Notes under the pieces: generated by a model
Told to the model about the DNA's origin: nothing
Databases searched by the model: none
What the model saw: only the letters and a program-made list of their open reading frames with translations
Made by a program: the position numbers and the translations under genes
In this document: piece after piece, positions 1 through 64,000 of the stretch
Numbering within the stretch: position 1 is the stretch's first letter
Layout of the letters: the number at the start of each line of letters is the position of its first letter
From: Minisyncoccia bacterium
Lineage (GTDB): Bacteria; Patescibacteriota; Minisyncoccia; Phycocordibacterales; GWA1-40-21
Assembly: GCA_049287185.1 (NCBI GenBank)
Contig: JBAQFI010000004.1
Coordinates: 8,125 to 72,124 of the forward strand
Length of the DNA stretch: 64,000 nt
Reading direction: 5' to 3'

Positions 1-591
1 TCCAAAACACCAGCTTTTAAAATTCTCTGCAGGGCATGATAAAACCAGTTGGAGGTGACACCTTTGCTTTCCGGGTAGACTGGATAAAGCTGAAAGTCAT
101 CAGCTTCACCACCAAAGAGAGATTGGCCAACTCCCTCGGGAATCTTTTGAATAGTCTCCACTTTGGGATTACTTAAATATAATTCACCCCTAGTAGTAGA
201 GCCAAGCTCACTACGGGACTTCGCCTTACGTTCAGATACTTTTCCTTCTAGCCGAACAAAAGAACCTGGGTGAAGCATCTTGGCGAGATAGGCCTGATGA
301 AACCAAACTATTTTTATCTGCCCAGATTCGTCTTCGGCTACTGCTTGAGACATCGGGATTTTTTTAATATAAGCTTTGGCAGTTTTTATACTATTAAGAC
401 GGGCATAAACCACAGTATTTTCTCCGGCTTTTAAATCGGCAATATTTCTAATTTCTGCTGTATCACCATAGCGAACAGGAAAGTGATATAGCAAATCCCC
501 AGCTGTAAAAAGGCGCAGTTTGGCCAGGGCAGCTTTCTGACTCGGTGCTAGGCGGAATATTTCACTCAGTGGTGTTTGCCAATCTAACATA
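1..591 (-). CDS. recG: ATP-dependent DNA helicase RecG, N-terminal part (gene continues past window start)
   Basis: Reverse-complement translation from ATG at 591 reads MLDWQTPLSEIF...LRLFTAGDLLYHFPVRYGD...PVYPESKGVTSNW. This matches the RecG N-terminal wedge region (E. coli ...LLLHLPLRYEDRT..., PVYP). No stop before position 1. Confidence 0.7.
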
Positions 592-611
592 ATGCTATTT
601 TAGCCTACTTA

Positions 612-1148
612 TTGAGAAAAATACATTTTCTAAGCTTTGCTTCTTATATAGAAAAATATTATAATAATCTTATTATGGATATACAAAATATATTAGCTTT
701 TTTACCCCCACTTCTCACAGCGATGATTTTAGGTGCAATTATTGGTGTTGAAAGAAATATGGCTGGACGACCTGCCGGCATGCGAACCTTTGCCCTCGTA
801 TCTATGGGTTCGGCTCTTTTTGTTACTATTTCAAATTCGCTTGGCAATATTCCTGGTCTACAAACAGTGGATGCTTTACGTTTGACACCACAAATTTTAG
901 TTGGCATTGGTTTTATTGGAGCTGGTTTGGTTTTCTTTCAGGATAATAAAATCAGTGGATTAACTAGCGCCGCTGGCCTCTGGGTGGCCGCTGGTATTGG
1001 TATGGCCTGTGGTTTTGGGATGTATAGCCTAGCTGTCATTGTTTCAATTTTAACCCTAGCTATTTTTTCAGTCCTCTGGATTTTTGAAGATAAATATCTT
1101 TTGAAAAAAGTTCATTATCCTCCAAAGAATGATGAACTAAAGAAATAA
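612..1148 (+). CDS. MgtC/SapB family membrane protein
   Basis: Multi-TM protein with the MgtC-family core LTAMILGAIIGVERNMAGRPAGMRTFALVSMGSALF...GIGFIGAGLVF...AAGLWVAAGIGMACGFGMY. The true start may be the internal Met at 675. Confidence 0.7.
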   Translation: MRKIHFLSFASYIEKYYNNLIMDIQNILAFLPPLLTAMILGAIIGVERNMAGRPAGMRTFALVSMGSALFVTISNSLGNIPGLQTVDALRLTPQILVGIGFIGAGLVFFQDNKISGLTSAAGLWVAAGIGMACGFGMYSLAVIVSILTLAIFSVLWIFEDKYLLKKVHYPPKNDELKK

Positions 1149-1162
1149 TTTAATGTAAAAGA

Positions 1163-1189
1163 AAATCCGCTAAAATAGCGGATTTTTTA
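1163..1189 (+). terminator. rho-independent terminator
   Basis: aaaatccgc-taaaat-agcggatttttt hairpin plus T-run immediately after the MgtC stop. Confidence 0.7.
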
Positions 1190-1298
1190 ATTAGGAACGC
1201 ATTAGTATAATGGGAGACTAAATTTGTTTTAAAAATTAATAATTTTAATTTGATGAGATTATTCCTTTTTTGTTTTTTTACTGGTATAGTTAAATTAT

Positions 1299-3521
1299 AT
1301 GATGAAAAATCTAGTAACTAAGTATTTTTTTCTATGTGTGGTTATTCTTGTTGGGGCCTCATTCTTTTACATTTGGAATCTTAATTCAAGACTGGATTTA
1401 CAGAGGGTTAACTTACAAAATGATTTGAATTATAGAACCAACAATCTAGCCGATAATGTTCTTGAAAATATAAGTGATAAGTCATTCGCTATAAATAACA
1501 TAGGCCAAACTCTTGATAGAATTTCAACTTACGAGAAAATAGTTGACGTTTCTTTTTATGATAAAAACGGTTTACTTTTGATTTATAAAAATAATCAGAA
1601 GAACGAAATTAAGAATGCTGGAGCGCCTGATATCTCTGGGCTGATTACCAAAAAAGTGGAAACAAATATAGAGACTCTCCCTGAATTTACAAGATATCTT
1701 TATACGGTTAAAAACTTGGATGAAACCAAGGGGTATATTGTTATCAGTCAGGACCAAAGATACATCAATGAAAATCTTAGAAATTCATTTGTAAATGGAC
1801 TTGTGAATTTTTATATCATAATGTTTTTGCTATTTACTTTTATTTTTCTTTTTATTTATCTTTTAATTTTGAGGCCAACAAATAATGCCATAGAGATTCT
1901 TAGAAAGATAAGAAAAAGCGTTGATGATCATATAGATCTTCCTGCTAGTTTTCTGTCTTTTTCTAAAGAACTCAAAAAAGAGGTCCATCTAACTATCAAA
2001 AGTTTTTTAAGTGCTAGACAAACCGCTAGGGATGAAGCCAGTCTTAGACAAATCATTGTAGATTCCCCTTGGACGGAAGCCAGGTTAGAGCAGTTTTTCA
2101 TTCAAAGAATGAAAGATAGAGATGTTGTCGTTGTTTCAAATAGAGAACCGTATGTTCATTTTTCGGAAAATAAAAAAATAAAAGTTGGTATGCCAGCTCA
2201 CGGATTAATCACTGCCTTAGATTCCATAATGAAGGCCTGTAAAGGAACATGGATTGCTCATGGTAGTGGTGAAAAAGATGCTGATTTTGTTGATGAAAAT
2301 AACAAAATCCGAGTCCCTGTAGATAAGCCGGAATATTCTCTTAAACGCGTCTGGCTGACAGAAGAGGAGATCAAAGGATTTTACGTTGGTTTTTCTAATG
2401 AGACGATGTTTCCGCTTTGTGTCATGACTCACAATCGTCCAATCTTTAGAGATTCCGATTGGGAAATATACAAAAAAGTAAATGAGAAATTTGCTAATTC
2501 TGTTCTTGAGGAAATTAAGGATAAAGTCAGGCCAATAGTTTTTATTCAGGATTTACATTTTTCTCTTTTACCTGAATATATTAAAAAGCAAAGACCTGAT
2601 GCTGAAGTTATTACTTTCTGGCACCATCCTTGGCCAGCTGCGGAAATATTTAGTATTTGTCCTTGGAAGAGAGAAATTCTCAGAGGTTTATTGGCCTCAG
2701 ATTTGATGTGTTTTCATATTCCTCATTTTGGTAATAATTTCATCGAGACTGTAAAAAGAGAATTAGAAATAAGATTCAATAATGAAAATAATGAAATTTA
2801 TCTGCAGGGTAATAAAACATTGATAAGATCATTTCCAATATCAATACCTTTTATAAATCAAAATAAGAAAAATAGACCAGAAGTAGATATTTCAAAAATG
2901 CTGAAGCATAATTTTAATGACAAAAGAATCATCCTAGGTGTTGATCGATTGGATTATTCAAAGGGATTAATTGAAAGACTGAGGGGCGTAGAGAGTTTTT
3001 ACGACCTTTACCCGGAATATAGAAAGAAAACTATCTTTGTTCAAGTAGCGGCCCCAAGTAGAGAACAGGTTAAAAAATATCGGGAATATGCCAAGGAAAC
3101 AATTGACGAAGTTGAAAGAATAAACAATAAACTTCAAACATCAAGTTGGAAACCAATACTTTTCATTCATAAACAGCTGACTCATGCTGAACTGGTTCCT
3201 ATTTATTCAAAGGCGGATGTTTGTTTGATTACTTCCTTGCATGATGGAATGAACCTTGTGGCTAAGGAATATGTTGCTGAACAAGAGAAAGACGGAGTTT
3301 TAATTTTGAGTGAATTTACTGGTGCCGCCAGAGAAATGACATCTGCCTTGCTGGTCAATCCTTATAGCCCAAGAGAAATCGCAGATTCAATAAAGAAAGC
3401 TCTTGAAATGTCATCTGAAGAAAAACAAGCCAGATTAGAAATCATGAGAAATAAAATAAGTCAGTATAATGTCTACAGATGGGCAGCGGATGTTTTTAAT
3501 ACAGTATTAAATAAATTCTAG
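1299..3521 (+). CDS. otsA: alpha,alpha-trehalose-phosphate synthase (GT20) fused to an N-terminal two-TM sensor-like domain
   Basis: C-terminal ~490 aa has GT20/OtsA hallmarks: REPYVHF, GTWIAHGSG, VWLTEEEIKGFYVGFSNETMFPLCV, FIQDLHFSLLP, VDRLDYSKGL, ITSLHDGMNLVAKEYVA. The N-terminal ~250 aa has a TM helix (aa 9-26), a ~140-aa extracytoplasmic region, a second TM (aa ~168-190) and a HAMP-like linker. Confidence 0.8.
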   Translation: MMKNLVTKYFFLCVVILVGASFFYIWNLNSRLDLQRVNLQNDLNYRTNNLADNVLENISDKSFAINNIGQTLDRISTYEKIVDVSFYDKNGLLLIYKNNQKNEIKNAGAPDISGLITKKVETNIETLPEFTRYLYTVKNLDETKGYIVISQDQRYINENLRNSFVNGLVNFYIIMFLLFTFIFLFIYLLILRPTNNAIEILRKIRKSVDDHIDLPASFLSFSKELKKEVHLTIKSFLSARQTARDEASLRQIIVDSPWTEARLEQFFIQRMKDRDVVVVSNREPYVHFSENKKIKVGMPAHGLITALDSIMKACKGTWIAHGSGEKDADFVDENNKIRVPVDKPEYSLKRVWLTEEEIKGFYVGFSNETMFPLCVMTHNRPIFRDSDWEIYKKVNEKFANSVLEEIKDKVRPIVFIQDLHFSLLPEYIKKQRPDAEVITFWHHPWPAAEIFSICPWKREILRGLLASDLMCFHIPHFGNNFIETVKRELEIRFNNENNEIYLQGNKTLIRSFPISIPFINQNKKNRPEVDISKMLKHNFNDKRIILGVDRLDYSKGLIERLRGVESFYDLYPEYRKKTIFVQVAAPSREQVKKYREYAKETIDEVERINNKLQTSSWKPILFIHKQLTHAELVPIYSKADVCLITSLHDGMNLVAKEYVAEQEKDGVLILSEFTGAAREMTSALLVNPYSPREIADSIKKALEMSSEEKQARLEIMRNKISQYNVYRWAADVFNTVLNKF

Positions 3522-3524
3522 TTT

Positions 3525-4670
3525 ATGAAGATACTGACTAACATTCAGAATAAAGAGATGGGGGGAATAAATAGATTAATGTTTTCTGTTTTGAATTATT
3601 CTCAAAAAAATGAGAAAAATATAGATTTCGTGCTGGTAAGAGTTGATAGTCGATTAGAAAAAATGTCAGATACGGCGAGATTCTTAGGCGACGAAAGTAT
3701 TTTTATGGGGTATAAATGTTATGACAGAAGTTATTCCAAAGAGTATTTTTTAGATGCTCTTGAAAAGGCGGACTCCGTCGAATCATTAAAGGTTAGTTTA
3801 ACTGAATTAATCAATTTTTATAAAATTGTCCTTAAAAAAGAAAAACCAGATTTAGTTTATATAAACGGTACCTATTATAGACCGTGGTGTTTATTGCAAG
3901 CAGCTAAAGATTTAAAAATAAAATATTTAGTTCATTTTCATGGTTCCGCATATCTAGAAAGCTGTGGCTTGGACATTAAAAAAAGACAGATTATTGGTGA
4001 CATGGAAGCTGATTTTTATGAGGAAAATGCAAAATTTATTTTTCCTTCACGGCTAGCTCTAGAAAAATCTCTAATTTTTCAAAAACACCCTAATTTAAAT
4101 TACAGAATTATTTTTAATGCCTTAAATGAAATGCATTTTATTAATTCTAAAAAAATATCTTTGAATAGTCGTAAAATCGCTTTCATCCTCAGATGGGAGG
4201 AAATTAAAAACACCGACTTTGTACTTAGGTTTGCCAAATATAATTCAGTGCAAAATAATCCTTATCAATTGGTAGTTGTCACTGACAAAAACAAAGAATA
4301 TATATTAAAAACTGACATACCTTATATGGAATTCCTTAAACCTATGCCGTTTGAAGAGATTGTTAATTTTTATAAACAGGTTGATTTAGTTATTAACCCA
4401 TCTCATTTTGAAACTTTTGGATATGTACCGGCTGAAGCTATTGCTTGTGGTACACCAGCCTTGATCTCTGAACAACAAGGTGTAGCGGAAGTTTTTAGGA
4501 AAATAGGAATTGATAGACTGATTGTCGATTTTAGTAATGAATCCAAGGTCTTTGACGGAATTAATGAGATTGTTAAAATTGGTATCAGTGAGGAAGAAGT
4601 TTTAAATTTAAAGAAAACAATTATAGACATTAAACTAATCAGAAAAATTTTCGAATATATAAAGAAGTAA
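3525..4670 (+). CDS. glycosyltransferase family 4 (Glycos_transf_1)
   Basis: C-terminal GT4 motif NPSHFETFGYVPAEAIACGTPALISEQQGVAEV. Starts 4 nt after the otsA stop, so probably the same operon. Confidence 0.65.
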   Translation: MKILTNIQNKEMGGINRLMFSVLNYSQKNEKNIDFVLVRVDSRLEKMSDTARFLGDESIFMGYKCYDRSYSKEYFLDALEKADSVESLKVSLTELINFYKIVLKKEKPDLVYINGTYYRPWCLLQAAKDLKIKYLVHFHGSAYLESCGLDIKKRQIIGDMEADFYEENAKFIFPSRLALEKSLIFQKHPNLNYRIIFNALNEMHFINSKKISLNSRKIAFILRWEEIKNTDFVLRFAKYNSVQNNPYQLVVVTDKNKEYILKTDIPYMEFLKPMPFEEIVNFYKQVDLVINPSHFETFGYVPAEAIACGTPALISEQQGVAEVFRKIGIDRLIVDFSNESKVFDGINEIVKIGISEEEVLNLKKTIIDIKLIRKIFEYIKK

Positions 4671-4728
4671 ACTATTTTATCAGTATTTAATGTCACCAAA
4701 GCACCACATCAAGTAATAAAAAATAATC

Positions 4729-5664
4729 ATGACTATTTTATTTGACACACTAATTCTTCTGCTATTGTTTATTGTCTTGGGTTGGTCGGCAGACTTTACT
4801 GTAAAGAACATCAGGTATCTAGGTTCTGTTTTAAAAATTCGATTGTTTGCGTTTGGAATTTTACTTGGTCTTATTACCAGTCTACCAGAGCTTTCTTTAG
4901 GTATAACTGCAACAATAGAGCAAGTTACGATTTTGTCAGTTGGTAATCTACTTGGTGGAGTAATCCTCATGTTAGGCTTAATTTTGGGAACAAGCTTAAT
5001 TTTTAATAGAAAAATAGTTACTGATGGTCGGTTGGCATCTTTGATTCCAACAGTTTTGGTTATTTTTTCTCCAGTCCTATTTGGTATTGATGGAAAATAC
5101 GGTCTGCTTGATGGGTTGGTGATGATAGGTTTGTATATTGGCTTAATCTTTTATTTGTATCGTCTTAACCAATTTATTAATCATAGACACATTGAAATTG
5201 CCGACAGTAATCAAACTGGGAAATCAATTATCCTAGCTATAGCCGGGATTATAGGTATTATTATTTCTTCAAATTGGATAATGGAAATAACCCTGAACCT
5301 ACTTAATTATATTCAAGTTAGTCAATTAATAATTGGAGCGGTGATTTTTTCGATTGGCACAAATTTGCCAGAAATAAGCATTGCCATCACTTCATGGCAT
5401 AAAAAAACGTCCGAACTTTCCTTGGGGCATCTTCTTAGTTCATCCTTCACCAACGTTTTAGTTTTAGGAATTCTTTCTATTCTCAAACCGATTATCTTTG
5501 ATGTGAATTCAACATTTTGGATAATTTCTTTGTTCATGGGAGTTGTTCTGACTTTGTTTTCATATTTTTATTACAGTGGTAAAAAAATGGACCGAAGAGA
5601 AGGAGTAATTTTATTGGTCACATATATATTATTTATAGTAGTTAGTATTTATTTCGCCAGGTAA
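4729..5664 (+). CDS. Ca2+/Na+ antiporter (CaCA / YrbG family)
   Basis: Ten-TM protein with two alpha-repeat signatures (GNLLGG...; GTNLPEISIAITS) typical of cation/Ca2+ exchangers. Confidence 0.7.
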   Translation: MTILFDTLILLLLFIVLGWSADFTVKNIRYLGSVLKIRLFAFGILLGLITSLPELSLGITATIEQVTILSVGNLLGGVILMLGLILGTSLIFNRKIVTDGRLASLIPTVLVIFSPVLFGIDGKYGLLDGLVMIGLYIGLIFYLYRLNQFINHRHIEIADSNQTGKSIILAIAGIIGIIISSNWIMEITLNLLNYIQVSQLIIGAVIFSIGTNLPEISIAITSWHKKTSELSLGHLLSSSFTNVLVLGILSILKPIIFDVNSTFWIISLFMGVVLTLFSYFYYSGKKMDRREGVILLVTYILFIVVSIYFAR

Positions 5665-5782
5665 AAGAGACCCGAAATTGCATGAATAACAGAACACAAA
5701 ATAAATAAATAAATAATTTAAACGTCGACCAGTTGAAGCTGGCTTGCGTTTATGTTAATCTAAACGAGTCTTAATAAGTTTT

Positions 5783-5871
5783 GGAGAGTTGGCTGAGTGG
5801 TCGAAAGCGCCTCACTGCTAACGAGGTGTGGGTCTAAAAGCCTACCGTGGGTTCGAATCCCACACTCTCCG
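5783..5871 (+). tRNA. tRNA-Ser (anticodon GCU), long variable arm
   Basis: Acceptor GGAGAGT/ACTCTCC, anticodon loop cuGCUaa, long variable arm, T-arm GTGGG-TTCGAAT-CCCAC, discriminator G. CCA is not encoded. Confidence 0.8.
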
Positions 5872-5882
5872 CATTTAAAAAT

Positions 5883-5906
5883 CCACTGAAACAGTGTGAT
5901 TTTTTA
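5883..5906 (+). terminator. terminator hairpin after tRNA-Ser
   Basis: cactg-aaa-cagtg followed by gattttttat. Confidence 0.5.
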
Positions 5907-5907
5907 T

Positions 5908-6046
5908 GCGGAGAGTAGGAGTGCTGGGGAGCACTCCGTGTGGGATTCGAAGCCTGTTTGAGCATTTTCTTAAGTTTTCTTAAACGAGAAGAAAATCCAA
6001 ACAGGATACTGCTCCTGTAAGGAGAGAAACTCCCACACTCTCCGCC
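5908..6046 (+). ncRNA. tRNA-Ser-derived tRNA-like element (acceptor + T-arm minihelix with an inserted structured domain)
   Basis: gcggagagt...actctccgc pairs like the tRNA-Ser acceptor. An 8-bp hairpin ggagtgct-gggg-agcactcc follows. The stem gtgtggg...cccacac copies the tRNA-Ser T-arm, but its loop (attcgaa) is interrupted by ~80 nt containing nested hairpins (cctgtttg...caaacagg; ttttctt...aagaaaa; ctcc-tgtaa-ggag). Confidence 0.4.
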
Positions 6047-6269
6047 AAATAAAATTCACACGCATGGTGTATATTTTAATAATGAATTTCATTAACCACT
6101 TGAAATAAGTAATTTTTTCTTGTGTATATTGTAAATAAATATTTTTTTAAAAAAACTATGATAGAATGCTCGGGTAATTATTAAGGATTTTATTAACTTG
6201 CCCGAAGAAATTTCATTCTTACGAAATTTGACGGGTATAATCAACCCGCAAAAATTGATGTCTGACTGG

Positions 6270-6305
6270 ATCCCCGCCTGCGCGGGGACGACAATCAGAA
6301 TTGTC
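6270..6305. repeat. REP-like tandem hairpins (family A variant)
   Basis: tccccgc-ctgc-gcgggga followed by cgacaat-cag-a-attgtcg. Same two-hairpin module recurs at 56778-56813 and 56877-56911. Confidence 0.6.
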
Positions 6306-6328
6306 GACTTTACCGGGTAAACAAAACA

Positions 6329-9094
6329 ATGGCAAAAGAAACGAAGTATGTGTATGTTTTTGGAAACAAAAAAGCTGACGGTGATGGTAGTATGAAGCCA
6401 CTTCTGGGTGGAAAGGGTGCTAACTTGGCGGAAATGAGCCGAATTGGTTTACCAGTGCCTCCAGGCTTTACTATTACCACCGAAGTTTGTACTTACTATT
6501 ACAATAATAAGAAAACTTACCCAAAAACTTTAGCTCCAAATGTAAAAAACGGAATTTCCCATATTGAAAAAATCATGGGTGTAAAGTTTGGTGATAAATC
6601 TGCCTTACCACTTCTTGTTTCTGTTCGTTCCGGTGCCCGCGATTCTATGCCAGGTATGATGGATACAATTCTCAATCTTGGTTTGAATGATGAAACTGTA
6701 AAAGCTCTAGCTTTGGCTACCAAGAATGAAAGATTTGCTTGGGACTGTTACCGCCGTTTTATTCAAATGTATGGTGATGTTGTGATGGGAGTGCAAAAAC
6801 GTGAAGGTGAAGATCACGAACCGTTTGAAGTTTTGATTGAAGGTTTGAAACACGAAGTTTACAAGAAAGATATTGATGACTCCAAACTGACTGTTGAGGA
6901 TTTAAAGAAACTCATTACTCGTTTTAAAGCTTTGATTAAAGAGCGTTCTGGTAAAGCTTTTCCTCAAGACCCATGGGAACAACTTTGGGGGGCGACCGGT
7001 GCCGTCTTTGGTTCTTGGATGAACGATCGTGCCAATGTCTATCGCCGAAAATATAATATTCCAACTGAGTGGGGAACTGCGGTTAATGTTCAAGCCATGG
7101 TTTACGGAAATACTGGTGATAATTCTGGTTCCGGTGTGGCTTTTACTCGAAACCCTGCCAACGGTGCGAAAGAATTTTACGGTGAATTTTTGATTAATGC
7201 ACAAGGAGAAGATGTCGTGGCTGGAGTTCGTACTCCAGAGCCTGTCGTTCAGCTCGCCAATTACTTGCCAGCTGCTTTCAAAGAATTAAATAATATTCGA
7301 AATGTTTTAGAGAAACATTTTAAAGATGTTCAAGATATTGAATTTACTATTCAAGATGGAAAAGTTTTCATTTTGCAAACTCGTAATGGTAAAAGAACTG
7401 CGCTCGCTGCCCTCAAGTTCTCCATGGACATGGTGAAGGAAAAACTTATTGATTGGAAAACTGCAGTTCGTCGTAACCCAGCTGAACAACTTGACCAACT
7501 TTTGGCTCCAATTTTTGACCCTAAAGCTGAAAAAAGTGCCAAGGTAATTGCTAAAGGTTTACCAGCCGGCCCAGGTGCGGCTTCCGGAAAAATTTATTTT
7601 AACGCCGACAAAGCTGTTATCGCCGCTGCTAGAGGTGAAAAAGTTTTGCTTGTTCGGGCTGAAACTACTCCAGAAGATTTGCGTGGAATGATTGCCGCTG
7701 AAGGAATTTTAACTGCCAAAGGTGGAGTTAGTTCTCATGCTGCACTAGTCGCTCGTCAAATGGGTAAGGTTTGTGTTTGTGGAGTTTCTGCCTTGTGTAT
7801 TGATTACGCCAAGAAAACTTTGTCCGCTGGTGCTGACTGCCAAGTTTTCAAAGAAGGAGATTCAATTTCTATTAACGGAACTTTGGGTACTGTTTATGCT
7901 GGCCAAATCAAAACTGCTCCATCAGAAATTATTCAGGTTTTGGTTAACAAAACTCTTGATCCAAAGAAAAGCGAAGTTTATCAGATGTTCAGTACTCTCA
8001 TGACTTGGTGTGATAAAGCCGCTAAACTAAAAGTTCGCACTAATGCCGATACTCCTGAGCAAGTCGCTAATGCACTGTCCTTTGGTGCTACTGGAGTCGG
8101 ACTCGTTCGTACCGAACATATGTTCTTCGAAGGCAATCGTATTGACGCTATGCGCGAAATGATTTTAGCAGATAATCTCGAAGCTCGTAAGAAAGCGTTA
8201 GCTAAACTTTTGCCATATCAGAAATCAGATTTCGTTGGAATCTTCAAAACCTTGAAAGGTTACCCAGCTACTATTCGTTTCCTCGATCCACCACTACATG
8301 AATTCTTGCCTCACGAAGACAAAGCGCAAAAAGATTTGTCAGTAAAAATGAAAGTTTCTATTGATAAAATTAAACAACGCATGAAAGAACTCCATGAGTT
8401 CAATCCAATGCTCGGTTTCCGTGGCTGTCGCCTTGGAATTGTTTACCCAGAAATTTCTGAAATGCAGGCCCGTGCTGTTTTTGAAGCCGCAGTTGAAGTG
8501 CAAAAAGCTGGTATCAAAGTTAAACCAGAAGTGATGATTCCTTTGGTTGGTTTCAAAAAAGAATTGGATATTCAAATTGAAGTAGTTAATCGTGTCGCCA
8601 AAGAAGTTATGGCCGAAACCAAAACCAAAATTGATTACATGGTCGGAACTATGATTGAAATTCCTCGTGGAGCCCTGACCGCCGATGAGATTGCCGAAAC
8701 TGCTCAGTTCTTTAGTTTCGGAACTAATGACTTAACTCAGACTTGTCTTGGTATGAGCCGTGATGATGCCGGTTCATTCTTGCCAGCTTATCAGGAGAAC
8801 GAAATTATTAAACAAAATCCTTTTGCTTCTATCGATCAAACCGGAGTTGGTCAGCTTATCAAGATTGCGGTGGAGAAGGGTAATAAGACTCGCCCAGGCA
8901 TCAAGATGGGTATCTGTGGAGAGCACGGTGGTGATCCGGCTAGTATCGCTTTCTGTCACAAGGCTGGACTCACTTATGTTAGTTGTTCACCATTCCGAGT
9001 GCCAGTTGCTCGTTTAGCCGCTGCTCAAGTAGCGATTGAAGAAGAAATTAAAGCTGCCGCCGGAGGAACAAAGAAAGTTGCTAAGAAGAAATAA
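6329..9094 (+). CDS. ppdK: pyruvate, phosphate dikinase
   Basis: 921 aa. Start [12 protein letters not shown]...[28 protein letters not shown], central phosphohistidine domain ([19 protein letters not shown]), C-terminal PEP-utilising TIM barrel. Full-length PPDK architecture. Confidence 0.95.
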
Positions 9095-9106
9095 ACTTAA
9101 CAAATT

Positions 9107-9136
9107 AAAACCACTTTCCTCAGAAAGTGGTTTTTT
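9107..9136 (+). terminator. rho-independent terminator after ppdK
   Basis: aaaaccactttcct-cag-aaagtggtttttt. Confidence 0.75.
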
Positions 9137-9147
9137 GTTGTAAAATT

Positions 9148-9534
9148 TTACCGATATGGGTTTCCTCTCATCTCGTCAGTGACCTCAATGAGCTGTTGGG
9201 GAACGACACCACTGACAATCTCAGCTTCGTTTTCGGCGAAACAAAAATATTGTCCGGCCATTGGGAAATCATGCTCTTTCCACCATTTGGCGGCTTTGGG
9301 TTTCTCCTGACCCAAAATTTGTAGTGCCTGTTTTTGAGGAACACTGAAGCCATAGCGATTGACGCTGGCTTTTTTCTTACTCAGGACACCGCGTTCGCCG
9401 CCACTATCAGGGAAACCTAGATAGTGACAACAGGGAAGGAGAAGTCCTTTCCAAGCTTGGCGAATCTTAAGCGGTGCTTCACCAATAGGAACTTTTATAA
9501 TTCTAATCACTCCGGTTGCTCTGTCTCTTTTCAT
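9148..9534 (-). CDS. conserved hypothetical protein (128 aa)
   Basis: Longest ORF in this interval with good codon periodicity. No motif I can assign. The overlapping + and - ORFs in the track are shorter. Confidence 0.4.
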   Translation of the reverse strand: MKRDRATGVIRIIKVPIGEAPLKIRQAWKGLLLPCCHYLGFPDSGGERGVLSKKKASVNRYGFSVPQKQALQILGQEKPKAAKWWKEHDFPMAGQYFCFAENEAEIVSGVVPQQLIEVTDEMRGNPYR

Positions 9535-9716
9535 AAAATCACCCTTTCTTGTTGTAAGTTTCTGTCTGTCGAAGATATTAGCACAGATTTCAGTATTTAC
9601 CAGAAAATGGGTCCTTAAAAGTCAGCTGTTCCCATAAGGTAGTAGAATATGCTATTATATGAGCTATATTAATAATCACTCTAAACGCGTAAGCGCGAAG
9701 GGTAAACAAAAATAAT

Positions 9717-9974
9717 ATGCCAGCAAAAGCAACCTCAGCCTTTATGAAGCCTATGAATGTCAGCGCCGAATTAGCAGCTGTTGTAGGAAAGGGTCCTATG
9801 CCAAGATCAGAAGTCGTTAAGGCTCTCTGGGTTTATATCAAGAAAGCTAATTTACAAGATCCAAAGAACAAGAGAAACATCAATGCTGATGCTAATCTAA
9901 AGAAAGTTTTCGGTGGAAAGGATGTCGTAAATATGTTTGAAATGACCAAATTGGTTTCTAAACACCTTTCATAA
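9717..9974 (+). CDS. SWIB/MDM2 domain protein
   Basis: SAELAAVVGKGPMPRSEVVKALWVYIKKANLQDPKNKRNINADANLKKVFGGKDVVNMFEMTKLVSKHL matches the SWIB-domain consensus end to end. Confidence 0.8.
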   Translation: MPAKATSAFMKPMNVSAELAAVVGKGPMPRSEVVKALWVYIKKANLQDPKNKRNINADANLKKVFGGKDVVNMFEMTKLVSKHLS

Positions 9975-9994
9975 TTTTCGTTTTTAGAATAAGT

Positions 9995-10023
9995 AAAAAG
10001 ACCCTCATTTTGAGGGTTTTTTT
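9995..10023 (+). terminator. rho-independent terminator
   Basis: aaaagaccctca-tttt-gagggtttttttt. Confidence 0.75.
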
Positions 10024-10145
10024 TAATGCACCCGATGATTTGATTGGGCATAACATAGTGATATAATGAATAAAAGTTGAATAGTCTCATAAATTTAGTT
10101 AATAAACTGAATTTTTTATTAAGTTGATAATTTGTAAATAAAATT

Positions 10146-10919
10146 ATGAATAAAAAAGTATTAAGTATTGTTTTAGTTGCAATTGTAATTGTGGCCGGGG
10201 TCGCATATTACGGCTTTCAAAAAAGCTCTCTTTCTACCGGGATAGATAAAGATAGTGTAATGGGTATGATGAAGGAGAAAGGTGATACTGTTATGGATAA
10301 AGCGGAATATATTAGTAAATGTAAGGAATCTGATTTAGATACACAGGATATGTGTTATGCCTTAGGAGCTCTTTATTATCGAGACGCTAGTTTTTGTGGT
10401 TTGATAAAAAGTGCTGAAACAAAAGGAAACTGTAATGAAGAAAAAATTGAAGAGTGGTATGTCACCATGAAAAAAACTGGGGCCACTGGTTTTGAAAGTC
10501 TAGGTGGTTTGACGGGTCAATTACCAAATGCTGGCGATGGAATTTCTAATGGGGATGAACCATCACCTGCAGATGGTGATAATGAAAAGCCAATAGATTA
10601 TTACAACTCGACTAAGGATATAACGTCACTTTCCTCTGTGGCAAATGAAGTCAAAACCATTCTTGGTGAAGCTTGTGGGGCAGTTAAATTAAAACAAGTA
10701 CTCAAAGATCCAATGTCTAAAGCTGATATCTTTGTTTATGTTTGGAAGGAAGAGCCAACTGCAGAAAATTTAGAGAGTAGCTTTGTAAAAAATGGCTATA
10801 CTATAGAAATGTCTGGCGAGTCGCTTATTGTAAAGAAAGGAGATCTTGCGATCGCTGTTAGTTGGGTGGAAGAAATGGCTAGTCAAGAAATTGGTGTCAC
10901 ACCATTCAGCGACAATTAA
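10146..10919 (+). CDS. hypothetical membrane-anchored/secreted protein
   Basis: N-terminal TM/signal anchor, Cys-containing acidic ectodomain, no known motif. Confidence 0.45.
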   Translation: MNKKVLSIVLVAIVIVAGVAYYGFQKSSLSTGIDKDSVMGMMKEKGDTVMDKAEYISKCKESDLDTQDMCYALGALYYRDASFCGLIKSAETKGNCNEEKIEEWYVTMKKTGATGFESLGGLTGQLPNAGDGISNGDEPSPADGDNEKPIDYYNSTKDITSLSSVANEVKTILGEACGAVKLKQVLKDPMSKADIFVYVWKEEPTAENLESSFVKNGYTIEMSGESLIVKKGDLAIAVSWVEEMASQEIGVTPFSDN

Positions 10920-10936
10920 TTGTAAGAATAATAATT

Positions 10937-11176
10937 ATGACAAAAGAAGAAATATCAAACCTTATTAAGGAATATAATCAAAGACTATTAGCTAGAGGCA
11001 CAACCTTAGAGTTTATAGATTTTGAGGATAATAATCTTGAATTAAAATTTACCTGCCAAGATAAGACAGAGTTTTTAGTTCAAGGGAAAAGAGTGACATT
11101 TGCCGATGAAATTAAAAAAGAAATTGAAAAATACCTCAAAGCCAAGATTAATAAAGCTAAAATAATTTTTTTATAA
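10937..11176 (+). CDS. hypothetical protein (79 aa)
   Basis: Compact ORF tightly spaced with neighbours; K/E-rich. Confidence 0.35.
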   Translation: MTKEEISNLIKEYNQRLLARGTTLEFIDFEDNNLELKFTCQDKTEFLVQGKRVTFADEIKKEIEKYLKAKINKAKIIFL

Positions 11177-11180
11177 AAAT

Positions 11181-12404
11181 ATGATATTCGATGTTCAAAC
11201 CGGGCGTATTGATTTGGCTGTATCTGGAGAAAGTGCTTTTATTGTGAGAAAAGGGAAAAAGATTAAAATTCCTTCAGTTGAAACTAAAGCCAAATTGACT
11301 ACCGAATTATTAAAATCTGATGGCAAGGATATTGTTGAGATGCAAAAGTTTGAGAAAGAATATCCTAAGCTTACGGACGGTGATACGCTTGTGTCCGGTT
11401 CCAAAACCATAATCCGTGTCAGTAGTGATTTTAATGTTGGTAGAGATAAGCCACTAGAAGGTTATAAAAATAATTCTTCAAAAATTGTCAGTATGGGACC
11501 GAACAGTGAAATGGTGGTCAGTGGTTTTGAGACTTGGGACAAAACCGGCAAGGATAAAAAAAGAAATCATGGAGAAATGATAAAAAACATTGAATTAAAA
11601 AAGGGTTTTTTCTCAGTGTCCTATAGTAATACCGATGATATTTTGGTAACACCAATAGCTAATGTAAAATTTCTCGGCTTTGGTGGCTCCGGTGGTGTTT
11701 TTGATGTTTATGAAAATATTTTATATAGCAATGCTGGTGGGGAAAAAGGGGTTGAATACACAAACAAAAGAACCAAAGCTGTATATCTAGCCAAATCAAG
11801 TTCACCACAGGAAATAATTGTAAATGGCAGCGGAATTTATAAAAGAGGGGTGCTGTCAGCTGATGATCTCTTTTCTATTAATAATGGTCTTGGACTCATC
11901 TCATATTTTAGTAAAGTATTAACTAATTCTGCACCAGAAATTGATCCTAAAAAAATGGCGGATTCATATAAAAGCATACCAGATAATATGAATCAGGTAC
12001 TTGGAACATTTGAAATGTTTAGCCAGATGACCCCTGAAGACATGGAGAGGATGATGAAATTAAGTGAGGAGCATGGGGAAAAAATAGATCCTGAAATGAA
12101 GAAAAAAATTCGAGAGCAGATGAAAGAGCTGCCTGAGGCAATGAAAGAAATGCAAAAAGCTGGCTATATGGACCAAATGAAAAAAGCCATAGCGATGAAC
12201 AAAGGTATGATGGAAGGTCTTGGAAATGCCGGTATAGATAGATTAGCCAAGGCCTCTTCTGGCGCCATGAAACAAGTAAAAGATACTCATGGACAATTGG
12301 CGAAAATATATATAGGTGAAGGAGGGAAGTCAGTTGATCTGTCATCATATTTAGAATCACCAAGAAAATACAAGCCTTTAACTGACGCCAAAAAAGTTGC
12401 TTAA
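11181..12404 (+). CDS. hypothetical protein, paralog A (N-terminal beta-rich domain + K/E/M-rich helical tail)
   Basis: 407 aa. N-terminal segment FIVRKGKKIKIPSVE resembles YIKRGTKKVKLPKSS in the downstream ORF. C-terminal 100 aa is low-complexity helical (MERMMKLSEEHGEKIDPEMKKKIREQMKELPEAMKEMQKAGYMDQMKK). Confidence 0.5.
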   Translation: MIFDVQTGRIDLAVSGESAFIVRKGKKIKIPSVETKAKLTTELLKSDGKDIVEMQKFEKEYPKLTDGDTLVSGSKTIIRVSSDFNVGRDKPLEGYKNNSSKIVSMGPNSEMVVSGFETWDKTGKDKKRNHGEMIKNIELKKGFFSVSYSNTDDILVTPIANVKFLGFGGSGGVFDVYENILYSNAGGEKGVEYTNKRTKAVYLAKSSSPQEIIVNGSGIYKRGVLSADDLFSINNGLGLISYFSKVLTNSAPEIDPKKMADSYKSIPDNMNQVLGTFEMFSQMTPEDMERMMKLSEEHGEKIDPEMKKKIREQMKELPEAMKEMQKAGYMDQMKKAIAMNKGMMEGLGNAGIDRLAKASSGAMKQVKDTHGQLAKIYIGEGGKSVDLSSYLESPRKYKPLTDAKKVA

Positions 12405-12413
12405 AATAAAATT

Positions 12414-14057
12414 ATGGCTAAAAAATCTAATGGACAGGAAAAATCTAAAATAGAAAAGAAAACAAAAAGTACTAGCAAAGAAAGTGACGCTGATTTTCTA
12501 AAAAGGATTATAAGTATAAAAGAAAAGGCAATAAAAAAAGCTGGTGAAAATTCGTCGGCTTATATAAAAGAGATGGAAGAAGCCAGGGCTCAAGGAGCAG
12601 GTATCGGGAAAGATTTAGCCGAAAGGGAAGAGTGTGAAAAAATTGTCGAGGAATTCAAAAAGAATCCGCCATTACTAACAATAAGAACCATCGGTGGAAT
12701 ATCAGTGGAAAGATTTTATGATTCTAAAATTCAACCCAAAATAGACTTGCTTAAAAAATATAATTTATCATTTCCCTCTACTCAAAAAAGAACAGCCATA
12801 CAGCCAATTATTTTTGAAACTTTTGGCAACGCCTATATTAAAAGAGGTACTAAAAAAGTCAAATTGCCGAAAAGTTCCGCAGATTTACCTTTTATAATCA
12901 GAGATGGCGACATTATCGGTACTGAAAATAAATCATTCGTCCTGGAATTGAAAGACGAGAATCAGGATGAAGAAAATAACTTCTGGCACATATTTATCTT
13001 CCCTAACAGTGAGTTAAAAATTTCAGTTAAGGAAACTGTCTCACATCCAGCTCCAGCTTATATGATTCCAGAGCAGGTTCCAGAAGCAGTTAAAAGAGGT
13101 TCATCCTCAACCGTTTACGAGCATAAAATTGAAAAAATTGAATTATTAAGCGGACTTTTTAGTGTTAAGGTAAAAAAGAAAGGACGTGATGTAAATAATA
13201 TTGTTAAATTTGCCGCTGGCTTTCCTCAAATAGAATTTCATCAAACTGGTGGGTTAGCCAATGAAATGGTAAAGACTGAAATGGAAAAGGCTGTCAAAGC
13301 TTTGGGTAATAAATATTTAGCTGTCGTTGCCAATCAGCTTAGTGAATTAAAATCTTTTGACAGTAAAAAAGGTAGTGACGAAATAAATGCTCTTATTGAA
13401 TTAAATAAGGATGGTTCTGTCGTGGTGTTTAATACCAGTAATCGTATTTCCATTGGCGGTTCAAATAAACAAACAAAAAAGATTTCGACAGATATGTATA
13501 ATCCAGTAAAAATAACCGCAGTGGGAGGTTCCTTATATGAAACTGACGGCAGTAAAAATCCTGATCCAAGAATATCCGCCATCATGAAAATGTGGTTGAG
13601 CGTTTCTCAATATACTTATTCAATAAACGTAAAAAATGAGGTCGGAATGAAATCAAGTGAAAAATCATTGAACATTGAAGAAGCTGAAAGATTAGCTGAA
13701 TATGCCAAGACACTTGGTGATAAAGACATGGAGAGTGCAGCAAAAGTAATTTTGCAAAGAAAAAAGAATGATGAAGCTATGATGAAAGGTCTGGCTACAC
13801 GGGCAGCTGATAAAGAAGGACAAAGAAGGGAGGCTAAAGAACAATTGAAATTTGCCGAGGAATCTGGTGAAAAAGAATTAATAGAAGTAGCCAAGGCCCA
13901 GCTTAAGGCGATAGATACACCAAATATTGGCCTAAGTGTCGCTAATGCCGAAGCACGAGTTTTACAAATGGCTGAAGACACTCTAAATAAAGTCGGTTCT
14001 TTGGTTGAGGGTAATTTACCTTCATATAATCGTCCGAGTGGAGCCGATGTTGTATAA
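12414..14057 (+). CDS. hypothetical protein, paralog B (same architecture as 11181-12404)
   Basis: 547 aa. Shares the basic N-terminal module and a charged coiled-coil-like C-terminal tail (EAERLAEYAKTLGDKDMESAAKV...EGQRREAKEQLKFAEESGEKELIEVAKAQLKA). Confidence 0.5.
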   Translation: MAKKSNGQEKSKIEKKTKSTSKESDADFLKRIISIKEKAIKKAGENSSAYIKEMEEARAQGAGIGKDLAEREECEKIVEEFKKNPPLLTIRTIGGISVERFYDSKIQPKIDLLKKYNLSFPSTQKRTAIQPIIFETFGNAYIKRGTKKVKLPKSSADLPFIIRDGDIIGTENKSFVLELKDENQDEENNFWHIFIFPNSELKISVKETVSHPAPAYMIPEQVPEAVKRGSSSTVYEHKIEKIELLSGLFSVKVKKKGRDVNNIVKFAAGFPQIEFHQTGGLANEMVKTEMEKAVKALGNKYLAVVANQLSELKSFDSKKGSDEINALIELNKDGSVVVFNTSNRISIGGSNKQTKKISTDMYNPVKITAVGGSLYETDGSKNPDPRISAIMKMWLSVSQYTYSINVKNEVGMKSSEKSLNIEEAERLAEYAKTLGDKDMESAAKVILQRKKNDEAMMKGLATRAADKEGQRREAKEQLKFAEESGEKELIEVAKAQLKAIDTPNIGLSVANAEARVLQMAEDTLNKVGSLVEGNLPSYNRPSGADVV

Positions 14058-14113
14058 TTGTAGTTAAACGGTATAATTTTAAGAGTATATTATTAGTCTA
14101 ATAAAATAAAAAT

Positions 14114-14401
14114 ATGGGATTTCTTGATGATTTAACCGGTAAGATAAAAAATGAAGTAAGTTGGAAAGTTGGACAAGGAGTGTCCACTGGGATTAGTAAA
14201 GTAGCTTCTAAAATTTTTGACAAAAAAGCACCAGAAGCTAAAGTACCAAAATGTCCAAAGTGTAAGAAGGAGATAACTGATCCAGCTCTGAGATTTTGCC
14301 CAGAATGTGGAGCAAAGTTAATTGTAACCTGTTCAAAATGCAACATTGACTATCCAATAGGAACAAAATTCTGTACTCAATGTGGAGAAGTCTTAAAATA
14401 G
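14114..14401 (+). CDS. double zinc-ribbon protein
   Basis: Two CxxC...CxxC ribbons: CPKCKK...CPECGAKL and CSKCN...CTQCGE. Confidence 0.55.
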   Translation: MGFLDDLTGKIKNEVSWKVGQGVSTGISKVASKIFDKKAPEAKVPKCPKCKKEITDPALRFCPECGAKLIVTCSKCNIDYPIGTKFCTQCGEVLK

Positions 14402-15168
14402 ATTTAAAATCAATGTTGATGAAAAACAAACTACTAATTATTGGTACTACATTAATAATATTTCTAGCTGTCATACTAGGTATTAGATTTTTTTCTGGTG
14501 AAGATAATTGGTTGTGTAAAGATGGACAATGGATTAAACATGGTCAGCCAAGTTCAGAAATGCCGTTAGTCGGTTGTGGTGATATTTCAGAACAAAATAA
14601 GTTACCAGATGGTTATACTTTAAATAGCTATAAAATAACCGAAATCTTAAATAAATCCTGTCAAAAAGATACAGAGTGTGAAACACCAGGAGATTATTTA
14701 ATCAGATCAAATTGCCCATACACCTCTTTATGCTTGGAAAAAAAGTGTACAGTGGTTTGTCCGACTCAAACACAAAACTCTGTGAGCAGTAGTACTTTAA
14801 TTGGAGGAGATAGAGATGAACATGGTTGCCTTGGTCCAGCTGGTTATTCGTGGTGCCCGGCCAAGCAAAAGTGTCTACGCGTTTGGGAGGAAACTTGTGA
14901 AGTGAAGGCTGTCGAACCAAAATGTGAGTTGGAAAATTGTCATGGTTTAGACATAAAATGTGGTGCCAATCCGCCAGAAATTTGTAATGAAATGTATGGA
15001 ATAGGTGATAGATGCTTACAATATGCCAAATGTGGTATTCAGAATGGAAGTTGTCAGCAAATCCAAAACTCTCAATTTACCCAATGTAAATCTTGCGTTC
15101 AAAAATGTGTAGATACTAACAGTGGTGATATTATTAAAGCGTTTGAGTGTGAGAGTAAATGTAATTAA
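14380..15168 (+). CDS. secreted cysteine-rich protein
   Basis: N-terminal signal anchor, then ~30 Cys in repeated CxxxxC/CxxC spacing. No catalytic motif. Confidence 0.45.
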   Translation: MWRSLKIDLKSMLMKNKLLIIGTTLIIFLAVILGIRFFSGEDNWLCKDGQWIKHGQPSSEMPLVGCGDISEQNKLPDGYTLNSYKITEILNKSCQKDTECETPGDYLIRSNCPYTSLCLEKKCTVVCPTQTQNSVSSSTLIGGDRDEHGCLGPAGYSWCPAKQKCLRVWEETCEVKAVEPKCELENCHGLDIKCGANPPEICNEMYGIGDRCLQYAKCGIQNGSCQQIQNSQFTQCKSCVQKCVDTNSGDIIKAFECESKCN

Positions 15169-15355
15169 AATTAGACAAAAATATGATTAAGAAAAATTAT
15201 GAAGGTATCATCTCCATCGTTGCCGCTATTCTAGTCTTGTTTTCGGCTGTGGTTGATCCAAAAGTTTCTATGGTTGTAGCAGTGCTCGCCCTATCATATT
15301 TGGCTTACTATAACTTCATGGAAAAATAGTCTTTGAATCTAGTTCATGATTATCT

Positions 15356-16036
15356 ATGGATAAAAGTGTAAAAGAAATAAATATTGAATCGGAGTGGAAG
15401 GAATCACTCCAAGATTATTTCAATTCTGTAAAATTTAAAGAATTGGCGGATTTTGTGCGAAAAGAATACAAAACAAAAAAAGTTTTTCCCAAACCACAAG
15501 ATATTTTTAATGCTTTTTCGTTAACACCTTTTTCTCAAGTAAAGGTAGTAATTTTGGGACAGGATCCATATCATGATGATGGTCAGGCTCACGGGCTTTG
15601 TTTTTCGGTTCCAACTGGTGAGAATCCACCACCATCTCTTAAAAATATCTATAAAGAAATTGAAAATGATCTGGGAATTAAAAAAGATTTTACCAATGGA
15701 AATTTAGAAGCTTGGGCCAGACAAGGTGTTTTTCTTTTAAATGCCATTTTAAGTGTTGTAGCTCACACTCCTGCTTCCCATCGGGGTAAAGGTTGGGAAG
15801 AATTTACTGACACGGTTGTCAAAACTCTCTCCGATAAACATGAAAATATTGTTTTTATGCTCTGGGGTAATTATGCCCGTAGTAAGAAAAATTTAATTGA
15901 TTCTAGTAAACATTTGATATTGGAGGCACCACACCCGTCACCATTTTCCGCACATTCTGGATTTTTCGGTTGCAAACATTTTTCGAAGGTTAATAAGTAT
16001 TTGAAAGAGCATAGGAAGAAAGAGGTTGAATGGTAA
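15356..16036 (+). CDS. ung: uracil-DNA glycosylase (family 1)
   Basis: Water-activating loop ILGQDPYH, GLCFSV, LLNAILSV, and HPSPFSAHSGFFGC (the HPSPLS leucine-loop motif). Confidence 0.9.
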   Translation: MDKSVKEINIESEWKESLQDYFNSVKFKELADFVRKEYKTKKVFPKPQDIFNAFSLTPFSQVKVVILGQDPYHDDGQAHGLCFSVPTGENPPPSLKNIYKEIENDLGIKKDFTNGNLEAWARQGVFLLNAILSVVAHTPASHRGKGWEEFTDTVVKTLSDKHENIVFMLWGNYARSKKNLIDSSKHLILEAPHPSPFSAHSGFFGCKHFSKVNKYLKEHRKKEVEW

Positions 16037-16048
16037 ATAGTATTTTTT

Positions 16049-16130
16049 CTGTCATTCCCGCGCAGGCGGGAATCCAGGATTAATTGCAATATTTAGAAGA
16101 TCTGGATTCCCGCCTGCGCGGGAATGACAG
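16049..16130. repeat. REP-like element: perfect 29-bp inverted duplication of the family A palindrome
   Basis: ctgtcattcccgcgcaggcgggaatccag (16049-16077) is the exact reverse complement of ctggattcccgcctgcgcgggaatgacag (16102-16130). Each arm is itself palindromic around cccgc-NNNN-gcggg. Confidence 0.8.
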
Positions 16131-16174
16131 AAAGTTATATTTCTAGCTTTTGAGTCATTTTTGATATATATTTA

Positions 16175-17842
16175 ATGATAATTATGAAAGATGCCAAATT
16201 AATTGCTGCCAAACTTTTTCCTGAGGTCAAATTAACAATAGAGGAAATCGAAAAAAAATATCCACCTAGAAATCTGCCAGCAGGTGCTATGGTGACTCGC
16301 CTCGGACCTAGCCCAACCGGTTTTATGCATATTGGTCATCTAGCCTCTGCCCTTGCTGATTATCGTCTAGCCAAACAAACTAATGGTGTTTTTTACTTGC
16401 GTATTGAAGATACAGATCAGAAACGTGAAATAGAAGGGGCCAGCAAAGTCATCATTGATTCTCTAACCCGTTATGATCTTTTGCCGGATGAAGGCGAAAC
16501 AAAAGTCGGGGAGGAGATCGGTGCTTATGGTTCATATAAACAAAGTAAGCGTTTAGATTATTATCATACTTATACAAAATGGCTGGTGGAGAATAATTTA
16601 GCTTACCCATGTTTTTTAACTAGTGAGGAATTAGAAAAAATACATGAGTCACAGGAACAGGCAAAAATTCGACCCGGTTACCGTGGTGAATGGGCAATTT
16701 GGCGTGATAAAGAAGATGAAGAAATTTTATCCGAACTTGATGCCAAGACACCTTTTGTCATTCGTTTTCGCTCCAATGGTAATTTTGAAAATAAAATAAA
16801 AGTTACCGATATGATTCGTGGTGAGCGTGAATTGTCAGAAAACGATTTAGATTTGGTTTTACTAAAGTCTGATGGCTATCCAACCTACCATTTAGCTCAT
16901 GTCATTGATGATCATCTAATGAAGACCACTCACGTTTTGCGTGGTGATGAATGGTTGTCATCTCTACCAATTCATTTACAATTATTTAAAGCTTTTGGTT
17001 GGTCTGCTCCGGAATATGGACATCTTTCACCGATGCAAAAAATTGATGAAGGTGGAAGCCGTCGCAAAATCAGTAAACGTAAAGATCCAGAGGCTAACGT
17101 TCAGTTTTATAGTGACGCAGGATACCCACCAGTCGCAATGATTGAATATCTTCTAAATTTATACAATTCAAACTTTGAAGATTGGCGTAAAGCAAATCCA
17201 ACCACTCCCAATTCAGAATTTAAATTAGACGTTAAAAAATTTAGTTTAAGTGGAGCCTTGTTTGACGAAAATAAATTGTTAGATATTAGTAAAAATATAA
17301 TTGCTAGTATGGAAGCCAACGCTGTTAATCATAGTGCCTGGCGCTGGGCGACCATGCATGATCCGGATTTTGCCAAGCTACTTTCTAGAGACATTGAATA
17401 TACCCAAGCCATCTTTGGTATTGAACGTGGCGGACCCACTGGTCGGAAGGATATCGGAAAATGGTCGGACGTAAAAAAAGAAGTTGGTTATTTTTTCGAT
17501 GAACTTTTCTGTTTAAACCCCGAAGATGCTAAAAAAATACTGGGTGATTTTGACTGGGAGACAGTTAAAGAAGCTGGTAAAAAATTAATTGAGGATTACA
17601 ACGAGAATGATATAAAAGATGTTTGGTTTGATCATATTAAGAAGATTGCTGATAGTCTAGGTTATGCTTCAAGCGCCAAGGAATTTAAAAATGATCCAAG
17701 TAAATATAAAGGACAAGTCGGTGATGTAGCGAGAATCTACAGGGTTCTACTAACTGGTAGGACGATTTCACCAGATTTGCATCAGGTGATGAAAGTTTTG
17801 GGGAAGGAGAGAGTAGTTAGAAGACTAAAAAACTTTTTTTAA
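16175..17842 (+). CDS. gltX: glutamate--tRNA ligase
   Basis: Class I aaRS HIGH motif (PSPTGFMHIGHLASAL) and KMSKS-type KISKRK. Glu/Gln-family catalytic core. Confidence 0.85.
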   Translation: MIIMKDAKLIAAKLFPEVKLTIEEIEKKYPPRNLPAGAMVTRLGPSPTGFMHIGHLASALADYRLAKQTNGVFYLRIEDTDQKREIEGASKVIIDSLTRYDLLPDEGETKVGEEIGAYGSYKQSKRLDYYHTYTKWLVENNLAYPCFLTSEELEKIHESQEQAKIRPGYRGEWAIWRDKEDEEILSELDAKTPFVIRFRSNGNFENKIKVTDMIRGERELSENDLDLVLLKSDGYPTYHLAHVIDDHLMKTTHVLRGDEWLSSLPIHLQLFKAFGWSAPEYGHLSPMQKIDEGGSRRKISKRKDPEANVQFYSDAGYPPVAMIEYLLNLYNSNFEDWRKANPTTPNSEFKLDVKKFSLSGALFDENKLLDISKNIIASMEANAVNHSAWRWATMHDPDFAKLLSRDIEYTQAIFGIERGGPTGRKDIGKWSDVKKEVGYFFDELFCLNPEDAKKILGDFDWETVKEAGKKLIEDYNENDIKDVWFDHIKKIADSLGYASSAKEFKNDPSKYKGQVGDVARIYRVLLTGRTISPDLHQVMKVLGKERVVRRLKNFF

Positions 17843-17898
17843 CTCAAAAATCAAAACTTAAATCTCAAAAATTAATATAAAAAATCAAAAGTAAGATA

Positions 17899-17931
17899 AG
17901 ACCGGATTTTCGCGTAGCGAAAATCCGGTCT
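17899..17931. terminator. bidirectional terminator between convergent gltX and comFC
   Basis: agaccggattttcg-cgtag-cgaaaatccggtct perfect 14-bp stem. It is flanked on both sides by ~55 bp of AT-rich imperfectly inverted sequence. Confidence 0.7.
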
Positions 17932-17990
17932 TAAACTTTTAAGTTTTAATATTAAGTTTTGAACTTTGATTTTCGAGTTTTGAATTTATT

Positions 17991-18647
17991 TTAATGTGCT
18001 ACCGCGACACAAATTACCTTTTTAGCGCCAGCCTGGCGCAAGGTATTTTTTGCTTCTTTCATAGTGGCTCCAGTGGTGATCACATCATCAAGTAAAATTA
18101 TGTTTTTTCCTTCAACATCCGAACTGGCCGAAAAACAATTTTTCAAATTATTAAGTCGCTCAGTACGATTTCTAGTATGAGATTGACTATCTGTTGAACG
18201 AACTTTTTTTAGCCAGTCACTATTTAATTTAAAATTTTCCCCTTTGTCAATTTTAACTAATTCTTTAGCTAGCTTCCCAGCTTGATTATAGCCTCGTTCC
18301 CTTAACCTTTCAGGTGATAGGGGTATAGGCACAATAATTGGTTCAGTAAAATTTTGCCAGGTGGATGCCTCGCTGAGTTCTATTAGCAGATAATCATAAA
18401 TTACCAGCGCCATTTTACGTGTGATGGCTCGGTTACCACGATATTTCATCTCCCAAATGGCGGTTCTAGTTAAAGGGTGTTTGTAAGAAAGAATGGCTAT
18501 TGAATTTTTGTCCGGAAGTGAATCAGACCGTGAAATTTCGCTAATAATCTCTTCGACAGACAACCCAATTAGCCTTTGAACTAAAGGTGGTGGAGGGAAA
18601 ACTGTGTCAATTATAAAGGACACTAATAGGTTTAATCTTGATAACAT
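17991..18647 (-). CDS. comFC: ComF family phosphoribosyltransferase (competence protein ComFC)
   Basis: C-terminal PRTase motif NIILLDDVITTGATMKEAKNTLRQAGAKKV and the ComF-type N-terminal region. Confidence 0.75.
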   Translation of the reverse strand: MLSRLNLLVSFIIDTVFPPPPLVQRLIGLSVEEIISEISRSDSLPDKNSIAILSYKHPLTRTAIWEMKYRGNRAITRKMALVIYDYLLIELSEASTWQNFTEPIIVPIPLSPERLRERGYNQAGKLAKELVKIDKGENFKLNSDWLKKVRSTDSQSHTRNRTERLNNLKNCFSASSDVEGKNIILLDDVITTGATMKEAKNTLRQAGAKKVICVAVAH

Positions 18648-18710
18648 TTTAATATGGTTTATGTTATAATATTACGGTAAATTTAGTTTTTTTGCTAAAT
18701 ATTTGTCGCT

Positions 18711-19826
18711 ATGAATAATTTTCTTTCAAAAACATTTGATTCATTTTTTAAAAAAGAAGTTGGCAGTGTCATTGGTTTGGACATTGGCAGTTCTTCTGTG
18801 AAAATTGTTCAACTAAAGAAAAAGAAGGGTAGAGCCGTTCTTGAAACTTATGGAGAAATTGCTATTGGTCCCTATGCCAACCAAGAAATTGGGCGAGCTA
18901 CAAATTTATCCCTAGATAAACTTTCTGAAGCCATATTAGATTTAATCAAAGAGGCCAATGTTACCTCAAATGTTTGTTGTACTTCTATACCGATAACTTC
19001 AAGTTTAATTTCTTTTATAAAAGTTCCAGATCTTGGAGAAAAAAAACTGGCTGAAATTATTCCCCTTGAAGCTCGTAAATACATTCCTGTGCCAACATCT
19101 GAAGTGACAATCGACTATTGGGTAATTCCAACTGAAGAAAGTGCTTTTTCTGAGTTTCAATCTAGTGCCAAAATTTTAGATGAAAAAATTAAGAATGTTT
19201 TGCTGGTGGTTGTTCACAATGATGCCAAATCTAAAAATGATCAGTTGATGAAAATGTCCGGTCTAGTTGCCGCCTCTTCAGAGATTGAATTATTTAGCAC
19301 CATTAGGGCAGTTACTGAACCAGGTTTGGAAACCCAAATGATATTAGATTTTGGTGCCAGAACAACCAAAATATATATTATCGATAGAGGAATCCTCCGA
19401 GCCTCAAATATTGTAAATCGTGGAGGACAAGACATCACCCTCGCTATTTCTCGTTCCCTCGGTTTAAGTTTTGATGAAGCAGAAAGAATTAAGAAATCCA
19501 CTCCCGGCGGAAGTGTTATCAGAGATGTCAGCGATCTTTCCTCAGTAAATTTAGACTTTATTTTTTCAGAGGTTAAGAGAGTCATTGTTAATTATCAAAA
19601 AAATTATAATAAAAACATTAGCAAAGTCTTTTTGACTGGTGGAGGAGCAAATCTCAAGGGTTTAAATGAATCGGTTAAAGTTGCTCTAGATTTACCGGTA
19701 GAGAAGGGAAATCCCTTTGGTAAACTAGAATACCCCGCCTTTTTGGAAAACGTTTTAAAGTCAGTTGGACCAGAATTCACTGTAGCTATTGGTCTCGCGC
19801 TACGTCAATTACTAGACAATGATTAG
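18711..19826 (+). CDS. pilM: type IV pilus assembly protein PilM (actin-like ATPase)
   Basis: N-terminal GLDIGSSSVKIVQL phosphate-1 motif and actin/FtsA-like fold signature. First gene of the pilM-N-O cluster. Confidence 0.85.
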   Translation: MNNFLSKTFDSFFKKEVGSVIGLDIGSSSVKIVQLKKKKGRAVLETYGEIAIGPYANQEIGRATNLSLDKLSEAILDLIKEANVTSNVCCTSIPITSSLISFIKVPDLGEKKLAEIIPLEARKYIPVPTSEVTIDYWVIPTEESAFSEFQSSAKILDEKIKNVLLVVVHNDAKSKNDQLMKMSGLVAASSEIELFSTIRAVTEPGLETQMILDFGARTTKIYIIDRGILRASNIVNRGGQDITLAISRSLGLSFDEAERIKKSTPGGSVIRDVSDLSSVNLDFIFSEVKRVIVNYQKNYNKNISKVFLTGGGANLKGLNESVKVALDLPVEKGNPFGKLEYPAFLENVLKSVGPEFTVAIGLALRQLLDND

Positions 19827-19900
19827 GCACTAGTCTTTTATTTGCTAAAGTATTATAATATTAGTAGTGGGTTTTAAAATCTAACTTTTACAAAGTACAT

Positions 19901-20545
19901 ATGGATAATAATTTTCAAACATCTTTTATACCAAAGAAACCGATGACGGTAGAAAAGTCTACCACTGGTTCCGGTATCAATATTTTTTTGGTAATTTCTG
20001 TTTTTATCTTTATTATTTCAATTATCTCCTCCGCCGGAGTTTATTTTTGGCACACATCCTTAACTGAAGGCTTGGCTGGTAAAGTTGCTGCTCTGAGAAA
20101 ATTACAAGAGGAGCCAACTACTCTAAGTAATATTATTGCTTTCGATAAACAATTAAACCTAACTGAGAAGATTTTAAATAAGCATGTAGCCGTATCCCCG
20201 ATACTAGATTATCTCGGTCAAAATACTGCTCAAGACGTTCGCTTTAAGAGTTTAACTTTTTCTTACAAAGATCCAACTGTCACTAATATAAAAATGTCTG
20301 GTGTCGCCAGAGATTTCAATACCATTGCTGGTCAGTCCGATGCATTTAAAAGAGCTGGTGGTTTTTCAAATCTAATTTTTTCTGATTTCGTTCCAACTTT
20401 AACTGGAGCCGTATCTTTTAGTTTGTCAGCCGATCTAGACCAAAGTTTGACCAATTATAAAACTATCAAAGAGGCAGTTTCAGAAAATCAAAACCCAATT
20501 ATGGAGCAGGGAGCAGCTCCAGTTGAACAAGTAGATAATTTTTAA
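19901..20545 (+). CDS. pilN: type IV pilus assembly protein PilN-like
   Basis: Single N-terminal TM then periplasmic domain. Position directly after pilM. Confidence 0.6.
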   Translation: MDNNFQTSFIPKKPMTVEKSTTGSGINIFLVISVFIFIISIISSAGVYFWHTSLTEGLAGKVAALRKLQEEPTTLSNIIAFDKQLNLTEKILNKHVAVSPILDYLGQNTAQDVRFKSLTFSYKDPTVTNIKMSGVARDFNTIAGQSDAFKRAGGFSNLIFSDFVPTLTGAVSFSLSADLDQSLTNYKTIKEAVSENQNPIMEQGAAPVEQVDNF

Positions 20546-20549
20546 AAAT

Positions 20550-21140
20550 ATGAATTTAATTACCCCCCTAATATTACTTATAGTTTCTGGAGCCCTATTT
20601 TTTGGCTGGATTAATCCACTTTACCAGGGTGAACATCTTGATGCCAATGGTAAAAATGATAATATCATTACCCTCAAGGCTATTAGTGATTCATATGATG
20701 CTGCTACTGCCAATCAAATCAAATTAAAAAATAAAATAATTTCCTTAACTCAAAGCAAATCAGACATTCCCCAAGAAGACATTACTCGTTTGGATAAAAT
20801 GCTACCAAATAATGTTGATAATGTTCGTCTGATTGTAGAAATAGAAGATATTGCCAAAAGATATAGCCAATTAGGTTTTAAGGGGGTAAGTGTTAATAAA
20901 ACTCCAACAGCTGCTAAAACCAATCAGAATTCTATTGTAACCAGTACCGACGAATATAGTACTTTGAATATTAATTTTACTGTTACTATGGCCTACAACG
21001 ATTTTGTTAATTTTCTCAGGGATTTGGAAGACAATCTTCGTTTGGTTGATATAAATAATGTTTCCTTTAGTGCTAATGACCTAGGCACCTATGACTTCAC
21101 AGTTTCACTTAATACTTATTGGTTAAACACAAGTAATTAA
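20550..21140 (+). CDS. pilO: type IV pilus assembly protein PilO-like
   Basis: N-terminal TM, coiled-coil, C-terminal domain. Synteny pilM-pilN-pilO. Confidence 0.55.
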   Translation: MNLITPLILLIVSGALFFGWINPLYQGEHLDANGKNDNIITLKAISDSYDAATANQIKLKNKIISLTQSKSDIPQEDITRLDKMLPNNVDNVRLIVEIEDIAKRYSQLGFKGVSVNKTPTAAKTNQNSIVTSTDEYSTLNINFTVTMAYNDFVNFLRDLEDNLRLVDINNVSFSANDLGTYDFTVSLNTYWLNTSN

Positions 21141-21146
21141 AACTTT

Positions 21147-21476
21147 ATGACAAAAAATAACATTATTTTAGCAGTCGTCATAATCATTCTACTTTCTGTT
21201 GCCGCCTGGTATTTTTTAGGGAATGACGACACCAATAGTAACAGCGCTATTGTTAGCCAGGGTGCAGGTGTTGCCTCAGCCACTTTAACAGATGAAGGCT
21301 CAAAAATTTTAAGTACCCTAAACCGTGTAAATAGCATTACATTAAATACCGGTTTTTTATCATCTCCTGCCTATAGAAGCTTGAAAGAATCTAGAATTCA
21401 AATAATTACTCAAACAACTGGTCGCGATAATCCATTTGCGCCTGTACCTTTTGACGGTAAAGCCGTTGTAAAATAA
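21147..21476 (+). CDS. small membrane-anchored protein, possibly PilP-like
   Basis: 109 aa, N-terminal TM, position after pilO. No motif beyond context. Confidence 0.35.
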   Translation: MTKNNIILAVVIIILLSVAAWYFLGNDDTNSNSAIVSQGAGVASATLTDEGSKILSTLNRVNSITLNTGFLSSPAYRSLKESRIQIITQTTGRDNPFAPVPFDGKAVVK

Positions 21477-21498
21477 GGTAATTTTTGATTAAATTTAT

Positions 21499-23226
21499 AT
21501 GAGTTTTTTAAATATATTAGCCAAAAAAGGCCTAATTTCACAGGATGATATTCCTAAAATTGAGTCAATTTCTGGACAAACCGGTCAATCAATAGAAGAT
21601 GTACTGGCTAAAATGAATATTGCTTCAGATTCTGTTTTGAATGCTAAAGGTGAATATTTAGATATTGCTACCCGAGTCATTGGAGAAGAGGGTGTATCTT
21701 TTGATATTCTAAAATATATTTCAGAAGATTCAGCTAGACACTACAATCTCGTCCCGCTTGATTTTAAGGATGGAGTATTGGAAGTTGGCTTGGTAAACCC
21801 CGATGACTTGAATGCTAGAAACTCACTAAACTTTATTGCCTCTAAACTCGGAGTGCCATTTAAAATCTTCCTTATTTCTAAGGAAGATTTTAATAGAGTC
21901 GTTTCAAACTACAAAGGTATTTCCAATGAAGTAGATAAAGCCCTGGGCAATGTTGATAGTAAACTGATTGAAGAAATATCAGATATTAAATTGGAAGAGA
22001 AAAGTGAAGTTAGAACTGGTAAAAACGGGGAAGAGACAGTAATTATTGAAGATGCTCCAGTCACCAAAGTTGTGGATACTATTTTACGCTATGCCGTTGA
22101 TGGTGTGGCTTCTGATGTTCACATTGAACCATTGCGACAAGTTATTCGTGTCCGTTTTCGCGTTGATGGACTCCTAAATACTAGTTTAGTTTTACCAATT
22201 ACTTATCATCAAGCCGTTGTCGCTCGTATCAAGGTTATGTGCGATATGAAATTGGATGAAAAAAGAAAACCACAAGACGGTCGTCTAACTAGACAGATTG
22301 ACGGTCGCAAAATTGATTTTCGTGTTTCCACTTTCCCATCTTATTTTGGTGAAAAGGTAGTGTTGCGTATTTTAGATCAAGAAAAGGGTGTAAAACCTCT
22401 AAGTGAAATTGGTTTGGATCCAAAGATTGAAGCTTTGGTTCGTGAAGCCATAAAACGTCCCTACGGTTTGATTTTGATTTCTGGTCCGACTGGTTCTGGT
22501 AAAACTACCACTCTCTATTCCATGTTAAATGAACTTGATCGAGAAGGAACAAACGTCTTGTCTTTAGAAGATCCAATCGAGTATAACATTGAAGGTGTTA
22601 GTCAGTCTCAGGTTTTTCCAGATATTGGTTATACTTTTGCCACTGGTCTTCGTACTACTCTTCGTCAGGATCCAGATGTAATCATGGTGGGAGAAATCCG
22701 TGATAAAGAAACTGCCAAGCTTGCCGTTCAGGCAGCTCTTACTGGTCACTTGGTGTTGTCTACCATTCACACCAATAATTCCGTCGGTGTTATTCCTCGC
22801 CTTATCGATATGGGTGTTGACCCGTACTTGATTGGCCCAACACTTATTCTAGCTATGGCTCAACGCTTGGTAAATGTTATTTGTCCAGAAACCAATAAAA
22901 AAGTTCCAGTCGACGGTGCCATAAAAGCTATTATTGATCGTCAATTTGCTGACTTACCAGAAAAATATCTTAAAGAAATCAAAATCCCTGAAACAGTTTT
23001 GGAAATTGAACCAAGTCCAACCTGCCCACTTGGCACAAAAGGCCGAGCTGCCGTTTTTGAAGCTTTTAAGATGGAAAAGGATGTGGAAGAATTGATTCTT
23101 AAAAATCCTACCGAATTGGGTATTTATGAACTTTTGCGTAGTAAGGGAATGCTTATGATGAAAGAGGACGCCATCAGAAAAGCCTTTAAAGGGGAGATCT
23201 CTTTTGAAGAAGTTAACAAGTTATAA
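21499..23226 (+). CDS. pilB: type IV pilus assembly ATPase PilB (GspE family)
   Basis: N-terminal GSPII_E N domain, Walker A ISGPTGSGKTTTLYSML, Asp box, Walker B and His box (HLVLSTIHTNN), tetracysteine motif (CPETNKK...CPLGTKG). Confidence 0.9.
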   Translation: MSFLNILAKKGLISQDDIPKIESISGQTGQSIEDVLAKMNIASDSVLNAKGEYLDIATRVIGEEGVSFDILKYISEDSARHYNLVPLDFKDGVLEVGLVNPDDLNARNSLNFIASKLGVPFKIFLISKEDFNRVVSNYKGISNEVDKALGNVDSKLIEEISDIKLEEKSEVRTGKNGEETVIIEDAPVTKVVDTILRYAVDGVASDVHIEPLRQVIRVRFRVDGLLNTSLVLPITYHQAVVARIKVMCDMKLDEKRKPQDGRLTRQIDGRKIDFRVSTFPSYFGEKVVLRILDQEKGVKPLSEIGLDPKIEALVREAIKRPYGLILISGPTGSGKTTTLYSMLNELDREGTNVLSLEDPIEYNIEGVSQSQVFPDIGYTFATGLRTTLRQDPDVIMVGEIRDKETAKLAVQAALTGHLVLSTIHTNNSVGVIPRLIDMGVDPYLIGPTLILAMAQRLVNVICPETNKKVPVDGAIKAIIDRQFADLPEKYLKEIKIPETVLEIEPSPTCPLGTKGRAAVFEAFKMEKDVEELILKNPTELGIYELLRSKGMLMMKEDAIRKAFKGEISFEEVNKL

Positions 23227-23329
23227 ACCTTCTATTTCGACATTAGTATATAAGGGTTCTGACGACTTCTCCAAAATTTTATTTACTGGTATAATAAATG
23301 TATTATAAATACAGAATAAACTTAAAAAA

Positions 23330-23743
23330 ATGGAAAATAAAACTGCTTTGAAAATAATGATTGTTGATGATGATAAATTCCTACTTAACATGTATGAAGT
23401 TAAGTTTAAAAATAGTGGTTTTGAAGTGGCGGCTGCTTGCGGAGCTGATGATGCCTTAAACCAATTGCGATTGGGATATCGTCCAGATATTTTGGTTTCT
23501 GATTTGATTATGCCTAAAATTACAGGTTTTGAATTTTTGGAAATGGTTAAGAAAGAAAATTTGAAAGGCGAGGCTGTGGTTATTGTTCTCACCAATCAAG
23601 GACAAACTACTGATATCGAGAAAGCTGTAAATCTTAACGTTGATGGTTATATTGTTAAAGCCACCAGTATTCCTTCAGAAGTTGTGGAAGAAGTAAAAAA
23701 TATTTACGATAAAAAACAAACTGCCAAAAATCTTATTAAATAA
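23330..23743 (+). CDS. stand-alone response regulator receiver (CheY/PilH-like)
   Basis: Acidic pocket IVDDD, phospho-acceptor Asp in ILVSDLIMP, Thr in VIVLTNQ, Lys in YIVKAT. Confidence 0.8.
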   Translation: MENKTALKIMIVDDDKFLLNMYEVKFKNSGFEVAAACGADDALNQLRLGYRPDILVSDLIMPKITGFEFLEMVKKENLKGEAVVIVLTNQGQTTDIEKAVNLNVDGYIVKATSIPSEVVEEVKNIYDKKQTAKNLIK

Positions 23744-23760
23744 AATATATTAATTATTCT

Positions 23761-24822
23761 ATGGATTACAAAGCTGAATTAGATGATTTAATAATAACAA
23801 CCATTAAAGAGGGAGCATCAGACCTCCATCTTTCTGAAGGTCGTCACCCGACTATTCGTGTGGCTGGAGTTTTGTTACCTCTAATTCGCAAACCAGTTTT
23901 AACCAAAAAAGATACTTTGGCCATTACTGAACACCTCTTATCCAAAGAAAATATAGAGAAATTTTTAGCTGAAAAAGAAATAGACTTTTCCTACGGAGTC
24001 GAAGGTGGTGATCGCTTTCGTGGTAATGGTTTTTTCCAACAAGGAGCTGTCAGTTTTGCTCTCCGTCTTATTCCTAAAAAAATTCGTAATTTAGAGGAAC
24101 TAAATCTCCCTAAAATTCTAGAGACTTTTGCTGAAAAACAACAAGGTTTCTTTTTGGTAGTGGGACCAGTTGGACACGGTAAATCCACTACATTAGCGGC
24201 TATGATTGATTATATAAATATCAATCGAGTGGAACATATTATTACTGTTGAAGATCCAATAGAATATATTTATGAACAGAAACGCTCAATCATTGATCAG
24301 CGTGAGGTAAGATTAGACACTAAAGATTTCAACGGCGCCTTGGTTAGTATGTTCCGCGAAGATGTCAATGTTGTCCTCGTGGGTGAAATGCGAGATACCG
24401 CTACTATTTCAACCGCTGTAACGGCCGCTGAAACTGGACACTTGGTTCTTTCTACTCTCCACACCAATAATGCCGCTCAAACTATTAGTCGTATTATTGA
24501 CTCCTTTCCAGCTGGACAACAAGATCAGATTCGTTTACAGCTAGCCGGAAGCTTAACAGGTATTTTCTCTCAACGCTTGATTCCACGCATTTCCGGTGGT
24601 CTCATTCCTGCTTATGAACTTTTGATAAATAACAGTGCTATCGCTAACCTAATTAGAGAAAATCGTATTCATGAAATTAACTCTGTTATCGAAACTGGTT
24701 CTGTTGATGGTATGGTGGATTTGAATCATTCCTTAGCTGATTTAGTGAACCGTGGTGAAATTACAGCTGAAACTGCTTATCAATATTCACTGAACGCAAA
24801 AATTTTAGACCGTTTGATTTAA
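23761..24822 (+). CDS. pilT: twitching motility retraction ATPase PilT
   Basis: Walker A GPVGHGKSTTLAAM, ITVEDPIEY, His box GHLVLSTLHTNNAAQTISRIID, PilT-specific AIANLIRE motif. Confidence 0.9.
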   Translation: MDYKAELDDLIITTIKEGASDLHLSEGRHPTIRVAGVLLPLIRKPVLTKKDTLAITEHLLSKENIEKFLAEKEIDFSYGVEGGDRFRGNGFFQQGAVSFALRLIPKKIRNLEELNLPKILETFAEKQQGFFLVVGPVGHGKSTTLAAMIDYININRVEHIITVEDPIEYIYEQKRSIIDQREVRLDTKDFNGALVSMFREDVNVVLVGEMRDTATISTAVTAAETGHLVLSTLHTNNAAQTISRIIDSFPAGQQDQIRLQLAGSLTGIFSQRLIPRISGGLIPAYELLINNSAIANLIRENRIHEINSVIETGSVDGMVDLNHSLADLVNRGEITAETAYQYSLNAKILDRLI

Positions 24823-24835
24823 TAAATTAAAAATT

Positions 24836-26035
24836 ATGCTTTTCAATTATAAAGCCATAGATAATTCAGGAGTTGAGCGCGCTGGTATCATTGATGCTAT
24901 CAATATTGACGCGGCCATTGCTTCACTTCAAAAACGTGGTTTGATTGTTTCTTCGGTTAAACCAGAAGGGGACAAGAAAGGTTTTTTAAATCTTTCTTTT
25001 GGAGGTGTTAAAAATAAAGACATAGTTATTTTGTCACGTCAGATTGCCACTATGTTCGAAGCTCAGATTTCTGCTCTCCGCGTTTTTCGTATGATTGCTA
25101 CTGAAGTTGATAATCCGGTTCTGGCTAGAGTTTTGACCGAAGTCTCTGATGATATTCAAGCCGGTAGTCCAATTTCTGTTTCCTTGAATAAGCACCCTAA
25201 AATTTTTACCCCATTCTATATCAGTATGGTGCGCTCTGGTGAAGAGTCAGGTCACCTTGACAAGACTTTTATGTACCTAGCGGATTACATGGATCGTGCA
25301 TACGAAGTTTCCTCCAAGGTTAAAAACGCTCTTATCTACCCAATTTTTGTTGCTTTCACTTTCTTGGTTGTGATGCTCCTTATGTTCACTATGGTTATTC
25401 CTAAAATCAGTGATATTTTGAGAGATTCTGGTCAAGCTATTCCATTTTACACTAGTATTATTTTGGCTATTAGTAGTTTCTTAGTTAACTACGGTATCTT
25501 CTTGGTAATAATTTTGATTGTCGGTGGATTCTTTTTCTGGCGTTATTCCCGTACAGAGTCCGGCCGTCTAGTAGTTGATAATGCCAAGATCACTACTCCA
25601 TATATTCAGAAACTTTATATGAAATTATATTTGTCTCGTATTGCTGACAACCTAAACACCTTACTAATTTCCGGTATTCCAGTCGTGAGAGCCTTGGAAT
25701 TAACGGCTAGTGTAGTGGGTAATAAAGTTTATGAGGCAATTCTAACCAAGTCAATTGAAGATGTTAAGGGTGGTCAGCCAGTTTCGCAATCTTTGTCTGG
25801 TAAAAGAGAATTTCCTGGTATTTTTATTCAGATGATTAAAGTCGGTGAAGAAACTGGAGAAATGGGAAGTATTTTGAAAACCATGTCCACTTTCTACCGT
25901 CGTGAAGTTATAAACACAGTGGACACTATTGTGGGTCTCATTGAGCCGATTATGATTGTGGCCCTTGGTCTTGGCGTCGGTATTCTTTTAGCGGCGGTAC
26001 TCGTTCCGATTTACAATATATCTGCTTCGATGTAG
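24836..26035 (+). CDS. pilC: type IV pilus platform protein PilC (T2SS F domains x2)
   Basis: Two GspF repeats and three TM segments. Follows pilT. Confidence 0.85.
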   Translation: MLFNYKAIDNSGVERAGIIDAINIDAAIASLQKRGLIVSSVKPEGDKKGFLNLSFGGVKNKDIVILSRQIATMFEAQISALRVFRMIATEVDNPVLARVLTEVSDDIQAGSPISVSLNKHPKIFTPFYISMVRSGEESGHLDKTFMYLADYMDRAYEVSSKVKNALIYPIFVAFTFLVVMLLMFTMVIPKISDILRDSGQAIPFYTSIILAISSFLVNYGIFLVIILIVGGFFFWRYSRTESGRLVVDNAKITTPYIQKLYMKLYLSRIADNLNTLLISGIPVVRALELTASVVGNKVYEAILTKSIEDVKGGQPVSQSLSGKREFPGIFIQMIKVGEETGEMGSILKTMSTFYRREVINTVDTIVGLIEPIMIVALGLGVGILLAAVLVPIYNISASM

Positions 26036-26113
26036 TCCAGTTGTAGAATTTTAACTTAAAAGACCACCAGTTCGTTTAACGAACTGGTGGTCTTATTTCA
26101 AATTAAAATTTAC

Positions 26114-26147
26114 TACCTTTTTTCTGTCATTCCCGCCTGCGCGGGAA
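26114..26147. repeat. REP-like palindrome (family A)
   Basis: tgtcattcccgc-ctgc-gcgggaatgaca: perfect 12-bp stem, same core as 16049-16130. Confidence 0.8.
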
Positions 26148-26391
26148 TGACAAACAGGGAACAATGTAACTCAAGGCAATATATTGGTATTTCTCCATTT
26201 ATCCACACTTTGTCTTGAATATTTTTATTTTAGTTGTGGTATAATTATTTCACTGACTAATACCCCAAGAGGGTGGCTGGTCGATCCGGTTTTCCGGCAG
26301 TCATAGTCAAGGAAAATTTGCTAGCTTCTCCAAGCTAGACAAAAGTTTTTTAATTAAAAAATTTTTAACAATTAATCGTTCTCTAATTTCA

Positions 26392-26413
26392 TTTTCTTTT
26401 GCGCAAAAGAAAA
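26392..26413. promoter_or_regulatory. 22-bp perfect palindrome overlapping the putative pilA promoter (candidate operator)
   Basis: ttttctttt-gcgc-aaaagaaaa lies 22 bp upstream of the pilA ATG. A gatact -10-like hexamer is immediately downstream. Confidence 0.4.
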
Positions 26414-26434
26414 TGATACTTAAAAACATAAAAT

Positions 26435-26827
26435 ATGTCATCTAAAAAAGGTTTTACATTAATCGAACTTCTAGTGGTTATTGCCATTATTGGTATTTTG
26501 TCTGCTGTTGTTCTTGCTTCTCTAAACTCAGCTCGTAACAAAGGTGCTGACGCTGCTATCAAATCAACTTTAGCTAATGCTCGTGCTCAAGCTGAATTGT
26601 TCTATGACAAAGGTCAAATTTATACTGATGTTTGTACAGATGATGAGGGTATCCTAAAAATGGTAAATGCTGTTACTGCTATGGGTATAACACCTACTTG
26701 TACTTCTTCAGCTTCAGATTGGGCATTTAGTGCTCCTTTGAAATCTGCAAATGCAACCTGGTGTGTTGACGGAACTGGTGTTTCGACAAGTACTACTGTT
26801 GACAGTGCGACAGCAAGATGTAATTAA
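26435..26827 (+). CDS. pilA: type IVa major pilin
   Basis: Class III signal MSSKKG|FTLIELLVVIAIIGILSAVVLASL (G-1, F+1, E+5), C-terminal disulfide-bonded region. Strong terminator follows. Confidence 0.9.
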   Translation: MSSKKGFTLIELLVVIAIIGILSAVVLASLNSARNKGADAAIKSTLANARAQAELFYDKGQIYTDVCTDDEGILKMVNAVTAMGITPTCTSSASDWAFSAPLKSANATWCVDGTGVSTSTTVDSATARCN

Positions 26828-26839
26828 TTTTACACTTTA

Positions 26840-26867
26840 AAAACCCCGCCTTGTGCGGGGTTTTTTT
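26840..26867 (+). terminator. rho-independent terminator after pilA
   Basis: aaaaccccgc-cttgt-gcggggttttttt. Confidence 0.8.
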
Positions 26868-26907
26868 GTTTTTTCTTTTTTCTTAAAAATGCTATAATAA
26901 TTGGAGT

Positions 26908-27387
26908 ATGAAAAGTAATAAAAATAGAGGTTTCACCCTAATAGAAATGATTGTAGTGGTGGGTATTATTGGTATTATTACCGGTGTGGTTTTTATGTCA
27001 CTCGACACAGCTCGCTCTCAAAGTCGTGACAAAAAAAGAATTGGAGATGTTAAAAGCATTCAATTGGCTTTGGAAATCTACTATCTAAAAAATAAATCCT
27101 ACCCAGACACCCTAGCGGTTTTATCCACTGGTTCTGACAAGCAATTACCATCTGTACTGACTGACCCAAATGGTGGTTCATATAATTATGTTTCCTATAG
27201 TCCAAAATCAGGCTCTTCAGAGTGTCAGGCCTATCATCTAGGAACTATATTAGAAAATGACAATAAACAGTTTCGTGATGAATCTAGTCAGTTTGATTCG
27301 GCAGATATAACTGTTACTTGTGGAAGTACAGTCGGTTTTGATGCTACAAGCAATGATAGATATTACGACGTAACACCAAAATATTAA
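26908..27387 (+). CDS. pilin-like protein (prepilin N-terminal cleavage/methylation domain)
   Basis: MKSNKNRG|FTLIEMIVVVGIIGI. Confidence 0.8.
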   Translation: MKSNKNRGFTLIEMIVVVGIIGIITGVVFMSLDTARSQSRDKKRIGDVKSIQLALEIYYLKNKSYPDTLAVLSTGSDKQLPSVLTDPNGGSYNYVSYSPKSGSSECQAYHLGTILENDNKQFRDESSQFDSADITVTCGSTVGFDATSNDRYYDVTPKY

Positions 27388-27389
27388 TT

Positions 27390-28190
27390 ATGTTTGATTT
27401 TCTTTGGTCAATTTTTGTTTTCGGTCTAGGCGCCATTATTGGTAGTTTTCTTAATGTGGTAATTTTTCGTTATCAAACCGGTATGTCTATGGTTAAAGGT
27501 CAGTCAGTTTGTCTGTCCTGCACTAAAACCTTAACCTGGTTAGAGCTAGTGCCTATTTTTAGCTTCTTGGCCCAAAAGGGGAGATGCCGTAGTTGTCTGT
27601 CCAAAATTTCTTGGCAATATCCAGCGGTAGAATTTACCACCGCTTGTATTTTCTTGGCCACTTTTTGGCATTTAGGCGGTTTGCAAGCTCCTATTCTTGA
27701 ATTAGTTTTAACTCTCATCATTTTCTGTTTACTAATTGTTATTGCTGTTTATGATCTTAGACACAAAATTATTCCTGACACTTGGTCCTATTCTCTAGCG
27801 GTTTTAGCTTTTATTTTAACTCCCGGTTTATTGTATTTTAATACAGGGAATAATCTTCCTTGGTATGAATGGATTTCCGGTCTTTTGGTAGCTTCACCGT
27901 TTGCTTTTCTGTTTCTTATTTCCCGTGGTCATTGGATGGGCTTTGGGGATGCTAAATTAGCCCTGGGCATTGGTTGGTTTTTAGGTCTATCACTTGGCAT
28001 TTCAGCGATTATTTGGGGTTTTTGGATTGGCGCCGCTTACGGTCTAACTATTATGGCTATCGGATTGAAATATAAGGGTAAAAAGATTACAATTAAGAGT
28101 GAAATACCCTTTGCACCATTTCTTATTATTGGTTGGTTACTGGTTTATTTTGTCGGTTTAGATTTAATCCATTTAAATACCCTATTGTAA
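27390..28190 (+). CDS. pilD: prepilin peptidase (A24 family) PilD
   Basis: N-terminal Cys-pair zinc motif (CLSCTKTL...CRSCLSKI), 7-8 TM, catalytic Asp pair context (AVYDLRHKIIPD...GFGDAKLA). Confidence 0.85.
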   Translation: MFDFLWSIFVFGLGAIIGSFLNVVIFRYQTGMSMVKGQSVCLSCTKTLTWLELVPIFSFLAQKGRCRSCLSKISWQYPAVEFTTACIFLATFWHLGGLQAPILELVLTLIIFCLLIVIAVYDLRHKIIPDTWSYSLAVLAFILTPGLLYFNTGNNLPWYEWISGLLVASPFAFLFLISRGHWMGFGDAKLALGIGWFLGLSLGISAIIWGFWIGAAYGLTIMAIGLKYKGKKITIKSEIPFAPFLIIGWLLVYFVGLDLIHLNTLL

Positions 28191-28242
28191 ATTATGTTAA
28201 AGTTTTTTCAAAATTTTAAAAATAAATTCTCATCATCCTGCT

Positions 28243-28335
28243 CGTCATTGCGAGGGTGTACTCACCCGTGGCAATCCAGGATTTTTTTGAATAATAAGAT
28301 GGATTGCCACGTCGGCAGACCTCCTCGCAATGACG
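28243..28335. repeat. REP-like nested inverted repeat (family B) overlapping the start of a minor pilin gene
   Basis: Outer arms cgtcattgcgagg / cctcgcaatgacg; inner arms gtggcaatcc / ggattgccac; central AT-rich spacer. gtcatt...aatgac ends resemble family A. Confidence 0.7.
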
Positions 28336-28922
28336 GAAAGAGAGGTTTTACTTTGATTGAACTCTTGGTCACCCTATCTATTTTTGTGATTGTTGGTAGC
28401 GTAATTCTTTTTAGTCAAAGTCAGTTTAATGGTTCTATTTTACTTTCCAATTTATCTTACGATTTAGCTCTCACTATTCGCCAAGCACAAACTTTTGGAG
28501 TCGGGGGTAAGTCCTTTGGTTTTGATGATACACAAAAACCGAGGTACGGTGTCCATCTAGATACCACAAACAGTAAAAGTATTGTTTTTTTTGCTGATTT
28601 AGATGGGGGAGGAACCTATGACGTTGGTATTTGTCCTAAATCTACCATAGATGACAACCTCGAATGTTTAGAGACTTATAATATTAAAAAAGGAAACAGT
28701 ATAAAAAAAATCTGTGAATATCAGGGAGAAAATACGTCCTGTACAGATTCTTATAGTTCAGTAGATATTACTTTTGAACGACCTGATCCCGATGCTGTTA
28801 TATATGTTGAGAAAACAAAAGCAGATTTTTCTGCTGTGGAGATTGTTATTGGTGATGATTCAGATTCCCAAACTCGTTCTGTGGTTGTTACTTCAGTCGG
28901 CCAGATTTTCATTAAAAAATAA
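28299..28922 (+). CDS. minor pilin / pseudopilin (start revised to the ATG inside the repeat; the track ORF starts at 28194)
   Basis: Leader MDCHVGRPPRNDGKRG|FTLIELLVTLSIFVIVGSV. The upstream extension from 28194 runs through the REP-like element and lacks pilin features. Confidence 0.7.
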   Translation: MDCHVGRPPRNDGKRGFTLIELLVTLSIFVIVGSVILFSQSQFNGSILLSNLSYDLALTIRQAQTFGVGGKSFGFDDTQKPRYGVHLDTTNSKSIVFFADLDGGGTYDVGICPKSTIDDNLECLETYNIKKGNSIKKICEYQGENTSCTDSYSSVDITFERPDPDAVIYVEKTKADFSAVEIVIGDDSDSQTRSVVVTSVGQIFIKK

Positions 28923-28927
28923 TTGTT

Positions 28928-29503
28928 ATGTCAAAGAATATTAAACAAATAAAAACAAAAAATAATCGAGGGTTCACCCTAGTAGAAACACTGGTGGCTG
29001 TCGGTTTATTTTCTGTGATTATGACTATGGGTGTTAGTGCTCTTATGACTATACTCGGGGCCAATGCTAAAGCACAAAACATTAAAACAGCTGTAAACAA
29101 TGTTAATTTTGCAGTGGAAACTATTTCTAGTGCTTTGATGACCTCAATACCGGGTTCCATTTATTGTTTAAATAGCGGTTCAGACACCAGGATTGATTGT
29201 GAAGAAGGTGTGGGTTATGAAGGAATAGAATTTGAAAAACAAACAAAAACCCCTCCAAATATTTTATATAAAATATTTTTTGATGGAGATAATTTAATGA
29301 TTAAAAAAGGTAATATATTAGAAAGTGTTCTCATCCCGGCTAGTATTAAAATAAATAATAAAGAAATCTTTCATGTCAGTATTCCATCATATTCAGAAAC
29401 CAAGAGAATTGAAATAGTATTGGATGGTACCACCGGAAGTTCTGCTCGGGGGACTGAAACCACTTTTAATTTGCAAACTGGTGTTACTAAACTCGGACAA
29501 TAA
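28928..29503 (+). CDS. minor pilin / pseudopilin
   Basis: MSKNIKQIKTKNNRG|FTLVETLVAVGLFSVIM. Confidence 0.75.
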   Translation: MSKNIKQIKTKNNRGFTLVETLVAVGLFSVIMTMGVSALMTILGANAKAQNIKTAVNNVNFAVETISSALMTSIPGSIYCLNSGSDTRIDCEEGVGYEGIEFEKQTKTPPNILYKIFFDGDNLMIKKGNILESVLIPASIKINNKEIFHVSIPSYSETKRIEIVLDGTTGSSARGTETTFNLQTGVTKLGQ

Positions 29504-29509
29504 AATACT

Positions 29510-30082
29510 ATGAAAAAAATATTTATTAAAATCACAAAAAATAAATTAGCTACAGGGTTCACTCTAGTAGAAGCTCTGGTGGCCATTTCTATCCTAATGA
29601 TTTCTATTGCTGCACCTATGACCATTGCTCAAAATGGTTTGTCTACTGCTTTGTTTGCTAGAGAAGAAATGATTGCTCAATTTCTTGCTCAAGATGCTTT
29701 AGAATATGTTAAATATGTTCGTGATAACAATGCTTTTCCAGAAGATGAAATAACACCAGCAGACTGGTGGTTGGCAGGACTGGAGGACTGCACTGGTGAA
29801 TACGGTTGTGAAATTGATACTATAAATAATGATATTAATCAGTTGAATAGTGACTCTGAATCTAATCCACTAAGATTTAACGACAGTTTAAAAACCTACA
29901 GTTATGATAACAATATGCCGGTCTCAAATTTTGCCAGAAAGATGAAAATCAATGTAGACACAGCAAAAACTGATGAATCAGGTATTTATTATAAGGCCTC
30001 GGCTAATGTTGTTGTTACCTGGAAAAATAAAAATACTGTTGTCCCTTATGAACTTAATACCAATATTTTTAATATACGATAA
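29510..30082 (+). CDS. minor pilin / pseudopilin
   Basis: KLATG|FTLVEALVAISILMISIAAP. Confidence 0.75.
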   Translation: MKKIFIKITKNKLATGFTLVEALVAISILMISIAAPMTIAQNGLSTALFAREEMIAQFLAQDALEYVKYVRDNNAFPEDEITPADWWLAGLEDCTGEYGCEIDTINNDINQLNSDSESNPLRFNDSLKTYSYDNNMPVSNFARKMKINVDTAKTDESGIYYKASANVVVTWKNKNTVVPYELNTNIFNIR

Positions 30083-30084
30083 AT

Positions 30085-30630
30085 ATGAAAAAAATACTTA
30101 AAAATAAACATGGCTTTGCTATTTTGTTCGCTATTTTAACCTCCAGTCTTTTACTAATGGTTGGCTTGTCAATTTTTAACATCTCTATAAAGGAGTTAAC
30201 TATTACCAGTTTTAATACTGAGTCCAAAAAAGCTATGTACGCTGCTCAAAGTGGTATGGAGTGCTTTATATACGGAACGTTCAATGCCAAAAAAATATTT
30301 AATTTTAAAACAGGAACTTTTTTAGAGGACGTTCCAGACGTTAATTGCGGAAGCAATACCGTCTTTAGTACCTTTGGTAAGGATCTGCCTTTTATTAGTT
30401 TCTCATTTACTTTAACTGATGATGAATCAAGTTCCTGTGCCATTGTTAAAATAACTGATGATGGGGAGGAAATAAACACAGTCACGGGCAGCACAACCTA
30501 TAAGATAATAGCTGATTCCTATGGTTATAATGCTAATGATTGTTCAAACATTGATTACCTAGAAAATAATACTCGTTTAGTGGAAAAATCCTTTCAGGCA
30601 AATCTAGCTGTGCCACAAGATACTAATTAG
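30085..30630 (+). CDS. PilX-like pilus assembly protein
   Basis: Non-canonical N-terminus HGFAILFAILTSSLLLMVGLSIFNIS typical of the PilX_N domain. Last gene of the pilin block. Confidence 0.5.
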   Translation: MKKILKNKHGFAILFAILTSSLLLMVGLSIFNISIKELTITSFNTESKKAMYAAQSGMECFIYGTFNAKKIFNFKTGTFLEDVPDVNCGSNTVFSTFGKDLPFISFSFTLTDDESSSCAIVKITDDGEEINTVTGSTTYKIIADSYGYNANDCSNIDYLENNTRLVEKSFQANLAVPQDTN

Positions 30631-32655
<2,025 letters not shown>

Positions 32656-32775
32656 TAGTCTTTAATATATAGTCTTTCCTTGAGGAATATAAGGACGCGG
32701 TCGCTGTCTTATTATCCCCAACGAAGGAGAATTTTTTGGCTTTTATTTTAACTATGTTTTTGCTATGATACCTTT

Positions 32776-33057
32776 ATGATCGACATTAAAGAAGTAAAAA
32801 ACCTAGCTGAATTGTCTAGGATTAAGATGACTGAAGAGGAAATGGCTAGTTTTGCTAGTGAAATTGATCCGATTTTAGACTATGTGGCCCAGATTAAAAA
32901 AGTAGTCGGTGATTCTACCGAACGCGAAGTTCCTCCACTTCACAATATTACCCGTAGCGACAATATGCCAAACCCAACTGGTGCTAATACTGAAGTTATA
33001 ACTGCCGAATTTCCACGTCGGGGTGGTAATCTATTAAAAGTAAAGAAAATACTTTAA
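32776..33057 (+). CDS. gatC: Asp/Glu-tRNA amidotransferase subunit C
   Basis: 93 aa, LAELSRIKMTEEEMASFASEIDPILDYV pattern of GatC. Immediately upstream of gatA. Confidence 0.75.
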   Translation: MIDIKEVKNLAELSRIKMTEEEMASFASEIDPILDYVAQIKKVVGDSTEREVPPLHNITRSDNMPNPTGANTEVITAEFPRRGGNLLKVKKIL

Positions 33058-33093
33058 ATAGCAGTTAGTATAAGGAGGACAGAGAGAAATAAA

Positions 33094-34515
33094 ATGGATA
33101 AATTTAAAAACATTACAATTGCTACCGCTCGAAAAGGTTTAGACCAAGGTGATTTTACAGCGACCGATTTGGTAAATTATTATTTAGATAATATTAAAAA
33201 TAAGGATACAGACATCCATGCTTATCTCGAAGTTTTTGCTGATGCTCTAGAACAAGCTAAATTGGCAGATGAAAAAATTGCCAAAGGCGAGAAAGGGGAG
33301 CTTCTTGGTATTCCATTTTCAATAAAAGATAATATTTTGTTCAAAGGACACAAAGCTTCTGCCTCATCTAAAATGTTGGAGAATTATACCGCCACTTATG
33401 ATGCTACTGGTATTAAAAAACTTAAAGACGCTGGTGTCATTATTTTAGGCCGAACCAATATGGATGAATTTGCCATGGGAAGTTCGACTGAAAATTCCGC
33501 GTTTGGCCCAACCAAAAACCCAGTGGATTTGAGCCGAGTGCCAGGTGGTTCTTCTGGTGGGGCGGCTGCCTCAGTGGCAGGAGATATGACCCTAATGGCC
33601 CTAGGAACCGATACAGGAGGCTCTGTCCGTCAACCAGCTAGTTTTTGTGGAGTGGTGGGTTTGATGCCGACTTATGGAGCAATTTCCCGCTATGGTATTA
33701 TGGCCATGGGTTCTTCACTAGATCAGATTGGACCAGTAGGGAAAACTGTTACTGACGTTGAAACCGTCTTTAAAGTTTTGAAAGGTCAGGATAGATATGA
33801 CGGAACCACTTTAGATTATTCTTTCCCAGAAATTTCTAAAGATAAGAAATTAAAAATTGGTGTACCAACCGAAATTTTAAAAATTGATGGCGTTGATGAA
33901 ACTGTCAGAAAGAATTTTGCCGAGGCAATTGAGACTCTGAAAAAAAATGGTCATGAAGTTAAAGATGTCAGTATGCCAAATCTTTCTTATGCTCTATCCG
34001 CTTATTATATTTTGATGCCAGCTGAAGTATCATCTAACTTGGCTCGTTTTGATGGAGTAAAATATGGACTACACAAGGATGGCAAGAATATGGTAGATGA
34101 TTATTTTGAAACTCGCCGCGAAGGCTTTGGTAAGGAAGTTCGCCGTCGTATTTTACTTGGTACTTATGTTTTATCTTCCGGCTATTATGATTCCTATTAC
34201 AACAAAGCCAATATTGTCAGACAATTAATTTCCAAAGATTATGATCAAGCCTTTGAACAGGTAGATGTTATTATCACTCCCACCACTCCAACCCCAGCTT
34301 TTAAATTCGGTGAAAAAACCGCTAATCCTCTCGAAATGTATTTGGCAGATATTTTTACTGTCCCAGTTAACATTGTTGGTGTGCCAGCCATCTCCGTTCC
34401 GTGTGGTTTTAAAGAAGTAGAAGGCAAGAAATTACCTCTAGGCTTGCAGTTTACCGCTCCGAAGATGCGTGAGGATTTATTGTTCCATATTGGTAAGAAT
34501 TTTCTTAACGAATAA
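33094..34515 (+). CDS. gatA: Asp/Glu-tRNA amidotransferase subunit A (amidase signature)
   Basis: Amidase signature GGSSGGAAASVAGD, Ser-cisSer-Lys context, GTDTGGS. Length 473 aa. Confidence 0.9.
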   Translation: MDKFKNITIATARKGLDQGDFTATDLVNYYLDNIKNKDTDIHAYLEVFADALEQAKLADEKIAKGEKGELLGIPFSIKDNILFKGHKASASSKMLENYTATYDATGIKKLKDAGVIILGRTNMDEFAMGSSTENSAFGPTKNPVDLSRVPGGSSGGAAASVAGDMTLMALGTDTGGSVRQPASFCGVVGLMPTYGAISRYGIMAMGSSLDQIGPVGKTVTDVETVFKVLKGQDRYDGTTLDYSFPEISKDKKLKIGVPTEILKIDGVDETVRKNFAEAIETLKKNGHEVKDVSMPNLSYALSAYYILMPAEVSSNLARFDGVKYGLHKDGKNMVDDYFETRREGFGKEVRRRILLGTYVLSSGYYDSYYNKANIVRQLISKDYDQAFEQVDVIITPTTPTPAFKFGEKTANPLEMYLADIFTVPVNIVGVPAISVPCGFKEVEGKKLPLGLQFTAPKMREDLLFHIGKNFLNE

Positions 34516-34565
34516 CTATTTGCATATTCGCATCTTTGTTTAAAAACTGATAAAATATACACAAT

Positions 34566-35189
34566 ATGTTTCCAGGCATTGATACCTTACATTCATATGA
34601 TCTTGTCAGTTTAATTAAGGCAATTTTAGACTGGCTTAGGAAATTTTTGAATGACCCGTCTTGGCTTAAAGCACTGGCAGAGTGGTTTAACATCAACTTT
34701 CCTGAAGTTAGTAATACTATTTTAAACCTAGCCCTCTTTATGTCCCTAGTTTTTTTGTGGGGTGTTATTTATTACTCCTCAAAAATTTATAATTTGCATA
34801 AACACGATAATCTTTTGAAGTATGCCGTGCCACCGGCTGATGAAAATCATGGTCTTAAATTAGCCCCTGATATTATGAAGCAACGCTGGAGCAGGGTAAT
34901 GGAACACATTTCCTCACCGGCTGATAATGACTGGAAATTGGCTATTCTCGAAGCTGATATAATGCTCGATGAGATGTTGGATAGACAAGGTTACCACGGC
35001 GAGAGTATCGGGGATAAGCTGAAGAAAGTAGAAACAGCAGATTTCGATTCTATTAATGAGGCATGGGAGGCACACAAAATTCGTAATCAAATTGCTCACG
35101 AGGGTTCAGCTTTTATGTTGAGTCAGCGACAGGCCAAAGAAACCGTTGCTATGTACGAGAAAGTCTTCAAGGAGTTTAGGATGATTTAA
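34566..35189 (+). CDS. hypothetical membrane protein
   Basis: One central TM (LALFMSLVFLWGVIYY). No motif. Confidence 0.4.
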   Translation: MFPGIDTLHSYDLVSLIKAILDWLRKFLNDPSWLKALAEWFNINFPEVSNTILNLALFMSLVFLWGVIYYSSKIYNLHKHDNLLKYAVPPADENHGLKLAPDIMKQRWSRVMEHISSPADNDWKLAILEADIMLDEMLDRQGYHGESIGDKLKKVETADFDSINEAWEAHKIRNQIAHEGSAFMLSQRQAKETVAMYEKVFKEFRMI

Positions 35190-35202
35190 TCAAAATAATA
35201 GA

Positions 35203-35226
35203 AAATCCCCATGGTAGGGGATTTTC
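35203..35226. terminator. bidirectional terminator hairpin
   Basis: aaaatcccc-atggt-aggggatttt, T/A runs on both sides. It sits between a + CDS and a - tRNA. Confidence 0.65.
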
Positions 35227-35235
35227 AAATTTGTT

Positions 35236-35303
35236 GCGGGGCCTGGAATCGCACCAGGGTCTAGAGGTTATGAGCCTCTCGAGATACTGCTTCTCTACCC
35301 CGC
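35236..35303 (-). tRNA. tRNA with CAU anticodon (Met/fMet/Ile2-type), compact
   Basis: Minus-strand read: GCGGGGU acceptor pairing ACCCCGC, anticodon arm AGAGG-cuCAUaa-CCUCU, T-arm CCUGG-UGCGAUU-CCAGG. Only ~68 nt, with an atypical T-loop and 3-bp D-stem, so boundaries are uncertain. Confidence 0.55.
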
Positions 35304-35407
35304 TATATAACTGCAATATCATATCGCAAAAAAACAAAAATGGCAAGGGACTGAAAATAAGGTTGTTTTTCCTCAAAAAAATGTTATATTAGTTTGGTTC
35401 AAGATAT

Positions 35408-35481
35408 GTCGGCGTAGCTCATCTGGCTAGAGCGTGGGACTCATAAGCCCAAGGTAGATGGTTCAAGTCCATCCGCCGACA
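35408..35481 (+). tRNA. tRNA-Met (CAU) (elongator or Ile2-lysidine type; G1-C72 paired)
   Basis: GUCGGCG acceptor/CGCCGAC, D-arm GCUC-AUCUGGCUA-GAGC, anticodon loop cuCAUaa, T-arm GAUGG-UUCAAGU-CCAUC, discriminator A. Confidence 0.8.
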
Positions 35482-35585
35482 CAATTGCAATGTAAATTTT
35501 CGTGTTTTATTTAAACCTTCCCCTAAGAATTTTTAGTCCTCGAAAGTGGTTAGTATAACTGCCTGTCACGTGATATAATAATTAT

Positions 35586-36260
35586 GTGCCAATCTTTAAA
35601 GATGTTAACAAGGATTTTTTCAAAAAATGGACACCCAATATGTCATATGTTTTGGGTTTTTTCGCAGCTGATGGTTATATTACTTTGAATAAAAGAAATG
35701 CAAATTTCTGGTGTATTCAAATTAAGGACAATAAACTTTTGCAAGAAATAAGAAAAGCAGTTGGCTCAAATCATAAAATTAGCGAGAGGTTTAATAATAA
35801 ATATAAGACTACTTTATATCGTCTTCAGATTGGTAGTAAAGAAATGTGTGATGATTTAAGAAAATTAGGATTTTATGAGGGTAAAACAAAGAACCTATCA
35901 GTACCAAATGTCCCTAGTAAATACTTCAAAGATTTTATTAGGGGATATTTTGATGGTGATGGTAATGTTTGGTCTGGACTTGTACATAAGGAAAGGGCTA
36001 AACCATTATTGACTATACGTTGTGTTTTTACTTCCTGTTCAAAACAGTTCCTTCTCGATATTCATGAACGTTTGTTGTGTTTCGGTGTTTCAGGTGGTGT
36101 TTTGAGTAAGGGTCAAGGTAACTATTATAGACTCACTTATAGCGCAAAAAGTACTTTGATTTTTTATGATTTTGTGTATAATGGTATAGTCAAAGATTCG
36201 AGCGGTTTGCACCTTGAACGAAAAAAAAGAATTTTTGATAAATATAGAATGCAGTTGTAG
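35586..36260 (+). CDS. LAGLIDADG homing endonuclease (double-motif, single-chain)
   Basis: Two LAGLIDADG motifs: LGFFAADGYI and RGYFDGDGNV, about 100 aa apart. The track uses a GTG start at 35586; an in-frame ATG (MSYVLGFF...) at 35640 is an alternative. The stop codon lies inside the tRNA-Asp 5' acceptor stem. Confidence 0.8.
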   Translation: MPIFKDVNKDFFKKWTPNMSYVLGFFAADGYITLNKRNANFWCIQIKDNKLLQEIRKAVGSNHKISERFNNKYKTTLYRLQIGSKEMCDDLRKLGFYEGKTKNLSVPNVPSKYFKDFIRGYFDGDGNVWSGLVHKERAKPLLTIRCVFTSCSKQFLLDIHERLLCFGVSGGVLSKGQGNYYRLTYSAKSTLIFYDFVYNGIVKDSSGLHLERKKRIFDKYRMQL

Positions 36261-36545
36261 CTCAATTGGTTAGAGCACTCGCCTGTAGACGTACGTGCAG
36301 CTTTCCTTCTGAAAGGGGGATTGAAACTCTCTGGGATAACGGTGGAGGCTAAGTTCATCAATTTGGTGAATAAGCGAATACCGTGGGAACCTCAATAATT
36401 TGTTGAGGGCGCCGTAGAGACTAGATACCGGAGTACCTAAATTTGCTTTTAGCAAATATGGTAAAGATATAGTCCACGCCATTATGAAAATATTGGAATT
36501 AGTGCACGCGAGAGGTCGCGGGTTCAAATCCCGTCAACTGCGCCA
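36251..36545 (+). tRNA. tRNA-Asp (GUC) interrupted by a group I intron in the anticodon loop; CCA encoded
   Basis: 5' exon 36251-36286 (GCAGUUG acceptor, D-arm GCUC-AAUUGGUUA-GAGC, CUCGC + cugu). 3' exon 36505-36545 (cac + GCGAG, var AGGUC, T-arm GCGGG-UUCAAAU-CCCGU, CAACUGC, G, CCA). Spliced loop cuGUCac. The arms closely match E. coli tRNA-Asp. Confidence 0.8.
36287..36504 (+). ncRNA. group I self-splicing intron (218 nt, no internal ORF)
   Basis: Exon ...CUGU pairs with IGS gcag (U·G at the 5' splice site, P1). The adjacent cgtg pairs with 3' exon cacg (P10). Conserved R-like gccgtagAGACUAgata and S element AAGAUAUAGUCC are present (P7 strands). The intron ends in G (omega G) at 36504. 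Confidence 0.8.
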
Positions 36546-36583
36546 AAATTAAACCGCCTTGTGCGGTTTTAATTTTGGCGCAG
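36541..36583 (+). terminator. long terminator hairpin incorporating the tRNA-Asp CCA end
   Basis: gcgccaaaattaaaccgc-cttgt-gcggttttaattttggcgc (18-bp stem). Confidence 0.7.
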
Positions 36584-36824
36584 TAAAACCAGTTTGAGAA
36601 AACTGGTTTTGTTCATTTGAAAATGAACTGACGGGATTTGAAAGACGGAACGCACCGAACGAAGTGAGGTCTGAATCTAGCAAGATTCAGAAGTGAGTCG
36701 GGGTCGAGAGTTCTGACGAGTGACGACGAGGAAGAAACTCGTGACCAATCATCCCGTCACTATTATCCTAATTACAAAATATCCAAAGAAGGGACTGACC
36801 CTGTAAGGGTCAAATCCCGTCAAC
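36546..36824 (+). other. structured ~280-bp insert downstream of tRNA-Asp, closed by a direct repeat of the tRNA 3' end
   Basis: gggtcaaatcccgtcaac (36807-36824) matches tRNA-Asp 3' end gggttcaaatcccgtcaac (36519-36537) with one deletion. The interior has multiple hairpins (aaccagtttgag...ctggtt; ctgaatct...attcag; tgacggga...tcccgtca closing a ~115-nt domain). Confidence 0.5.
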
Positions 36825-36893
36825 CTGTTATTTTCAAAATTCCACATTTAATTTTCATCTCGTCAATATTTTTCTTAAACTATTTACGTTATA

Positions 36894-37193
36894 ATGCTTT
36901 CTGTTATGTTTAATTTCTTTAAGAAAAAAACCCCGAAGAGTATTGTTAAGAAACAAATCAAATCCGGTCTAATTTCTGCCGAGCAAGTTATTAATGAAAT
37001 ACCTAAAACAGATTTAGATAAAATGGGTGGTATAAAAGGTCTACTAGATCAAACAAAAGTTAATATTGCTGATTCCTTGGCCACTTATGGTTTTACTTAT
37101 GAATCTAAAATCATTATCAGTTTAGATACTAAATCATTTTCAAATATCAAGCAGTTTGAGCGCAATATCTGGAGAGCAGTTGGAACCTGCTAG
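36894..37193 (+). CDS. hypothetical protein (99 aa)
   Basis: ORF with RBS-like spacing. No motif. Confidence 0.35.
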   Translation: MLSVMFNFFKKKTPKSIVKKQIKSGLISAEQVINEIPKTDLDKMGGIKGLLDQTKVNIADSLATYGFTYESKIIISLDTKSFSNIKQFERNIWRAVGTC

Positions 37194-37431
37194 ATCTCCC
37201 CTGCTTATTAATAGGGAATAGTATGTAATTGACGGTTTTTTGTTGTAGAACACATATTTATAGGTGTCAATATATCTATTGACAAATAAGGTAAACTATG
37301 CTACCATTAATTTAGATTGCCATTTAACATATATAACTAAAATATCAACGAACTTATGAAAGGCTGAGAAATACGGCTCTAATTCAAAACCAATCCACAT
37401 CTGGGGTTGTGGACAAATAGAAGAGGCTAAT

Positions 37432-38016
37432 ATGAAATTGTTTACTATGCTGGTAATTATCGTTGCCATGATGTCCACAAACATCTGGGCGAAACCAACA
37501 AATGAAACAAATGAAAAGCTATCTTCCGATACAGTGTATCGGATGGGAATAGTCGAATCAGGATGGAAGGATGGTAGTGTAGGTGACAAAAAGCTTAAAG
37601 AAAAAGCCTATGGTGCCCTCCAGATCAGACAGCCAGCTCTCACTGATGTGAATAAGAAGCTTGGGACGAAATACACGAGCCTTGATTGCATCAATTCGAG
37701 AGAGGTTAGTATCACGGTCGCTATAGAATATACTTCTAAGTATGCGACTGAAAGTCACTTGGGTAGAAAACCTACTCAGAGAGATATGGTGCTTATCTAC
37801 AATGGTGGACCGTGTGCAGCGTTTGAAAACGGTGCAATTGATAAACTTGGCCACCTACCGAAAGATCCTAAGATGGCGGCAAGGGTAAAACTTTGTCAGA
37901 GAAACGCCAGGATCTACGCTCAGAAAGTATTCAGTGTTCCATTGTCTTCTGAGCGAATGGAAAGAGAGGTTCTATGTTACGTTGGTATAGAAAAATTTGG
38001 AAGACCGAAATCATGA
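37432..38016 (+). CDS. secreted lytic transglycosylase-like protein (SLT domain)
   Basis: Signal peptide MKLFTMLVIIVAMMSTNIWA. Catalytic Glu context GIVESGW and AYGALQIRQ (SLT family-1 GLMQ-type motif). Confidence 0.5.
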   Translation: MKLFTMLVIIVAMMSTNIWAKPTNETNEKLSSDTVYRMGIVESGWKDGSVGDKKLKEKAYGALQIRQPALTDVNKKLGTKYTSLDCINSREVSITVAIEYTSKYATESHLGRKPTQRDMVLIYNGGPCAAFENGAIDKLGHLPKDPKMAARVKLCQRNARIYAQKVFSVPLSSERMEREVLCYVGIEKFGRPKS

Positions 38017-38157
38017 ACTTCCAATAAAAACGCTAAAGACGCATCTCCTCAAGGGTGCGTCTTTTTTAATTATTAAAGATTGAAAAAATTTAAGAAATAG
38101 GCTATTATCATCACGTACCAAATTACTGATTTTATATTAGTAAAACTGCCGTTGTAG

Positions 38158-38206
38158 CTGTCTTGGTAGCTCGATAAGTCGCACGCCGTTGTAGCTGTCT
38201 TGGTAG
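38158..38206 (+). repeat. two tandem partial copies of the tRNA-Thr 5' end
   Basis: gccgttgtagctgtcttggtag at 38158 and again at 38185, versus the genuine 5' end gccgttgtagctcagttggtag at 38224. Each copy is followed by ~..gtcg(a)..cac. Confidence 0.6.
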
Positions 38207-38223
38207 ATAAAGAAGTCGATCAC

Positions 38224-38299
38224 GCCGTTGTAGCTCAGTTGGTAGAGCACGTCATTGGTAATGACGAGGTCACCAGTTCAATCCTGGTCAACGGCTCCA
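38224..38299 (+). tRNA. tRNA-Thr (GGU), CCA encoded
   Basis: GCCGUUG/CAACGGC acceptor, D-arm GCUC-AGUUGGUA-GAGC, anticodon arm CGUCA-uuGGUaa-UGACG, T-arm CACCA-GUUCAAU-CCUGG... discriminator U, CCA. Confidence 0.85.
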
Positions 38300-38344
38300 A
38301 AAATAAAATCGCTCAATAAGCGATTTTATTTTTGGAGCCGTTGA
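38288..38344. terminator. 26-bp perfect inverted repeat that includes the last 12 nt of tRNA-Thr (terminator / inverted tRNA 3'-end copy)
   Basis: tcaacggctccaaaaataaaatcgct (38288-38313), caata loop, then agcgattttatttttggagccgttga (38319-38344), the exact reverse complement. Followed by hairpin gtatgcaaat-tt-atttgcatac and ccaggattgaa (reverse complement of the T-loop region). Confidence 0.7.
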
Positions 38345-38539
38345 AGTATGCAAATTTATTTGCATACGTCCAGGATTGAAAGGCACAGCGATGTTTTTCG
38401 AACCACCAGCGAGAAAAACCGCGAGCCGGGGTCGCGAGCACCTACATATTTTGACAGAATATAATTCTGTCAAAATATTTAGTGACTCGAGACCAATCAG
38501 ACGAGTCTTCGAGTCTCCTGGTCAACGTTTTATCTGTTG

Positions 38540-38612
38540 AGCCAAGGGCGAGGATCGAACTCGCGACCTGCTGATTACGAATCAGCTGCTCTACCAACTG
38601 AGCTACCTTGGC
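38540..38612 (-). tRNA. tRNA-Thr (CGU)
   Basis: Minus-strand read GCCAAGG-UA-GCUC-AGUUGGUA-GAGC-A-GCUGA-uuCGUaa-UCAGC-AGGUC-GCGAG-UUCGAUC-CUCGC-CCUUGGC-U. Confidence 0.85.
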
Positions 38613-38856
38613 GGTCGTGACTGATTAGAATAATAAACAATAACACCAGTTATTGCAAAGAAAAATTGCAAAAAACATATATTAATTATATTATCAAATT
38701 CTACCGCCCCTGGAATGATAGTTTTTTGTCAGGTTCAAGTCCCTTTGTTATTTTTTATGGCTGTGCCTAAGAGGAGTTTAACTCTTCTGAACAAAATCAC
38801 TTCCTTTCCAGGGGTGGTTTTTTGTTGAGATATAATTTGCTATACTCATAATCAAC

Positions 38857-39738
38857 ATGGACGACAAAAAACAAAGAATTACGGAAATTGAAAACTTGAT
38901 GGTCCAAACTGACTTCTGGACCAATAAACACCAGGCGCAAGCTTTGATTAAAGAACTCCAGGATTTAAAAGAAGAACTAGCTGGCGTTGGTAAATATGAC
39001 AAAGGTGGAGCAATAATGACTATTCTCTCTGGTGCCGGTGGCACTGATTCGGAGGACTTTTCTAGTATGCTTTTGAAAATGTATTTCAAATATTTTGATA
39101 AGCGGGGTTGGGCGTATCATATTGTGCATCAAAATGAAAATGATCATGGTGGATACAGAAACATCACGATAGAAATTGACGGTAAAAATGTTTACGGTGA
39201 CCTTAAAGGCGAGTCCGGAGTTCATCGTTTAGTCAGGCTTTCACCTTTTAATACTAAAAGTTTGCGCCACACTTCTTTTTCGATGGTGGAAATTATTCCT
39301 AAGTTTGAAAAAGTGAATATTAATGATATTGAAATACCGGATGAAGAAATTCGGGTAGAATTTTCTCGGGCTGGTGGGCCAGGAGGACAGAACGTTAATA
39401 AGCGTGAGACCGCAGTACGAGTAGTCCATATCCCAACCAACTTGTCTGCTCATTCAGAGAATGAAAGGGCTCAAGCTCAAAATCGGGAAAAGGCCATCCA
39501 GATTTTAAAAGGTAAAATTTATGCGGCAATGGAAGCTGACCGTGTAAAAAAAGAGCAGGGAATGTATGTTAGTAAGACTATGGATATTGAATGGGGAAAC
39601 CAAATTCGTTCCTATGTTTTGCATCCTTATAAACTTGTCAAAGATCATCGAACAGATGTTGAGAGTCACGATCCCGAGGCTGTTTTTGATGGAGAACTCG
39701 ATGAATTTATTGAGGCAGAGAAAAAATTAGATAAATAA
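38857..39738 (+). CDS. prfB: peptide chain release factor, RF2-type (SPF tripeptide), compact 293 aa, no frameshift
   Basis: SPF (VRLSPFNTKS), GGQ (SRAGGPGGQNVNKRETAVRVVHIPT), ILSGAGGTDSEDF. Continuous frame from ATG. Domain 1 is shortened relative to E. coli RF2. Confidence 0.85.
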   Translation: MDDKKQRITEIENLMVQTDFWTNKHQAQALIKELQDLKEELAGVGKYDKGGAIMTILSGAGGTDSEDFSSMLLKMYFKYFDKRGWAYHIVHQNENDHGGYRNITIEIDGKNVYGDLKGESGVHRLVRLSPFNTKSLRHTSFSMVEIIPKFEKVNINDIEIPDEEIRVEFSRAGGPGGQNVNKRETAVRVVHIPTNLSAHSENERAQAQNREKAIQILKGKIYAAMEADRVKKEQGMYVSKTMDIEWGNQIRSYVLHPYKLVKDHRTDVESHDPEAVFDGELDEFIEAEKKLDK

Positions 39739-39839
39739 TTCCTTTTAATAGCTATAATTAAGTATATTTTCTGGCTGGCTTTATCATTTTTTTAGAAGTA
39801 TAATTAGAGAATAAAAACAAAAGTTAATTTTAATTACCA

Positions 39840-40520
39840 ATGATATTTTTTGATAAAGTTTCCAAAATATATAACGAAGACTCTATTGCTCTAAAGGATA
39901 TCAATCTTACCATCAAGCCCAAAGAGTTTGTTTCGATTGTCGGCCACTCTGGTGCTGGTAAAACTACGCTTCTAAAAATGATCCTAGCTGAAGAAAAACC
40001 TTCAGAAGGCACAGTTTTTTTTGAGTCCGTAAATATACACGGTTTAAGAAAGAATGATATTAATAAAATTCGTCGTCGCATCGGAACAATTTTTCAGGAT
40101 TTTAGACTTTTGTCCAACAAAAATACCTACGAGAATATTGCTTTTGCCATGGAAGCAGCCGGACGTACTGATGATGAAATAGCCGCGGATGTACCCCATG
40201 TTTTAGAATTGGTTGATCTAAGTTCCAAAGCTTTTAGTTTTCCTCATGAACTTTCTGGCGGAGAAAAGCAAAGAGTAGCGATTGCTCGAGCGATTGTTAA
40301 TCAGCCGGATATTATTATTGCCGATGAACCAACCGGAAATCTGGATCCTGTTAACACTTTGGAAATTATCAAGATTTTAAAGAAAATTAATGATTTGGGT
40401 ACAACTATTATTCTAACGACTCACAATAAGGGGGTAGTAGATTCCTTGGAAAAAAGAGTCATTACTATGGAAGCAGGGAAAATCACTCACGATAACAAAG
40501 ATGGACGTTATGTTATATAA
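39840..40520 (+). CDS. ftsE: cell division ATP-binding protein FtsE
   Basis: Walker A GHSGAGKTTLLKMI, ABC signature LSGGEKQRVAIARA, Walker B IIIADEPTGNLD. Followed by ftsX. Confidence 0.9.
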   Translation: MIFFDKVSKIYNEDSIALKDINLTIKPKEFVSIVGHSGAGKTTLLKMILAEEKPSEGTVFFESVNIHGLRKNDINKIRRRIGTIFQDFRLLSNKNTYENIAFAMEAAGRTDDEIAADVPHVLELVDLSSKAFSFPHELSGGEKQRVAIARAIVNQPDIIIADEPTGNLDPVNTLEIIKILKKINDLGTTIILTTHNKGVVDSLEKRVITMEAGKITHDNKDGRYVI

Positions 40521-40531
40521 TATAAATTAGT

Positions 40532-41464
40532 ATGATGTGGATTAATACAAAAAGAATAGTGAGAGCAGGTTTTATAAATTTTTGGCGTAATCGCTTTGTG
40601 TCTTTAGCTGCCGTTCTGGCTATGACCCTAGCCCTTCTCGTTATTAGTACCATCCTATTTCTGTCAGCTATTTTTAATTTCACTTTGGTTCAAGTTAAAG
40701 ATAAAGTAGACATCAGTGTTTATTTTGTTACTTCAGCCACTGAAGAAGATATATTATCTATTAAAAAATCTCTCGAAAGTTTGCCAGAGGTTTTAACAGT
40801 TAGTTATTTAAGTCGAGAACAAGCTTTAGCTGATTTTCGTAATAAACACATTAAAGATGATGAAATTTTACAAGCTTTAAATGAATTACCTGATAACCCG
40901 CTTGAAGCCGCTATCAATATTAAGGCTAAGGATCCGTCACAATATGAAGGTATTGCAAATTTCCTAAAGAGTAATGATGTCTTATCGAAAGATAGCACAC
41001 CGATTATTCGAAAGATAAACTTTGAGGAAAATCAACTAGCTATTGAAAGACTAAACAAAATTATTGATTTGGCTAATAAATTTGGCTTTGGTTTGGCTGT
41101 AGCTTTTATAATCATTTCTATTATCATTACCTTAAACACTATTCGCTTGGTTATTTATATTTCGAAGGATGAAATCTCTGTCATGAGACTAGTTGGTGCT
41201 AGCAGTAAATATGTTAAAGGTCCTTTTATCATTTCCGGTTTAATTTATGGAGTATTTTCTACTATTCTGGTTCTTTTGATATTATTTCCAATTACTTATT
41301 GGCTTTCGAGCGTAACTGGTCGCTTTTTTGCCGGGTTAGATTTGTTTGCCTTCTACGTCAATTCCAAAAATTTCTTACAGATATCCGGAATTCTTTTAGG
41401 CTCGGGACTCTTGGTTGGAGCCGTCTCATCCTTTATGGCCGTTCGTCGATATTTGAAACACTAA
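40532..41464 (+). CDS. ftsX: cell division permease FtsX
   Basis: TM1, large extracellular loop, then three C-terminal TMs (FtsX-like permease topology). Synteny with ftsE. Confidence 0.85.
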   Translation: MMWINTKRIVRAGFINFWRNRFVSLAAVLAMTLALLVISTILFLSAIFNFTLVQVKDKVDISVYFVTSATEEDILSIKKSLESLPEVLTVSYLSREQALADFRNKHIKDDEILQALNELPDNPLEAAINIKAKDPSQYEGIANFLKSNDVLSKDSTPIIRKINFEENQLAIERLNKIIDLANKFGFGLAVAFIIISIIITLNTIRLVIYISKDEISVMRLVGASSKYVKGPFIISGLIYGVFSTILVLLILFPITYWLSSVTGRFFAGLDLFAFYVNSKNFLQISGILLGSGLLVGAVSSFMAVRRYLKH

Positions 41465-41517
41465 AGTTAAACCGGCTAACGCCGGTTTTTCTCTGGTCAT
41501 TATAAGTTAATAATTTT

Positions 41518-43170
41518 ATGAAGAAGAAACATAAATATATATTTGTGGTTGGAGGAGTGATGTCAGGAGTAGGTAAGGGTATTGCCGCTTCTTCTTTGGG
41601 AAGGATTTTGCAGTCCAAAGGTTACAAGGTTAATCCAATTAAAATTGATCCTTATTTAAATGTTGATGCCGGTACTATGAATCCGGTTGAACATGGAGAG
41701 GTTTTTGTCCTTGATGCCGGAACGGAGTGTGATCAAGATATGGGTAACTATGAGCGTTTTATGGAAGTCACTCTAACCCCAGAAGACTATATGACCAGCG
41801 GTATGGTTTATAAACATGTAATTGATAAAGAAAGGGCATTAGGCTATGGTGGCAAGTGTGTAGAGGCCATTCCACACATTACCGGTGAAATAGTTCGAAG
41901 AATAAAAGATTCGGCCGAGAAAAGCGGATCCGACATAACTCTGGTAGAAATTGGTGGCACCATTGGCGATTATCAAAATGTGCTTTTTATTGAAGCAGCG
42001 CGAGCGATGAAACTTCATAGTCCAGAAAATATTCTGTTTGTGATGGTAAGTTATTTACCAGTGCCAGGAACGCTTGGTGAAATGAAAACCCGTCCAACTC
42101 AAAATGCTGTGCGTCAGTTAAATTCTTATGGTGTTCAGCCAGATATCATCATTGCCCGTGGTACAGTAGCTCTCGATGAAAGGCGTAAAGAAAAAATTGC
42201 TTCTGCCTGTGCCATCAAACCAAATCATGTTATTTCGGCCCCGGACATTGAATCTGTTTATGATGTACCGATTAATTTTGAGAGGGATAATATTGGAAAT
42301 ATTGTTCTCAAAGCCTTACACCTACGACCGAAAAATTTGGAAGCAGATCTCAAAGATTGGAAAAAGTTTGTCGAAAAAACCAAAAATTATCGAGGGGACA
42401 TCAACATTGCCGTGGTTGGTAAATATTTTGACTCTGGAGATTTTGTTTTTTCTGATGCTTATGTTTCTGTTATTGAAGCGATGAAATATTCTTGTTATTG
42501 GCTCGACCGCAAGGCAAAATTAACCTGGATTAATTCTAAATTAATTGAAACTGGAGAAGTAAAACTGACCGACCTAGATAAATTTGATGGAGTACTCGTT
42601 CCGGGAGGTTTCGGTTCATCGGGTATTGAAGGTGTAATATCCAGTATTAAATATGCTCGTGAAAATAATATTCCATATTTTGGCTTGTGTTACGGTATGC
42701 AACTTATGGTAATTGAATATGCCAGAAATGTTTTAGGTTGGAAAGACGCCAATACAGCAGAAATAAATCCAAAATCAAAACACTTAGTAATTGATGTTAT
42801 GCCGGATCAAAAAAAGAAAATTGCCGATGGTAATTACGGTGGTAGTATGAGACTCGGCGCCTATCCAGCCAAAATCAAGTCTGGAACCCTGGCTAGGGAA
42901 GCCTACAAGGAGGAAATCGTTTCTGAACGTCATCGTCACCGCTACGAAGTGAATCCAGAGTACATTAAAGATATAGTAAAAGCTGGTTTGGTTTTCTCTG
43001 GTACTTCACCTGATGAGCTTTTGATGGAAATTGCCGAATTACCAAAGAATAAACACCCGTTCTTTTTAGGCACTCAATTTCATCCAGAATTTAAAGCAAA
43101 GCCATTGAACCCCCATCCACTTTTTACGGCTTTTGCTAAAGCCGCCAAGAAGCGCTCGGAAGAAAAATAG
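41518..43170 (+). CDS. pyrG: CTP synthase
   Basis: N-terminal KYIFVVGGVMSGVGKGIAASSLG, C-terminal glutamine amidotransferase with GLCYGMQ catalytic Cys and HPEF. Confidence 0.95.
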   Translation: MKKKHKYIFVVGGVMSGVGKGIAASSLGRILQSKGYKVNPIKIDPYLNVDAGTMNPVEHGEVFVLDAGTECDQDMGNYERFMEVTLTPEDYMTSGMVYKHVIDKERALGYGGKCVEAIPHITGEIVRRIKDSAEKSGSDITLVEIGGTIGDYQNVLFIEAARAMKLHSPENILFVMVSYLPVPGTLGEMKTRPTQNAVRQLNSYGVQPDIIIARGTVALDERRKEKIASACAIKPNHVISAPDIESVYDVPINFERDNIGNIVLKALHLRPKNLEADLKDWKKFVEKTKNYRGDINIAVVGKYFDSGDFVFSDAYVSVIEAMKYSCYWLDRKAKLTWINSKLIETGEVKLTDLDKFDGVLVPGGFGSSGIEGVISSIKYARENNIPYFGLCYGMQLMVIEYARNVLGWKDANTAEINPKSKHLVIDVMPDQKKKIADGNYGGSMRLGAYPAKIKSGTLAREAYKEEIVSERHRHRYEVNPEYIKDIVKAGLVFSGTSPDELLMEIAELPKNKHPFFLGTQFHPEFKAKPLNPHPLFTAFAKAAKKRSEEK

Positions 43171-43205
43171 TTCTAAAATACTTTACTATTTTTTTAGGAA
43201 AAAAG

Positions 43206-43232
43206 AAAACCGAGTTTTTTAAGCTCGGTTTT
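43206..43232 (+). terminator. rho-independent terminator after pyrG
   Basis: aaaaccgag-ttttttaa-gctcggtttt. Confidence 0.75.
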
Positions 43233-43250
43233 AAAATTTGAAACAATATT

Positions 43251-43490
43251 TCAGGCGGCCAGGAACTTGGCATCGGTCTTCTTTTCGACAGGGAAAAGGA
43301 TTTTTTTGTGATTCACGTCGGTGATGTCCGTGATTCTTACGATGTCGCCAAAGCTTATCTCGACACCACTGCTGTAGGTCAAAAAGCTTTTACCCTTTTT
43401 GTACAGATTACCTTTGTAGAAAATCTGTTCTCTCTTCAACTCAATGACGAACTCACCTTTAAACGCCTCAAAGTCTTCTGGTTTATCCAT
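43251..43490 (-). CDS. hypothetical protein (79 aa)
   Basis: ORF starts MDKPEDFEAF. No motif. Confidence 0.35.
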   Translation of the reverse strand: MDKPEDFEAFKGEFVIELKREQIFYKGNLYKKGKSFLTYSSGVEISFGDIVRITDITDVNHKKILFPVEKKTDAKFLAA

Positions 43491-43602
43491 TCTGGACCCC
43501 TTTTGTTTCAGGCTGACACATCAGTGTCTATTGCCTTTTTGTTATAAAATAAATGAACAGGACCAAGAAAAAGGATACTACACTATTAAAAATAAGTCAA
43601 TA

Positions 43603-44121
43603 CTAGAGTTTACGGCTATCATAGGCCCAATGAAGGACTGCTTGGCGTTGTTTTCTGTGGCAGAAGAAGTCACCCACGCGACAATTTTTTGAGATTTGAG
43701 CAGTATGTCTGGTCATGGCTAGCCAACGTTTTATCTGCCGTTCATCTTCCTTTGGTAGCCGTCTGCCCATGTAATAGCGACAATACCATTGAAACCAGCC
43801 TCGAGGATCTTCTTTGTAAATCCAGCCTTTCTTGCGCCAGACTGACAATGGCTGACTAGCATTAACTTTGAATAGATTAATTTTAGGATCGTGAATATAA
43901 CTATCCTTCTTTTGGAATTTAGCTTTAGTAAACCAATTTTTAGGAAACTCTTCAGTACAATCACGCAGATAGACTCCACCAAAAACACCCAAGGCCAGCA
44001 TTTCTTTAGGCGTAAGTTCTGGTTTAAACCTTGGGTCAAAATTGTTACCAATGGGAGCAGAAAGAACATATTTATAGTTCCTTTGCATTTTGTCGTTTAC
44101 GGTAATAATTTTGCTTCTCAT
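43603..44121 (-). CDS. conserved hypothetical protein (172 aa), Trp/Tyr/Arg-rich core
   Basis: Distinctive segment DPRGWFQWYCRYYMGRRLPKEDERQIKRWL. No family assigned from memory. Confidence 0.4.
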   Translation of the reverse strand: MRSKIITVNDKMQRNYKYVLSAPIGNNFDPRFKPELTPKEMLALGVFGGVYLRDCTEEFPKNWFTKAKFQKKDSYIHDPKINLFKVNASQPLSVWRKKGWIYKEDPRGWFQWYCRYYMGRRLPKEDERQIKRWLAMTRHTAQISKNCRVGDFFCHRKQRQAVLHWAYDSRKL

Positions 44122-44143
44122 AAAAAACTTCTAATATTTCACC

Positions 44144-44299
44144 CTACATACTAAAGAAATTTCCGAGATAGTATGGCCAGATGACTAGCCCAAGAACACC
44201 AGACCAGAATGATAGGTGAAGGTAGCCAATAGTAAACAGCCAACCAATAATCCAGATAAAGCAAACACAACCACTTTGTTCAATTTTAATCTTTTGCAT
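44144..44299 (-). CDS. small two-TM hydrophobic protein (51 aa), possibly Pmp3/YqaE-like
   Basis: Minus-strand translation MQKIKIEQSGCVCFIWIIGWLFTIGYLHLSFWSGVLGLVIWPYYLGNFFSM. It falls below the ORF-track length cutoff. Confidence 0.3.
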   Translation of the reverse strand: MQKIKIEQSGCVCFIWIIGWLFTIGYLHLSFWSGVLGLVIWPYYLGNFFSM

Positions 44300-44359
44300 A
44301 ATATTAAAATTACCTATTAATGAAATAATTGTAGCACATTTATAGTCCTGATCTGCAAA

Positions 44360-44433
44360 GCTGGGGGACCTGGACTCGAACCAGAATACCCGCCTCCAGA
44401 GGGCGATGTCCTACCATTAGACGATCCCCCAGC
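44360..44433 (-). tRNA. tRNA-Gln (CUG)
   Basis: Minus-strand read: acceptor CUGGGGG/CCCCCAG, anticodon arm UCGCC-cuCUGga-GGCGG, T-arm CUGGU-UCGAGUC-CAGG. The exact 5' end is ambiguous by 1 nt. Confidence 0.7.
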
Positions 44434-44568
44434 TTTATAGACCAATATTATTGTGTACAAAAATAATACTAACTCACTTAGAATAGCAGAAAACGCCGTT
44501 TTTTCAAGGTAATGCTTTTTGACTATATTTTTGTTAATAGTATGATTCAAACATAACTTAAATATAAT

Positions 44569-44898
44569 ATGTCAAAAATAATTAATGTTAGTCAAAATGA
44601 CTTTGTAGAAATAGTTTTGAAATCAGAAACTTTAGTTCTGGTGGACTTTTGGGCACCATGGTGTGGACCGTGCAAGATGATGGGACCGGTTTTGGAACAA
44701 TTAGCAGAAATGATGGGGGAGAAGGCTAAAATTGTAAAAGTTAATGTGGACAAACCAGACAATCAAGGTCTAGCCAGAGACTATGAAGTTTTTAGTATTC
44801 CAAGCTTAAAAATCTTTAAAAACGGTCAAATAATCCATGAATTAGGAGGTTTTATTCCAGCTCAACTACTCAAGAAAGAACTAGAAAACTTTCTCTAG
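44569..44898 (+). CDS. trxA: thioredoxin
   Basis: FWAPWCGPCKMMGP active site (WCGPC), 109 aa. Confidence 0.9.
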   Translation: MSKIINVSQNDFVEIVLKSETLVLVDFWAPWCGPCKMMGPVLEQLAEMMGEKAKIVKVNVDKPDNQGLARDYEVFSIPSLKIFKNGQIIHELGGFIPAQLLKKELENFL

Positions 44899-44951
44899 AC
44901 GGCCTGTTCTACAGTGGTATAATATGATAAAGGTCGTTTACTATTTTTAAT

Positions 44952-45164
44952 ATGAAAAATATGAAACTTCTCAACATTACTACATTAATCCTAGTTATCG
45001 TTGGTGCTTTGAACTGGGGTCTAGTCGGTGCTTTAGATTTTAACTTAGTATCATTCCTACTTGGAATGGGTATGTTAGCTAACACCGTTTACGTTCTTGT
45101 TGGTATTTCTGCTGTATATCAAGCTATCGTGGCTTTCAAAAAGCCAGCAGCTCCGATGATGTAG
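44952..45164 (+). CDS. DUF378-family small membrane protein
   Basis: 70 aa, two TM, LILVIVGALNWGLVGALDFNLVSFLLG matches the DUF378 pattern. Confidence 0.6.
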   Translation: MKNMKLLNITTLILVIVGALNWGLVGALDFNLVSFLLGMGMLANTVYVLVGISAVYQAIVAFKKPAAPMM

Positions 45165-45199
45165 TAGTTTAATGATCATGATCATTACGCAAAATCCTC

Positions 45200-45901
45200 T
45201 TATATAAGAGGATTTTGTTTTGGTAGACCGGGTAAGCGGGGAAATTCGTCCGGAGTTTCCCTAATTTTTTCAATAATGATGAGTTGACGGTCAGTTAGAC
45301 CTGCTACGTCTATTTTAATAATCTCTTTAATTTTTCCACCCAAGATTTCAATAGCTCTTTTAGAATCTTCCACTTCACTATCACTAACAGCTTTTTGAGC
45401 AATAAAAATTCCACCAACTCTGACCAAGGGGAGTGTATATTCACAGAGGACAGGTAAATAAGCAACGGCACGGGCGAGTGCGACGTCAAATTTTTCTCGG
45501 TAACGATCGCTCTGGCCGATTTCTTCCGCCCGGTTGTTTATAGCAATAGTCCCTTTTAAGCCGAGTTTTTGAATTACATTATTTATAAAATTTACTTTCT
45601 TGCCAGTCGAGTCGGTCAAAGTCATATTTAACTCCGGTTGAGCAATCTTGATAGGCAGACCTGGAAAACCAGCCCCTGAACCAATATCAATCACTTTTTT
45701 AGCGTCTTTTGGTAGGTAGGGAATAATAGTCAAAGAATCGACAAAATGTTTCTTTAAAACCTCATCTTTTTCTTTAATTGCTGTAAGATTAAATTTTTCA
45801 TTCCATTCAGTTAACTCATTGAAAAAAATATCAAAAGATTCTAATTGTCCTTTTGATAGTCTGATACCCATTTTTTCGGCTTCAACACGTAATTCTTCCA
45901 T
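45200..45901 (-). CDS. rsmG: 16S rRNA (guanine527-N7)-methyltransferase RsmG (GidB)
   Basis: SAM-binding IDIGSGAGFPGLPIKI, FDVALARAVA, overall GidB length and layout. Confidence 0.85.
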   Translation of the reverse strand: MEELRVEAEKMGIRLSKGQLESFDIFFNELTEWNEKFNLTAIKEKDEVLKKHFVDSLTIIPYLPKDAKKVIDIGSGAGFPGLPIKIAQPELNMTLTDSTGKKVNFINNVIQKLGLKGTIAINNRAEEIGQSDRYREKFDVALARAVAYLPVLCEYTLPLVRVGGIFIAQKAVSDSEVEDSKRAIEILGGKIKEIIKIDVAGLTDRQLIIIEKIRETPDEFPRLPGLPKQNPLI

Positions 45902-46244
45902 GAAGACTATCTTAGCATAAATCCTGAAATTTTGAAGCTAAGCTTGCTATTTACAGAGTCTATCCAAGATTTAACCAGAATTAAAAAAGAATTTTATATA
46001 AAAACACCTTGTCTGATAAAACATTAAAATTTTGGCTGCAAATCTGCAAATTATTCGTCAAGAGAGGAATCTATCCTTCCTCAAAATTTTTTCGTTTTAT
46101 CTAGACATTAAATCTTGGACAGACTCTTAATTTTCTGTTAGATTTAAAAAAGAAAATGAACATTAAAAACTAAATTGAAAGGAAAGGAGATCAAACCAGC
46201 ATTTTGTCTTAGATTCTAAACAAAACTAAAGCAGGAGACTTAAA

Positions 46245-47621
46245 ATGAGTAATTATATCCAACCGACAGTTAAGTTATTAGATTGTACACAAATCGACCC
46301 GGCAGTTCTCGCATCACTAGCTGGTAAAACAGCCTACAACGCTGAATTACCGGCTCTTGACGGGAAAATGCTTGATGTAGAAGGGAAGTTGTTTGGCACT
46401 GGCCATCATACCACCCTAGAACACGCATCGTTTGTTTTTGCCATTGATGGTCTATCAGTTTCGGCTGTAACTTTCGGGCTTCATCTGAATCATCCGTTTT
46501 ATAATACGGATCAGAGAAGTGGTCGTTATTGTGCCAAAATGTTTCTCGAACCAAATTTTGAGAACATTGAGGGTTACCTCCGATATTTCTGGCCGGAGCT
46601 TTCCGAAGAAAATGTGAAGCTTGCGATGGATTACGTCAAACAGTCAGTAGCTGTGTATCATAAAAATATTTCGGCGGCTGAAGAATTGGCCCAGAAATAT
46701 TTTGCTGTTGAGAGGCCATTTGCCTCAAAAACGGTAAAGGATAATGCTAAAAAAATTGCCCAGGAGCAGTTGCGGATGTTTATTCCGACGATTTTTCCCA
46801 CTGGGTTACAGTACACTTGTGACTTAATCACAATTGTCAGTATGTGGCTCGTGGCCTGGTCGCCGGAAATGCGTTTTGTCACGGACAAGATGAAGGATCT
46901 GGTTTTGGGAAAATATCCCAGCCTGGGATTCATATTCAATGAATCTGAGCGCTTGAAAGTTGATTGGCATCCAAAGATTCCTCTGTTCGTGGTAGGAGTC
47001 AAACATAAGCCAGAATGTTCAATTCTGGAAAAATGTGATGCCATGAGTGTCGACATTGATCCAGCTCATTTGGGTCCGACCGATCTTTTACCTTTTGCGC
47101 CACAGTATATGAATAATAACGTTGCACTTTTGAAAACGTCAGTTCATATTTCTGTGGCGACTATGGGGCAAGATCAACGCCATCGAACGATTCATCGTTG
47201 CAGTCCGGAATTTTCTGGTTCCTTCTATCTGCCACCTCTATTAGACGAGATGGGACTGGAAGAAGAAATGATGAAAATGTCTTCACAATGGATTGACGTG
47301 TTGCGAAAAGTCTTACCGAAGACTTTGCTTACCGCCTTGGCCCCCTATGGAGCGATGGTACGGTATCGTAAGTCCACTAATCTCAATGCCTTTGCGCACG
47401 AGCAGGCTAAGAGACTGTGCTGGTGTGCGCAAGAAGAAATATACCATCTCAATAGGATATTATATTTTATTGCTGATACCAAAGCACCAGGAATCAGAGA
47501 ACTTATGATGCCACCGTGTTCTAAAGGTAAATGTGCTGAAGCGAAGGGTGGTCGTTATTGCGGACGTTGTCTAAGTAAGGTCCGCAAGTCTGGCGAGTTC
47601 CTTCTCGAAAGAAAAGTATAA
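46245..47621 (+). CDS. tandem ThyX-like protein (two flavin-dependent thymidylate synthase-like halves + C-terminal Cys4 zinc ribbon)
   Basis: N-half GHHTTLEHASFVFAIDG...LNHPFYNTDQRSGRY aligns to ThyX GHETPFEHIVFTFHVKA...FRHRIASYNELSGRY, but RHR is replaced by NHP. C-half has QRHRTIHRCSPEFSGSFY (RHR...SG), RKVLPKTLLT, NLNAF and AQEEIYHLNRIL (the ThyX LP..T / N.R / AQ.EI pattern). It ends in CSKGKCAEAKGGRYCGRC. Confidence 0.55.
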   Translation: MSNYIQPTVKLLDCTQIDPAVLASLAGKTAYNAELPALDGKMLDVEGKLFGTGHHTTLEHASFVFAIDGLSVSAVTFGLHLNHPFYNTDQRSGRYCAKMFLEPNFENIEGYLRYFWPELSEENVKLAMDYVKQSVAVYHKNISAAEELAQKYFAVERPFASKTVKDNAKKIAQEQLRMFIPTIFPTGLQYTCDLITIVSMWLVAWSPEMRFVTDKMKDLVLGKYPSLGFIFNESERLKVDWHPKIPLFVVGVKHKPECSILEKCDAMSVDIDPAHLGPTDLLPFAPQYMNNNVALLKTSVHISVATMGQDQRHRTIHRCSPEFSGSFYLPPLLDEMGLEEEMMKMSSQWIDVLRKVLPKTLLTALAPYGAMVRYRKSTNLNAFAHEQAKRLCWCAQEEIYHLNRILYFIADTKAPGIRELMMPPCSKGKCAEAKGGRYCGRCLSKVRKSGEFLLERKV

Positions 47622-47645
47622 ACCAAGGTTAATTAACCTTAAACA

Positions 47646-47670
47646 AAGCAGCTTGAAAGGGCTGCTTTTA
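47646..47670 (+). terminator. terminator after the ThyX-like gene
   Basis: aaagcagc-ttgaaagg-gctgctttta, preceded by palindrome aaggttaattaacctt. Confidence 0.6.
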
Positions 47671-47691
47671 TTATTCTATATATAGTTTATA

Positions 47692-49227
47692 ATGTCTCTA
47701 TCTATGGATTTTTTGTTAAATTTTTTATCTGGTATTCAGGCGATAGGGCACTGGGGTTATCTCGTGGCTTTTCTTTTTGCCTTCTTGGAATCATTGGCGA
47801 TGGTAGGTGGTTTTATTCCTGGTTCAACGGCAGTAGTTTTTTTGGGCTTTATGTGTTTCCAGGGTTATTTGAATATTTACATATTGCTACTTGTTGTCGT
47901 CATCGGGGCAATCTCTGGGGATAACATAAGCTATTGGCTCGGTACTAAAGGCAAGGGATACTTTAAAGAGGAGAACAAAATTCTTAAGACTCAGCATTTG
48001 CAAGTCAGTGAAAAATTCTTTGCTAAGCATGGAAATAAAAGTATTATTCTAGGACGTTTTATTGGAGTGATTAGGCCAATGGTTCCTTTTACGGCTGGAC
48101 TTTCCAGGATGAAATATAAAATATTTTTGTTTTGGACTGTAGTCGGGGGTATTATTTGGGCCACGTTCCATATTTGTTTAGGTTACTTCTTTGGTGGTGC
48201 TCTAGAATTAATTAGATTTTGGACTCACCGAATTGGTCTCGTGGCCTTTATTTTAATTGTGGCTGTGGCTATTGGTTGGTATCTGCTTAAAAAGGCCAAG
48301 CCAACCGCCATGGCGGTGGTTAAAGTTCTGTCACTTGAAGAAAAATATCTAGACAATACTTCCTTTGTTAGATTGTGTTTTGATTATTTTTCTATCTCGA
48401 ATATAAAAAATAATTTTTATGGTTGGCCATTAGTCGTTCTTGGTTTTGTTGTTTCCGGAGCAGTCATTTTGTTTACATTGTTAGCCGATAATTTCTTAGA
48501 CTCTAACACCCTAAACTATTTTGATGATTTAGTTTCTGGTTTCTTTTATTTTATAAGAGACCCATTATTTGTTGATATTTTTGTTTGGATTTCCTTGTTA
48601 TGTAAGGCCGAGGTTATTATTATTCTAGCAGCTTTTATTGCCTTGGGTTTTTATATATATGATAAAAAATACATAATTCTGCCTTTCTTGCTAAGTGTTG
48701 GAGGTAGTGCTGGTCTCGGTTTATTTATAAAAACATTGATTGATCGCCCAAGACCACTGTTTTTTCCTCCAGTTTATTTTGAGCCAAGCTGGTCTTTTCC
48801 AAGTGGTCACTCCATACTCGCAGTTACTCTTTATGGTTTCTTAATCTATTATTTTTTGCGTTTCTGGTCACAAACCAAGAGTTATCTTTATAATCTTTCG
48901 TTAACTTTATCGGGTCTAATTGTCATCGTTGCTATAGGTTTTAGTCGCCTTTATCTCGGTGTTCACTACTTTTCTGACGTTGTCGGTGGTTATATTATTG
49001 GTTTCTTGATACTAGCCACAGTAATTGTAATCAATGAATGGTGTATATATCGAGGTTTGGATAGAAAAATTAATGACTATTTATTAGATCACACGATTTG
49101 TTCGAATGGTGTGAGAAAAAATACTATATTTATCTTGATTGGTATTTTTATTGTTTTCTTTATAATTTTTGGTCTGTATTTTTATCATCCTATCTATTTA
49201 GTAGATCCAGGTTTGGTTTTGTTTTAA
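47692..49227 (+). CDS. DedA-family (SNARE-associated) domain fused to PAP2 phosphatase (undecaprenyl-diphosphatase-like)
   Basis: N-terminal DedA-type TMs (GYLVAFLFAFLESLAMVGGFIPGS). C-terminal PAP2 motifs KTLIDRPRP, SFPSGHS, SRLYLGVHYFSDVVGG. Confidence 0.7.
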   Translation: MSLSMDFLLNFLSGIQAIGHWGYLVAFLFAFLESLAMVGGFIPGSTAVVFLGFMCFQGYLNIYILLLVVVIGAISGDNISYWLGTKGKGYFKEENKILKTQHLQVSEKFFAKHGNKSIILGRFIGVIRPMVPFTAGLSRMKYKIFLFWTVVGGIIWATFHICLGYFFGGALELIRFWTHRIGLVAFILIVAVAIGWYLLKKAKPTAMAVVKVLSLEEKYLDNTSFVRLCFDYFSISNIKNNFYGWPLVVLGFVVSGAVILFTLLADNFLDSNTLNYFDDLVSGFFYFIRDPLFVDIFVWISLLCKAEVIIILAAFIALGFYIYDKKYIILPFLLSVGGSAGLGLFIKTLIDRPRPLFFPPVYFEPSWSFPSGHSILAVTLYGFLIYYFLRFWSQTKSYLYNLSLTLSGLIVIVAIGFSRLYLGVHYFSDVVGGYIIGFLILATVIVINEWCIYRGLDRKINDYLLDHTICSNGVRKNTIFILIGIFIVFFIIFGLYFYHPIYLVDPGLVLF

Positions 49228-49275
49228 CCCGATTCCACGACTTCTTTTTTAGTCAATTTCTGCTAGAATTAGCCA

Positions 49276-50055
49276 ATGAGATTCATTAAAGAAAACCTAT
49301 GGTCTATAGTTGGTGCTTGTTTCTTACTTTTTTTGTTTCTAGCCGTGGAGTTTCGATGGTTAGAGGCTAGTTTACCTACAGGAGACAATATTTATGTTCC
49401 TTTCACTATTGGTTTTGCTGCCCTATTAGACAGTGTTAATCCCTGTGCTTTTTCTATCCTTTTTCTGACTATCGCTTTTCTTTTTAGCTTGGGACACAAC
49501 CATCGGTATATTTTAACAATTGGTTCAATTTACATATTGGGAATTTTTTCCACATATTTTCTGATTGGTCTAGGTGTTCTTAAAGCCTTGAGTTTTTTTA
49601 ATATTCCCAACGGCCTATCAAAAGTCGGGGCTATTTTTATAATTATTTTTGGTTTGATTGGTCTACTTGAGGTGCTAATTCCAAATTTTCCGATTAGTCT
49701 AAAAATACCAGCTTTTGCTCATAAAAAAATTGCTCCACTTATAAACGAAGGAACCAAAGTGGCAGCACTATTTCTTGGAATAGTGGTGGGTTTATTTGAA
49801 TTTCCTTGTACCGGTGGACCATATCTCTTTGTCTTGGGAATACTACAGGATCAAGACAAGTTATTATCTGGTCTCATTTATCTTTTCATTTATAATGTTA
49901 TTTTTGTATTACCACTAGTTATTATTTTGCTAATATCGAGTAATAATAAAATTGCTTCTGTTATTGACCGAGCCCGTCGAGCTGAGACTAAAAAAGCCCG
50001 TATTTGGCTATCTTTATCAATGATGGCCCTGGGTTTTGTAGTTTTGAATTTATAG
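49276..50055 (+). CDS. ccdA: CcdA/DsbD-family thiol-disulfide transporter
   Basis: 6 TM with Cys in TM1 (LDSVNPCAFSILF) and TM4 (FEFPCTGGPY), the CcdA pattern. Confidence 0.7.
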   Translation: MRFIKENLWSIVGACFLLFLFLAVEFRWLEASLPTGDNIYVPFTIGFAALLDSVNPCAFSILFLTIAFLFSLGHNHRYILTIGSIYILGIFSTYFLIGLGVLKALSFFNIPNGLSKVGAIFIIIFGLIGLLEVLIPNFPISLKIPAFAHKKIAPLINEGTKVAALFLGIVVGLFEFPCTGGPYLFVLGILQDQDKLLSGLIYLFIYNVIFVLPLVIILLISSNNKIASVIDRARRAETKKARIWLSLSMMALGFVVLNL

Positions 50056-50114
50056 TGTCATACGAGACTTTCCCGGTGGTAAATACCGCTTTTATAACAT
50101 ATAATTAAACCGTT

Positions 50115-50642
50115 ATGGAAAATACAAAAATAGATAAAACAAAATTTGAGGAGATTATTAAGAAAATTGAGGACTTGAAAAAAACTGGGGAAGTGGATAT
50201 TACTTCAGAGGAAGATTTGAGTTTAGCCGTTATGAATCTGATTGGAGTAGAAGAACATTTATATTTTACGGCTGAGAAAACCAAAAAACCTGTTTACTTT
50301 GAAATGCTTCATGAAGCTCGTGAGGAACGTAAAAAGTTAATGAAGAAGTTGTTGCCAAAAAATGAGGGAGAAAGCTGGTGTTTGTCCAAGCATCTCCTAT
50401 CTACCACAATGCGTATGATGGAAGTGGGAACTAAGCTTTTTACTGATGGTAAAAAAGATGAAGCAAAGGAGATGTTTGACGGCGCTTACAAAATCTATTC
50501 TATGTTTTGGGCCCTACGATTTGGAATTATGAAAGCTCATGAAATACAAGCCTGTGCTATTCCAGGAACAGAGACAGATGAAAATAAACCAATGACTATG
50601 GAAGACATTGTTAGTAAATTAGTCGATTGTTGTAAAGAATAA
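50115..50642 (+). CDS. hypothetical protein (175 aa)
   Basis: Helical, Cys pair near the C-terminus (DCCKE). No family. Confidence 0.35.
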   Translation: MENTKIDKTKFEEIIKKIEDLKKTGEVDITSEEDLSLAVMNLIGVEEHLYFTAEKTKKPVYFEMLHEAREERKKLMKKLLPKNEGESWCLSKHLLSTTMRMMEVGTKLFTDGKKDEAKEMFDGAYKIYSMFWALRFGIMKAHEIQACAIPGTETDENKPMTMEDIVSKLVDCCKE

Positions 50643-50653
50643 AACCAACATAT

Positions 50654-51043
50654 ATGGAAAACAGTAAAACTCAGAAAATGGTGATGACTATTGTTGGAAT
50701 TTTAGTGACAGTTTTTGTCTTTGGAGGAATCTATTGGACGATTAGTCATCAAGCTAAAACAACTACAGGAGAAGAGCTGAAGCCATTTGCCCAGTGTTTG
50801 TCTGACAAAGATTTTACTATGTATGGTGCCGAATGGTGTTCACATTGCAAGGATCAAAAAATATCTTTCGGATCAGCTTTTAGTTTAATTAATTATGTCG
50901 AGTGTCCTGATAATGAAGCACTCTGTACAGCTAATGGTGTGGTTGGTTTTCCAACTTGGCTAAGTAGCACCACGGGCGTTAAACTAGAAGGTTTCCAAAG
51001 TTTAACCAAACTCGCAGAGGTTAGTGGTTGCGTTCTACCATAA
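50654..51043 (+). CDS. membrane-anchored thioredoxin-fold protein (CxxC)
   Basis: N-terminal TM then FTMYGAEWCSHCKDQK (WCxxC). Sits adjacent to ccdA. Confidence 0.65.
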   Translation: MENSKTQKMVMTIVGILVTVFVFGGIYWTISHQAKTTTGEELKPFAQCLSDKDFTMYGAEWCSHCKDQKISFGSAFSLINYVECPDNEALCTANGVVGFPTWLSSTTGVKLEGFQSLTKLAEVSGCVLP

Positions 51044-51052
51044 GAAACTGAT

Positions 51053-51637
51053 ATGAAAAAAATAATTTTAATTATACTGACAGTTATTGTTTTAATTGGG
51101 ATGTTTTGTTCAATTTTTATATTTGATTTATTCAGAGATAGAAAAGTTTCTGTTGATTTCGAAGATTGTTTAAAGTCGGGTTTCCCAGTGATGGAATCTT
51201 ATCCTCGACAGTGTCGAGATGACGCCGGGCGAACTTTTATAGAAGAGATAGGTAATATTTTAATTAAGACAAATTTAATTAATCTAAGTAATCCCAATCC
51301 AAATAGTGAGAATATTTCACCACTTAAAATTACTGGCCAAGCTCGGGGTCTTTGGTTTTTTGAGGCCAGTTTTCCCATTAAAATCCAGGATTTAGAAGGC
51401 AAGACGATTGTATCAGGAGTGGCTACCGCCAAGGATGATTGGATGACAGATGATTTTGTTAATTTTGAGGCTGAATTAAAATTTAAGGTTTCTACTACTA
51501 CCAAGGCAGTTTTAATTCTTGAAAAGGATAACCCTTCCGGGTTAGAGGAGAATTCTGACTCATTATATTTGCCAATAGTTTTAATGCCAGAGCCAACAGT
51601 TGATAAAACATCAAAATTGGAGGTTGAGGATAATTAA
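51053..51637 (+). CDS. hypothetical secreted protein
   Basis: N-terminal signal anchor, beta-rich. Confidence 0.35.
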   Translation: MKKIILIILTVIVLIGMFCSIFIFDLFRDRKVSVDFEDCLKSGFPVMESYPRQCRDDAGRTFIEEIGNILIKTNLINLSNPNPNSENISPLKITGQARGLWFFEASFPIKIQDLEGKTIVSGVATAKDDWMTDDFVNFEAELKFKVSTTTKAVLILEKDNPSGLEENSDSLYLPIVLMPEPTVDKTSKLEVEDN

Positions 51638-51653
51638 TATATAATACATACAT

Positions 51654-51941
51654 ATGAAGACATTAATTCATGCTGATATATTCTTTTTTATTACTACTAT
51701 CATTGCTATTTTAATTGGGATTTTTATTATTGCCGTTCTTATTTATATTATAAGGATTTTACGTGATGTTAAAAAAGTTTCCAAGACTGTTCAAGAGGGG
51801 ACAGAAGTAATTGCCGAAGATTTAAAAAGCTTTCAAGGGGCACTTAGAGAGGAAGGTGGACAGTTGCGCAGTTTATTTAAATTCTTAACTAGTTTTTTTA
51901 CAAGAGCCACAAAACGGTCAAAAAAGACTAAAAAAGAGTAA
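51654..51941 (+). CDS. hypothetical small membrane protein
   Basis: One TM (FFITTIIAILIGIFIIAVLIYII), basic C-terminus. Confidence 0.35.
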   Translation: MKTLIHADIFFFITTIIAILIGIFIIAVLIYIIRILRDVKKVSKTVQEGTEVIAEDLKSFQGALREEGGQLRSLFKFLTSFFTRATKRSKKTKKE

Positions 51942-52025
51942 TTATTATTAGCTAATCAACCCGTAAAAATTTTGACTGAAAAATCTCCGATTTTTAACTA
52001 GTCAAAACTTTACCGGGTAAATATT

Positions 52026-52370
52026 ATGGCAAAAAAAGTAAAAAGTCATGTTGGTGGAAAAGTCGCTTTAGGTTTAGCGGTTCTCGCTGCTGGAGCCGCA
52101 GGTGCCTATTTCCTTTATGGAACCAAAGAAGGGGCCAAGATGAAGAAACAAATTAAAGGCTGGACCGTTAAAATGAAAGGTGAAATTCTTCACAAGATGG
52201 AGAGTATGAAAGACGTCAGTGAGGTAAATTATCACAAACTTATTGATGAGGCTCAAAAGAAATATCGTGGAGTAAAAAGTATTGATCCAAGAGAATTAGA
52301 TAAATTAGTCGCTGAATTAAAGAGTCACTGGAAGAATATCAAGAAGGAGTTTGAAGCAGGACAAAGATAG
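52026..52370 (+). CDS. hypothetical membrane-anchored protein
   Basis: N-terminal TM GGKVALGLAVLAAGAAGAYFLY. Terminator downstream. Confidence 0.4.
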   Translation: MAKKVKSHVGGKVALGLAVLAAGAAGAYFLYGTKEGAKMKKQIKGWTVKMKGEILHKMESMKDVSEVNYHKLIDEAQKKYRGVKSIDPRELDKLVAELKSHWKNIKKEFEAGQR

Positions 52371-52410
52371 TATGTAGTATAAAGTATTTAGTATATAGTA
52401 TAGAAAAGAT

Positions 52411-52454
52411 AAATTCCCAGTTTCGTTTTACGAAACTGGGAATTTATATTTTTT
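52411..52454 (+). terminator. rho-independent terminator
   Basis: aaattcccagtttcg-tttta-cgaaactgggaattt + T-run. Confidence 0.75.
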
Positions 52455-52473
52455 AGATTTTAAACTTTGAGTT

Positions 52474-53259
52474 TTGGTTTTATTTTTGTATACTTGCTTA
52501 ATGAATGAAAAACGCACGTCATGGAATAAAGTAGCTACTTGGTATGACACTTTATTGTCTTTGGATGATACCTATCAAAAGGAGGTAATTTTGCCGAATT
52601 TACTGAGAATATTAGATCCCAAACCCGGAGTTAAGATTATTGATATCGCTTGTGGACAGGGCTATTTTGCCAAGAATTTCGCTAATTTGGGTGCAGAAAT
52701 AGTCGGTGTGGACATTTCCTCTAATTTGATTAAATTTGCCCAAAAGGATGCTAATAAGAATGAAAAATATTATGTGTCTTCAGCCGATAAATTAAGCAAG
52801 GAAATTCCAAGTAATTACTTTGATAAAGCAGTAATTGTCCTGGCCTTGCAGAATATTGAAAACATTGCCGGCGCTTTGGCAGAAGCAAGCAGAGTTCTGA
52901 AAACGGGCGGAAATCTATGTTTAGTTTTAAACCATCCGGCCTTTAGAATTCCTAAACAGAGTAGTTGGGGTTATGATGAAGTTGCTCAAGTCCAATATCG
53001 TCGAGTTGATGCCTATTTGTCAGAAGCAAAAATTGAAATCGAAATGCACCCAGGGCAAGAGAAAAGTGAAAGCACGATTTCTTTTCATCGACCACTTCAA
53101 TTATATTTTAAAAATCTAGCCAAAAATAAATTTGTCATTACTCGTCTGGAAGAGTGGACATCACACAAGAAAAGTACGAAGGGACCGCGGCAAAAAGCGG
53201 AGGATAAATCTCGTCATGAAATCCCTTTATTTATGATGATTGAGGCTAAGAAAGAATAA
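52474..53259 (+). CDS. class I SAM-dependent methyltransferase
   Basis: Motif I IIDIACGQGYFAKNFANLGAEIVGVDIS, post-I acidic, motif II region. Confidence 0.7.
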   Translation: MVLFLYTCLMNEKRTSWNKVATWYDTLLSLDDTYQKEVILPNLLRILDPKPGVKIIDIACGQGYFAKNFANLGAEIVGVDISSNLIKFAQKDANKNEKYYVSSADKLSKEIPSNYFDKAVIVLALQNIENIAGALAEASRVLKTGGNLCLVLNHPAFRIPKQSSWGYDEVAQVQYRRVDAYLSEAKIEIEMHPGQEKSESTISFHRPLQLYFKNLAKNKFVITRLEEWTSHKKSTKGPRQKAEDKSRHEIPLFMMIEAKKE

Positions 53260-53273
53260 ATCATCATATTGTA

Positions 53274-53317
53274 CACCTCCCCAAATAAGCCATGGCTTAT
53301 TTGGGGAGGTTTTGTTT
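53274..53317. terminator. bidirectional terminator
   Basis: cctccccaaataagcc-atgg-cttatttggggagg, 15-bp perfect stem between convergent genes. Confidence 0.75.
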
Positions 53318-53335
53318 AAGGCTATTAAAAATTTT

Positions 53336-54505
53336 CTACTTCGTATCCTTAAGAGTAATGGCAAATCTTAGACCGTATAACATTATAAGACCCAGAACAA
53401 AAAACATAATTCGTAAATCGAAAAATAGCAGGAAAGCAGTGGCTGTGAGTGGTGCAATAACGCTAGCGAGCGGTGCAATAGAACGGTAAGCACTGATTAA
53501 ATTGGCATTATCCCCATTAACCTTTTTAAAGAAGTAAGTTTCGGTCATCATTTCAATTGTGGCGGCACCAATACGAGTGGTGAAAAGAATAACGGCCAGA
53601 ATTATCATGCTTGTTGTGTTTAGAAAAGTCAGCGAAGCAGTACTCAGTGCAATTATTACTAGTCCGGCAATCAGCATCTCTTTTTCACCAAGCTTTTTAT
53701 CCGCTAAGCGTCCTAATGGGTAATCTAAAATAACAAAAGGAATTAACATAAAGATAAGGACAATACTAATTTGCCCCCAAGACAAGTGTATATAATTATG
53801 AAGATAAATCGGAGTATAAATAACCATCCAGGTATAAAAGAAGCGAAGCAGAAAGTTAATTATATATATTCTTCTTAAGTTGAGATTATTCCAGATTTGT
53901 TTTCCAGCTAAAAAGAGGGAAGGCTCAGTATATTTAGGATCAGAAAAATCACTAAATTTAAAATAAATAATTAAAATAATCGGAATCAAAGGTATCGCTG
54001 AAATTAAAAATATTTTCCAGTACTCATTATTTGTTAGCAGAAAGGCGGAAACCAGTGGTGACAGTACCCAGGCCATGTTAATACTAGTTAAATAAAAACC
54101 ACGGATTTGCCCAGTCGCTTGATTGGCCGAATATTTTTCCAAAAAAATATCAATACTGAAGGATAATAAGCTTATGCTTATTTGATTAATAATAAAGAAC
54201 ATTATTAGCATAACTGGATCTTTGCTAAGTACTATGCCAATTAGTGACAAGAAGGCAATGATGGAAAGAGTTAGGGTGGTTCGATAATTTCCAAAGCGTC
54301 GTAAAAAAGTTGGAATGACAAAAAAGGCAATCAAAGTAATTAGCGCTGAAAATGAATATATTAGACCAACGGCTTGTTCGCTAGAGAGATAAGAGAGAAA
54401 AGTTGAAGTAACATAGGCGGGAATAGCCACCTGTAAGGAAAAGAGAAAACCCAATATATAAACGGTATAGAGATTATTGGATAGGATATTGATAACGCGT
54501 TTCAT
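53336..54505 (-). CDS. MFS transporter
   Basis: 12 predicted TM; MFS-like loop motif LGRLADKKLGEKEM between TM2 and TM3. Confidence 0.6.
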   Translation of the reverse strand: MKRVINILSNNLYTVYILGFLFSLQVAIPAYVTSTFLSYLSSEQAVGLIYSFSALITLIAFFVIPTFLRRFGNYRTTLTLSIIAFLSLIGIVLSKDPVMLIMFFIINQISISLLSFSIDIFLEKYSANQATGQIRGFYLTSINMAWVLSPLVSAFLLTNNEYWKIFLISAIPLIPIILIIYFKFSDFSDPKYTEPSLFLAGKQIWNNLNLRRIYIINFLLRFFYTWMVIYTPIYLHNYIHLSWGQISIVLIFMLIPFVILDYPLGRLADKKLGEKEMLIAGLVIIALSTASLTFLNTTSMIILAVILFTTRIGAATIEMMTETYFFKKVNGDNANLISAYRSIAPLASVIAPLTATAFLLFFDLRIMFFVLGLIMLYGLRFAITLKDTK

Positions 54506-54648
54506 GGTTTGTTAAATAATGTAAAATGTAAAAATCAAAATGTAAAATGACAATTTAAAATAAAAAAATATAAGAAATAGAAGAAAAGAAATAATTTAGT
54601 CTTAATCCCATAATTTTGATATTTGATTTTTGCATTTTGATATACTTG

Positions 54649-56757
54649 CTATACCCCGATTAGAACTGGAATTACCATTGGGCGCTTGTTAGTCTTTTGG
54701 TAGAGGAATTTACTCACATTGTCTGTTAGATTATTTTTAACATAATCAAAGTTAATCGGATTCATACCGTGTGTGCTTTCTTCTATGGTCTTTTTAATAA
54801 TGTTTCGAGTTTCTTGCAGGAGTTCTTGTGATTCACGTAAATAGACAAAACCACGAGAGATAATGTCCGGAGATTTACGAATCTTACCAGTGCTTGGGTT
54901 AATACTAGCAATAATCACGAACATGCCGTCTTGAGCGAGCATCTGGCGGTCTCGAATAACTACCTCTTGAATATTTCCAACAGAAAAACCATCCACCAAA
55001 ACCAAGCCTGATGGAGCCTTTTCTTTTAATTTAACAATTTTCTCACCCTGATCCTGAATTTCAATTACCGTACCGTTGTCGGGAATAATAATATTTTTTT
55101 CAGGCATACCTAGTCCAAGCGCAATGTCAGTGTGAACGCGTAGTGAATGGTGATAGCCGTGAATTGGGATAAAATATTTTGGATTAATTTTCTTATGAAC
55201 CCAAATAATTTCATCGCGATTAGCGTGTCCTGACGAGTGAACGGCCTCCATTTTGTAGTGGATGATTCTGGTACCATGACGGGAAATATTGTCTTTCAAT
55301 TTTTGTACCGCCATTTCGTTACCTGGCACGACTGAAGAGGAAAGAACAATAGTATCTCTCTTGGTTAGTTTAATATACTTGTGGCTCTTGGTAGACATTC
55401 TCATTAGGGCGGCAAATTCATCACCTTGAGCCCCTGTTGCTACCACCACTATCTTGTCTGGTGGATAACTTTCGATATTATCAACTGGAATAATGGTGCC
55501 CGGTTTAGCTTTGAGAACACCCATCTTCTTAACAATCTCAATATTGTTTTTCATACTGCGGCCTTCAATCACAACTTTCTTGCCATATTTTTCAGCAATT
55601 TCAATTATTTTAATTATACGCTCCAAAAGGGAAGAGAAAGTACCAACAATCAGTCGTCCTTGAGCCTCACGAATAATTTTTTCGAGATTTTCAGCTACCA
55701 CTCTTTCGGGTAGAGTAAATCCGGGATTTTCGACGTTGGTAGATTCAGCCAAGAGCAACAAAGTTTTTTCCTTTGTGAAACGAGAAAATTCTGCTTCTTC
55801 TTTCTCTGTCGGCTTGCCGTTTTCAGTATCAACCTTAAGGTCACCGGTGTAGATAATATTTCCATAAGGAGTTTTAATAATGAGGCCCATGGCATCGGGG
55901 ATAGTGTGGGTGACTTTAAAAAAGCTGACAGATATACTTCCAAAAGTCACAATACTTTCCTCATCAACCACTTTGTAATTGATGTCTGCTAAATGAGGAA
56001 ACTCTTCCTGACGTTTCTTGAGCATCAAACTGGTAAGCTCTCGAGTATAAATTGGTGGATTACCTATGAGGTCCATAATATATGGTACAGCCCCGATATG
56101 GTCTAAGTGACCATGAGTAATAAACAAACCACGAACCCGACCCTTATTATTTTCGAGATACTTAGTATTAGGCAAAATATAATCGATACCTGGAGTTTCA
56201 TCTTCTTGAAATTGAAAACCGGCATCAATAACAATAATATCCTGACCAATTTCAATCATCGTCATGTTCTTACCAATCTCCTCAACTCCTCCGAGTGGAA
56301 TAATACGGATATTTCCAGGTGCCAAAGGTGGTATTTGTTCTTCTCTTTTACCATGAGGAGCACTCGATTCGGATAAATTAAAAGTTGTCGGGTCCTTAAA
56401 AGCGCTCAAAGCGTCATTGTGAGAGTTCCTGTTTATTCTTTCAGATTGTGGACGAGAATGATGTTGGTTTGGTTGGTAAGGTTTTTTATTAAATGAGGAA
56501 CCTGGAAAGCCACCAGTATTGGTTCTTGGTCTATTATAATTGCTAAATCTTTTGTGGTCAGTCTGGGGCTGTCCAGGATGAAGATGTTTAGCTGGGGTAG
56601 TGTGACTCGGCACATATGGACCAGTATTTCTAGTTTGAGGGTGAGCGGGATGAGAATGCATTGGTAAAGTAGCACCTGGTGTTTTAGGACGTAAACTAGC
56701 AAAGATGCTAGAGCTATTATTCGTACGGCTTGGAGTTCTTTTTGTATATCTATTCAT
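54649..56757 (-). CDS. rnj: ribonuclease J with ~150-aa basic low-complexity N-terminal extension
   Basis: Metallo-beta-lactamase HxHxDH (LFITHGHLDHIGAVPYI), beta-CASP and RNase J C-terminal domain. The N-terminal 150 aa are rich in P/H/N/R/K/S (RTPSRTNNSSS...HPAHPQTRNTGPYVPSHTTP...NQHHSRPQSERINRNSHND). Confidence 0.8.
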   Translation of the reverse strand: MNRYTKRTPSRTNNSSSIFASLRPKTPGATLPMHSHPAHPQTRNTGPYVPSHTTPAKHLHPGQPQTDHKRFSNYNRPRTNTGGFPGSSFNKKPYQPNQHHSRPQSERINRNSHNDALSAFKDPTTFNLSESSAPHGKREEQIPPLAPGNIRIIPLGGVEEIGKNMTMIEIGQDIIVIDAGFQFQEDETPGIDYILPNTKYLENNKGRVRGLFITHGHLDHIGAVPYIMDLIGNPPIYTRELTSLMLKKRQEEFPHLADINYKVVDEESIVTFGSISVSFFKVTHTIPDAMGLIIKTPYGNIIYTGDLKVDTENGKPTEKEEAEFSRFTKEKTLLLLAESTNVENPGFTLPERVVAENLEKIIREAQGRLIVGTFSSLLERIIKIIEIAEKYGKKVVIEGRSMKNNIEIVKKMGVLKAKPGTIIPVDNIESYPPDKIVVVATGAQGDEFAALMRMSTKSHKYIKLTKRDTIVLSSSVVPGNEMAVQKLKDNISRHGTRIIHYKMEAVHSSGHANRDEIIWVHKKINPKYFIPIHGYHHSLRVHTDIALGLGMPEKNIIIPDNGTVIEIQDQGEKIVKLKEKAPSGLVLVDGFSVGNIQEVVIRDRQMLAQDGMFVIIASINPSTGKIRKSPDIISRGFVYLRESQELLQETRNIIKKTIEESTHGMNPINFDYVKNNLTDNVSKFLYQKTNKRPMVIPVLIGV

Positions 56758-56777
56758 TATTGTTTATCCGATTAAAT

Positions 56778-56911
56778 CGACAATCCTGATTGTCGTCCCC
56801 GCGTAGGCAGGGCTCCAGTCAGTTTGTCTTCTTTTTTTCGGGTTGATTATCTATTAATATTTTTTAAGATTGGATCGTCTCCTGTGCGGGGACGATAATT
56901 AGAATTGTCGA
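56778..56911. repeat. pair of REP-like two-hairpin modules in opposite order flanking a 63-bp AT-rich spacer
   Basis: 56778-56813 cgacaat-cctg-attgtcg + tccccgcgtaggcaggg. 56877-56911 cgtctcc-tgtgc-ggggacg + ataatt-ag-aattgtcg. Same module as 6270-6305. The second copy abuts the stop codon of the SBP gene. Confidence 0.6.
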
Positions 56912-58666
56912 TTATTTTATTAAAATTTTCCAAACATTTTCAGTTTCCACATACCACTTACTAACATCAAGAAAGCGTTCAGAAGGAGTCGTCATCGTAG
57001 TCATATAAAAGTTTTTTAATTTTGTCGGAGTAACATATAAATATTTATGTGAGTAAGCAAAGATGGCCGGCAGATCTTTTTTGATTTCTTTTTCGAACTG
57101 CAAATATTTCTCGGCTTTTTTGGCTTTGTCGTCTAGTTTTCGAGAATCCTCCAAAATTTTATCTACATTTTTATTAGCAAATCCTGAAAGATTTAAACCT
57201 GATCCTGTGCGCTGTGAGGAATGCCAATAACCATAAAAATCTAAATCCCTACCGATAACTTCACCCAAAAGTAAAACATCATATTTTCTGGTGCGAATAA
57301 TGTTTTGGTTTAAATCGCCAATTTCAAAGAATTTTAAATCAACGCTAGCTCCCAGTGCCTCCCAGTTCTCCTTGGCAATATTTGCAGTAACGCGTAATTC
57401 TGGAGTATCAAGAGTCGTGATAGTAAAACTGAATTGTGTAGTTTGCTTACCGACTTTTTTTTCTAAAATTCCGCCCTTATTTAGTTTCCAACCAGCGGTT
57501 GATAATTTTTTTATAATCTCAGTACTAGACGCAGTAGCTACATTTCCTCCACCATTATAAAAGTTCAAGGGTAATAGGGCATTTGGAATAGGACTTTCCA
57601 AAACATCACCATATCCGGCTAGAGCCTCGGTAACTATTCGGCTACGGTCAAGGGAGTCATTCAAAGCCGTGCGTATTTCCGGACTAGTAAATAATTGATT
57701 CTGACTTTGGTTTAGGAAAAAACCATAGATGTGGGTTAGAGGCACTCCCTTAATCTCAAGTTTTTTATCTTTACTTAAAATATTTAAATTATCTGGTGAT
57801 AATCCGCCGGCACTCTCAATCAGGCCAGATTTTATTTCCTCAAAAAGTTTTGCCTCACTAGGATAAAAATGAACATAGAAATTCTTTATATAAGCTTCAC
57901 CCTGAGTGTAATTGTCAAAAGGAACCAAAGCATAATAAGAAATTATACCAGAAGCGTCACGAGTTAGACTTCCAATTTTATATGGTCCAGAACCAACCGG
58001 TTCAGTATTGTAAATACTAAAAGGAAAATTCTCTGCATTCAGATCTTTCCATAGATGTTTTGGTAAAATACCTATGGTTAGATTACTTAAAAATGGGGGA
58101 TATGGTTGAGGTAAGATGAATTCAATCTGTCTATCGTCAACAATATTTACTTTAATATTTTTCCAATTGGCCATTTTAGGACTCTTAATAGTTGGGTCCA
58201 AGACTTTATCAATCGTAAATTTAAGGTCATCAGTAGTTATTTTTACTCCATCATGAAAAATTAAATCTGGTTTTAAAGTAAAAGTATAAGTTAAACCGTC
58301 ATCAGAAACAGTATAATTTTCTGCCAAATCATTTATTAGGTCACCATCAGCGGTATATTTAAGTAATCCAGAGTAAATAAGAGTAGTCATGTCACGGTCG
58401 GCATCAGAGATGGCAATAATCGGATTAATGTAGCGTGGTGTACCAACAATACCTTCATGTAGTGAACCACTATAATTTGGTACTTCAACCATCAAAGCTT
58501 CATTAGCACTTTTTAATATATTTAAACCAGAAAAAACAAAAATAAAAATTAAACTATAAAAAATAATTTTTTCGGTTAAGTGCAAATGTTTAAAAACCTC
58601 AGAGATTTCTTCTAGTTTTTTGATTGTCCATCTTTTTTTAAAAGCTTGCGAGACTATTTCTTTCAC
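56912..58666 (-). CDS. ABC transporter substrate-binding protein, family 5 (peptide/oligopeptide type)
   Basis: N-terminal signal anchor, ~550-aa SBP_bac_5-like architecture. Confidence 0.5.
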   Translation of the reverse strand: MKEIVSQAFKKRWTIKKLEEISEVFKHLHLTEKIIFYSLIFIFVFSGLNILKSANEALMVEVPNYSGSLHEGIVGTPRYINPIIAISDADRDMTTLIYSGLLKYTADGDLINDLAENYTVSDDGLTYTFTLKPDLIFHDGVKITTDDLKFTIDKVLDPTIKSPKMANWKNIKVNIVDDRQIEFILPQPYPPFLSNLTIGILPKHLWKDLNAENFPFSIYNTEPVGSGPYKIGSLTRDASGIISYYALVPFDNYTQGEAYIKNFYVHFYPSEAKLFEEIKSGLIESAGGLSPDNLNILSKDKKLEIKGVPLTHIYGFFLNQSQNQLFTSPEIRTALNDSLDRSRIVTEALAGYGDVLESPIPNALLPLNFYNGGGNVATASSTEIIKKLSTAGWKLNKGGILEKKVGKQTTQFSFTITTLDTPELRVTANIAKENWEALGASVDLKFFEIGDLNQNIIRTRKYDVLLLGEVIGRDLDFYGYWHSSQRTGSGLNLSGFANKNVDKILEDSRKLDDKAKKAEKYLQFEKEIKKDLPAIFAYSHKYLYVTPTKLKNFYMTTMTTPSERFLDVSKWYVETENVWKILIK

Positions 58667-58753
58667 GTTTTTAATTTAGGAGAACTTATAATAGACAGAA
58701 AAGTAGGTAAGAGTAATTAATACTATATATAATATTTAGCCTCGAAGTGCGGA

Positions 58754-58993
58754 CTATCTTATTGCCAAAGCAATTAAAGAGGAAGCAGCAAATAATATGG
58801 TAATAACTAGACCACCAATAAACAAAACTTTTTCAAAACCACGACGAGTATGAAAAGATGAGCTAAAGTTGTCAGAACCACCAAAAACACCACCAGCGCC
58901 GGCTTCTGAACGTTGAATTAATATTACTATAATCAATAAAACTGATAGGCCTATCTGAATATAAGGTAAAATTGCGATTATTGTTTCTTTCAT
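58754..58993 (-). CDS. secG: preprotein translocase subunit SecG
   Basis: 79 aa, two TM, Gly-rich loop LIQRSEAGAGGVFGGSDNFSS typical of SecG. Confidence 0.7.
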   Translation of the reverse strand: MKETIIAILPYIQIGLSVLLIIVILIQRSEAGAGGVFGGSDNFSSSFHTRRGFEKVLFIGGLVITILFAASSLIALAIR

Positions 58994-59227
58994 TGTTTGA
59001 CCATTGTAGCAGATTTGTAATTTTTGAGCAACCCGGTTGTGAGTTTTGGCATCGTTTTTTAAAATTGCACTTTAAAATGTATTTTATTTCAACATCACAA
59101 CGAAGCCTAGCCCCTTCTTTTGATAAATTAATTCAAACAAAAAACCAATTTTAATGCCAAATTCTACAACGGGGCAACCCGGATAGTGGATTTAGTTGTT
59201 AAAATGGAAAGTAAATATAATTAAAAA

Positions 59228-59251
59228 GGCCCCGCTTTACTAAGCGGGGCC
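59228..59251. terminator. terminator hairpin
   Basis: ggccccgc-tttactaa-gcggggcc immediately downstream of the minus-strand gene 59266-59751. Confidence 0.65.
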
Positions 59252-59265
59252 TCGAATCCTTCCTT

Positions 59266-59751
59266 TCAAGAATGATAGAAGAAATTGTAGGCTTTGAGAT
59301 CGATTTTCATATTGGGACTGATTTTGATGATCCTGTCCCAAGGGTCTAAGATCATTTCCTCCTTCTTGCTGGTTGTAAAATATATCTTTCGCCCTTGTCT
59401 GGTGCCGATTGATACATTGTTGCAGGGGAGAACTGTTTTTCCGGTCTTGGTCAGAAGACCCCAGCGACCATTTTCCATCACGCGAATGAAAAACTTGTCA
59501 TCGTTAGGTAAATTTAAAATGTTTACCTTTTGATAATGTTTTTCATTGATCAATTTGCCGTTTACAGCGGAATGGATTGAGAACCTCCCGTTCTTTTCTT
59601 CCTGAATGTAAATACTTTCATTCAGAAATGTTACACCAGCTTTTTTGAAACCCTGTGAAATCTCACGAAAGATTCTCAAAACCTTGATCGTGCCCGCTGG
59701 ATCCTCTTCAGTAGCCGACTTTTTAACTTTCCCCATGACAAATTTAACCAT
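59266..59751 (-). CDS. hypothetical protein with WG-containing repeat
   Basis: ENGRWGLLTKTGKTVLP resembles KWG/WG repeats. Confidence 0.35.
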   Translation of the reverse strand: MVKFVMGKVKKSATEEDPAGTIKVLRIFREISQGFKKAGVTFLNESIYIQEEKNGRFSIHSAVNGKLINEKHYQKVNILNLPNDDKFFIRVMENGRWGLLTKTGKTVLPCNNVSIGTRQGRKIYFTTSKKEEMILDPWDRIIKISPNMKIDLKAYNFFYHS

Positions 59752-59925
59752 AAACCCTCCCTTTGTTCGTTTTAAAATCCTTTCTACTCACTATTATATA
59801 CCTAAATATGAAATTTGTCAATGTATAAAAATTTAGCCAAAAGCCAGCAACATCTTATATTTAGTGTCTTTTTATGGTATAGTTGAAAAACTACTTTAAT
59901 TTTAGTAGTTTAATTTTAATTTAAT

Positions 59926-60480
59926 ATGATTATATACATCCTTTTAGCCATAGTTTTGTTTGTCGGTTTCTTATTTGTGTTCGCTTATAACGGTTTTATT
60001 AAGAAAATCAATCAGGTTAAAGAAGCCTGGGCGGACATCGATGTCCAACTCAAACGTCGTTACGACCTTATCCCAAATTTAGTGAATACTGTTAAAGGTT
60101 ATGCATCTCACGAAAGTGAAACTTTTGCGAAAGTAACTGAAGCTCGAGCGATGGCGATGAAAGCCGGAAACCTAGCCGAAAAAAGTCAGACTGAAAACAT
60201 TTTGACCGATACTCTAAAATCGCTTTTCGCCGTTTCTGAAGCCTATCCAGAGCTCAAAGCCAATGAGAACTTTTTGAGTTTACAAACCGAATTATCTGAC
60301 ACAGAAAATAAAATCCAATCTGCTCGAAGATTTTATAACGGTAATGTTCGCGACTTAAATATTGCCATTGATTCCTTCCCACAAAACATTATTGCCGGTA
60401 TGTTTCATTTCCTAAAAATGGAATACTTTGAATTGGAACAAGACAATGCAGCCAAGGAAGCGGTGGAAGTGAAGTTTTAG
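59926..60480 (+). CDS. lemA: LemA family protein
   Basis: N-terminal TM then QLKRRYDLIPNLVNTVKGYASHE...NENFLSLQTELSDTENKIQSARRFYN (LemA consensus). Confidence 0.8.
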   Translation: MIIYILLAIVLFVGFLFVFAYNGFIKKINQVKEAWADIDVQLKRRYDLIPNLVNTVKGYASHESETFAKVTEARAMAMKAGNLAEKSQTENILTDTLKSLFAVSEAYPELKANENFLSLQTELSDTENKIQSARRFYNGNVRDLNIAIDSFPQNIIAGMFHFLKMEYFELEQDNAAKEAVEVKF

Positions 60481-60639
60481 TTTCAATAATAGTAATTGTT
60501 GAAAATTTAAAATGATAAATTCAAAATTTACCTGTCCTGTAATAAACAGGGAAAACAATTACTCAATTTAAAATTTTTAATGTAAGAGTTTTTAAATTGT
60601 TTTTAAATTTTAAACTTTAAATTATAAATTTCTTTAATT

Positions 60640-61536
60640 ATGGCTACTCTTTACACTCAGCAAAATAAAAACGTTAACAAAACTTGGCTCCTGATGGGGG
60701 CGATGTTAGTTTTGATTGTGGCCATCGGTTTTTTCTTGAGTCAGTATTATAGCGATCCAGGTATTCTGTACGTCGCTATTATTTTTAGTTTACTTTTAAA
60801 TTTTGCGAGTTACTGGTGGTCCGCCAAAATTGTTTTAGGATTGTACCGGGCAAGACCAGCAAGTATAGAGACGGAACATAATCTAATTAATATTGTGGAA
60901 AATTTGGCTATTACCGCCGGACTCCCAATACCCAAAATTTATGTCATTCCTGATCCAGCTCCCAATGCTTTTGCTACTGGTCGCAATGCTAAAAATGCGG
61001 TTGTGGCTGTAACTTCTGGCTTATTGGTGATGTTAAATAAAACCGAACTTGAGGGAGTGATAGCTCACGAGATGTCTCACATTGGTAACCGGGATATTTT
61101 ACTCAACACTGTAGTGGTTGTTCTAGTTGGGTCATTGGCCATTCTTTCTGACATTTTTTTACGCAGTACATTTTTTGGTTCTCGAAGTAATAATGACAAA
61201 GGTGGGGGAATAATCATGATCATTGGTTTAATATTAATGATCCTGTCACCAATTATCGCTCAAATGATTCAACTTGCTATTTCTCGCAAACGTGAATTTT
61301 TGGCTGATGCTTCCGGAGCTCTACTTACTCGTTATCCCGAAGGTTTGGCCGGCGCCCTACAGAAAATTTCGTCTTTTCCCGGACAAATGAAAATGGCCAA
61401 CAATGCCACCGCTCATTTATTTATCTCCAGTCCTTTTGGAAAAGCTGGCAATAAAATATCCAATCTTTTTATGACGCATCCACCGGTCGAGGCTAGAATT
61501 AAAGCCTTGCTGGGAGATCGTGAATATGAAAAATAA
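60640..61536 (+). CDS. htpX: HtpX-like M48 zinc metalloprotease
   Basis: HEMSHI (HExxH) in VIAHEMSHIGNRD, downstream Glu (REFLADASGA), 4 TM. Confidence 0.85.
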   Translation: MATLYTQQNKNVNKTWLLMGAMLVLIVAIGFFLSQYYSDPGILYVAIIFSLLLNFASYWWSAKIVLGLYRARPASIETEHNLINIVENLAITAGLPIPKIYVIPDPAPNAFATGRNAKNAVVAVTSGLLVMLNKTELEGVIAHEMSHIGNRDILLNTVVVVLVGSLAILSDIFLRSTFFGSRSNNDKGGGIIMIIGLILMILSPIIAQMIQLAISRKREFLADASGALLTRYPEGLAGALQKISSFPGQMKMANNATAHLFISSPFGKAGNKISNLFMTHPPVEARIKALLGDREYEK

Positions 61537-62188
61537 AATACTATACATTTGGGGTGAAATAGTAGATTTTGTTTTAGCAAAAAAGGAAAATGTGAGTGCT
61601 TTTCAAGTACCACGTCCAAGATATATCACCAAAATAACTTTTTTTGACAAAATTAATGCGGCTACCGCACTAAAACTTTTTCCCATAGATGTTAAACCAA
61701 ATCATCTAACAGTTTTTCGTTTTTTAATGACCCCAGTGGTTCTTATCGTTTTACTTTTAGATTATAAAGTTTTAGGTTTAGTTCTTTTTATAATTACGGC
61801 TTATTCAGATTCTCTAGATGGTTCAATGGCTCGCACCAGAAATAAAATTACCGACTGGGGTATTGTTTTTGACCCTTTTGCTGATAAGTTGCTCATCGGC
61901 AGTGTAGGTTTTTTGGTTATTACTCAATATTTGAATTTTTATATCGCACTAACTATCGTTTTCTTGGAATTAGCGCTAATTATTTCTTCATATTTACGTT
62001 TTAAAGGGAGAGTTATTCCAGCCAAGACGACTGGTAAAATAAAAATGTTTTTACAATGTTTGGGTATTATTTTTATTCTTTTCTATATGGTAATTGGGGA
62101 TCCATGGCTGCTACCGGCTGCCACCTATACACTTTATTTATCAATTTTATTTTCTATTTTAAGTTTGACGGTTTATCGGTCAGTTTAG
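61520..62188 (+). CDS. CDP-alcohol phosphatidyltransferase family protein
   Basis: DGSMARTRNKITDWGIVFDPFADKL fits D-G-x2-A-R-x8-G-x3-D-x3-D. 5-6 TM. Confidence 0.75.
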   Translation: MNMKNKILYIWGEIVDFVLAKKENVSAFQVPRPRYITKITFFDKINAATALKLFPIDVKPNHLTVFRFLMTPVVLIVLLLDYKVLGLVLFIITAYSDSLDGSMARTRNKITDWGIVFDPFADKLLIGSVGFLVITQYLNFYIALTIVFLELALIISSYLRFKGRVIPAKTTGKIKMFLQCLGIIFILFYMVIGDPWLLPAATYTLYLSILFSILSLTVYRSV

Positions 62189-62210
62189 TGTTTTATTTTG
62201 CAAAATAATC

Positions 62211-62286
62211 TGTCATTACTACGCAGACAGGAATGACAACGGGCCACGCATCGTGAGGCAAGGCCTCACGATGAGTTGCCTCACGA
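62211..62286. repeat. REP cluster upstream of the transposase: family A-like inverted repeat + family C 25-nt palindrome + extra half-site
   Basis: ctgtcatt...aatgaca (62211-62240). catcgtgaggc-aag-gcctcacgatg (62249-62273). gcctcacgatg again at 62276-62286. Confidence 0.7.
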
Positions 62287-62311
62287 TGTAGAAAAAGATA
62301 ATATTATTCAC

Positions 62312-62977
62312 ATGTCTGCCAGATCAAAAAAATTTGTCTCAGGTGAGTTCTATCACATTTATAACAGAGGAAACAGTAAACAGAAAATTTTTCATGATGA
62401 GGAAGATTATCAGAGGTTTACTTCTTTACTCTTTCTGTCAAATAAGATGAAAAAATTCGATATTTTCGATCTTCGAAAATATAAAAATAAAAATACATAC
62501 AAGCATGAAAACAATAAGCCGATTGTAAGTATTGGATCGTACTGTCTAATGCCAAATCATTTTCATATTCTGATTACTCAAGCTGAAAGTGAAGAGAATG
62601 GTATCAGTAAATTCATGCATAAATTGGGCACTGCCTATTCAATGTATTATAATAAAAAATATAAGAGAACGGGTGGATTATTCGAAGGTAAATTTAAATC
62701 GCAGTATATTGAGACAGATCGACACCTAAAATATTTATTCTCATATATTCATTTAAACCCGATAAAACTTATTCAAAAAGATTGGAAAGAAAAGGGAATT
62801 GTAAATAGGAAGGAAGCTATTAGTTACCTAAATAACTACTTATTTTCAAGCTATATAGATTTTATGGGGGAAAAAAGGTTTGAAAATGAAATCATAGACA
62901 CCTGGGCGTTTCCAAAATATTTTCCTAAAAAAGAATCATTTATTAAAGAGACTTTAAATTGGTTAAGTTATAAATAG
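62312..62977 (+). CDS. IS200/IS605-family Y1 (HUH) transposase, REP-associated tyrosine transposase (RAYT)-like
   Basis: From ATG MSARSKKFVSGEFYHIYNRGN. HUH motif CLMPNHFHILI, catalytic Tyr helix YLFSYIHLNPIK, GGLFEGKFKS. The track's TTG start at 62276 lies inside the palindrome. Confidence 0.75.
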   Translation: MSARSKKFVSGEFYHIYNRGNSKQKIFHDEEDYQRFTSLLFLSNKMKKFDIFDLRKYKNKNTYKHENNKPIVSIGSYCLMPNHFHILITQAESEENGISKFMHKLGTAYSMYYNKKYKRTGGLFEGKFKSQYIETDRHLKYLFSYIHLNPIKLIQKDWKEKGIVNRKEAISYLNNYLFSSYIDFMGEKRFENEIIDTWAFPKYFPKKESFIKETLNWLSYK

Positions 62978-63005
62978 TTTACTAGATTTTTATAGTTGTT
63001 TAAAA

Positions 63006-63030
63006 CATCGTGAGGCAAGGCCTCACGATG
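63006..63030. repeat. family C palindrome, identical copy downstream of the transposase
   Basis: catcgtgaggcaaggcctcacgatg, identical to 62249-62273. Confidence 0.8.
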
Positions 63031-63103
63031 TTTTAAATTTAACGATATATTGCTTAATTTTGATTGATAATTAAACCATTGATTGGTATAATAATCAGTA
63101 ATA

Positions 63104-64000
63104 ATGCCATTTAAAAAAGTTTCAAACTTATTCAGAACCACTTTGATTGTCTTAACGTCCCTAGTTTTGTTTTTTTCAGCTGTTAATTTAGTTTCTGCTG
63201 AAGAACCAGTGTCTTGGGGTATAATCCCAACTCAACCCCTATCAGTAATTGATAAACTATTAAATTATTTTGGCGCGGGGACTATTCCAATTTCTGGTGC
63301 CAACCAACTCGACTCAAGTAGAGGAATAATCGCCGATCTTTTTTCTCAACTTTCTAAACAAGATGACGTTTGGGTAAATATTCCAAGTGGAGATTATGTT
63401 CGAGCCACTTTTGAACGTGAGTTAACCAACAAAAACGATATTACTGTCTACGCCAAAGGCGCGGGTTCTATCGAAGTCTATAGAAAAGATTCCACTGAAA
63501 AAATAATGGACATTAATATTGCAGGTGAAAAAACTTATCGTAAACTTTTAACCAATCTCCAGGGCCCTGAAATTATTTTCGATCTAAAAATTGTTGGTGA
63601 TATTCAGCTGGATTATGTGACGGATCCAACTTGTTCTGCAACAGGAGGTACTATCACTCAAGTCAATGGTTATTGTATTCACACCTTTACATCTAACGGA
63701 AACTTTTCTCTTCCTGGTGAATCTACTATTGATGTCCTGGTTGTTGGAGGAGGTGCTTCAGGTGGAAATAGAATCGGTGGTGGAGGAGGTGCTGGTGGTG
63801 CCGTTTATCAACAAAATAAAACTATCCAAGGTAGTACTTATCCTGTAACCATCGGCGCTGGTGGCGCAGCAGTTACTGGTTGGGGCGCGGGAAATAATGG
63901 TCAGAATTCAATTTTTCATGATGTAACTGCTTTTGGTGGTGGCGGTGGTGGAGTTTATGCTGGTCATCAAAATGGATTTGATGGAGGTTGTGGAGGTGGA
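63104..64000 (+). CDS. secreted glycine-rich repeat protein (5' part; open to window end)
   Basis: ATG at 63104 with signal peptide MPFKKVSNLFRTTLIVLTSLVLFFSAVNLVSA. Open frame to 64000 without stop. Second half VLVVGGGASGGNRIGGGGGAGGAVYQ...TIGAGGAAVTGWGAGNNGQ...FGGGGGGVYAGHQNGFDGGCGGG. It is absent from the ORF track because no stop falls in the window. Confidence 0.55.
   Translation, partial: MPFKKVSNLFRTTLIVLTSLVLFFSAVNLVSAEEPVSWGIIPTQPLSVIDKLLNYFGAGTIPISGANQLDSSRGIIADLFSQLSKQDDVWVNIPSGDYVRATFERELTNKNDITVYAKGAGSIEVYRKDSTEKIMDINIAGEKTYRKLLTNLQGPEIIFDLKIVGDIQLDYVTDPTCSATGGTITQVNGYCIHTFTSNGNFSLPGESTIDVLVVGGGASGGNRIGGGGGAGGAVYQQNKTIQGSTYPVTIGAGGAAVTGWGAGNNGQNSIFHDVTAFGGGGGGVYAGHQNGFDGGCGGG

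What the first reader, a model, noticed from the sequence alone, without database searches (positions are those of the whole stretch)
5783..38527. Recurrent pattern: three tRNA genes are each followed by a 140-290 bp hairpin-dense insert closed by a direct repeat of that tRNA's 3' end
Three independent instances show the same arrangement.
- tRNA-Ser: 3' end cccacactctccgc (5859-5872) repeats at 6033-6046 after a 160-bp structured segment.
- tRNA-Asp: 3' end gggttcaaatcccgtcaac (36519-36537) repeats as gggtcaaatcccgtcaac at 36807-36824 after ~280 bp.
- tRNA-Thr(GGU): 3' end tcctggtcaacg (38282-38293) repeats at 38516-38527 after ~220 bp. That interval also holds an inverted copy of the same 3' end.
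Target-site duplication of a tRNA 3' end is the footprint of site-specific integration. These inserts are far too small to be autonomous and are highly structured. They may be a family of miniature integrative (MITE-like) elements or decayed att remnants that specifically mark tRNA genes in this lineage.
Basis: seen in the sequence. Interest (0 to 1): 0.7.

Follow-up and report, generated by a model that had tools for sequence, protein, structure and literature searches.

The report
Miniature insertion elements behind tRNA genes
Small (150-290 bp), gene-less, hairpin-rich DNA elements sit directly behind tRNA genes in this tiny-genome (Patescibacteria) bacterium and its relatives. Each carries one backward and one forward copy of the end of its own tRNA, which appears to be an undescribed kind of tRNA-seeking insertion element.

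Summary
All three inserts share one anatomy: tRNA, then a terminator-like hairpin (hp0), then an inverted copy of the tRNA 3' end. That inverted copy is always split by an extra hairpin (hp1) at tRNA position 64|65. A conserved structured backbone follows, then a direct repeat of the tRNA 3' end.

The "tRNA-Asp" is real but is split by a group I intron.

In related Patescibacteria contigs I found at least 13 more such elements, behind Thr, Asp, Gln and Met tRNAs. There are three backbone types (A, B, C). The same tRNA is filled in some relatives and empty in others. One filled/empty pair has conserved flanks (tRNA-Met: window empty, L064 filled). The same backbone subfamily also occurs behind different tRNAs.

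The direct repeat starts at a type-specific position in the T-loop (56 for type A, 60 for B and C). It ends about one base past the tRNA.

No integrase, transposase or other ORF is associated with the elements, and no Rfam, phage or plasmid match was found.

Best reading: a family of non-autonomous insertion elements that duplicate their tRNA target. Their conserved scaffold is interleaved with target-complementary segments. The enzyme and the mechanism are unknown. A transcribed, functional RNA is not excluded.

The parts
5783..5872 (+). tRNA-Ser(GCU), target of a type B element
   Evidence: ARAGORN; Rfam tRNA 58.7 bits
5873..5905 (+). hp0 of the Ser element: a terminator-like, bidirectional hairpin directly after the tRNA
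   Evidence: terminator scan on both strands; inverted repeat I1
5906..5916 (+). inverted copy of the tRNA-Ser acceptor 3' strand plus flank (complement of tRNA positions 66-76)
5918..5937 (+). hp1, a perfect 8-bp hairpin that splits the inverted copy
5938..5951 (+). inverted copy of the T-loop plus T-stem 3' strand (complement of positions 54-67)
5953..6030 (+). type B backbone: a long hairpin (5953-6005), then ATACTG, then a hairpin with a TGTAA loop (6012-6024), then AGAAAC
   Evidence: fold, z = -7.2; motif shared with the L002 Gln element and the Asp tail
6031..6045 (+). 15-nt direct repeat of tRNA-Ser positions 60-74
36251..36545 (+). tRNA-Asp(GUC), split by a group I intron (36287-36504) between positions 35 and 36; CCA is encoded
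   Evidence: Rfam Intron_gpI 43.5 bits, E = 4e-9; the intron-less orthologue in L064 is called by ARAGORN
36546..36575 (+). hp0 of the Asp element
36576..36584 (+). inverted copy of the acceptor 3' strand including CCA (TGGCGCAGT)
36585..36628 (+). hp1 position: two hairpins, 36585-36610 and 36611-36628
36629..36642 (+). inverted copy of the T-loop plus T-stem 3' strand (TGACGGGATTTGAA)
36643..36750 (+). type A backbone: hairpin S1 (36670-36691) and hairpin S2 (GGGGTCG...GTGACC, 36699-36746)
36751..36759 (+). first direct repeat (ATCCCGTCA), which closes the type A element
36760..36809 (+). left-truncated tail of a type B element (ATCCAAAGAAGGGACTG, then a TGTAA-loop hairpin)
   Evidence: a strain variant (L013) carries extra tail units
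36810..36824 (+). second direct repeat (TCAAATCCCGTCAAC)
38224..38299 (+). tRNA-Thr(GGU), CCA encoded
38300..38332 (+). hp0 of the Thr element; it belongs to a perfect 26-nt-arm palindrome (38288-38344) that includes the tRNA 3' end
38333..38344 (+). inverted copy of the acceptor 3' strand including CCA (TGGAGCCGTTGA)
38346..38367 (+). hp1
38370..38380 (+). inverted copy of positions 54-64 (CCAGGATTGAA)
38381..38515 (+). type A backbone: S1, then S2 (GGGGTCG at 38428 to GAGACC at 38494), then a small hairpin at 38496-38515
   Evidence: 85% identical to the backbone behind tRNA-Met in L064
38516..38527 (+). direct repeat of tRNA-Thr positions 59-70

Best explanation
These are copies of a family of miniature (about 150-290 bp), ORF-less insertion elements. 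They are specific for the 3' ends of tRNA genes in a Patescibacteria (Minisyncoccia/Paceibacteria) lineage.

Shown:
- An element inserts immediately behind a tRNA gene and leaves the tRNA intact.
- The target segment is duplicated. The repeat runs from the T-loop (position 56 for backbone type A, position 60 for types B and C) to about one base past the tRNA end, giving a 15- or 19-21-nt direct repeat.
- The element supplies a terminator-like hairpin (hp0). This is followed by a copy complementary to tRNA positions 54 to 76 and beyond.
- That complementary copy is always interrupted at 64|65 by a scaffold hairpin (hp1). Conserved hairpins S1 and S2 follow.

Inferred:
- The top strand of the element, as single-stranded DNA or as RNA, folds so that the complementary segments pair with the tRNA-derived segment. 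This gives a three-way junction.
- A recombinase or nuclease encoded elsewhere acts on this folded, target-matched structure.
- The logic would resemble folded att sites (integron attC, CTX-phage attP), or the casposase/Cas1 reaction that duplicates a 15-bp segment next to the T-loop of a tRNA gene.
- New copies stack next to the tRNA and older ones survive as truncated 'tail + repeat' units.
- Loss by recombination between the repeats would restore the empty site.
For: Anatomy
- The same anatomy occurs in 16 elements behind 6 tRNA species: Ser, Asp, Thr(GGU), Thr(CGU), Gln and two Met.
- In tRNA numbering the inverted T-part is the complement of 54-64 in most elements.
- The inverted acceptor part starts at 65 or 66.
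- The direct repeat is exactly 60-74 in three of four B/C elements. It is 56-75 or 56-76 in three type A elements.

Presence/absence at orthologous tRNAs
- Thr(GGU) is filled in the window, L014, L064, L001 and L010. It is empty in L066, L015, L018 and others, where the spacer to the next tRNA is only 11-41 nt.
- Both tRNA-Met and Thr(CGU) are empty in the window and filled in L064.
- For tRNA-Met(-), the flank beyond the distal repeat in L064 is the terminator that directly follows the tRNA in the window.

Spread between tRNAs
- tRNA-Gln carries type A, B or C in three different genomes.
- One genome carries the same type behind different tRNAs: L019 has type C at Gln and Asp.
- The window Thr(GGU) backbone is 85% identical to the L064 Met(-) backbone. 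That is closer than to the Thr(GGU) element of L014, at 80%.
- The hp1 loop AAACTGCTTT is shared by elements behind Thr(GGU) and Thr(CGU).

Recent change
- A strain 97.7% identical to the window (L013) has a different stack of tail + repeat units behind tRNA-Asp.

Conserved folding
- The elements fold far better than shuffles, with z = -6.3, -7.3 and -7.2.
- In S2, 9 of 24 and 11 of 17 pairs are kept through changes on both sides.

Other
- No ORF lies inside any element.
- No Rfam family matches.
- Casposase duplicates a 15-bp segment adjacent to the T-loop-encoding part of a tRNA gene and is predicted to allow tandem polar insertions (PMC5137440).
Against: - No recombinase, transposase, Cas1 or reverse transcriptase lies next to any element. 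About 50 window ORFs were scanned. The only transposase found is an IS200-like Y1 gene at 62276-62977, and its hairpins are unrelated to those of the elements.
- Copies are not near-identical. The best backbone identity is 85%, and blastn finds no other copies. A recent burst of transposition is therefore not shown.
- No free, circular or autonomous form was found in viral contigs, phages or plasmids.
- It is unexplained how three separate target-matching segments are rewritten when a scaffold appears behind a new tRNA.
- A conserved G-T(U) wobble in S2 (10 of 11 elements) and better folding of the tRNA-sense strand in 9 of 10 elements fit a selected RNA as well as single-stranded DNA.
- Gene conversion among long-resident elements, plus loss through the repeats, could mimic part of the apparent mobility.
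Confidence: 0.55

Rival explanations
1. The inserts are functional RNAs. They would be transcribed with or after the tRNA. The inverted and direct copies pair to give a tRNA-like acceptor/T-stem stack with extra arms. This RNA could be cut out by tRNA-processing enzymes, or could act on the cognate tRNA, for example by antisense pairing to positions 54-76.
For: - The elements always lie in tRNA sense.
- The tRNA-sense strand folds better than the opposite strand in 9 of 10 elements.
- A G-U pair is conserved at the fifth pair of S2 in 10 of 11 type A elements, and many stem pairs change on both sides while loops stay conserved.
- The L001 element has no terminator hairpin and lies between two tRNAs that are 11-41 nt apart in relatives, so it is probably co-transcribed with them.
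- The order 5' acceptor strand, hairpin, 5' T-stem strand..., 3' T-stem strand, 3' acceptor strand matches tRNA topology.
Against: - Presence/absence among close relatives, and 3 of 7 tRNAs occupied in the window against 5 of 5 in L064, argue against an essential function.
- In most elements a terminator-like hairpin stands between the tRNA and the rest of the element.
- Total G-U counts are low and equal on both strands: 22 of 660 pairs against 21 of 647.
- No Rfam family matches.
- Truncated tail units are stacked behind tRNA-Asp.
- This reading does not explain how the elements came to lie behind different tRNAs, so it complements an insertion mechanism rather than replacing it.
Confidence: 0.2
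2. The inserts are decayed remnants (attL...attR scars) of larger integrase-carrying islands or prophages. These would once have integrated into the tRNA 3' ends and then lost their interior.
For: - Direct repeats of a tRNA 3' segment that end at the tRNA end are the classical footprint of tyrosine-integrase elements (own knowledge of tRNA-integrating islands).
- Several repeats are stacked behind tRNA-Asp.
- In L064 a 439-aa gene lies between two repeat copies behind tRNA-Asp.
- Tyrosine and serine recombinase genes exist in related genomes, for example L067.
Against: - Sixteen elements share one fixed anatomy and a narrow size range. Independent random deletions would not give this.
- Hairpins are maintained by compensatory change.
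- No repeat of a tRNA end lies further than 600 nt downstream in any locus, so no large islands were seen.
- No integrase fragments lie in or beside the elements.
- The inverted copy split by hp1 is not a feature of known attP arms.
Confidence: 0.1
3. The pattern arose locally, without any mobile element. Replication template switching at the palindromic terminator would copy the tRNA 3' end backwards. Re-annealing at the quasi-palindromic T-arm would then copy it forwards again.
For: - The inverted copy is continuous with the hp0 palindrome through the tRNA flank, up to position 84.
- It stops at the start of the T-loop.
- The B/C direct repeat starts where a strand re-annealed on the T-arm would resume.
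- Long perfect palindromes are the normal terminators of this genome.
Against: - Backbones (hp1, S1, S2) are homologous between elements behind different tRNAs and in different genomes. A purely local event cannot create them.
- hp1 interrupts the inverted copy at a constant position.
- hp0 is no more similar to the terminator after the direct repeat than to unrelated terminators.
- No intermediate was seen with an inverted copy but no backbone.
Confidence: 0.05

Closest known systems
Casposon / Cas1-type integration next to a tRNA gene (Aciduliprofundum boonei casposon; CRISPR spacer integration)
   Same: - A 15-bp segment at the 3' end of a tRNA gene is duplicated.
- The site is set by the adjacent T-loop-encoding palindrome.
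- Tandem, polar accumulation next to the tRNA is expected (PMC5137440).
- Here, types B and C duplicate exactly 15 nt (positions 60-74) directly after the T-loop. Tail units are stacked behind tRNA-Asp.
   Different: - No Cas1 or PolB genes are present.
- There are no terminal inverted repeats.
- Elements are 150-290 bp rather than several kb.
- Type A duplicates 19-21 nt.
- Casposons carry no internal copy complementary to the target.
tRNA-integrating tyrosine-recombinase islands and their integrase-less derivatives (cis-mobilisable elements)
   Same: - Direct repeats of the tRNA 3' segment flank the insert.
- The tRNA is reconstituted.
- Elements accrete in tandem at one tRNA.
   Different: - No integrase is present.
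- Size is 10-100 times smaller.
- One scaffold family serves at least 6 different tRNAs.
- The element holds a split inverted copy of the target.
Folded single-strand recombination sites: integron attC and the CTX-phage attP(+) hairpin
   Same: - The order is direct copy, inverted copy, structured loop, direct copy.
- Structure is conserved while stem sequence is free.
- There is an extrahelical feature (hp1) on one strand of the stem (own knowledge of attC and CTX; anatomy).
   Different: - The paired boxes here are tRNA-specific, not a conserved GTTRRRY or dif core.
- No IntI or Xer link is shown.
- No cassette ORF is present.
Guide-bearing mobile elements (IS200/IS605 guide sequences, IS110 bridge RNA)
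   Same: A conserved scaffold is interleaved with short segments that match the target in direct and complementary sense.
   Different: - No adjacent transposase or recombinase is present.
- The matches are much longer (11 + 10-20 + 15-20 nt).
- A target duplication is present.
MITEs and other small bacterial repeats (REP/BIME, Correia, RPE)
   Same: They are small, non-coding, hairpin-rich and intergenic, with presence/absence polymorphism.
   Different: - There are no element-wide terminal inverted repeats.
- Copy number is low and copies are divergent.
- They are strictly tied to tRNA 3' ends, with sequence matched to each tRNA.

Membership tests
tRNA-integrating tyrosine-integrase element | Direct repeat of the tRNA 3' segment at both ends, with an intact tRNA at attL | tested here: met
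tRNA-integrating tyrosine-integrase element | Integrase gene inside the element, or a demonstrable cognate integrase | tested here: not met
   No ORF lies inside any element. No Phage_integrase hit among about 50 window ORFs. The rest of the genome could not be searched.
MITE | Terminal inverted repeats at the element boundaries | tested here: not met
   The left ends (A-rich start of hp0) and right ends (GTGAC, or AGAAAC and the like) are not complementary. The inverted pair is internal copy against target copy.
MITE | Many near-identical copies and a related autonomous IS | tested here: not met
   blastn finds no further copies in the window or loci. Best backbone identity is 85%. No parent element was found.
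Casposon / Cas1-type insertion | Fixed 14-15-bp target duplication adjacent to the T-loop region of a tRNA gene | tested here: met
   Positions 60-74 (15 nt) in window Ser, L002 Gln and L019 Gln. Type A is 19-21 nt. Compared with PMC5137440.
Casposon / Cas1-type insertion | Cas1 (casposase) and PolB genes, plus terminal inverted repeats | tested here: not met
   No ORFs in the elements and no TIRs. No Cas1 among the scanned ORFs.
Integron cassette / attC | Conserved R''/R' core (RYYYAAC / GTTRRRY) and an integron integrase | tested here: not met
   The paired segments are tRNA-specific. No integrase was found.
IS200/IS605-derived palindromic element (PATE) | Subterminal hairpins recognised by a Y1 transposase, and insertion without target duplication | tested here: not met
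   A 9-25-nt duplication is present. The window's Y1_Tnp element (62249-63037) has unrelated hairpins.
IS110-type element with bridge RNA | DEDD recombinase gene adjacent to the structured RNA | tested here: not met
   No ORF lies in or next to the elements.
Any described RNA family (Rfam 15) | Covariance-model match | tested here: not met
   Only tRNA and Intron_gpI matched. Nothing covered the inserts at E up to 10.
Group I intron in Patescibacteria tRNA-Asp (side finding) | Group I core, with insertion at position 35/36 of the anticodon loop | tested here: met
   Intron_gpI 43.5 bits, below the gathering score of 50, E = 4e-9. Exon junction CCTGT|CACGCGAG by comparison with intron-less L064. 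Same site as in PMC13011429.

The most novel reading that the evidence does not exclude
The elements are nucleic-acid-guided. The two internal antisense segments (complement of tRNA positions 54-64 and 65-76+) are held in a conserved scaffold. They base-pair with the exposed strand of a tRNA gene, or with the tRNA itself, and so choose the insertion site. They are rewritten from the new target after each move. This would be an ORF-less, programmable mobile element mobilised by an enzyme not yet identified.
Probability: 0.2. Interest if true: 0.85.

Novelty: new variant of a known kind. Interest (0 to 1): 0.65.

Why it matters
tRNA 3' ends are the classic landing sites of large integrative elements. 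A family of 150-290-bp, gene-less elements that uses the same sites has not been described, to my knowledge. I also know of no report of elements carrying a conserved scaffold interleaved with sequences matched to each individual tRNA. Searches of Rfam, phage and plasmid collections and the literature found nothing comparable.

It matters in three ways.
1. Genome annotation of Patescibacteria: tRNA loci there contain introns, free-standing homing-endonuclease genes and these elements, which confuse tRNA callers.
2. Genome evolution: it bears on how very small genomes tolerate selfish DNA.
3. Mechanism: if the antisense segments act as guides, this is a candidate new way of selecting a target site.

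Tried and rejected
- Rfam, at gathering and at relaxed E-value thresholds: nothing on the inserts. The weak miRNA and IS605-orfB-II hits are hairpin noise.
- tmRNA as the identity of the 36400-36545 region: rejected. It is a group I intron inside tRNA-Asp.
- Pattern scans of viral contigs with type A, B and C motifs: only chance hits in GC-rich phages. One hit fell on an unrelated tRNA-Thr.
- blastn against the phage and plasmid collections: no match.
- blastn of the inserts against the window and all loci: no additional copies.
- Large islands bounded by a distant repeat of the tRNA end: none found.
- hp0 as a duplicate of the original terminator: rejected. Self-pairs scored no better than cross-pairs.
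- G-U strand asymmetry as a test of RNA against DNA: inconclusive. Total counts are equal, but the tRNA-sense strand folds better in 9 of 10 elements and one G-U pair is conserved.
- Recombinase search among about 50 window ORFs: only an IS200-like Y1 gene was found.
- The 439-aa gene inserted behind the Asp elements in L064: it has a GxSxG hydrolase-like motif and no Pfam or PHROG hit, so it is not a recombinase candidate.
- Orthologous tRNA-Ser loci, sought through the neighbouring Na/Ca-exchanger gene: synteny is not conserved, so no Ser comparison was obtained.
- CCA in the distal repeat where the gene lacks it: seen in 2 of about 8 elements, which is not significant.
- Hammerhead-like CUGACGAG...GAAAC in the Asp backbone: no supporting stem II and no Rfam hit.
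Full report
**What the window is.** The window is a stretch of bacterial chromosome at about 36% G+C. It carries housekeeping genes: PPDK, GatA, RF2, FtsEX, CTP synthase, GltX, LigA, RNase J and a type IV pilus cluster. Relatives found through the RF2 gene are Patescibacteria MAGs (Paceibacterota / Parcubacteria) at 57-81% protein identity. Two window proteins are 99-100% identical to proteins of an NCBI MAG named "Minisyncoccia bacterium".

**The observation.** The three direct repeats exist.
- Ser: 5858-5872 recurs at 6031-6045 (15 nt).
- Asp: 36521-36538 recurs at 36807-36824 with a one-base deletion, and a further copy lies at 36751-36759.
- Thr(GGU): 38282-38293 recurs at 38516-38527.

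Shuffles of the downstream 300 nt essentially never reach the observed lengths.

ARAGORN does not call the "tRNA-Asp". A group I intron at 36287-36504 splits it between anticodon positions 35 and 36 (Rfam 43.5 bits, E = 4e-9). The intron-less orthologue in L064 fixes the exon borders. This intron site was recently described for Patescibacteria tRNA-Asp (PMC13011429). That paper does not mention anything downstream of the tRNAs.

**Common anatomy.** All three inserts, not only Thr, hold an inverted copy of the tRNA 3' end. The order is always:
1. the tRNA;
2. hp0, a terminator-like and often bidirectional hairpin;
3. an inverted copy of the acceptor 3' strand, continuous with the hp0 palindrome;
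4. one or two extra perfect hairpins (hp1);
5. an inverted copy of the T-stem 3' strand plus the whole T-loop;
6. a structured backbone;
7. the direct repeat.

Each insert folds far better than shuffles, with z = -6.3, -7.3 and -7.2. In these folds the inverted copy pairs with the direct repeat.

**The family.** I scanned every tRNA in about 450 kb of related contigs for an inverted plus a direct copy of its own 3' end. I also scanned for the type A motif GGGGTCG...GTGAC. Together these found elements at:
- L001, L010 and L014 Thr(GGU);
- L002, L019 and L027 Gln;
- L019 and L018 Asp;
- all five tRNAs of L064: Met(-), Met(+), Asp, Thr(GGU) and Thr(CGU);
- partial copies at contig ends (L013, L066) and one orphan remnant with a tRNA-Asp-like repeat in L014.

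Three backbone types appear.
- Type A has hairpin S1 and hairpin S2, whose base is GGGGTCG...GTGACC. A variant in L001 and L010 shares AAGGGGTCGGGAAA and GTGAGCGAAGCGA.
- Type B has a long hairpin, then (A)TACTG, then a hairpin with a TGTAA loop whose stem covaries: ctcc/ggag, accc/gggt, ccca/tggg.
- Type C (L019) shares CGGAGC...GCGAGGCGGTGCCyAGAC.

The window Asp insert is a full type A element followed by the left-truncated tail of a type B element with its own repeat.

**Fixed geometry.** In tRNA numbering:
- The inverted T-part is the complement of 54-64 in most elements.
- The inverted acceptor part begins at 65 or 66 and runs through the tRNA end into the flank, up to position 84.
- hp1 therefore always interrupts the inverted copy at 64|65.
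- The direct repeat is exactly 60-74 (15 nt) in window Ser, L002 Gln and L019 Gln (types B and C).
- The direct repeat is 56-75 or 56-76 (20-21 nt) in L027 Gln, L064 Met(+) and L064 Thr(CGU) (type A).
- Other type A copies have shorter exact matches, and mismatches blur the left edge.
- The repeat ends at or within a few bases of the tRNA end. The sequence beyond it differs from that after the tRNA.

**Insertion polymorphism.**
- Thr(GGU) is filled in the window, L014, L064, L001 and L010. It is empty in L066, L015, L018 and many others, where the next tRNA follows after only 11-41 nt.
- The two tRNA-Met and Thr(CGU) are empty in the window and filled in L064.
- tRNA-Met(-) gives an exact pair. 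In the window the tRNA is followed by AAATTTGAAAATCCCCTACCATGGGGATTTTC. In L064 the same terminator follows the distal repeat AGGCCCCGCAACAATT, with the 200-nt element in between.
- tRNA-Gln carries type A, B or C in three genomes, and L019 carries type C behind both Gln and Asp.
- The window Thr(GGU) backbone is 85% identical to the L064 Met(-) backbone. It is 80% identical to the Thr(GGU) backbone of L014.
- hp1 also belongs to the scaffold. GCAAAT...ATTTGC is shared by window Thr and L064 Met(-). The loop AAACTGCTTT is shared by L014 Thr(GGU), L064 Thr(GGU) and L064 Thr(CGU).
- A strain 97.7% identical to the window (L013) has two extra 'tail + repeat' units behind tRNA-Asp.

**Structure conservation.**
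- In S2, 9 of 24 pairs (long subfamily) and 11 of 17 pairs (short subfamily) are kept through changes on both sides.
- Loops such as TGACGAC and GAGCGACGGCGAGG stay conserved.
- The fifth pair of the S2 base is G-T(U) in 10 of 11 elements.
- The tRNA-sense strand folds better than the opposite strand in 9 of 10 elements. Overall G-U counts are low and equal on the two strands: 22 of 660 against 21 of 647.
- Long perfect palindromes are also the ordinary terminators of this genome.

I conclude that a fold of the tRNA-sense strand is maintained. I cannot tell whether that strand acts as RNA or as single-stranded DNA. In the window this strand is the lagging-strand template by GC skew.

**What is absent.**
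- No ORF lies in any element.
- No integrase, Cas1, DEDD recombinase or reverse transcriptase was found among about 50 window ORFs. The only transposase is an IS200-like Y1 gene with unrelated flanking hairpins.
- No Rfam family matches.
- No similar DNA was found in viral contigs, phage or plasmid collections.
- No large islands are bounded by a distant repeat.
- No further blast-level copies exist.

**Interpretation.** The data show a family of small non-autonomous elements. They have been inserted repeatedly behind tRNA genes with duplication of a defined tRNA 3' segment. They can be absent from the orthologous site in close relatives.

The duplication geometry is closest to casposase/Cas1 integration: 15 bp abutting the T-loop, with polar stacking. 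For that reaction, the T-loop-encoding segment of a tRNA gene plus a 15-bp duplicated segment form the target (PMC5137440). It is also compatible with an att-type identity block of a tyrosine recombinase.

Neither model explains the split inverted copy. Its arrangement is direct copy, inverted copy, structured loop, direct copy. Stem sequence is free, structure is conserved, and one strand carries a protruding hairpin. This resembles folded single-strand sites such as integron attC or CTX-phage attP. This comparison rests on my own knowledge and was not tested here.

The scaffold (hp1, S1, S2) is inherited as a unit, while three interleaved segments match whichever tRNA lies upstream. Those segments must therefore be templated on the target, or corrected against it. 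How this happens is unexplained.

I tested a purely local template-switch origin and reject it as the whole explanation. The backbones are homologous across tRNAs, and hp0 is not a copy of the local terminator.

**Verdict.** The finding is real, non-random and recurrent. It is best described as a new variant of miniature tRNA-targeting insertion element, with an unknown trans-acting enzyme. A role as a processed tRNA-like RNA remains a serious alternative or complement.

Noticed in passing
window 36287-36504: A group I intron lies in tRNA-Asp(GUC) between positions 35 and 36, which is why ARAGORN misses the gene. The intron is absent from the orthologue in L064. L066 has a ~200-nt intron in the anticodon loop of tRNA-Thr(GGU) instead.
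   Followed up: partly
window 35586-36260 and 35549-35577: A free-standing LAGLIDADG homing-endonuclease ORF ends inside the 5' acceptor strand of tRNA-Asp. Upstream of the ORF lies a fragment resembling the intron-less D/anticodon arm of tRNA-Asp (TGGTTAGTATAACTGCCTGTCACGTG). The ORF is absent from L064.
   Followed up: partly
window 38148-38169 and 38185-38206: Two tandem partial copies of the first 22 nt of tRNA-Thr(GGU), period 37/39, lie between its predicted promoter and the gene. L064 has one such copy; L014 and L066 have none. Unexplained.
   Followed up: partly
window 38539-38612: tRNA-Thr(CGU) is inverted relative to prfB in the window. In all relatives it is co-oriented with prfB. 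The direct repeat of the Thr(GGU) element is truncated at this breakpoint.
   Followed up: partly
window 62249-63037: An IS200-like element: a Y1_Tnp ORF at 62276-62977, flanked by two identical hairpins CATCGTGAGGC-AAG-GCCTCACGATG in the same orientation.
   Followed up: partly
window 16054-16073, 16106-16125, 26125-26152: Three copies of a REP-like palindrome, ATTCCCGC-N4-GCGGGAAT, lie in intergenic positions.
   Followed up: no
L013 1468-2052; L064 2462-3781: Strain- or species-specific genes are inserted at these tRNA loci. In L013, an ORF with a weak HTH match and a LAGLIDADG-like motif follows the 194-aa gene. In L064, a 439-aa protein with a GxSxG hydrolase-like motif lies between repeat copies behind tRNA-Asp.
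   Followed up: partly
window 46245-47621: The ThyX-like ORF is 458 aa, but the Thy1 domain covers only residues 18-204. The C-terminal half is unassigned.
   Followed up: no
window 38857-39738: The RF2 (prfB) ORF starts at PCRF profile position 82, as expected if the N-terminal part is read in another frame (programmed frameshift).
   Followed up: no
window 49562-49570 and 49655-49663 (minus strand): The type A motif GACCAATCA occurs twice inside the DsbD-like ORF. This is probably chance or a protein repeat.
   Followed up: no

What the first reader, a model, noticed from the sequence alone, without database searches (positions are those of the whole stretch)
6270..56911. Families of dispersed REP-like palindromes in intergenic regions
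Two families recur across the window.
- Family A (core cccgc-NNNN-gcggg flanked by gtcatt/aatgac) occurs at 16049-16130 and 26114-26147, with a degenerate copy at 62211-62240. The 16049-16130 site is a perfect 29-bp inverted duplication able to form a cruciform or long hairpin.
- A two-hairpin variant (tccccgc..gcgggga + cgacaat..attgtcg) occurs at 6270-6305, 56778-56813 and 56877-56911.
They always sit between genes (ppdK leader, udg/gltX, pilC/pilA, rnj/SBP). Such a density of related extragenic palindromes is notable for a small, streamlined genome and suggests active REP mobilisation. The 56778/56877 pair, in opposite module order around a 63-bp spacer, resembles a REPIN doublet.
Basis: seen in the sequence. 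Interest (0 to 1): 0.55.

Follow-up and report, generated by a model that had tools for sequence, protein, structure and literature searches.

The report
Pan-bacterial NTS/SRM hairpin repeats, REPIN-like
The scattered GC-rich palindromes in this small Patescibacteria genome are real, but they belong to a hairpin-repeat family already described across many bacterial phyla (Neisseria dRS3/NTS, "Ssn-related motifs"). This makes the finding a new member of a known kind, not a new phenomenon.

Summary
CCCGC-N4-GCGGG cores occur 5 times against 0.13 expected, and all elements are extragenic.

The elements form one superfamily with the frame GTC(A/G)T-hairpin-ATCCAG:
- Family A (16046-16133 doublet, 26121-26154, 62204-62243) matches the published Neisseria NTS consensus with one mismatch.
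- The two-hairpin variant B is the same motif with a compensated T-A to C-G stem change plus an extra upstream hairpin.

The same 28-mer occurs in at least 120 species-level genomes from many phyla, and also in phage and plasmid records.

In related loci, small GIY-YIG (Ssn-like) genes sit between an inverted pair of these hairpins. This is the layout of the window's doublets with the gene replaced by about 24 nt, so the doublets look like non-autonomous, MITE- or REPIN-like derivatives.

An 85%-identity relative lacks the udg|gltX doublet, which is an insertion polymorphism.

No ssn gene lies in the window. A RAYT-like Y1 transposase (62312-62977) does, but it is bracketed by its own, different palindrome.

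None of the elements looks like a terminator.

Verdict: new member of a known kind, of moderate interest.

The parts
16046..16077 (+). Family A doublet, left arm: TTTCTGTCATTCCCGCGCAGGCGGGAATCCAG (the SRM/NTS motif on the + strand)
   Evidence: Matches the strict SRM regex and matches the NTS consensus with 1 mismatch. 100% complementary to the right arm (I6). ssDNA hairpin -10 kcal/mol, z -4.6.
16078..16101 (.). 24-nt AT-rich spacer of the A doublet
   Evidence: In other genomes the spacers are 12-83 nt (mode 24-25). They are not conserved between genomes but are nearly identical within one genome.
16102..16133 (-). Family A doublet, right arm (the SRM motif on the - strand)
   Evidence: Strict SRM regex hit on the - strand. 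The whole doublet folds at -42.5 kcal/mol, z -13. The doublet aligns end to end at 75-87% identity to elements in other phyla. It is absent from relatives L244 and L245.
26121..26154 (.). Single family A copy with GTCATT ends on both sides, read as a 'collapsed doublet' (TTTCTGTCATTCCCGCCTGCGCGGGAATGACAAACA)
   Evidence: D9, D10. It keeps both outer ends of the doublet. The base after the palindrome is G, not the C found in 97% of copies. It lies downstream of pilC's own terminator-like hairpin. The deletion origin is inferred.
28243..28278 (+). A' doublet, left arm: CGTCATTGCGAGGGTGTACTCACCCGTGGCAATCCA
   Evidence: (I13). It has the same GTCATT...AATCCAG frame. The type is found in 20 of 240 related loci and as two doublets in L243.
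28300..28335 (-). A' doublet, right arm. The ATG at 28299-28301 lies at its edge and is in frame with the pilin-like ORF.
   Evidence: N_methyl motif at aa 49-71 of ORF 28194..28922. The doublet folds with z -7.9.
6262..6324 (-). Variant B single arm in the ppdK leader. On the - strand it reads TCGACAATTCTGATTGTCGTCCCCGCGCAGGCGGGGATCCAGTCAG, that is, an extra hairpin followed by an SRM-like hairpin.
   Evidence: I2, D2. It misses the SRM regex by 1 position. ssDNA fold z -5.1. Flank similarity continues to about 6225, matching the spacer of the 56760 doublet.
56760..56822 (+). Variant B doublet, left arm (next to the rnj start codon)
   Evidence: (I2, I4).
56823..56867 (.). Spacer of the B doublet. 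It contains TTTTTTTCGGGTTGATTAT, which is also found beside the single arm at 6230-6248 and in L243.
56868..56913 (-). Variant B doublet, right arm (degenerate). It abuts the SBP gene stop codon at 56912-56914.
   Evidence: (I4, D2).
62204..62243 (.). Decayed family A copy (CTGTCATTACTACGCAGACAGGAATGACAA)
   Evidence: (D9). Weak fold, z -3.95.
62249..62288 (.). Family C palindrome CATCGTGAGGCAAGGCCTCACGATG plus an extra half-copy, upstream of the RAYT-like gene. This is a separate system.
62312..62977 (+). RAYT-like Y1 (HUH) transposase gene, 221 aa. It is not part of the A/B family but bears on the rival explanation.
   Evidence: Pfam Y1_Tnp, 33 bits. NCBIfam REP_Tyr_transpos, 46 bits, below the cutoff of 80. 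Orthologs are single-copy and hairpin-flanked.
63005..63029 (.). Family C palindrome downstream of the RAYT-like gene

Best explanation
The elements are copies of the pan-bacterial dRS3/NTS/'Ssn-related motif' (SRM) hairpin-repeat family. Each unit is a directional motif: GTC(A/G)T, then a GC-rich stem with a GNAR loop, then ATC-CAG. The motif is expected to act as a hairpin in single-stranded DNA.

In Neisseria and three other tested species this motif is bound by a roughly 95-aa GIY-YIG nuclease (Ssn), which cuts a few nucleotides upstream of it, on that strand only.

The ssn gene normally sits between two such motifs in inverted orientation, with the GTCAT ends facing outward. The window's doublets have the same layout with a spacer of about 24-47 nt in place of the gene. 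I therefore read them as non-autonomous (MITE- or REPIN-like) derivatives. They would be spread by an Ssn-type enzyme that is encoded elsewhere in this genome, has been lost, or acted before the DNA was acquired.

The copies in the window are at different stages:
- one perfect doublet (16046-16133);
- two diverged doublets (A' and B);
- one arm plus part of a spacer (ppdK leader);
- one collapsed copy (26121);
- one decayed copy (62204).

Shown here: family membership by sequence, hairpin potential and covariation, extragenic location, cross-phylum distribution, the ssn-between-inverted-motifs architecture in other genomes, and presence/absence polymorphism in a relative.

Inferred: that an Ssn-type enzyme is the agent in this genome, that doublets derive from the gene-bearing unit, and that the single copies arose by deletion.
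For: Match to the published motif:
- 16050-16077(+) and 16102-16129(-) match NTS (CGTCATTCCCGCGMAVGCGGGAATCYRG) with 1 mismatch. They are the only strict SRM-regex hits in the window, against 0.06 expected (definitions from PMC11893778).
- The B hairpin misses the regex at one position. It carries the ATCCCCGC/GCGGGGAT stem, which also flanks ssn genes elsewhere.

Distribution:
- The core pattern hit the 120-locus limit in viral contigs.
- The doublet also matches Microcystis phage MaAM05 (12 places) and plasmids or chromids of Legionella, Azospirillum and Cupriavidus.
- The whole doublet aligns end to end at 75-87% identity to elements in other phyla.
- 25 of 121 hits are inverted doublets with complementary loops.

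Association with ssn:
- GIY-YIG ORFs (Pfam PF01541, E about 1e-16) lie within 150 nt of a motif in 6 of 240 loci. All six have the layout motif(+)-ORF-motif(-).
- By my reading of the printed flanks, about 19 of 22 further ssn loci show an SRM-like motif within about 100 nt of the ORF, most of them upstream in the + orientation. The stems vary but the GTCAT...ATCCAG frame is kept.
- The Y7/Y18/E65 spacing equals that of Nm SsnA Y6/Y17/E64.

Constraint on the motif (435 copies):
- 37 compensated against 6 uncompensated changes at one stem pair, and 35 against 5 at another.
- C after the palindrome in 97% of copies. This is the base most critical for SsnA binding.
- Strand-specific GNAR loops.

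Window-level evidence:
- ssDNA folds have z from -4 to -13.
- The relative L244 lacks the doublet.
- All sites are extragenic although only 15% of the window is intergenic.
Against: - No ssn homolog is present in the 64-kb window (tblastn at E 1e-3; regex). The rest of the MAG could not be read.
- None of the roughly 35 Patescibacteria loci recovered carries ssn, although each locus is only 8 kb.
- Only 2 of 9 arms pass the strict SRM regex. A' has a longer, bulged stem than the published definition allows.
- Ssn has been shown to cleave ssDNA and to modulate transformation. It has not been shown to transpose anything.
- With inverted motifs each strand carries only one cleavable site, so a cut-out mechanism of the IS200/IS605 type does not follow directly.
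- A preprint attributes the identical Neisseria core to a Group 2 RAYT.
Confidence: 0.55

Rival explanations
1. The elements are REP/REPIN elements mobilised by a REP-associated tyrosine transposase (RAYT). The candidate is the Y1 (HUH) transposase gene at 62312-62977, acting on ssDNA hairpins as in the E. coli and Pseudomonas REP-RAYT systems.
For: - A Y1_Tnp gene lies in the window, with a decayed family A copy about 70 nt upstream of its ATG.
- Bertels & Rainey treat the identical Neisseria core ATTCCCGCGCAGGCGGGAATC as a REPIN population maintained by a Group 2 RAYT. They report REPIN decay where the RAYT is frameshifted.
- The inverted-pair architecture fits the REPIN definition.
Against: - The gene is bracketed on both sides by a different palindrome, family C, which occurs nowhere else in the window.
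- Orthologs in other Patescibacteria are single-copy, sit in a fixed context, and are flanked by co-varying C-like hairpins with no A-type motif nearby.
- Neither tblastn nor a family HMM finds a member of this family in about 1.9 Mb of motif-centred loci. Six ssn genes were found there, each adjacent to a motif.
- The protein scores 46 bits against a cutoff of 80 for the NCBIfam RAYT equivalog.
- Caveat: the HMM may miss distant Group 2 RAYTs.
Confidence: 0.15
2. The hairpins function mainly at the RNA or transcription level, as terminators, attenuators, mRNA-stabilising or processing stem-loops, or a shared 5'-leader regulatory element for ppdK and rnj. On this view they are conserved for that role and are not mobile DNA.
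For: - B lies 2-4 nt upstream of two start codons in the same orientation, with about 100 nt of shared sequence (I2, 90).
- A B-like arm with compensated stem changes occupies the orthologous SBP|rnj spacer in a 70%-identity relative.
- The B doublet makes up the whole SBP|rnj spacer.
Against: - No element is followed by a T-run or scored as terminator-like. pilC and the pilin gene have their own canonical terminators next to an A copy.
- Promoter-like matches are at chance level.
- Rfam finds nothing but tRNAs.
- The same sequences occur next to unrelated genes, in either orientation, in many phyla and even in organisms with 63% GC. In L243 the B arm faces the other way relative to rpmA.
- The A doublet is dispensable in a close relative.
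- SsnA does not bind the RNA form of the motif.
Confidence: 0.12
3. The palindromes are operator sites for a dimeric transcription factor, or other double-stranded DNA protein-binding sites (for example CGACAAT-N4-ATTGTCG).
For: The sites are perfect short palindromes in promoter-proximal positions upstream of ppdK and rnj.
Against: - The flanks are directional, the loops are strand-specific, and compensatory stem changes preserve pairing while the sequence changes.
- The elements occur as long inverted doublets after stop codons.
- Distribution across phyla shows no shared regulon.
Confidence: 0.03

Closest known systems
Neisseria dRS3 / NTS repeats and 'Ssn-related motifs' (SRM), with the SsnA GIY-YIG ssDNA nuclease (Chenal et al. 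2025, PMC11893778)
   Same: - The sequence is nearly identical: the window arm TGTCATTCCCGCGCAGGCGGGAATCCAG against the NTS consensus CGTCATTCCCGCGMAVGCGGGAATCYRG.
- It contains the dRS3 core ATTCCC-N8-GGGAAT.
- It has the directional GTC upstream and C-CAG downstream flanks and forms an ssDNA hairpin.
- It is extragenic (NTS is inside genes in only 2% of cases in N. meningitidis).
- Copies cluster around pilus genes.
- The family is spread across phyla.
   Different: - The host is a roughly 36% GC Minisyncoccia (Patescibacteria) MAG, a group the paper does not mention.
- No ssn gene is visible in 64 kb.
- The copies are organised mainly as inverted doublets.
- Variant B has an added upstream hairpin where SsnA would cut.
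- Variant A' has a longer bulged stem that falls outside the published SRM regex.
REPINs and RAYTs (Bertels & Rainey; Nunvar et al.; E. coli TnpA-REP)
   Same: - Short extragenic palindromes occur in inverted pairs less than 130 bp apart, and the pair is the replicating unit.
- Spacers are nearly identical within a genome (L172 against L218; the two L243 A' doublets).
- A single-copy Y1 transposase flanked by hairpins is present in the window.
- The Neisseria core sequence is itself called a REPIN in that literature.
   Different: - The Y1 transposase here is flanked by another palindrome family, and it scores below the RAYT equivalog threshold.
- The gene found next to these motifs across genomes is a GIY-YIG nuclease, not a Y1 transposase.
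MITEs: non-autonomous derivatives of IS elements, such as Correia elements and Rickettsia palindromic elements
   Same: - Terminal inverted repeats with a short non-coding interior.
- The same ends as a gene-bearing unit (motif-ssn-motif).
- Presence/absence polymorphism between relatives.
- Occasional contribution to coding sequence (the ATG for the pilin-like ORF), as with RPEs.
   Different: - No target-site duplication is evident.
- The 'parent' gene encodes a small ssDNA nuclease that has not been shown to be a transposase.
- Each terminal repeat is itself a hairpin.
IS200/IS605 and IS110/IS1111-type elements that use or target hairpins
   Same: They depend on ssDNA hairpins, or target REP-like palindromes. 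dRS3 is a known target of a phage recombinase in Neisseria.
   Different: No such transposase lies adjacent to the A/A'/B copies. The inverted, rather than same-strand, arrangement of cleavable motifs does not fit peel-and-paste transposition.

Membership tests
NTS / SRM (Ssn-related motif) repeats | Sequence matches NTS CGTCATTCCCGCGMAVGCGGGAATCYRG with at most 1 mismatch (the paper's own search criterion) | tested here: met
   16050-16077(+) and 16102-16129(-) differ only at base 1, T for C (criterion).
NTS / SRM (Ssn-related motif) repeats | Matches the degenerate SRM pattern HGTCWYN(0-2)YYVSBRHN(0-5)WNVSBRGN(0-2)RNCYNB, enriched over dinucleotide shuffles | tested here: met
   There are 2 strict hits against 0.06 expected. 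B at 6266-6293(-) misses by 1 position. The other arms (A', the collapsed copy, the decayed copy, two B arms) do not pass, so the test is met for the A doublet only.
NTS / SRM (Ssn-related motif) repeats | Directional flanks: GTC just upstream of the palindrome (needed for cleavage) and C just after it (critical for binding) | tested here: met
   Present in the A, A' and B arms. C follows the palindrome in 97% of 435 family copies. Not met by the collapsed copy at 26121-26154, where G follows the palindrome.
NTS / SRM (Ssn-related motif) repeats | Forms a hairpin as single-stranded DNA, with pairing maintained in evolution | tested here: met
   DNA folds have z from -4.6 to -13. Compensated against uncompensated changes are 37:6 and 35:5 at the two stem pairs examined.
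NTS / SRM (Ssn-related motif) repeats | The genome encodes a cd10448-type single-domain GIY-YIG (Ssn) gene, typically flanked by the motif | tested here: inconclusive
   There is none in the 64-kb window, and the rest of the MAG is unreachable. The association itself was reproduced in other genomes: 6 of 6 ssn loci, and about 19 of 22 by my reading of the printed flanks.
NTS / SRM (Ssn-related motif) repeats | Strand-specific binding and cleavage by the cognate Ssn on ssDNA | not testable with these tools
   This needs a biochemical assay.
dRS3 | 20-bp palindrome ATTCCC-N8-GGGAAT | tested here: met
   16054-16073, 16106-16125 and 26129-26148.
REP/REPIN-RAYT system | Extragenic palindromes occurring as inverted pairs less than 130 bp apart (REPIN) | tested here: met
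   Three doublets in the window (I4, I6, I13).
REP/REPIN-RAYT system | A RAYT gene flanked by the same REP sequence that is dispersed in the genome | tested here: not met
   The RAYT-like gene is bracketed by family C hairpins, which are not dispersed in the window. Only a decayed A copy lies further upstream. Orthologs are flanked by C-like hairpins, not A or B.
REP/REPIN-RAYT system | The transposase belongs to the REP-associated tyrosine transposase family (Group 2 or 3 RAYT) | tested here: inconclusive
   Pfam Y1_Tnp is met, at 33 bits against a cutoff of 23. NCBIfam NF047646 gives 46 bits against a cutoff of 80.
Intrinsic (Rho-independent) terminators | GC-rich stem-loop directly followed by a T-run on the transcribed strand | tested here: not met
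   No terminator-like call overlaps any element. Canonical terminator-like sites exist elsewhere, at 26839 and 17897-17933.
MITE | Terminal inverted repeats shared with an autonomous element, plus target-site duplication | tested here: inconclusive
   The terminal inverted repeats and the shared ends with motif-ssn-motif units are seen. No clear target-site duplication is visible at 16046/16133, and no clean empty site was available, because L244 carries another element there.

The most novel reading that the evidence does not exclude
The roughly 85-140-bp inverted doublet is the non-autonomous form of a so far unrecognised class of selfish element. Its 'transposase' would be the small GIY-YIG ssDNA nuclease Ssn, with the full unit being motif-ssn-motif. 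Such doublets would persist and turn over even in ultra-reduced Patescibacteria genomes, possibly without a resident ssn gene, for example through DNA taken up by the type IV pilus machinery that they flank here. Some copies would have been co-opted: the B arm retained, with compensated stem changes, in the SBP|rnj spacer of a 70%-identity relative, and the A' arm supplying the start codon of a pilin-like gene.
Probability: 0.25. Interest if true: 0.7.

Novelty: new member of a known kind. Interest (0 to 1): 0.38.

Why it matters
The finding places a repeat in a streamlined candidate-phyla-radiation genome into the NTS/SRM family. That family was tied to a partner enzyme only in 2025, and it is still claimed by two mechanisms in the literature: the Ssn nuclease and the RAYT transposase.

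This window is a natural test case for that disagreement. It holds NTS-type doublets and, separately, a RAYT-like gene with its own distinct hairpins.

The architecture seen here is an ssn gene between inverted motifs in other genomes, against gene-less doublets in this one. It gives a concrete, testable model for how these repeats multiply.

Practically, these motifs generate spurious ORFs and peptides (VIPAQAGIQ, PRNDG and similar) and can move annotated start codons, so recognising them improves the annotation of MAGs.

Tried and rejected
- Exact-protein look-ups to reach the source contig failed for window ORFs and for the 100%-identical database proteins. The genome-wide census and the search for ssn in this MAG were therefore impossible.
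- Rfam at gathering thresholds found only tRNAs.
- Fuzzy SRM matching with 1-2 substitutions is at or below the shuffle level (4 hits against 2.75 expected; 56 against 36). It adds no credible copies beyond B.
- A first crude GIY-YIG regex found nothing. A relaxed regex plus tblastn found ssn genes only outside the window.
- The first tblastn with the RAYT-like protein used a frame-shifted translation and was repeated correctly. The 46% identities come from that wrong-frame query and should be ignored.
- Variant B was not found in viral contigs. It occurred in only 3 metagenome loci.
- PDB sequence search gave nothing for the RAYT-like protein and only a weak UPF0213 GIY-YIG hit for the Ssn-like ORF. 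NCBIfam has no model for the Ssn-like ORFs.
Its udg|gltX spacer (236 nt) and SBP|rnj spacer (244 nt) could not be inspected.
- I considered and rejected the terminator, operator-site, and 'lineage-specific repeat' readings. The reasons are given under the rival explanations.
Full report
**Observation**

- CCCGC-N4-GCGGG (up to 1 mismatch) occurs 5 times against 0.13 expected.
- The flanked family-A pattern occurs 3 times against 0.00 expected.
- CGACAAT-N4-ATTGTCG occurs 3 times against 0.20 expected.

The repeat finder sharpened the anatomy.
- The udg|gltX element is a doublet of 32-nt arms (16046-16077 and 16102-16133). The arms are 100% complementary and separated by 24 nt.
- The rnj|SBP element is a doublet of 46-nt arms around 47 nt.
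- The ppdK-leader copy (6262-6324) is 87% complementary to 56760-56822 over 63 nt.
It has the same GTCATT...AATCCAG ends but a different inner stem ("A'").

Pfam confirms the gene contexts: PpdK, UDG|GltX, PilC|pilins|PilD|pilin-like, SBP_bac_5|RNase J. About 15% of the window is intergenic, yet all six independent sites are extragenic.

**One superfamily, not two families**

Read on the appropriate strand, every arm has the frame GTC(A/G)T - stem - loop - stem - ATCCAG.
- A is TGTCATTCCCGCGCAGGCGGGAATCCAG.
- The first hairpin of B is TGTCGTCCCCGCGCAGGCGGGGATCCAG. This is the same motif with a compensated T-A to C-G stem change, preceded by an extra hairpin (CGACAAT-N4-ATTGTCG) that overlaps the GTC.
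- A' keeps GTCATTGC...GCAATCCAG around a longer, variable inner stem.
- The single copy at 26121-26154 retains both outer TTTCTGTCATT ends of the doublet. It looks like a doublet collapsed by deletion between the two ATTCCCGC repeats; this origin is an inference.
- 62204-62243 is a decayed copy of that collapsed form.

All elements fold strongly as ssDNA, with z from -4 to -13.

**Identification**

A literature search on the Neisseria dRS3 repeat led to Chenal et al. 2025 (PMC11893778). That paper reports the following.
- It defines the 28-nt Neisseria Transformation Sequence, CGTCATTCCCGCGMAVGCGGGAATCYRG, which contains dRS3 (ATTCCC-N8-GGGAAT).
- It defines a degenerate 'Ssn-related motif' (SRM).
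- SsnA, a 94-aa single-domain GIY-YIG protein, binds the motif only as ssDNA and only on one strand, and cuts a few nucleotides upstream.
- The C after the palindrome is critical for binding, and the three bases before the palindrome are critical for cutting.
- ssn genes in many phyla are flanked by SRMs.

The window's A arms match NTS with one mismatch. They are the only strict SRM hits in the window, 2 against 0.06 expected.

**Distribution**
- A 28-nt pattern that included this genome's TTTCTGTCATT flank hit the same limit in species-representative genomes. The hits span Patescibacteria, Omnitrophota, Nitrospirota, Thermodesulfobacteriota, Planctomycetota, Chloroflexota, Cyanobacteria, Legionella, Coxiellaceae, Alphaproteobacteria, Spirochaetes, Firmicutes and others.
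- The whole doublet aligns end to end at 75-87% identity to elements in other phyla.
- It also matches a Microcystis phage (12 places) and plasmids or chromids of Legionella, Azospirillum, Cupriavidus and others.
- Variant B is rarer. It gave no viral hit and 3 metagenome loci. Two of those are from organisms with 63% GC. The third, L243, also carries two A' doublets.

**Architecture and partner gene**

Among 121 exact hits in the genome loci, 26 have a second exact arm within 140 nt, and 25 of these are inverted with the GTCAT ends facing outward. Their spacers are 12-83 nt, with a mode of 24-25. The two loops of a doublet are complementary to each other. Spacers differ between genomes but are nearly identical within a genome (the two L243 doublets). 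The doublet therefore behaves as the replicating unit, as in REPINs.

Small GIY-YIG ORFs lie within 150 nt of a motif in 6 of 240 motif-centred loci.
- They match Pfam PF01541 at E about 1e-16.
- Their Y7/Y18/E65 spacing equals that of SsnA Y6/Y17/E64.
- All six show the layout motif(+) - ORF - motif(-).

A protein-based scan added 22 more ssn loci. By my reading of the printed flanks, about 19 of them have an SRM-like motif within about 100 nt of the ORF. Most are upstream in the + orientation, and many have an inverted motif after the stop codon. The stems vary (ATTCCCGC, ATCCCCGC, ATTGCCCGG, ACCCCGGG) inside the conserved frame. This links the B-type stem, and less firmly the A'-type stem, to the same system.

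The window's doublets thus have the layout of the gene-bearing unit with the ORF replaced by a short spacer.

Across 435 copies:
- stem changes are mostly compensated, 37 against 6 at one pair and 35 against 5 at another;
- the base after the palindrome is C in 97% of copies;
- loops are GNAR on the motif strand only.

This is the signature of a strand-specific, structure-dependent ligand.

**Turnover**

The source is an NCBI 'Minisyncoccia bacterium' MAG, on a contig of 84,806 bp.
- A relative with 85% GltX identity keeps udg|gltX synteny but lacks the A doublet. It has a different inverted-repeat element in the same spacer.
- A relative with 70% RNase J identity keeps SBP|rnj synteny and has a single B-like arm there. 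One pair in each hairpin is compensated, and one pair is mismatched.

So some sites turn over quickly, while at least one is old or is a recurrent target.

**The RAYT question**

The window encodes a 221-aa Y1 (HUH) transposase at 62312-62977. It scores 33 bits on Pfam Y1_Tnp and 46 bits on the NCBIfam RAYT equivalog, whose cutoff is 80.

It is bracketed by identical 25-nt palindromes of a different family ("C"), which occur nowhere else in the window. Orthologs are abundant in Patescibacteria. They are single-copy, sit in a fixed context, and are flanked by co-varying hairpins (GCGTTAGG-loop-CCTAACGC) with no A-type motif nearby.

Neither tblastn nor a family HMM finds a relative in the roughly 1.9 Mb of motif-centred loci.

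A preprint (10.1101/2021.07.10.451892) nonetheless treats the identical Neisseria core as a REPIN maintained by a Group 2 RAYT, and a decayed A copy lies about 70 nt upstream of the gene here. I therefore keep this rival at 0.15.

**Other rivals**

No element is scored as terminator-like, while canonical terminators exist next to them. Promoter-like matches are at chance level. Rfam finds nothing. SsnA does not bind the RNA form of the motif. RNA-level side effects remain possible. This applies most to the B arm, which ends 2-4 nt before the ppdK and rnj start codons.

**Limits**

No ssn gene lies in the window, and I could not reach the rest of the MAG. Ssn is a demonstrated ssDNA nuclease and a modulator of transformation, but it is not a demonstrated transposase. 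With inverted motifs each strand has only one cleavable site, so the copying mechanism is unknown.

**Verdict**

The elements are a new member, in a new host phylum and with lineage variants A' and B, of a known repeat family. Interest is moderate, at 0.38.

Noticed in passing
window 28194-28922 (especially 28299-28345): The A' doublet lies between pilD and a pilin-like ORF. The only in-frame start codon close to the GFTLIEL prepilin motif is the ATG at 28299-28301, at the edge of the element's right arm. It would give the leader MDCHVGRPPRNDGKR-GFTLIEL. The repeat therefore appears to supply the start codon and leader peptide of this gene.
   Followed up: partly
window 62249-63030: A RAYT-like Y1 transposase gene (62312-62977) is bracketed by identical 25-nt palindromes (CATCGTGAGGCAAGGCCTCACGATG), with an extra half-copy upstream. 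Orthologs in many Patescibacteria are single-copy, sit in a fixed context, and are flanked by co-varying hairpins (GCGTTAGG..CCTAACGC). This is a separate REP-RAYT-like unit.
   Followed up: partly
window 38148-38380: tRNA-Thr(GGT) at 38224-38299 is preceded by two partial direct copies of its 5' end (38148 and 38185). It is followed by a perfect 26-nt inverted repeat that includes the tRNA 3' end (38288-38313 / 38319-38344), plus an inverted partial T-arm copy. These look like scars of integration or excision at a tRNA gene. A second tRNA-Thr(CGT) lies in the opposite orientation at 38539-38612.
   Followed up: no
L244 731-897 (relative with 85% GltX identity): The udg|gltX spacer of this relative holds a different inverted-repeat element (AAACCCAATGACCAA ... 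TTGGTCATTGGGGTTT) where the window has the A doublet. The spacer seems to be a recurrent landing site for palindromic elements.
   Followed up: no
window 53273-53312: A perfect 17-bp stem hairpin (ACACCTCCCCAAATAAGCCATGGCTTATTTGGGGAGGTTT) lies between two convergent genes. It looks like a bidirectional terminator and is unrelated to the repeat families.
   Followed up: no
L243 5567-5663, 6278-6340, 6664-6760: One metagenome contig (Ga0194053_10000080, 43.7% GC) carries two A' doublets with nearly identical spacers and asymmetric arms, plus a B arm just upstream of rpmA, all within 1.2 kb. This is the same trio of element types as in the window. Out-of-frame ORFs across them give the peptides VVPAKAGIQ and WIPAFAGTT, which often appear in spurious hypothetical proteins.
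   Followed up: partly
window 63105-64000: An ORF with a signal-peptide-like N-terminus and glycine-rich GGGGAGG-type repeats runs off the end of the window, immediately after the RAYT-like unit.
   Followed up: no

Follow-up and report, generated by a model that had tools for sequence, protein, structure and literature searches.

A hairpin-forming nested inverted repeat of about 95 bases (28243-28335) lies within the gene for a FimT/GspH-like minor pilin of a Minisyncoccia bacterium. We interpret it as a paired repeat of a type that is sister to the NTS/SRM repeats first described in Neisseria, carried in frame in the cleaved leader of a pilin whose gene starts at ATG 28194 and tolerated there as a passenger, a reading to which we assign a probability of about 65%. 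The DNA analysed, hereafter the window, comprises 64,000 nt of a MAG (GCA_049287185.1, contig JBAQFI010000004.1, positions 8,125-72,124 of the forward strand), and all positions are numbered within it.

The pilus operon and its inverted repeat

The window holds a type IV pilus operon that encodes an ATPase, PilC, two pilins, the prepilin peptidase PilD, four further pilin-like genes and ligA (Table 1). The ATPase (ORF 23761-24822) was named from its position and sequence alone and PilC from its position. Operon genes after pilD are separated by gaps of 2-6 nt, and a Shine-Dalgarno sequence is found in pilin2 only. The minor pilin has the hallmarks of a class III signal peptide, namely KRG/FTLIELLVTLSIFVIVGSV, a hydrophobic helix and an A24 peptidase gene (pilD) directly upstream. 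N_methyl motif PF07963 covers residues 49-71 of the 242-aa ORF (E=1.4e-7), and some homologs carry the source labels FimT or GspH.

Table 1 Positions of pilin gene features, of the inverted repeat and of related hairpins in the window
Feature	Position	Strand	Details
Related NTS pair	16046-16133	.	Perfect 32-nt inverted tGTCATTCCCGCGCAGGCGGGAATCCAG units, 100% complementary, 24-nt spacer; intergenic
Solo GTCATT...AATGAC hairpin	about 26124-26152	.	TGTCATTCCCGCCTGCGCGGGAATGACA; between pilC and first pilin gene
Prepilin peptidase PilD	27390-28190	+	Pfam A24_N_bact E=1.6e-29, Peptidase_A24 E=4.7e-13
FimT/GspH-like minor pilin, full ORF	28194-28922	+	242 aa, from the ORF list; proposed 51-aa leader MLKFFQNFKNKFSSSCSSLRGCTHPWQSRIFLNNKMDCHVGRPPRNDGKRG before G/FTLIELL
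TCATCCTGC stub	28233-28241	+	5' of the full unit; compare TTCTCTGTCATCCTCGC in L001 and CGTCATCCTGTACC in L125
Left repeat unit	28243-28279	+	CGTCATTGCGAG-GGTGTACTCACC-CGTGGCAATCCAG; conserved flanks around mini-hairpin GGGTG/CACCC; fits pattern GTCATTGCGAG..GCAATCC
AT-rich spacer / hairpin loop	28280-28298	+	GATTTTTTTGAATAATAAG; resembles spacer GATTAATTGCAATATTTAGAAGAT of the 16046 element; includes in-frame TTG 28287
Right repeat unit	28299-28335	-	Minus-strand reading CGTCATTGCGAG-GAGGTCTGCCGA-CGTGGCAATCCAT
Internal ATG	28299-28301	+	Junction of spacer and right arm, AAGAT/GGATT; in frame with GFTLIELL
Prepilin cleavage motif G/FTLIEL	28344-28364	+	G-1 codon 28344-28346, F+1 at 28347, E+5
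More divergent pair	56775-56913
Solo GTCATT...AATGAC hairpin, decayed	62212-62237		Near the RAYT-like gene

The outer arms of the element, CGTCATTGCGAGG, are exact on both sides (28243-28255 on the plus strand, 28323-28335 on the minus strand) and form 13-bp perfect termini. The inner arms, GTGGCAATCC, occupy 28268-28277 and 28301-28310, and the perfect inner stem measures 12 nt. A repeat search delimits 36-nt arms (28243-28278 and 28300-28335) that are 78% complementary and enclose an AT-rich spacer of 21 nt. With up to two mismatches allowed, CGTCATTGCGAGG occurs three times in the window against 0.46 expected matches, a count reached in none of 100 shuffles. The RNA fold of 28243-28335 has a free energy of -51.7 kcal/mol, compared with -33.0 +/- 3.4 kcal/mol for shuffled sequences (z -5.55), and none of 200 shuffles equals it. 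Folded as single-stranded DNA, the two strands of the element reach -28.7 and -29.0 kcal/mol (z -7.2 and -8.4). The nested inverted repeat is real and far beyond chance. Taken alone as single-stranded DNA, the left unit reaches -7.9 kcal/mol (z -3.05), compared with -4.1 kcal/mol (z 0.01) for the right unit with its weak inner hairpin; unequal arms of this kind are usual in the repeat family described below.

The sequences that flank the element, ...CATCCTGCT and GAAAGAGAGG, share no direct repeat that could represent a target-site duplication. At gathering thresholds, Rfam returned six tRNAs only and left the element unmatched. The terminator scan found no terminator-like site at the element, which lacks the U-tract that follows the GC-rich stem-loop of an intrinsic terminator; the nearest such sites lie at 26839 and at 28835 (minus strand). 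A promoter-like 9/12 match inside the element (28268-28295) was discarded as background, the scan having yielded 22 such matches where 17.8 were expected.

Relation to NTS/SRM repeats and spread of the family

The Neisseria Transformation Sequence (NTS), CGTCATTCCCGCGMAVGCGGGAATCYRG, contains dRS3 and is bound and cut in single-stranded DNA by SsnA, a GIY-YIG protein of 94 aa (PMC11893778). The same study generalised NTS to a degenerate Ssn-related motif (SRM) that occurs across phyla and flanks ssn genes; the products of such genes are single-domain GIY-YIG proteins (cd10448). Cleavage and binding by SsnA depend most critically on the GTC that precedes the palindrome and on the C that follows it, and altering the palindrome while keeping its structure abolished SsnA activity (PMC11893778). 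A regex scan of the window with the SRM motif, HGTCWYN(0-2)YYVSBRHN(0-5)WNVSBRGN(0-2)RNCYNB, matches only 16050-16077 (+) and 16102-16129 (-). Both matches belong to the intergenic pair at 16046-16133, which thus carries the motif on both strands and agrees with the NTS consensus save for the first base. Its single-stranded DNA fold reaches -42.5 kcal/mol (z -13), and it too is without a target-site duplication.

Neither arm of the pilin element fits the published SRM motif, its core being ATTGCGAG...GCAAT and not ATTCCCGC...GCGGGAAT. Both units keep the critical GTC and C in the arrangement CGTC-ATTGC...GCAAT-CC, and the flanks GTCATT and AATCCAG are common to the NTS consensus and the pilin element. 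Judged by these sequences, the ATTGCGAG-type family appears to be a sister type of NTS/SRM with the same flanks and a different variable core. The two share an oriented unit of ~28-37 nt in which a core able to form a hairpin lies between CGTCATT on the 5' side and AATCCAG on the 3' side, as well as a spread across phyla and inverted copies that often flank genes; in orthologs of the pilin gene, SRM pairs are found at the equivalent position of the leader. The pilin element differs from NTS/SRM in its intragenic position, its Patescibacteria host, its core and the lack of an ssn gene in the window.

The exact subtype of the pilin element is present once in the window, alongside three or four related copies (Table 1). 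The 26124 solo hairpin, with GTCATT...AATGAC at 26126-26151, appears to derive from a pair that collapsed. A gene for a RAYT-like Y1_Tnp protein (62313-62977, Pfam E=8e-8) is flanked on both sides by a different hairpin, CATCGTGAGGCAAGGCCTCACGATG, and a decayed solo hairpin of the GTCATT type lies 10 nt further upstream of this flank. We rejected the RAYT-like protein as mobiliser of the pilin element because its flanking hairpins differ from that element. Neither a regex nor a tblastn search with the GIY-YIG protein of locus L095 identified a GIY-YIG gene in the 64-kb window. In L095 itself, two inverted units of the pilin element's subtype bracket a gene for a 96-aa GIY-YIG protein (Pfam E=2.2e-13). 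This layout mirrors NTS-ssnA-NTS and, by analogy and from one locus, suggests that the ATTGCGAG-type is also Ssn-related; neither NCBIfam nor PDB yielded anything useful for the L095 protein. The enzyme that mobilises the family may be Ssn-like, RAYT-like or of another kind.

Scanning one genome per species with the pattern GTCATTGCGAG-N8-30-GCAATCC gave at least 120 loci. They are distributed over at least 15 phyla, with matches in Alpha-, Beta-, Gamma- and Deltaproteobacteria, Campylobacterota, Bacteroidota, Cyanobacteria/Melainabacteria, Chloroflexota and Firmicutes, and further in Planctomycetota, Spirochaetota, Armatimonadota, Gemmatimonadota, Zixibacteria, Nitrospirota and Patescibacteria. 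The family is also present in Rickettsiales MAGs (L053, L077, L100). Its unit consists of CGTCATTGCGAG, a variable mini-hairpin and CGTGGCAATCCAG, and the 181 arms among the matches listed have invariant flanks around a variable inner hairpin. Arms come in a 27-nt short form, GTCATTGCGAGCGAAGCGAAGCAATCC, and in long forms of 33-48 nt. Among the matches listed, 86 arms face each other in 43 convergent pairs, the modal spacer being 21-24 nt, and 4 pairs are divergent. The convergent arrangement is exactly that of 28243-28335. Most of the unique arms among these matches (98 of 111) fold better than shuffled sequences, and 22 of the 111 have perfect inner stems of at least 5 bp, compared with 2.2% of shuffles. 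These matches contain 26 distinct stem sequences, and the inner stem thus varies by compensatory change. The finding that 16 of the 43 pairs lie in long stop-free spans was set aside as uninformative, since high-GC genomes yield long open frames by chance. A literature search with exact ATTGCGAG-type strings returned unrelated primer matches only.

The initial annotation had described a REP-like nested inverted repeat at this position. The nested inverted repeat is borne out by arms that are present as quoted and a fold beyond that of shuffles, and the REP-like label is by and large correct, the element belonging to an interspersed family with copies in at least 120 loci whose paired units form a long hairpin. 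Its statement that the other pilins of the operon all have short leaders went too far; leaders of 15 and 16 aa (MSKNIKQIKTKNNRG, MKKIFIKITKNKLATG) belong to two neighbouring pilins.

The start codon, the leader and rival readings

ATG 28194 lies 3 nt past the pilD stop, a spacing like that of the other gaps in the operon. The frame that it opens is free of stops through the whole repeat; stops interrupt both of the remaining plus-strand frames there. The product begins with MLKFFQNFKNKF... / MLKFFQNFKNKFSS, an N-terminus that it shares with the orthologs P0002 and P0005, found in a homolog search after which 119 N-termini were inspected. No repeat interrupts the leader of P0005 (51% identity), MLKFVKKNNSKKKG. 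In that of P0002 (48% identity), MLKFLRTKKNLFS-VILANAGIQSKRHLILDSRLHGND-RRKKG, the repeat accounts for VILANAGIQ...LDSRLHGND; here a different hairpin, an SRM pair, occupies the same position. Because the open 28194 frame matches these ortholog leaders, we read the repeat as an in-frame insertion in the leader-coding region, and 28194 is most likely both the ancestral and the actual start of the minor pilin.

The locus of P0002 (L001) is syntenic with the window and encodes a PilD that is 80% identical. In L001, 5 nt separate the pilD stop from the pilin ATG, and the leader hairpin has arms of 35 nt, TCTGTCATCCTCGCGAATGCGGGGATCCAG / 18 nt / CTGGATTCCCGTCTGCACGGGAATGACAGA, both of which match the SRM pattern. 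In L001 and L126, which carry other repeats, the stretch from the ATG beside pilD to GFT contains no further in-frame ATG, GTG or TTG. With no alternative in-frame start available, the repeats in these two loci must be translated. A third ortholog (P0097 in L125, 35% identical) carries a pair of the NTS type within its leader, and its ORF overlaps the pilD stop. A pilin start that adjoins the pilD stop is found in L001, L125 and L126, and it also occurs in L003.

We propose that the element landed, or was kept, in frame within the leader-coding region of this FimT/GspH-like minor pilin gene. Translation would start at ATG 28194, probably coupled to that of pilD, and continue through the repeat to give a leader of 51 residues. 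PilD would then cleave KRG/FTLIELL, so that the leader would be lost and the mature pilin unchanged, and the insertion would be tolerated, its neutrality being an assumption. The leader-coding stretch may be one of the few places in this packed operon that can take up ~100 extra in-frame bases, and ATG 28299 would be a by-product of the junction between spacer and arm. A hairpin of -52 kcal/mol in a translated region could slow ribosomes.

Alternatively, the gene could start at ATG 28299, or at TTG 28287, with the hairpin gating initiation until it is melted by ribosomes arriving from pilD or by temperature. ATG 28299 is in frame and is the start in the NCBI annotation (P0001, 207 aa), which counts against 28194, and the resulting leader of 16 aa, MDCHVGRPPRNDGKRG, equals the length seen in the two neighbouring pilins. 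The A of this AUG and the loop upstream of it are unpaired, and the hairpin is very stable. However, the codon has no Shine-Dalgarno sequence, its U and G take part in base pairs (P unpaired 0.02 and 0.00) and the 36 nt that follow it belong to the stem. It also looks like an accident of one junction, as the equivalent junction of the related 16046 copy has the sequence AAGATCTGGATT, without an ATG. Gating of initiation is unlikely because the frame upstream is unbroken and encodes a leader homologous to those of orthologs, the repeat of L001 is read through and AUG 28299 is paired. ATG 28299 as the NCBI start is probably an artefact of the repeat; this in-frame ATG and the TTG 28287 in the accessible loop could act as secondary or other starts. 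No further in-frame ATG, GTG or TTG occurs between ATG 28299 and the G-1 codon, and a downstream non-ATG start was rejected, the sole in-frame start codon after 28299 being TTG 28353 within the mature FTL.

These results change the initial annotation in several respects. Its view of the repeat as an insertion that encodes part of the leader is supported. ATG 28194, with its stop-free frame and ortholog-like leader, contradicts the claim that no start other than ATG 28299 is plausible, and the proposed gating recedes to the less likely reading, the U and G of AUG 28299 being paired in the RNA fold. The idea that the element recruited a new start survives only to the extent that it supplies the internal ATG used by NCBI. 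Comparison with orthologs, which the initial annotation had recommended, did move the start, not downstream as foreseen but most likely further upstream, to 28194. A recent insertion is doubtful, the same site being occupied in the relative with an 80% identical PilD.

Strong hairpins of at least four unrelated repeat families, with folds of -43 to -96 kcal/mol, are found at the junction of pilD and the minor pilin gene in 7 of about 18 syntenic loci (the window, L001, L125, L126, L004, L128 and L169). Many orthologs have a junction without a hairpin, among them L002, L003, L130, L132, L138, L143, L146 and L150. The elements of the window and L001 are of different subtypes and have different frames at their left ends, which we count against the main reading. 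A single ancestral insertion would therefore need a later replacement, or else the site was struck more than once. Just 5' of the full unit, the window (TCATCCTGC) and L125 (CGTCATCCTGTACC) each have a truncated stub that resembles GTCATCCT. The stub of the window may be what is left of the left end of an earlier NTS-type unit, and the two stubs hint that an older copy of this type was replaced or nested. A metagenome scan with PilD yielded mostly distant relatives (27-52% identity), about 12 of which kept the pilD-pilin synteny, too few for dating the insertion.

The recurrence of strong hairpins of at least four families at this boundary is also what a role at the RNA level would predict, for example by stabilising the mRNA, by serving as a processing site or by braking translation so that peptidase and minor pilins are made in independent amounts. 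Such a role is quite improbable, given that many orthologs manage without a junction hairpin, that the hairpins have no sequence, position or size in common, that neither a terminator-like U-tract nor an Rfam match is present, and that survivorship at a permissive site accounts equally well for the recurrence. The element could instead act in DNA, as a target of an Ssn-type nuclease with its gene elsewhere in the genome; in concert with the 26124 hairpin, the element would then label the pilus locus and modulate recombination or transformation like the Neisseria NTS clusters near surface-protein genes. The GTC 5' and the C 3' of the palindrome that both units retain, the NTS-like copies at 16046, 26124 and 28243, and the subtype's units around the GIY-YIG gene of L095 are consistent with this. 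Against it, the 64-kb window has no Ssn homolog, the palindrome differs and a changed palindrome abolishes SsnA activity (PMC11893778), two elements in one locus are no cluster, and the right unit scarcely forms a hairpin of its own; we regard this role as very unlikely. Inverted repeats can also produce misassemblies, and the exact subtype occurs only once in the window, but a chance palindrome or an artefact of MAG assembly has a negligible probability: the fold and match statistics lie far outside those of shuffles, gene frame and synteny are continuous across the element, the paired architecture recurs in independent genomes (43 convergent pairs among the matches listed) and equivalent elements occupy this site in two independent assemblies, L001 and L125.

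A more far-reaching version of the passenger reading appears doubtful to us. According to it, the junction of pilD and the minor pilin gene would be a preferred landing or selected site for hairpin elements of Patescibacteria, comprising the NTS/SRM type and at least three other families, which would have entered the leader-coding region again and again, would be translated as a disposable leader and would maybe tune expression of the minor pilin or mark the competence-pilus locus for an Ssn-like nuclease. The ATTGCGAG-type would then be a new SRM specificity class with a distribution over more than 15 phyla.

Comparison with known elements and implications

Several known types of repeat resemble the pilin element in part. 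REP/REPIN elements are extragenic, occur in many copies per genome and are mobilised by RAYT (Y1, IS200-like) transposases. Like them, the pilin element consists of two inverted, individually palindromic units that form one long hairpin, it has no target-site duplication and a RAYT-like gene is present in the window. It differs in that the RAYT-like gene is not accompanied by this repeat, in its intragenic position and in its single subtype copy in 64 kb. MITEs that fuse in frame with ORFs (ERIC, BOX, Correia) are likewise small and non-autonomous with terminal inverted repeats, and can provide start codons or promoters and affect neighbouring genes. Unlike these, the pilin element has neither a target-site duplication nor recognised related transposase ends, and its arms are oriented hairpin units, not simple terminal inverted repeats.

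By analogy, the closest counterparts are the protein-coding palindromes of Rickettsia. According to PMC10969869, which summarises Ogata et al., Rickettsia palindromic elements (RPE) are palindromes of ~100-150 bp inserted in frame in ORFs. Both they and the pilin element are in-frame palindromes that lie open within the ORF of a host gene and add an extra peptide without destroying the protein, the translation of the pilin element being predicted from its frame. The difference is that the pilin insert sits in a cleaved leader and would be absent from the mature protein, and the likeness is one of architecture.

For annotation, the finding means that peptide strings such as ..SLRG.., ..PRNDG.., ..LDSRLHGND.. 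and ..VILANAGIQ.. at protein N-termini flag hairpin repeats and not real protein. The NTS/Ssn-related hairpin family, characterised in Neisseria in 2025, is now extended to Patescibacteria and to a sister motif that the published pattern misses. The type IV pilus locus is regarded as central to the uptake of DNA by the reduced Patescibacteria, and if the recurrence of hairpins at the junction exceeds survivorship, a regulatory or recombination role at this locus would be suggested. The element would illustrate clearly how a selfish palindrome persists in a compact operon: inserted in frame into a leader that is cleaved off, it would cost the mature protein nothing, and leader peptides may thus be a safe harbour for such hairpin elements.

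NTS-related elements in the window

The inverted pair between two ORFs (15356-16036 and 16175-17842) is perfect over 32 nt, and its units reproduce the consensus of the Neisseria Transformation Sequence (NTS) bar the first base. Such near-identity in a Patescibacteria MAG is striking. The solo palindrome downstream of pilC looks like a pair that collapsed via recombination between ATTCCCGC cores; the pilus locus therefore holds two elements of the NTS-type superfamily. The divergent inverted repeat with a GTCGTCCCCGCGTAGGCAGGGCTCCAG-like core may represent a third subtype of this superfamily.

Repeat and hairpin features in the window and at pilD/minor-pilin junction loci of other assemblies (L numbers)
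Location	Feature	Setting
16046-16133	NTS-like inverted pair	intergenic
26124-26152	solo palindrome TGTCATTCCCGCCTGCGCGGGAATGACA	intergenic, between pilC and major-pilin gene
56775-56913	divergent inverted repeat, 46-nt arms, 76% complementary	between two minus-strand ORFs
62212-62237	decayed solo hairpin GTCATT..AATGAC	near RAYT-like gene
62249-62273; 63006-63030	hairpin CATCGTGAGGC-AAG-GCCTCACGATG, identical copies	one each side of RAYT-like gene
62313 (ATG)-62977	RAYT-like Y1/IS200-type transposase gene, Pfam Y1_Tnp E=8e-8	
L004 1105-1151	perfect 23-nt palindrome TCTCGAGGCGAAACCTCAAGATC/GATCTTGAGGTTTCGCCTCGAGA and partial third copy	166-nt pilD-pilin gap
L125 1113-1158; L128 3401-3536; proteins P0080, P0109, P0117	separate hairpin type	leader region

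Transposase genes and repeats

In the region 62211-63037, the RAYT-like gene lies between copies of its own hairpin, the classic arrangement of a RAYT with its REP, and no further copies of this REP were seen in the window beyond the gene's flanks. At the orthologous locus L126 (774-1445 and 3001-3215), a Y1_Tnp gene sits within the pilus operon with pilin genes on both sides. The orthologous pilin there has a 71-aa leader composed of an AGCTNNN-heptad hairpin with 39-nt arms and 14-nt CCTACCACCTACAA tandem repeats, which translate as ..LKANSYKLKA..NLPPTTYHLQP... Several pilin genes in this operon carry the CCTAC(A/C)ACCTAC motif close to the 5' end.

Repeats in and near minor-pilin leaders

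In around one-fifth of the inspected homologs of the window's minor pilin (P0001-P0119), the leader as called spans 26-71 aa, much more than is usual for type IV pilins. Many of these may reflect repeat insertions or gene-start miscalls. The L004 hairpin is intergenic, whereas that of the minor pilin in the window occupies leader-coding sequence. In the separate leader-region type, the right arm supplies the codons of the final leader residues (LVSG, LVCG or MVSG) and the left arm reads as GFTxTP, a pseudo-cleavage motif; GGNTTTAC lies on either side. Such an element may target the coding sequence of the prepilin cleavage site, or duplicate it.
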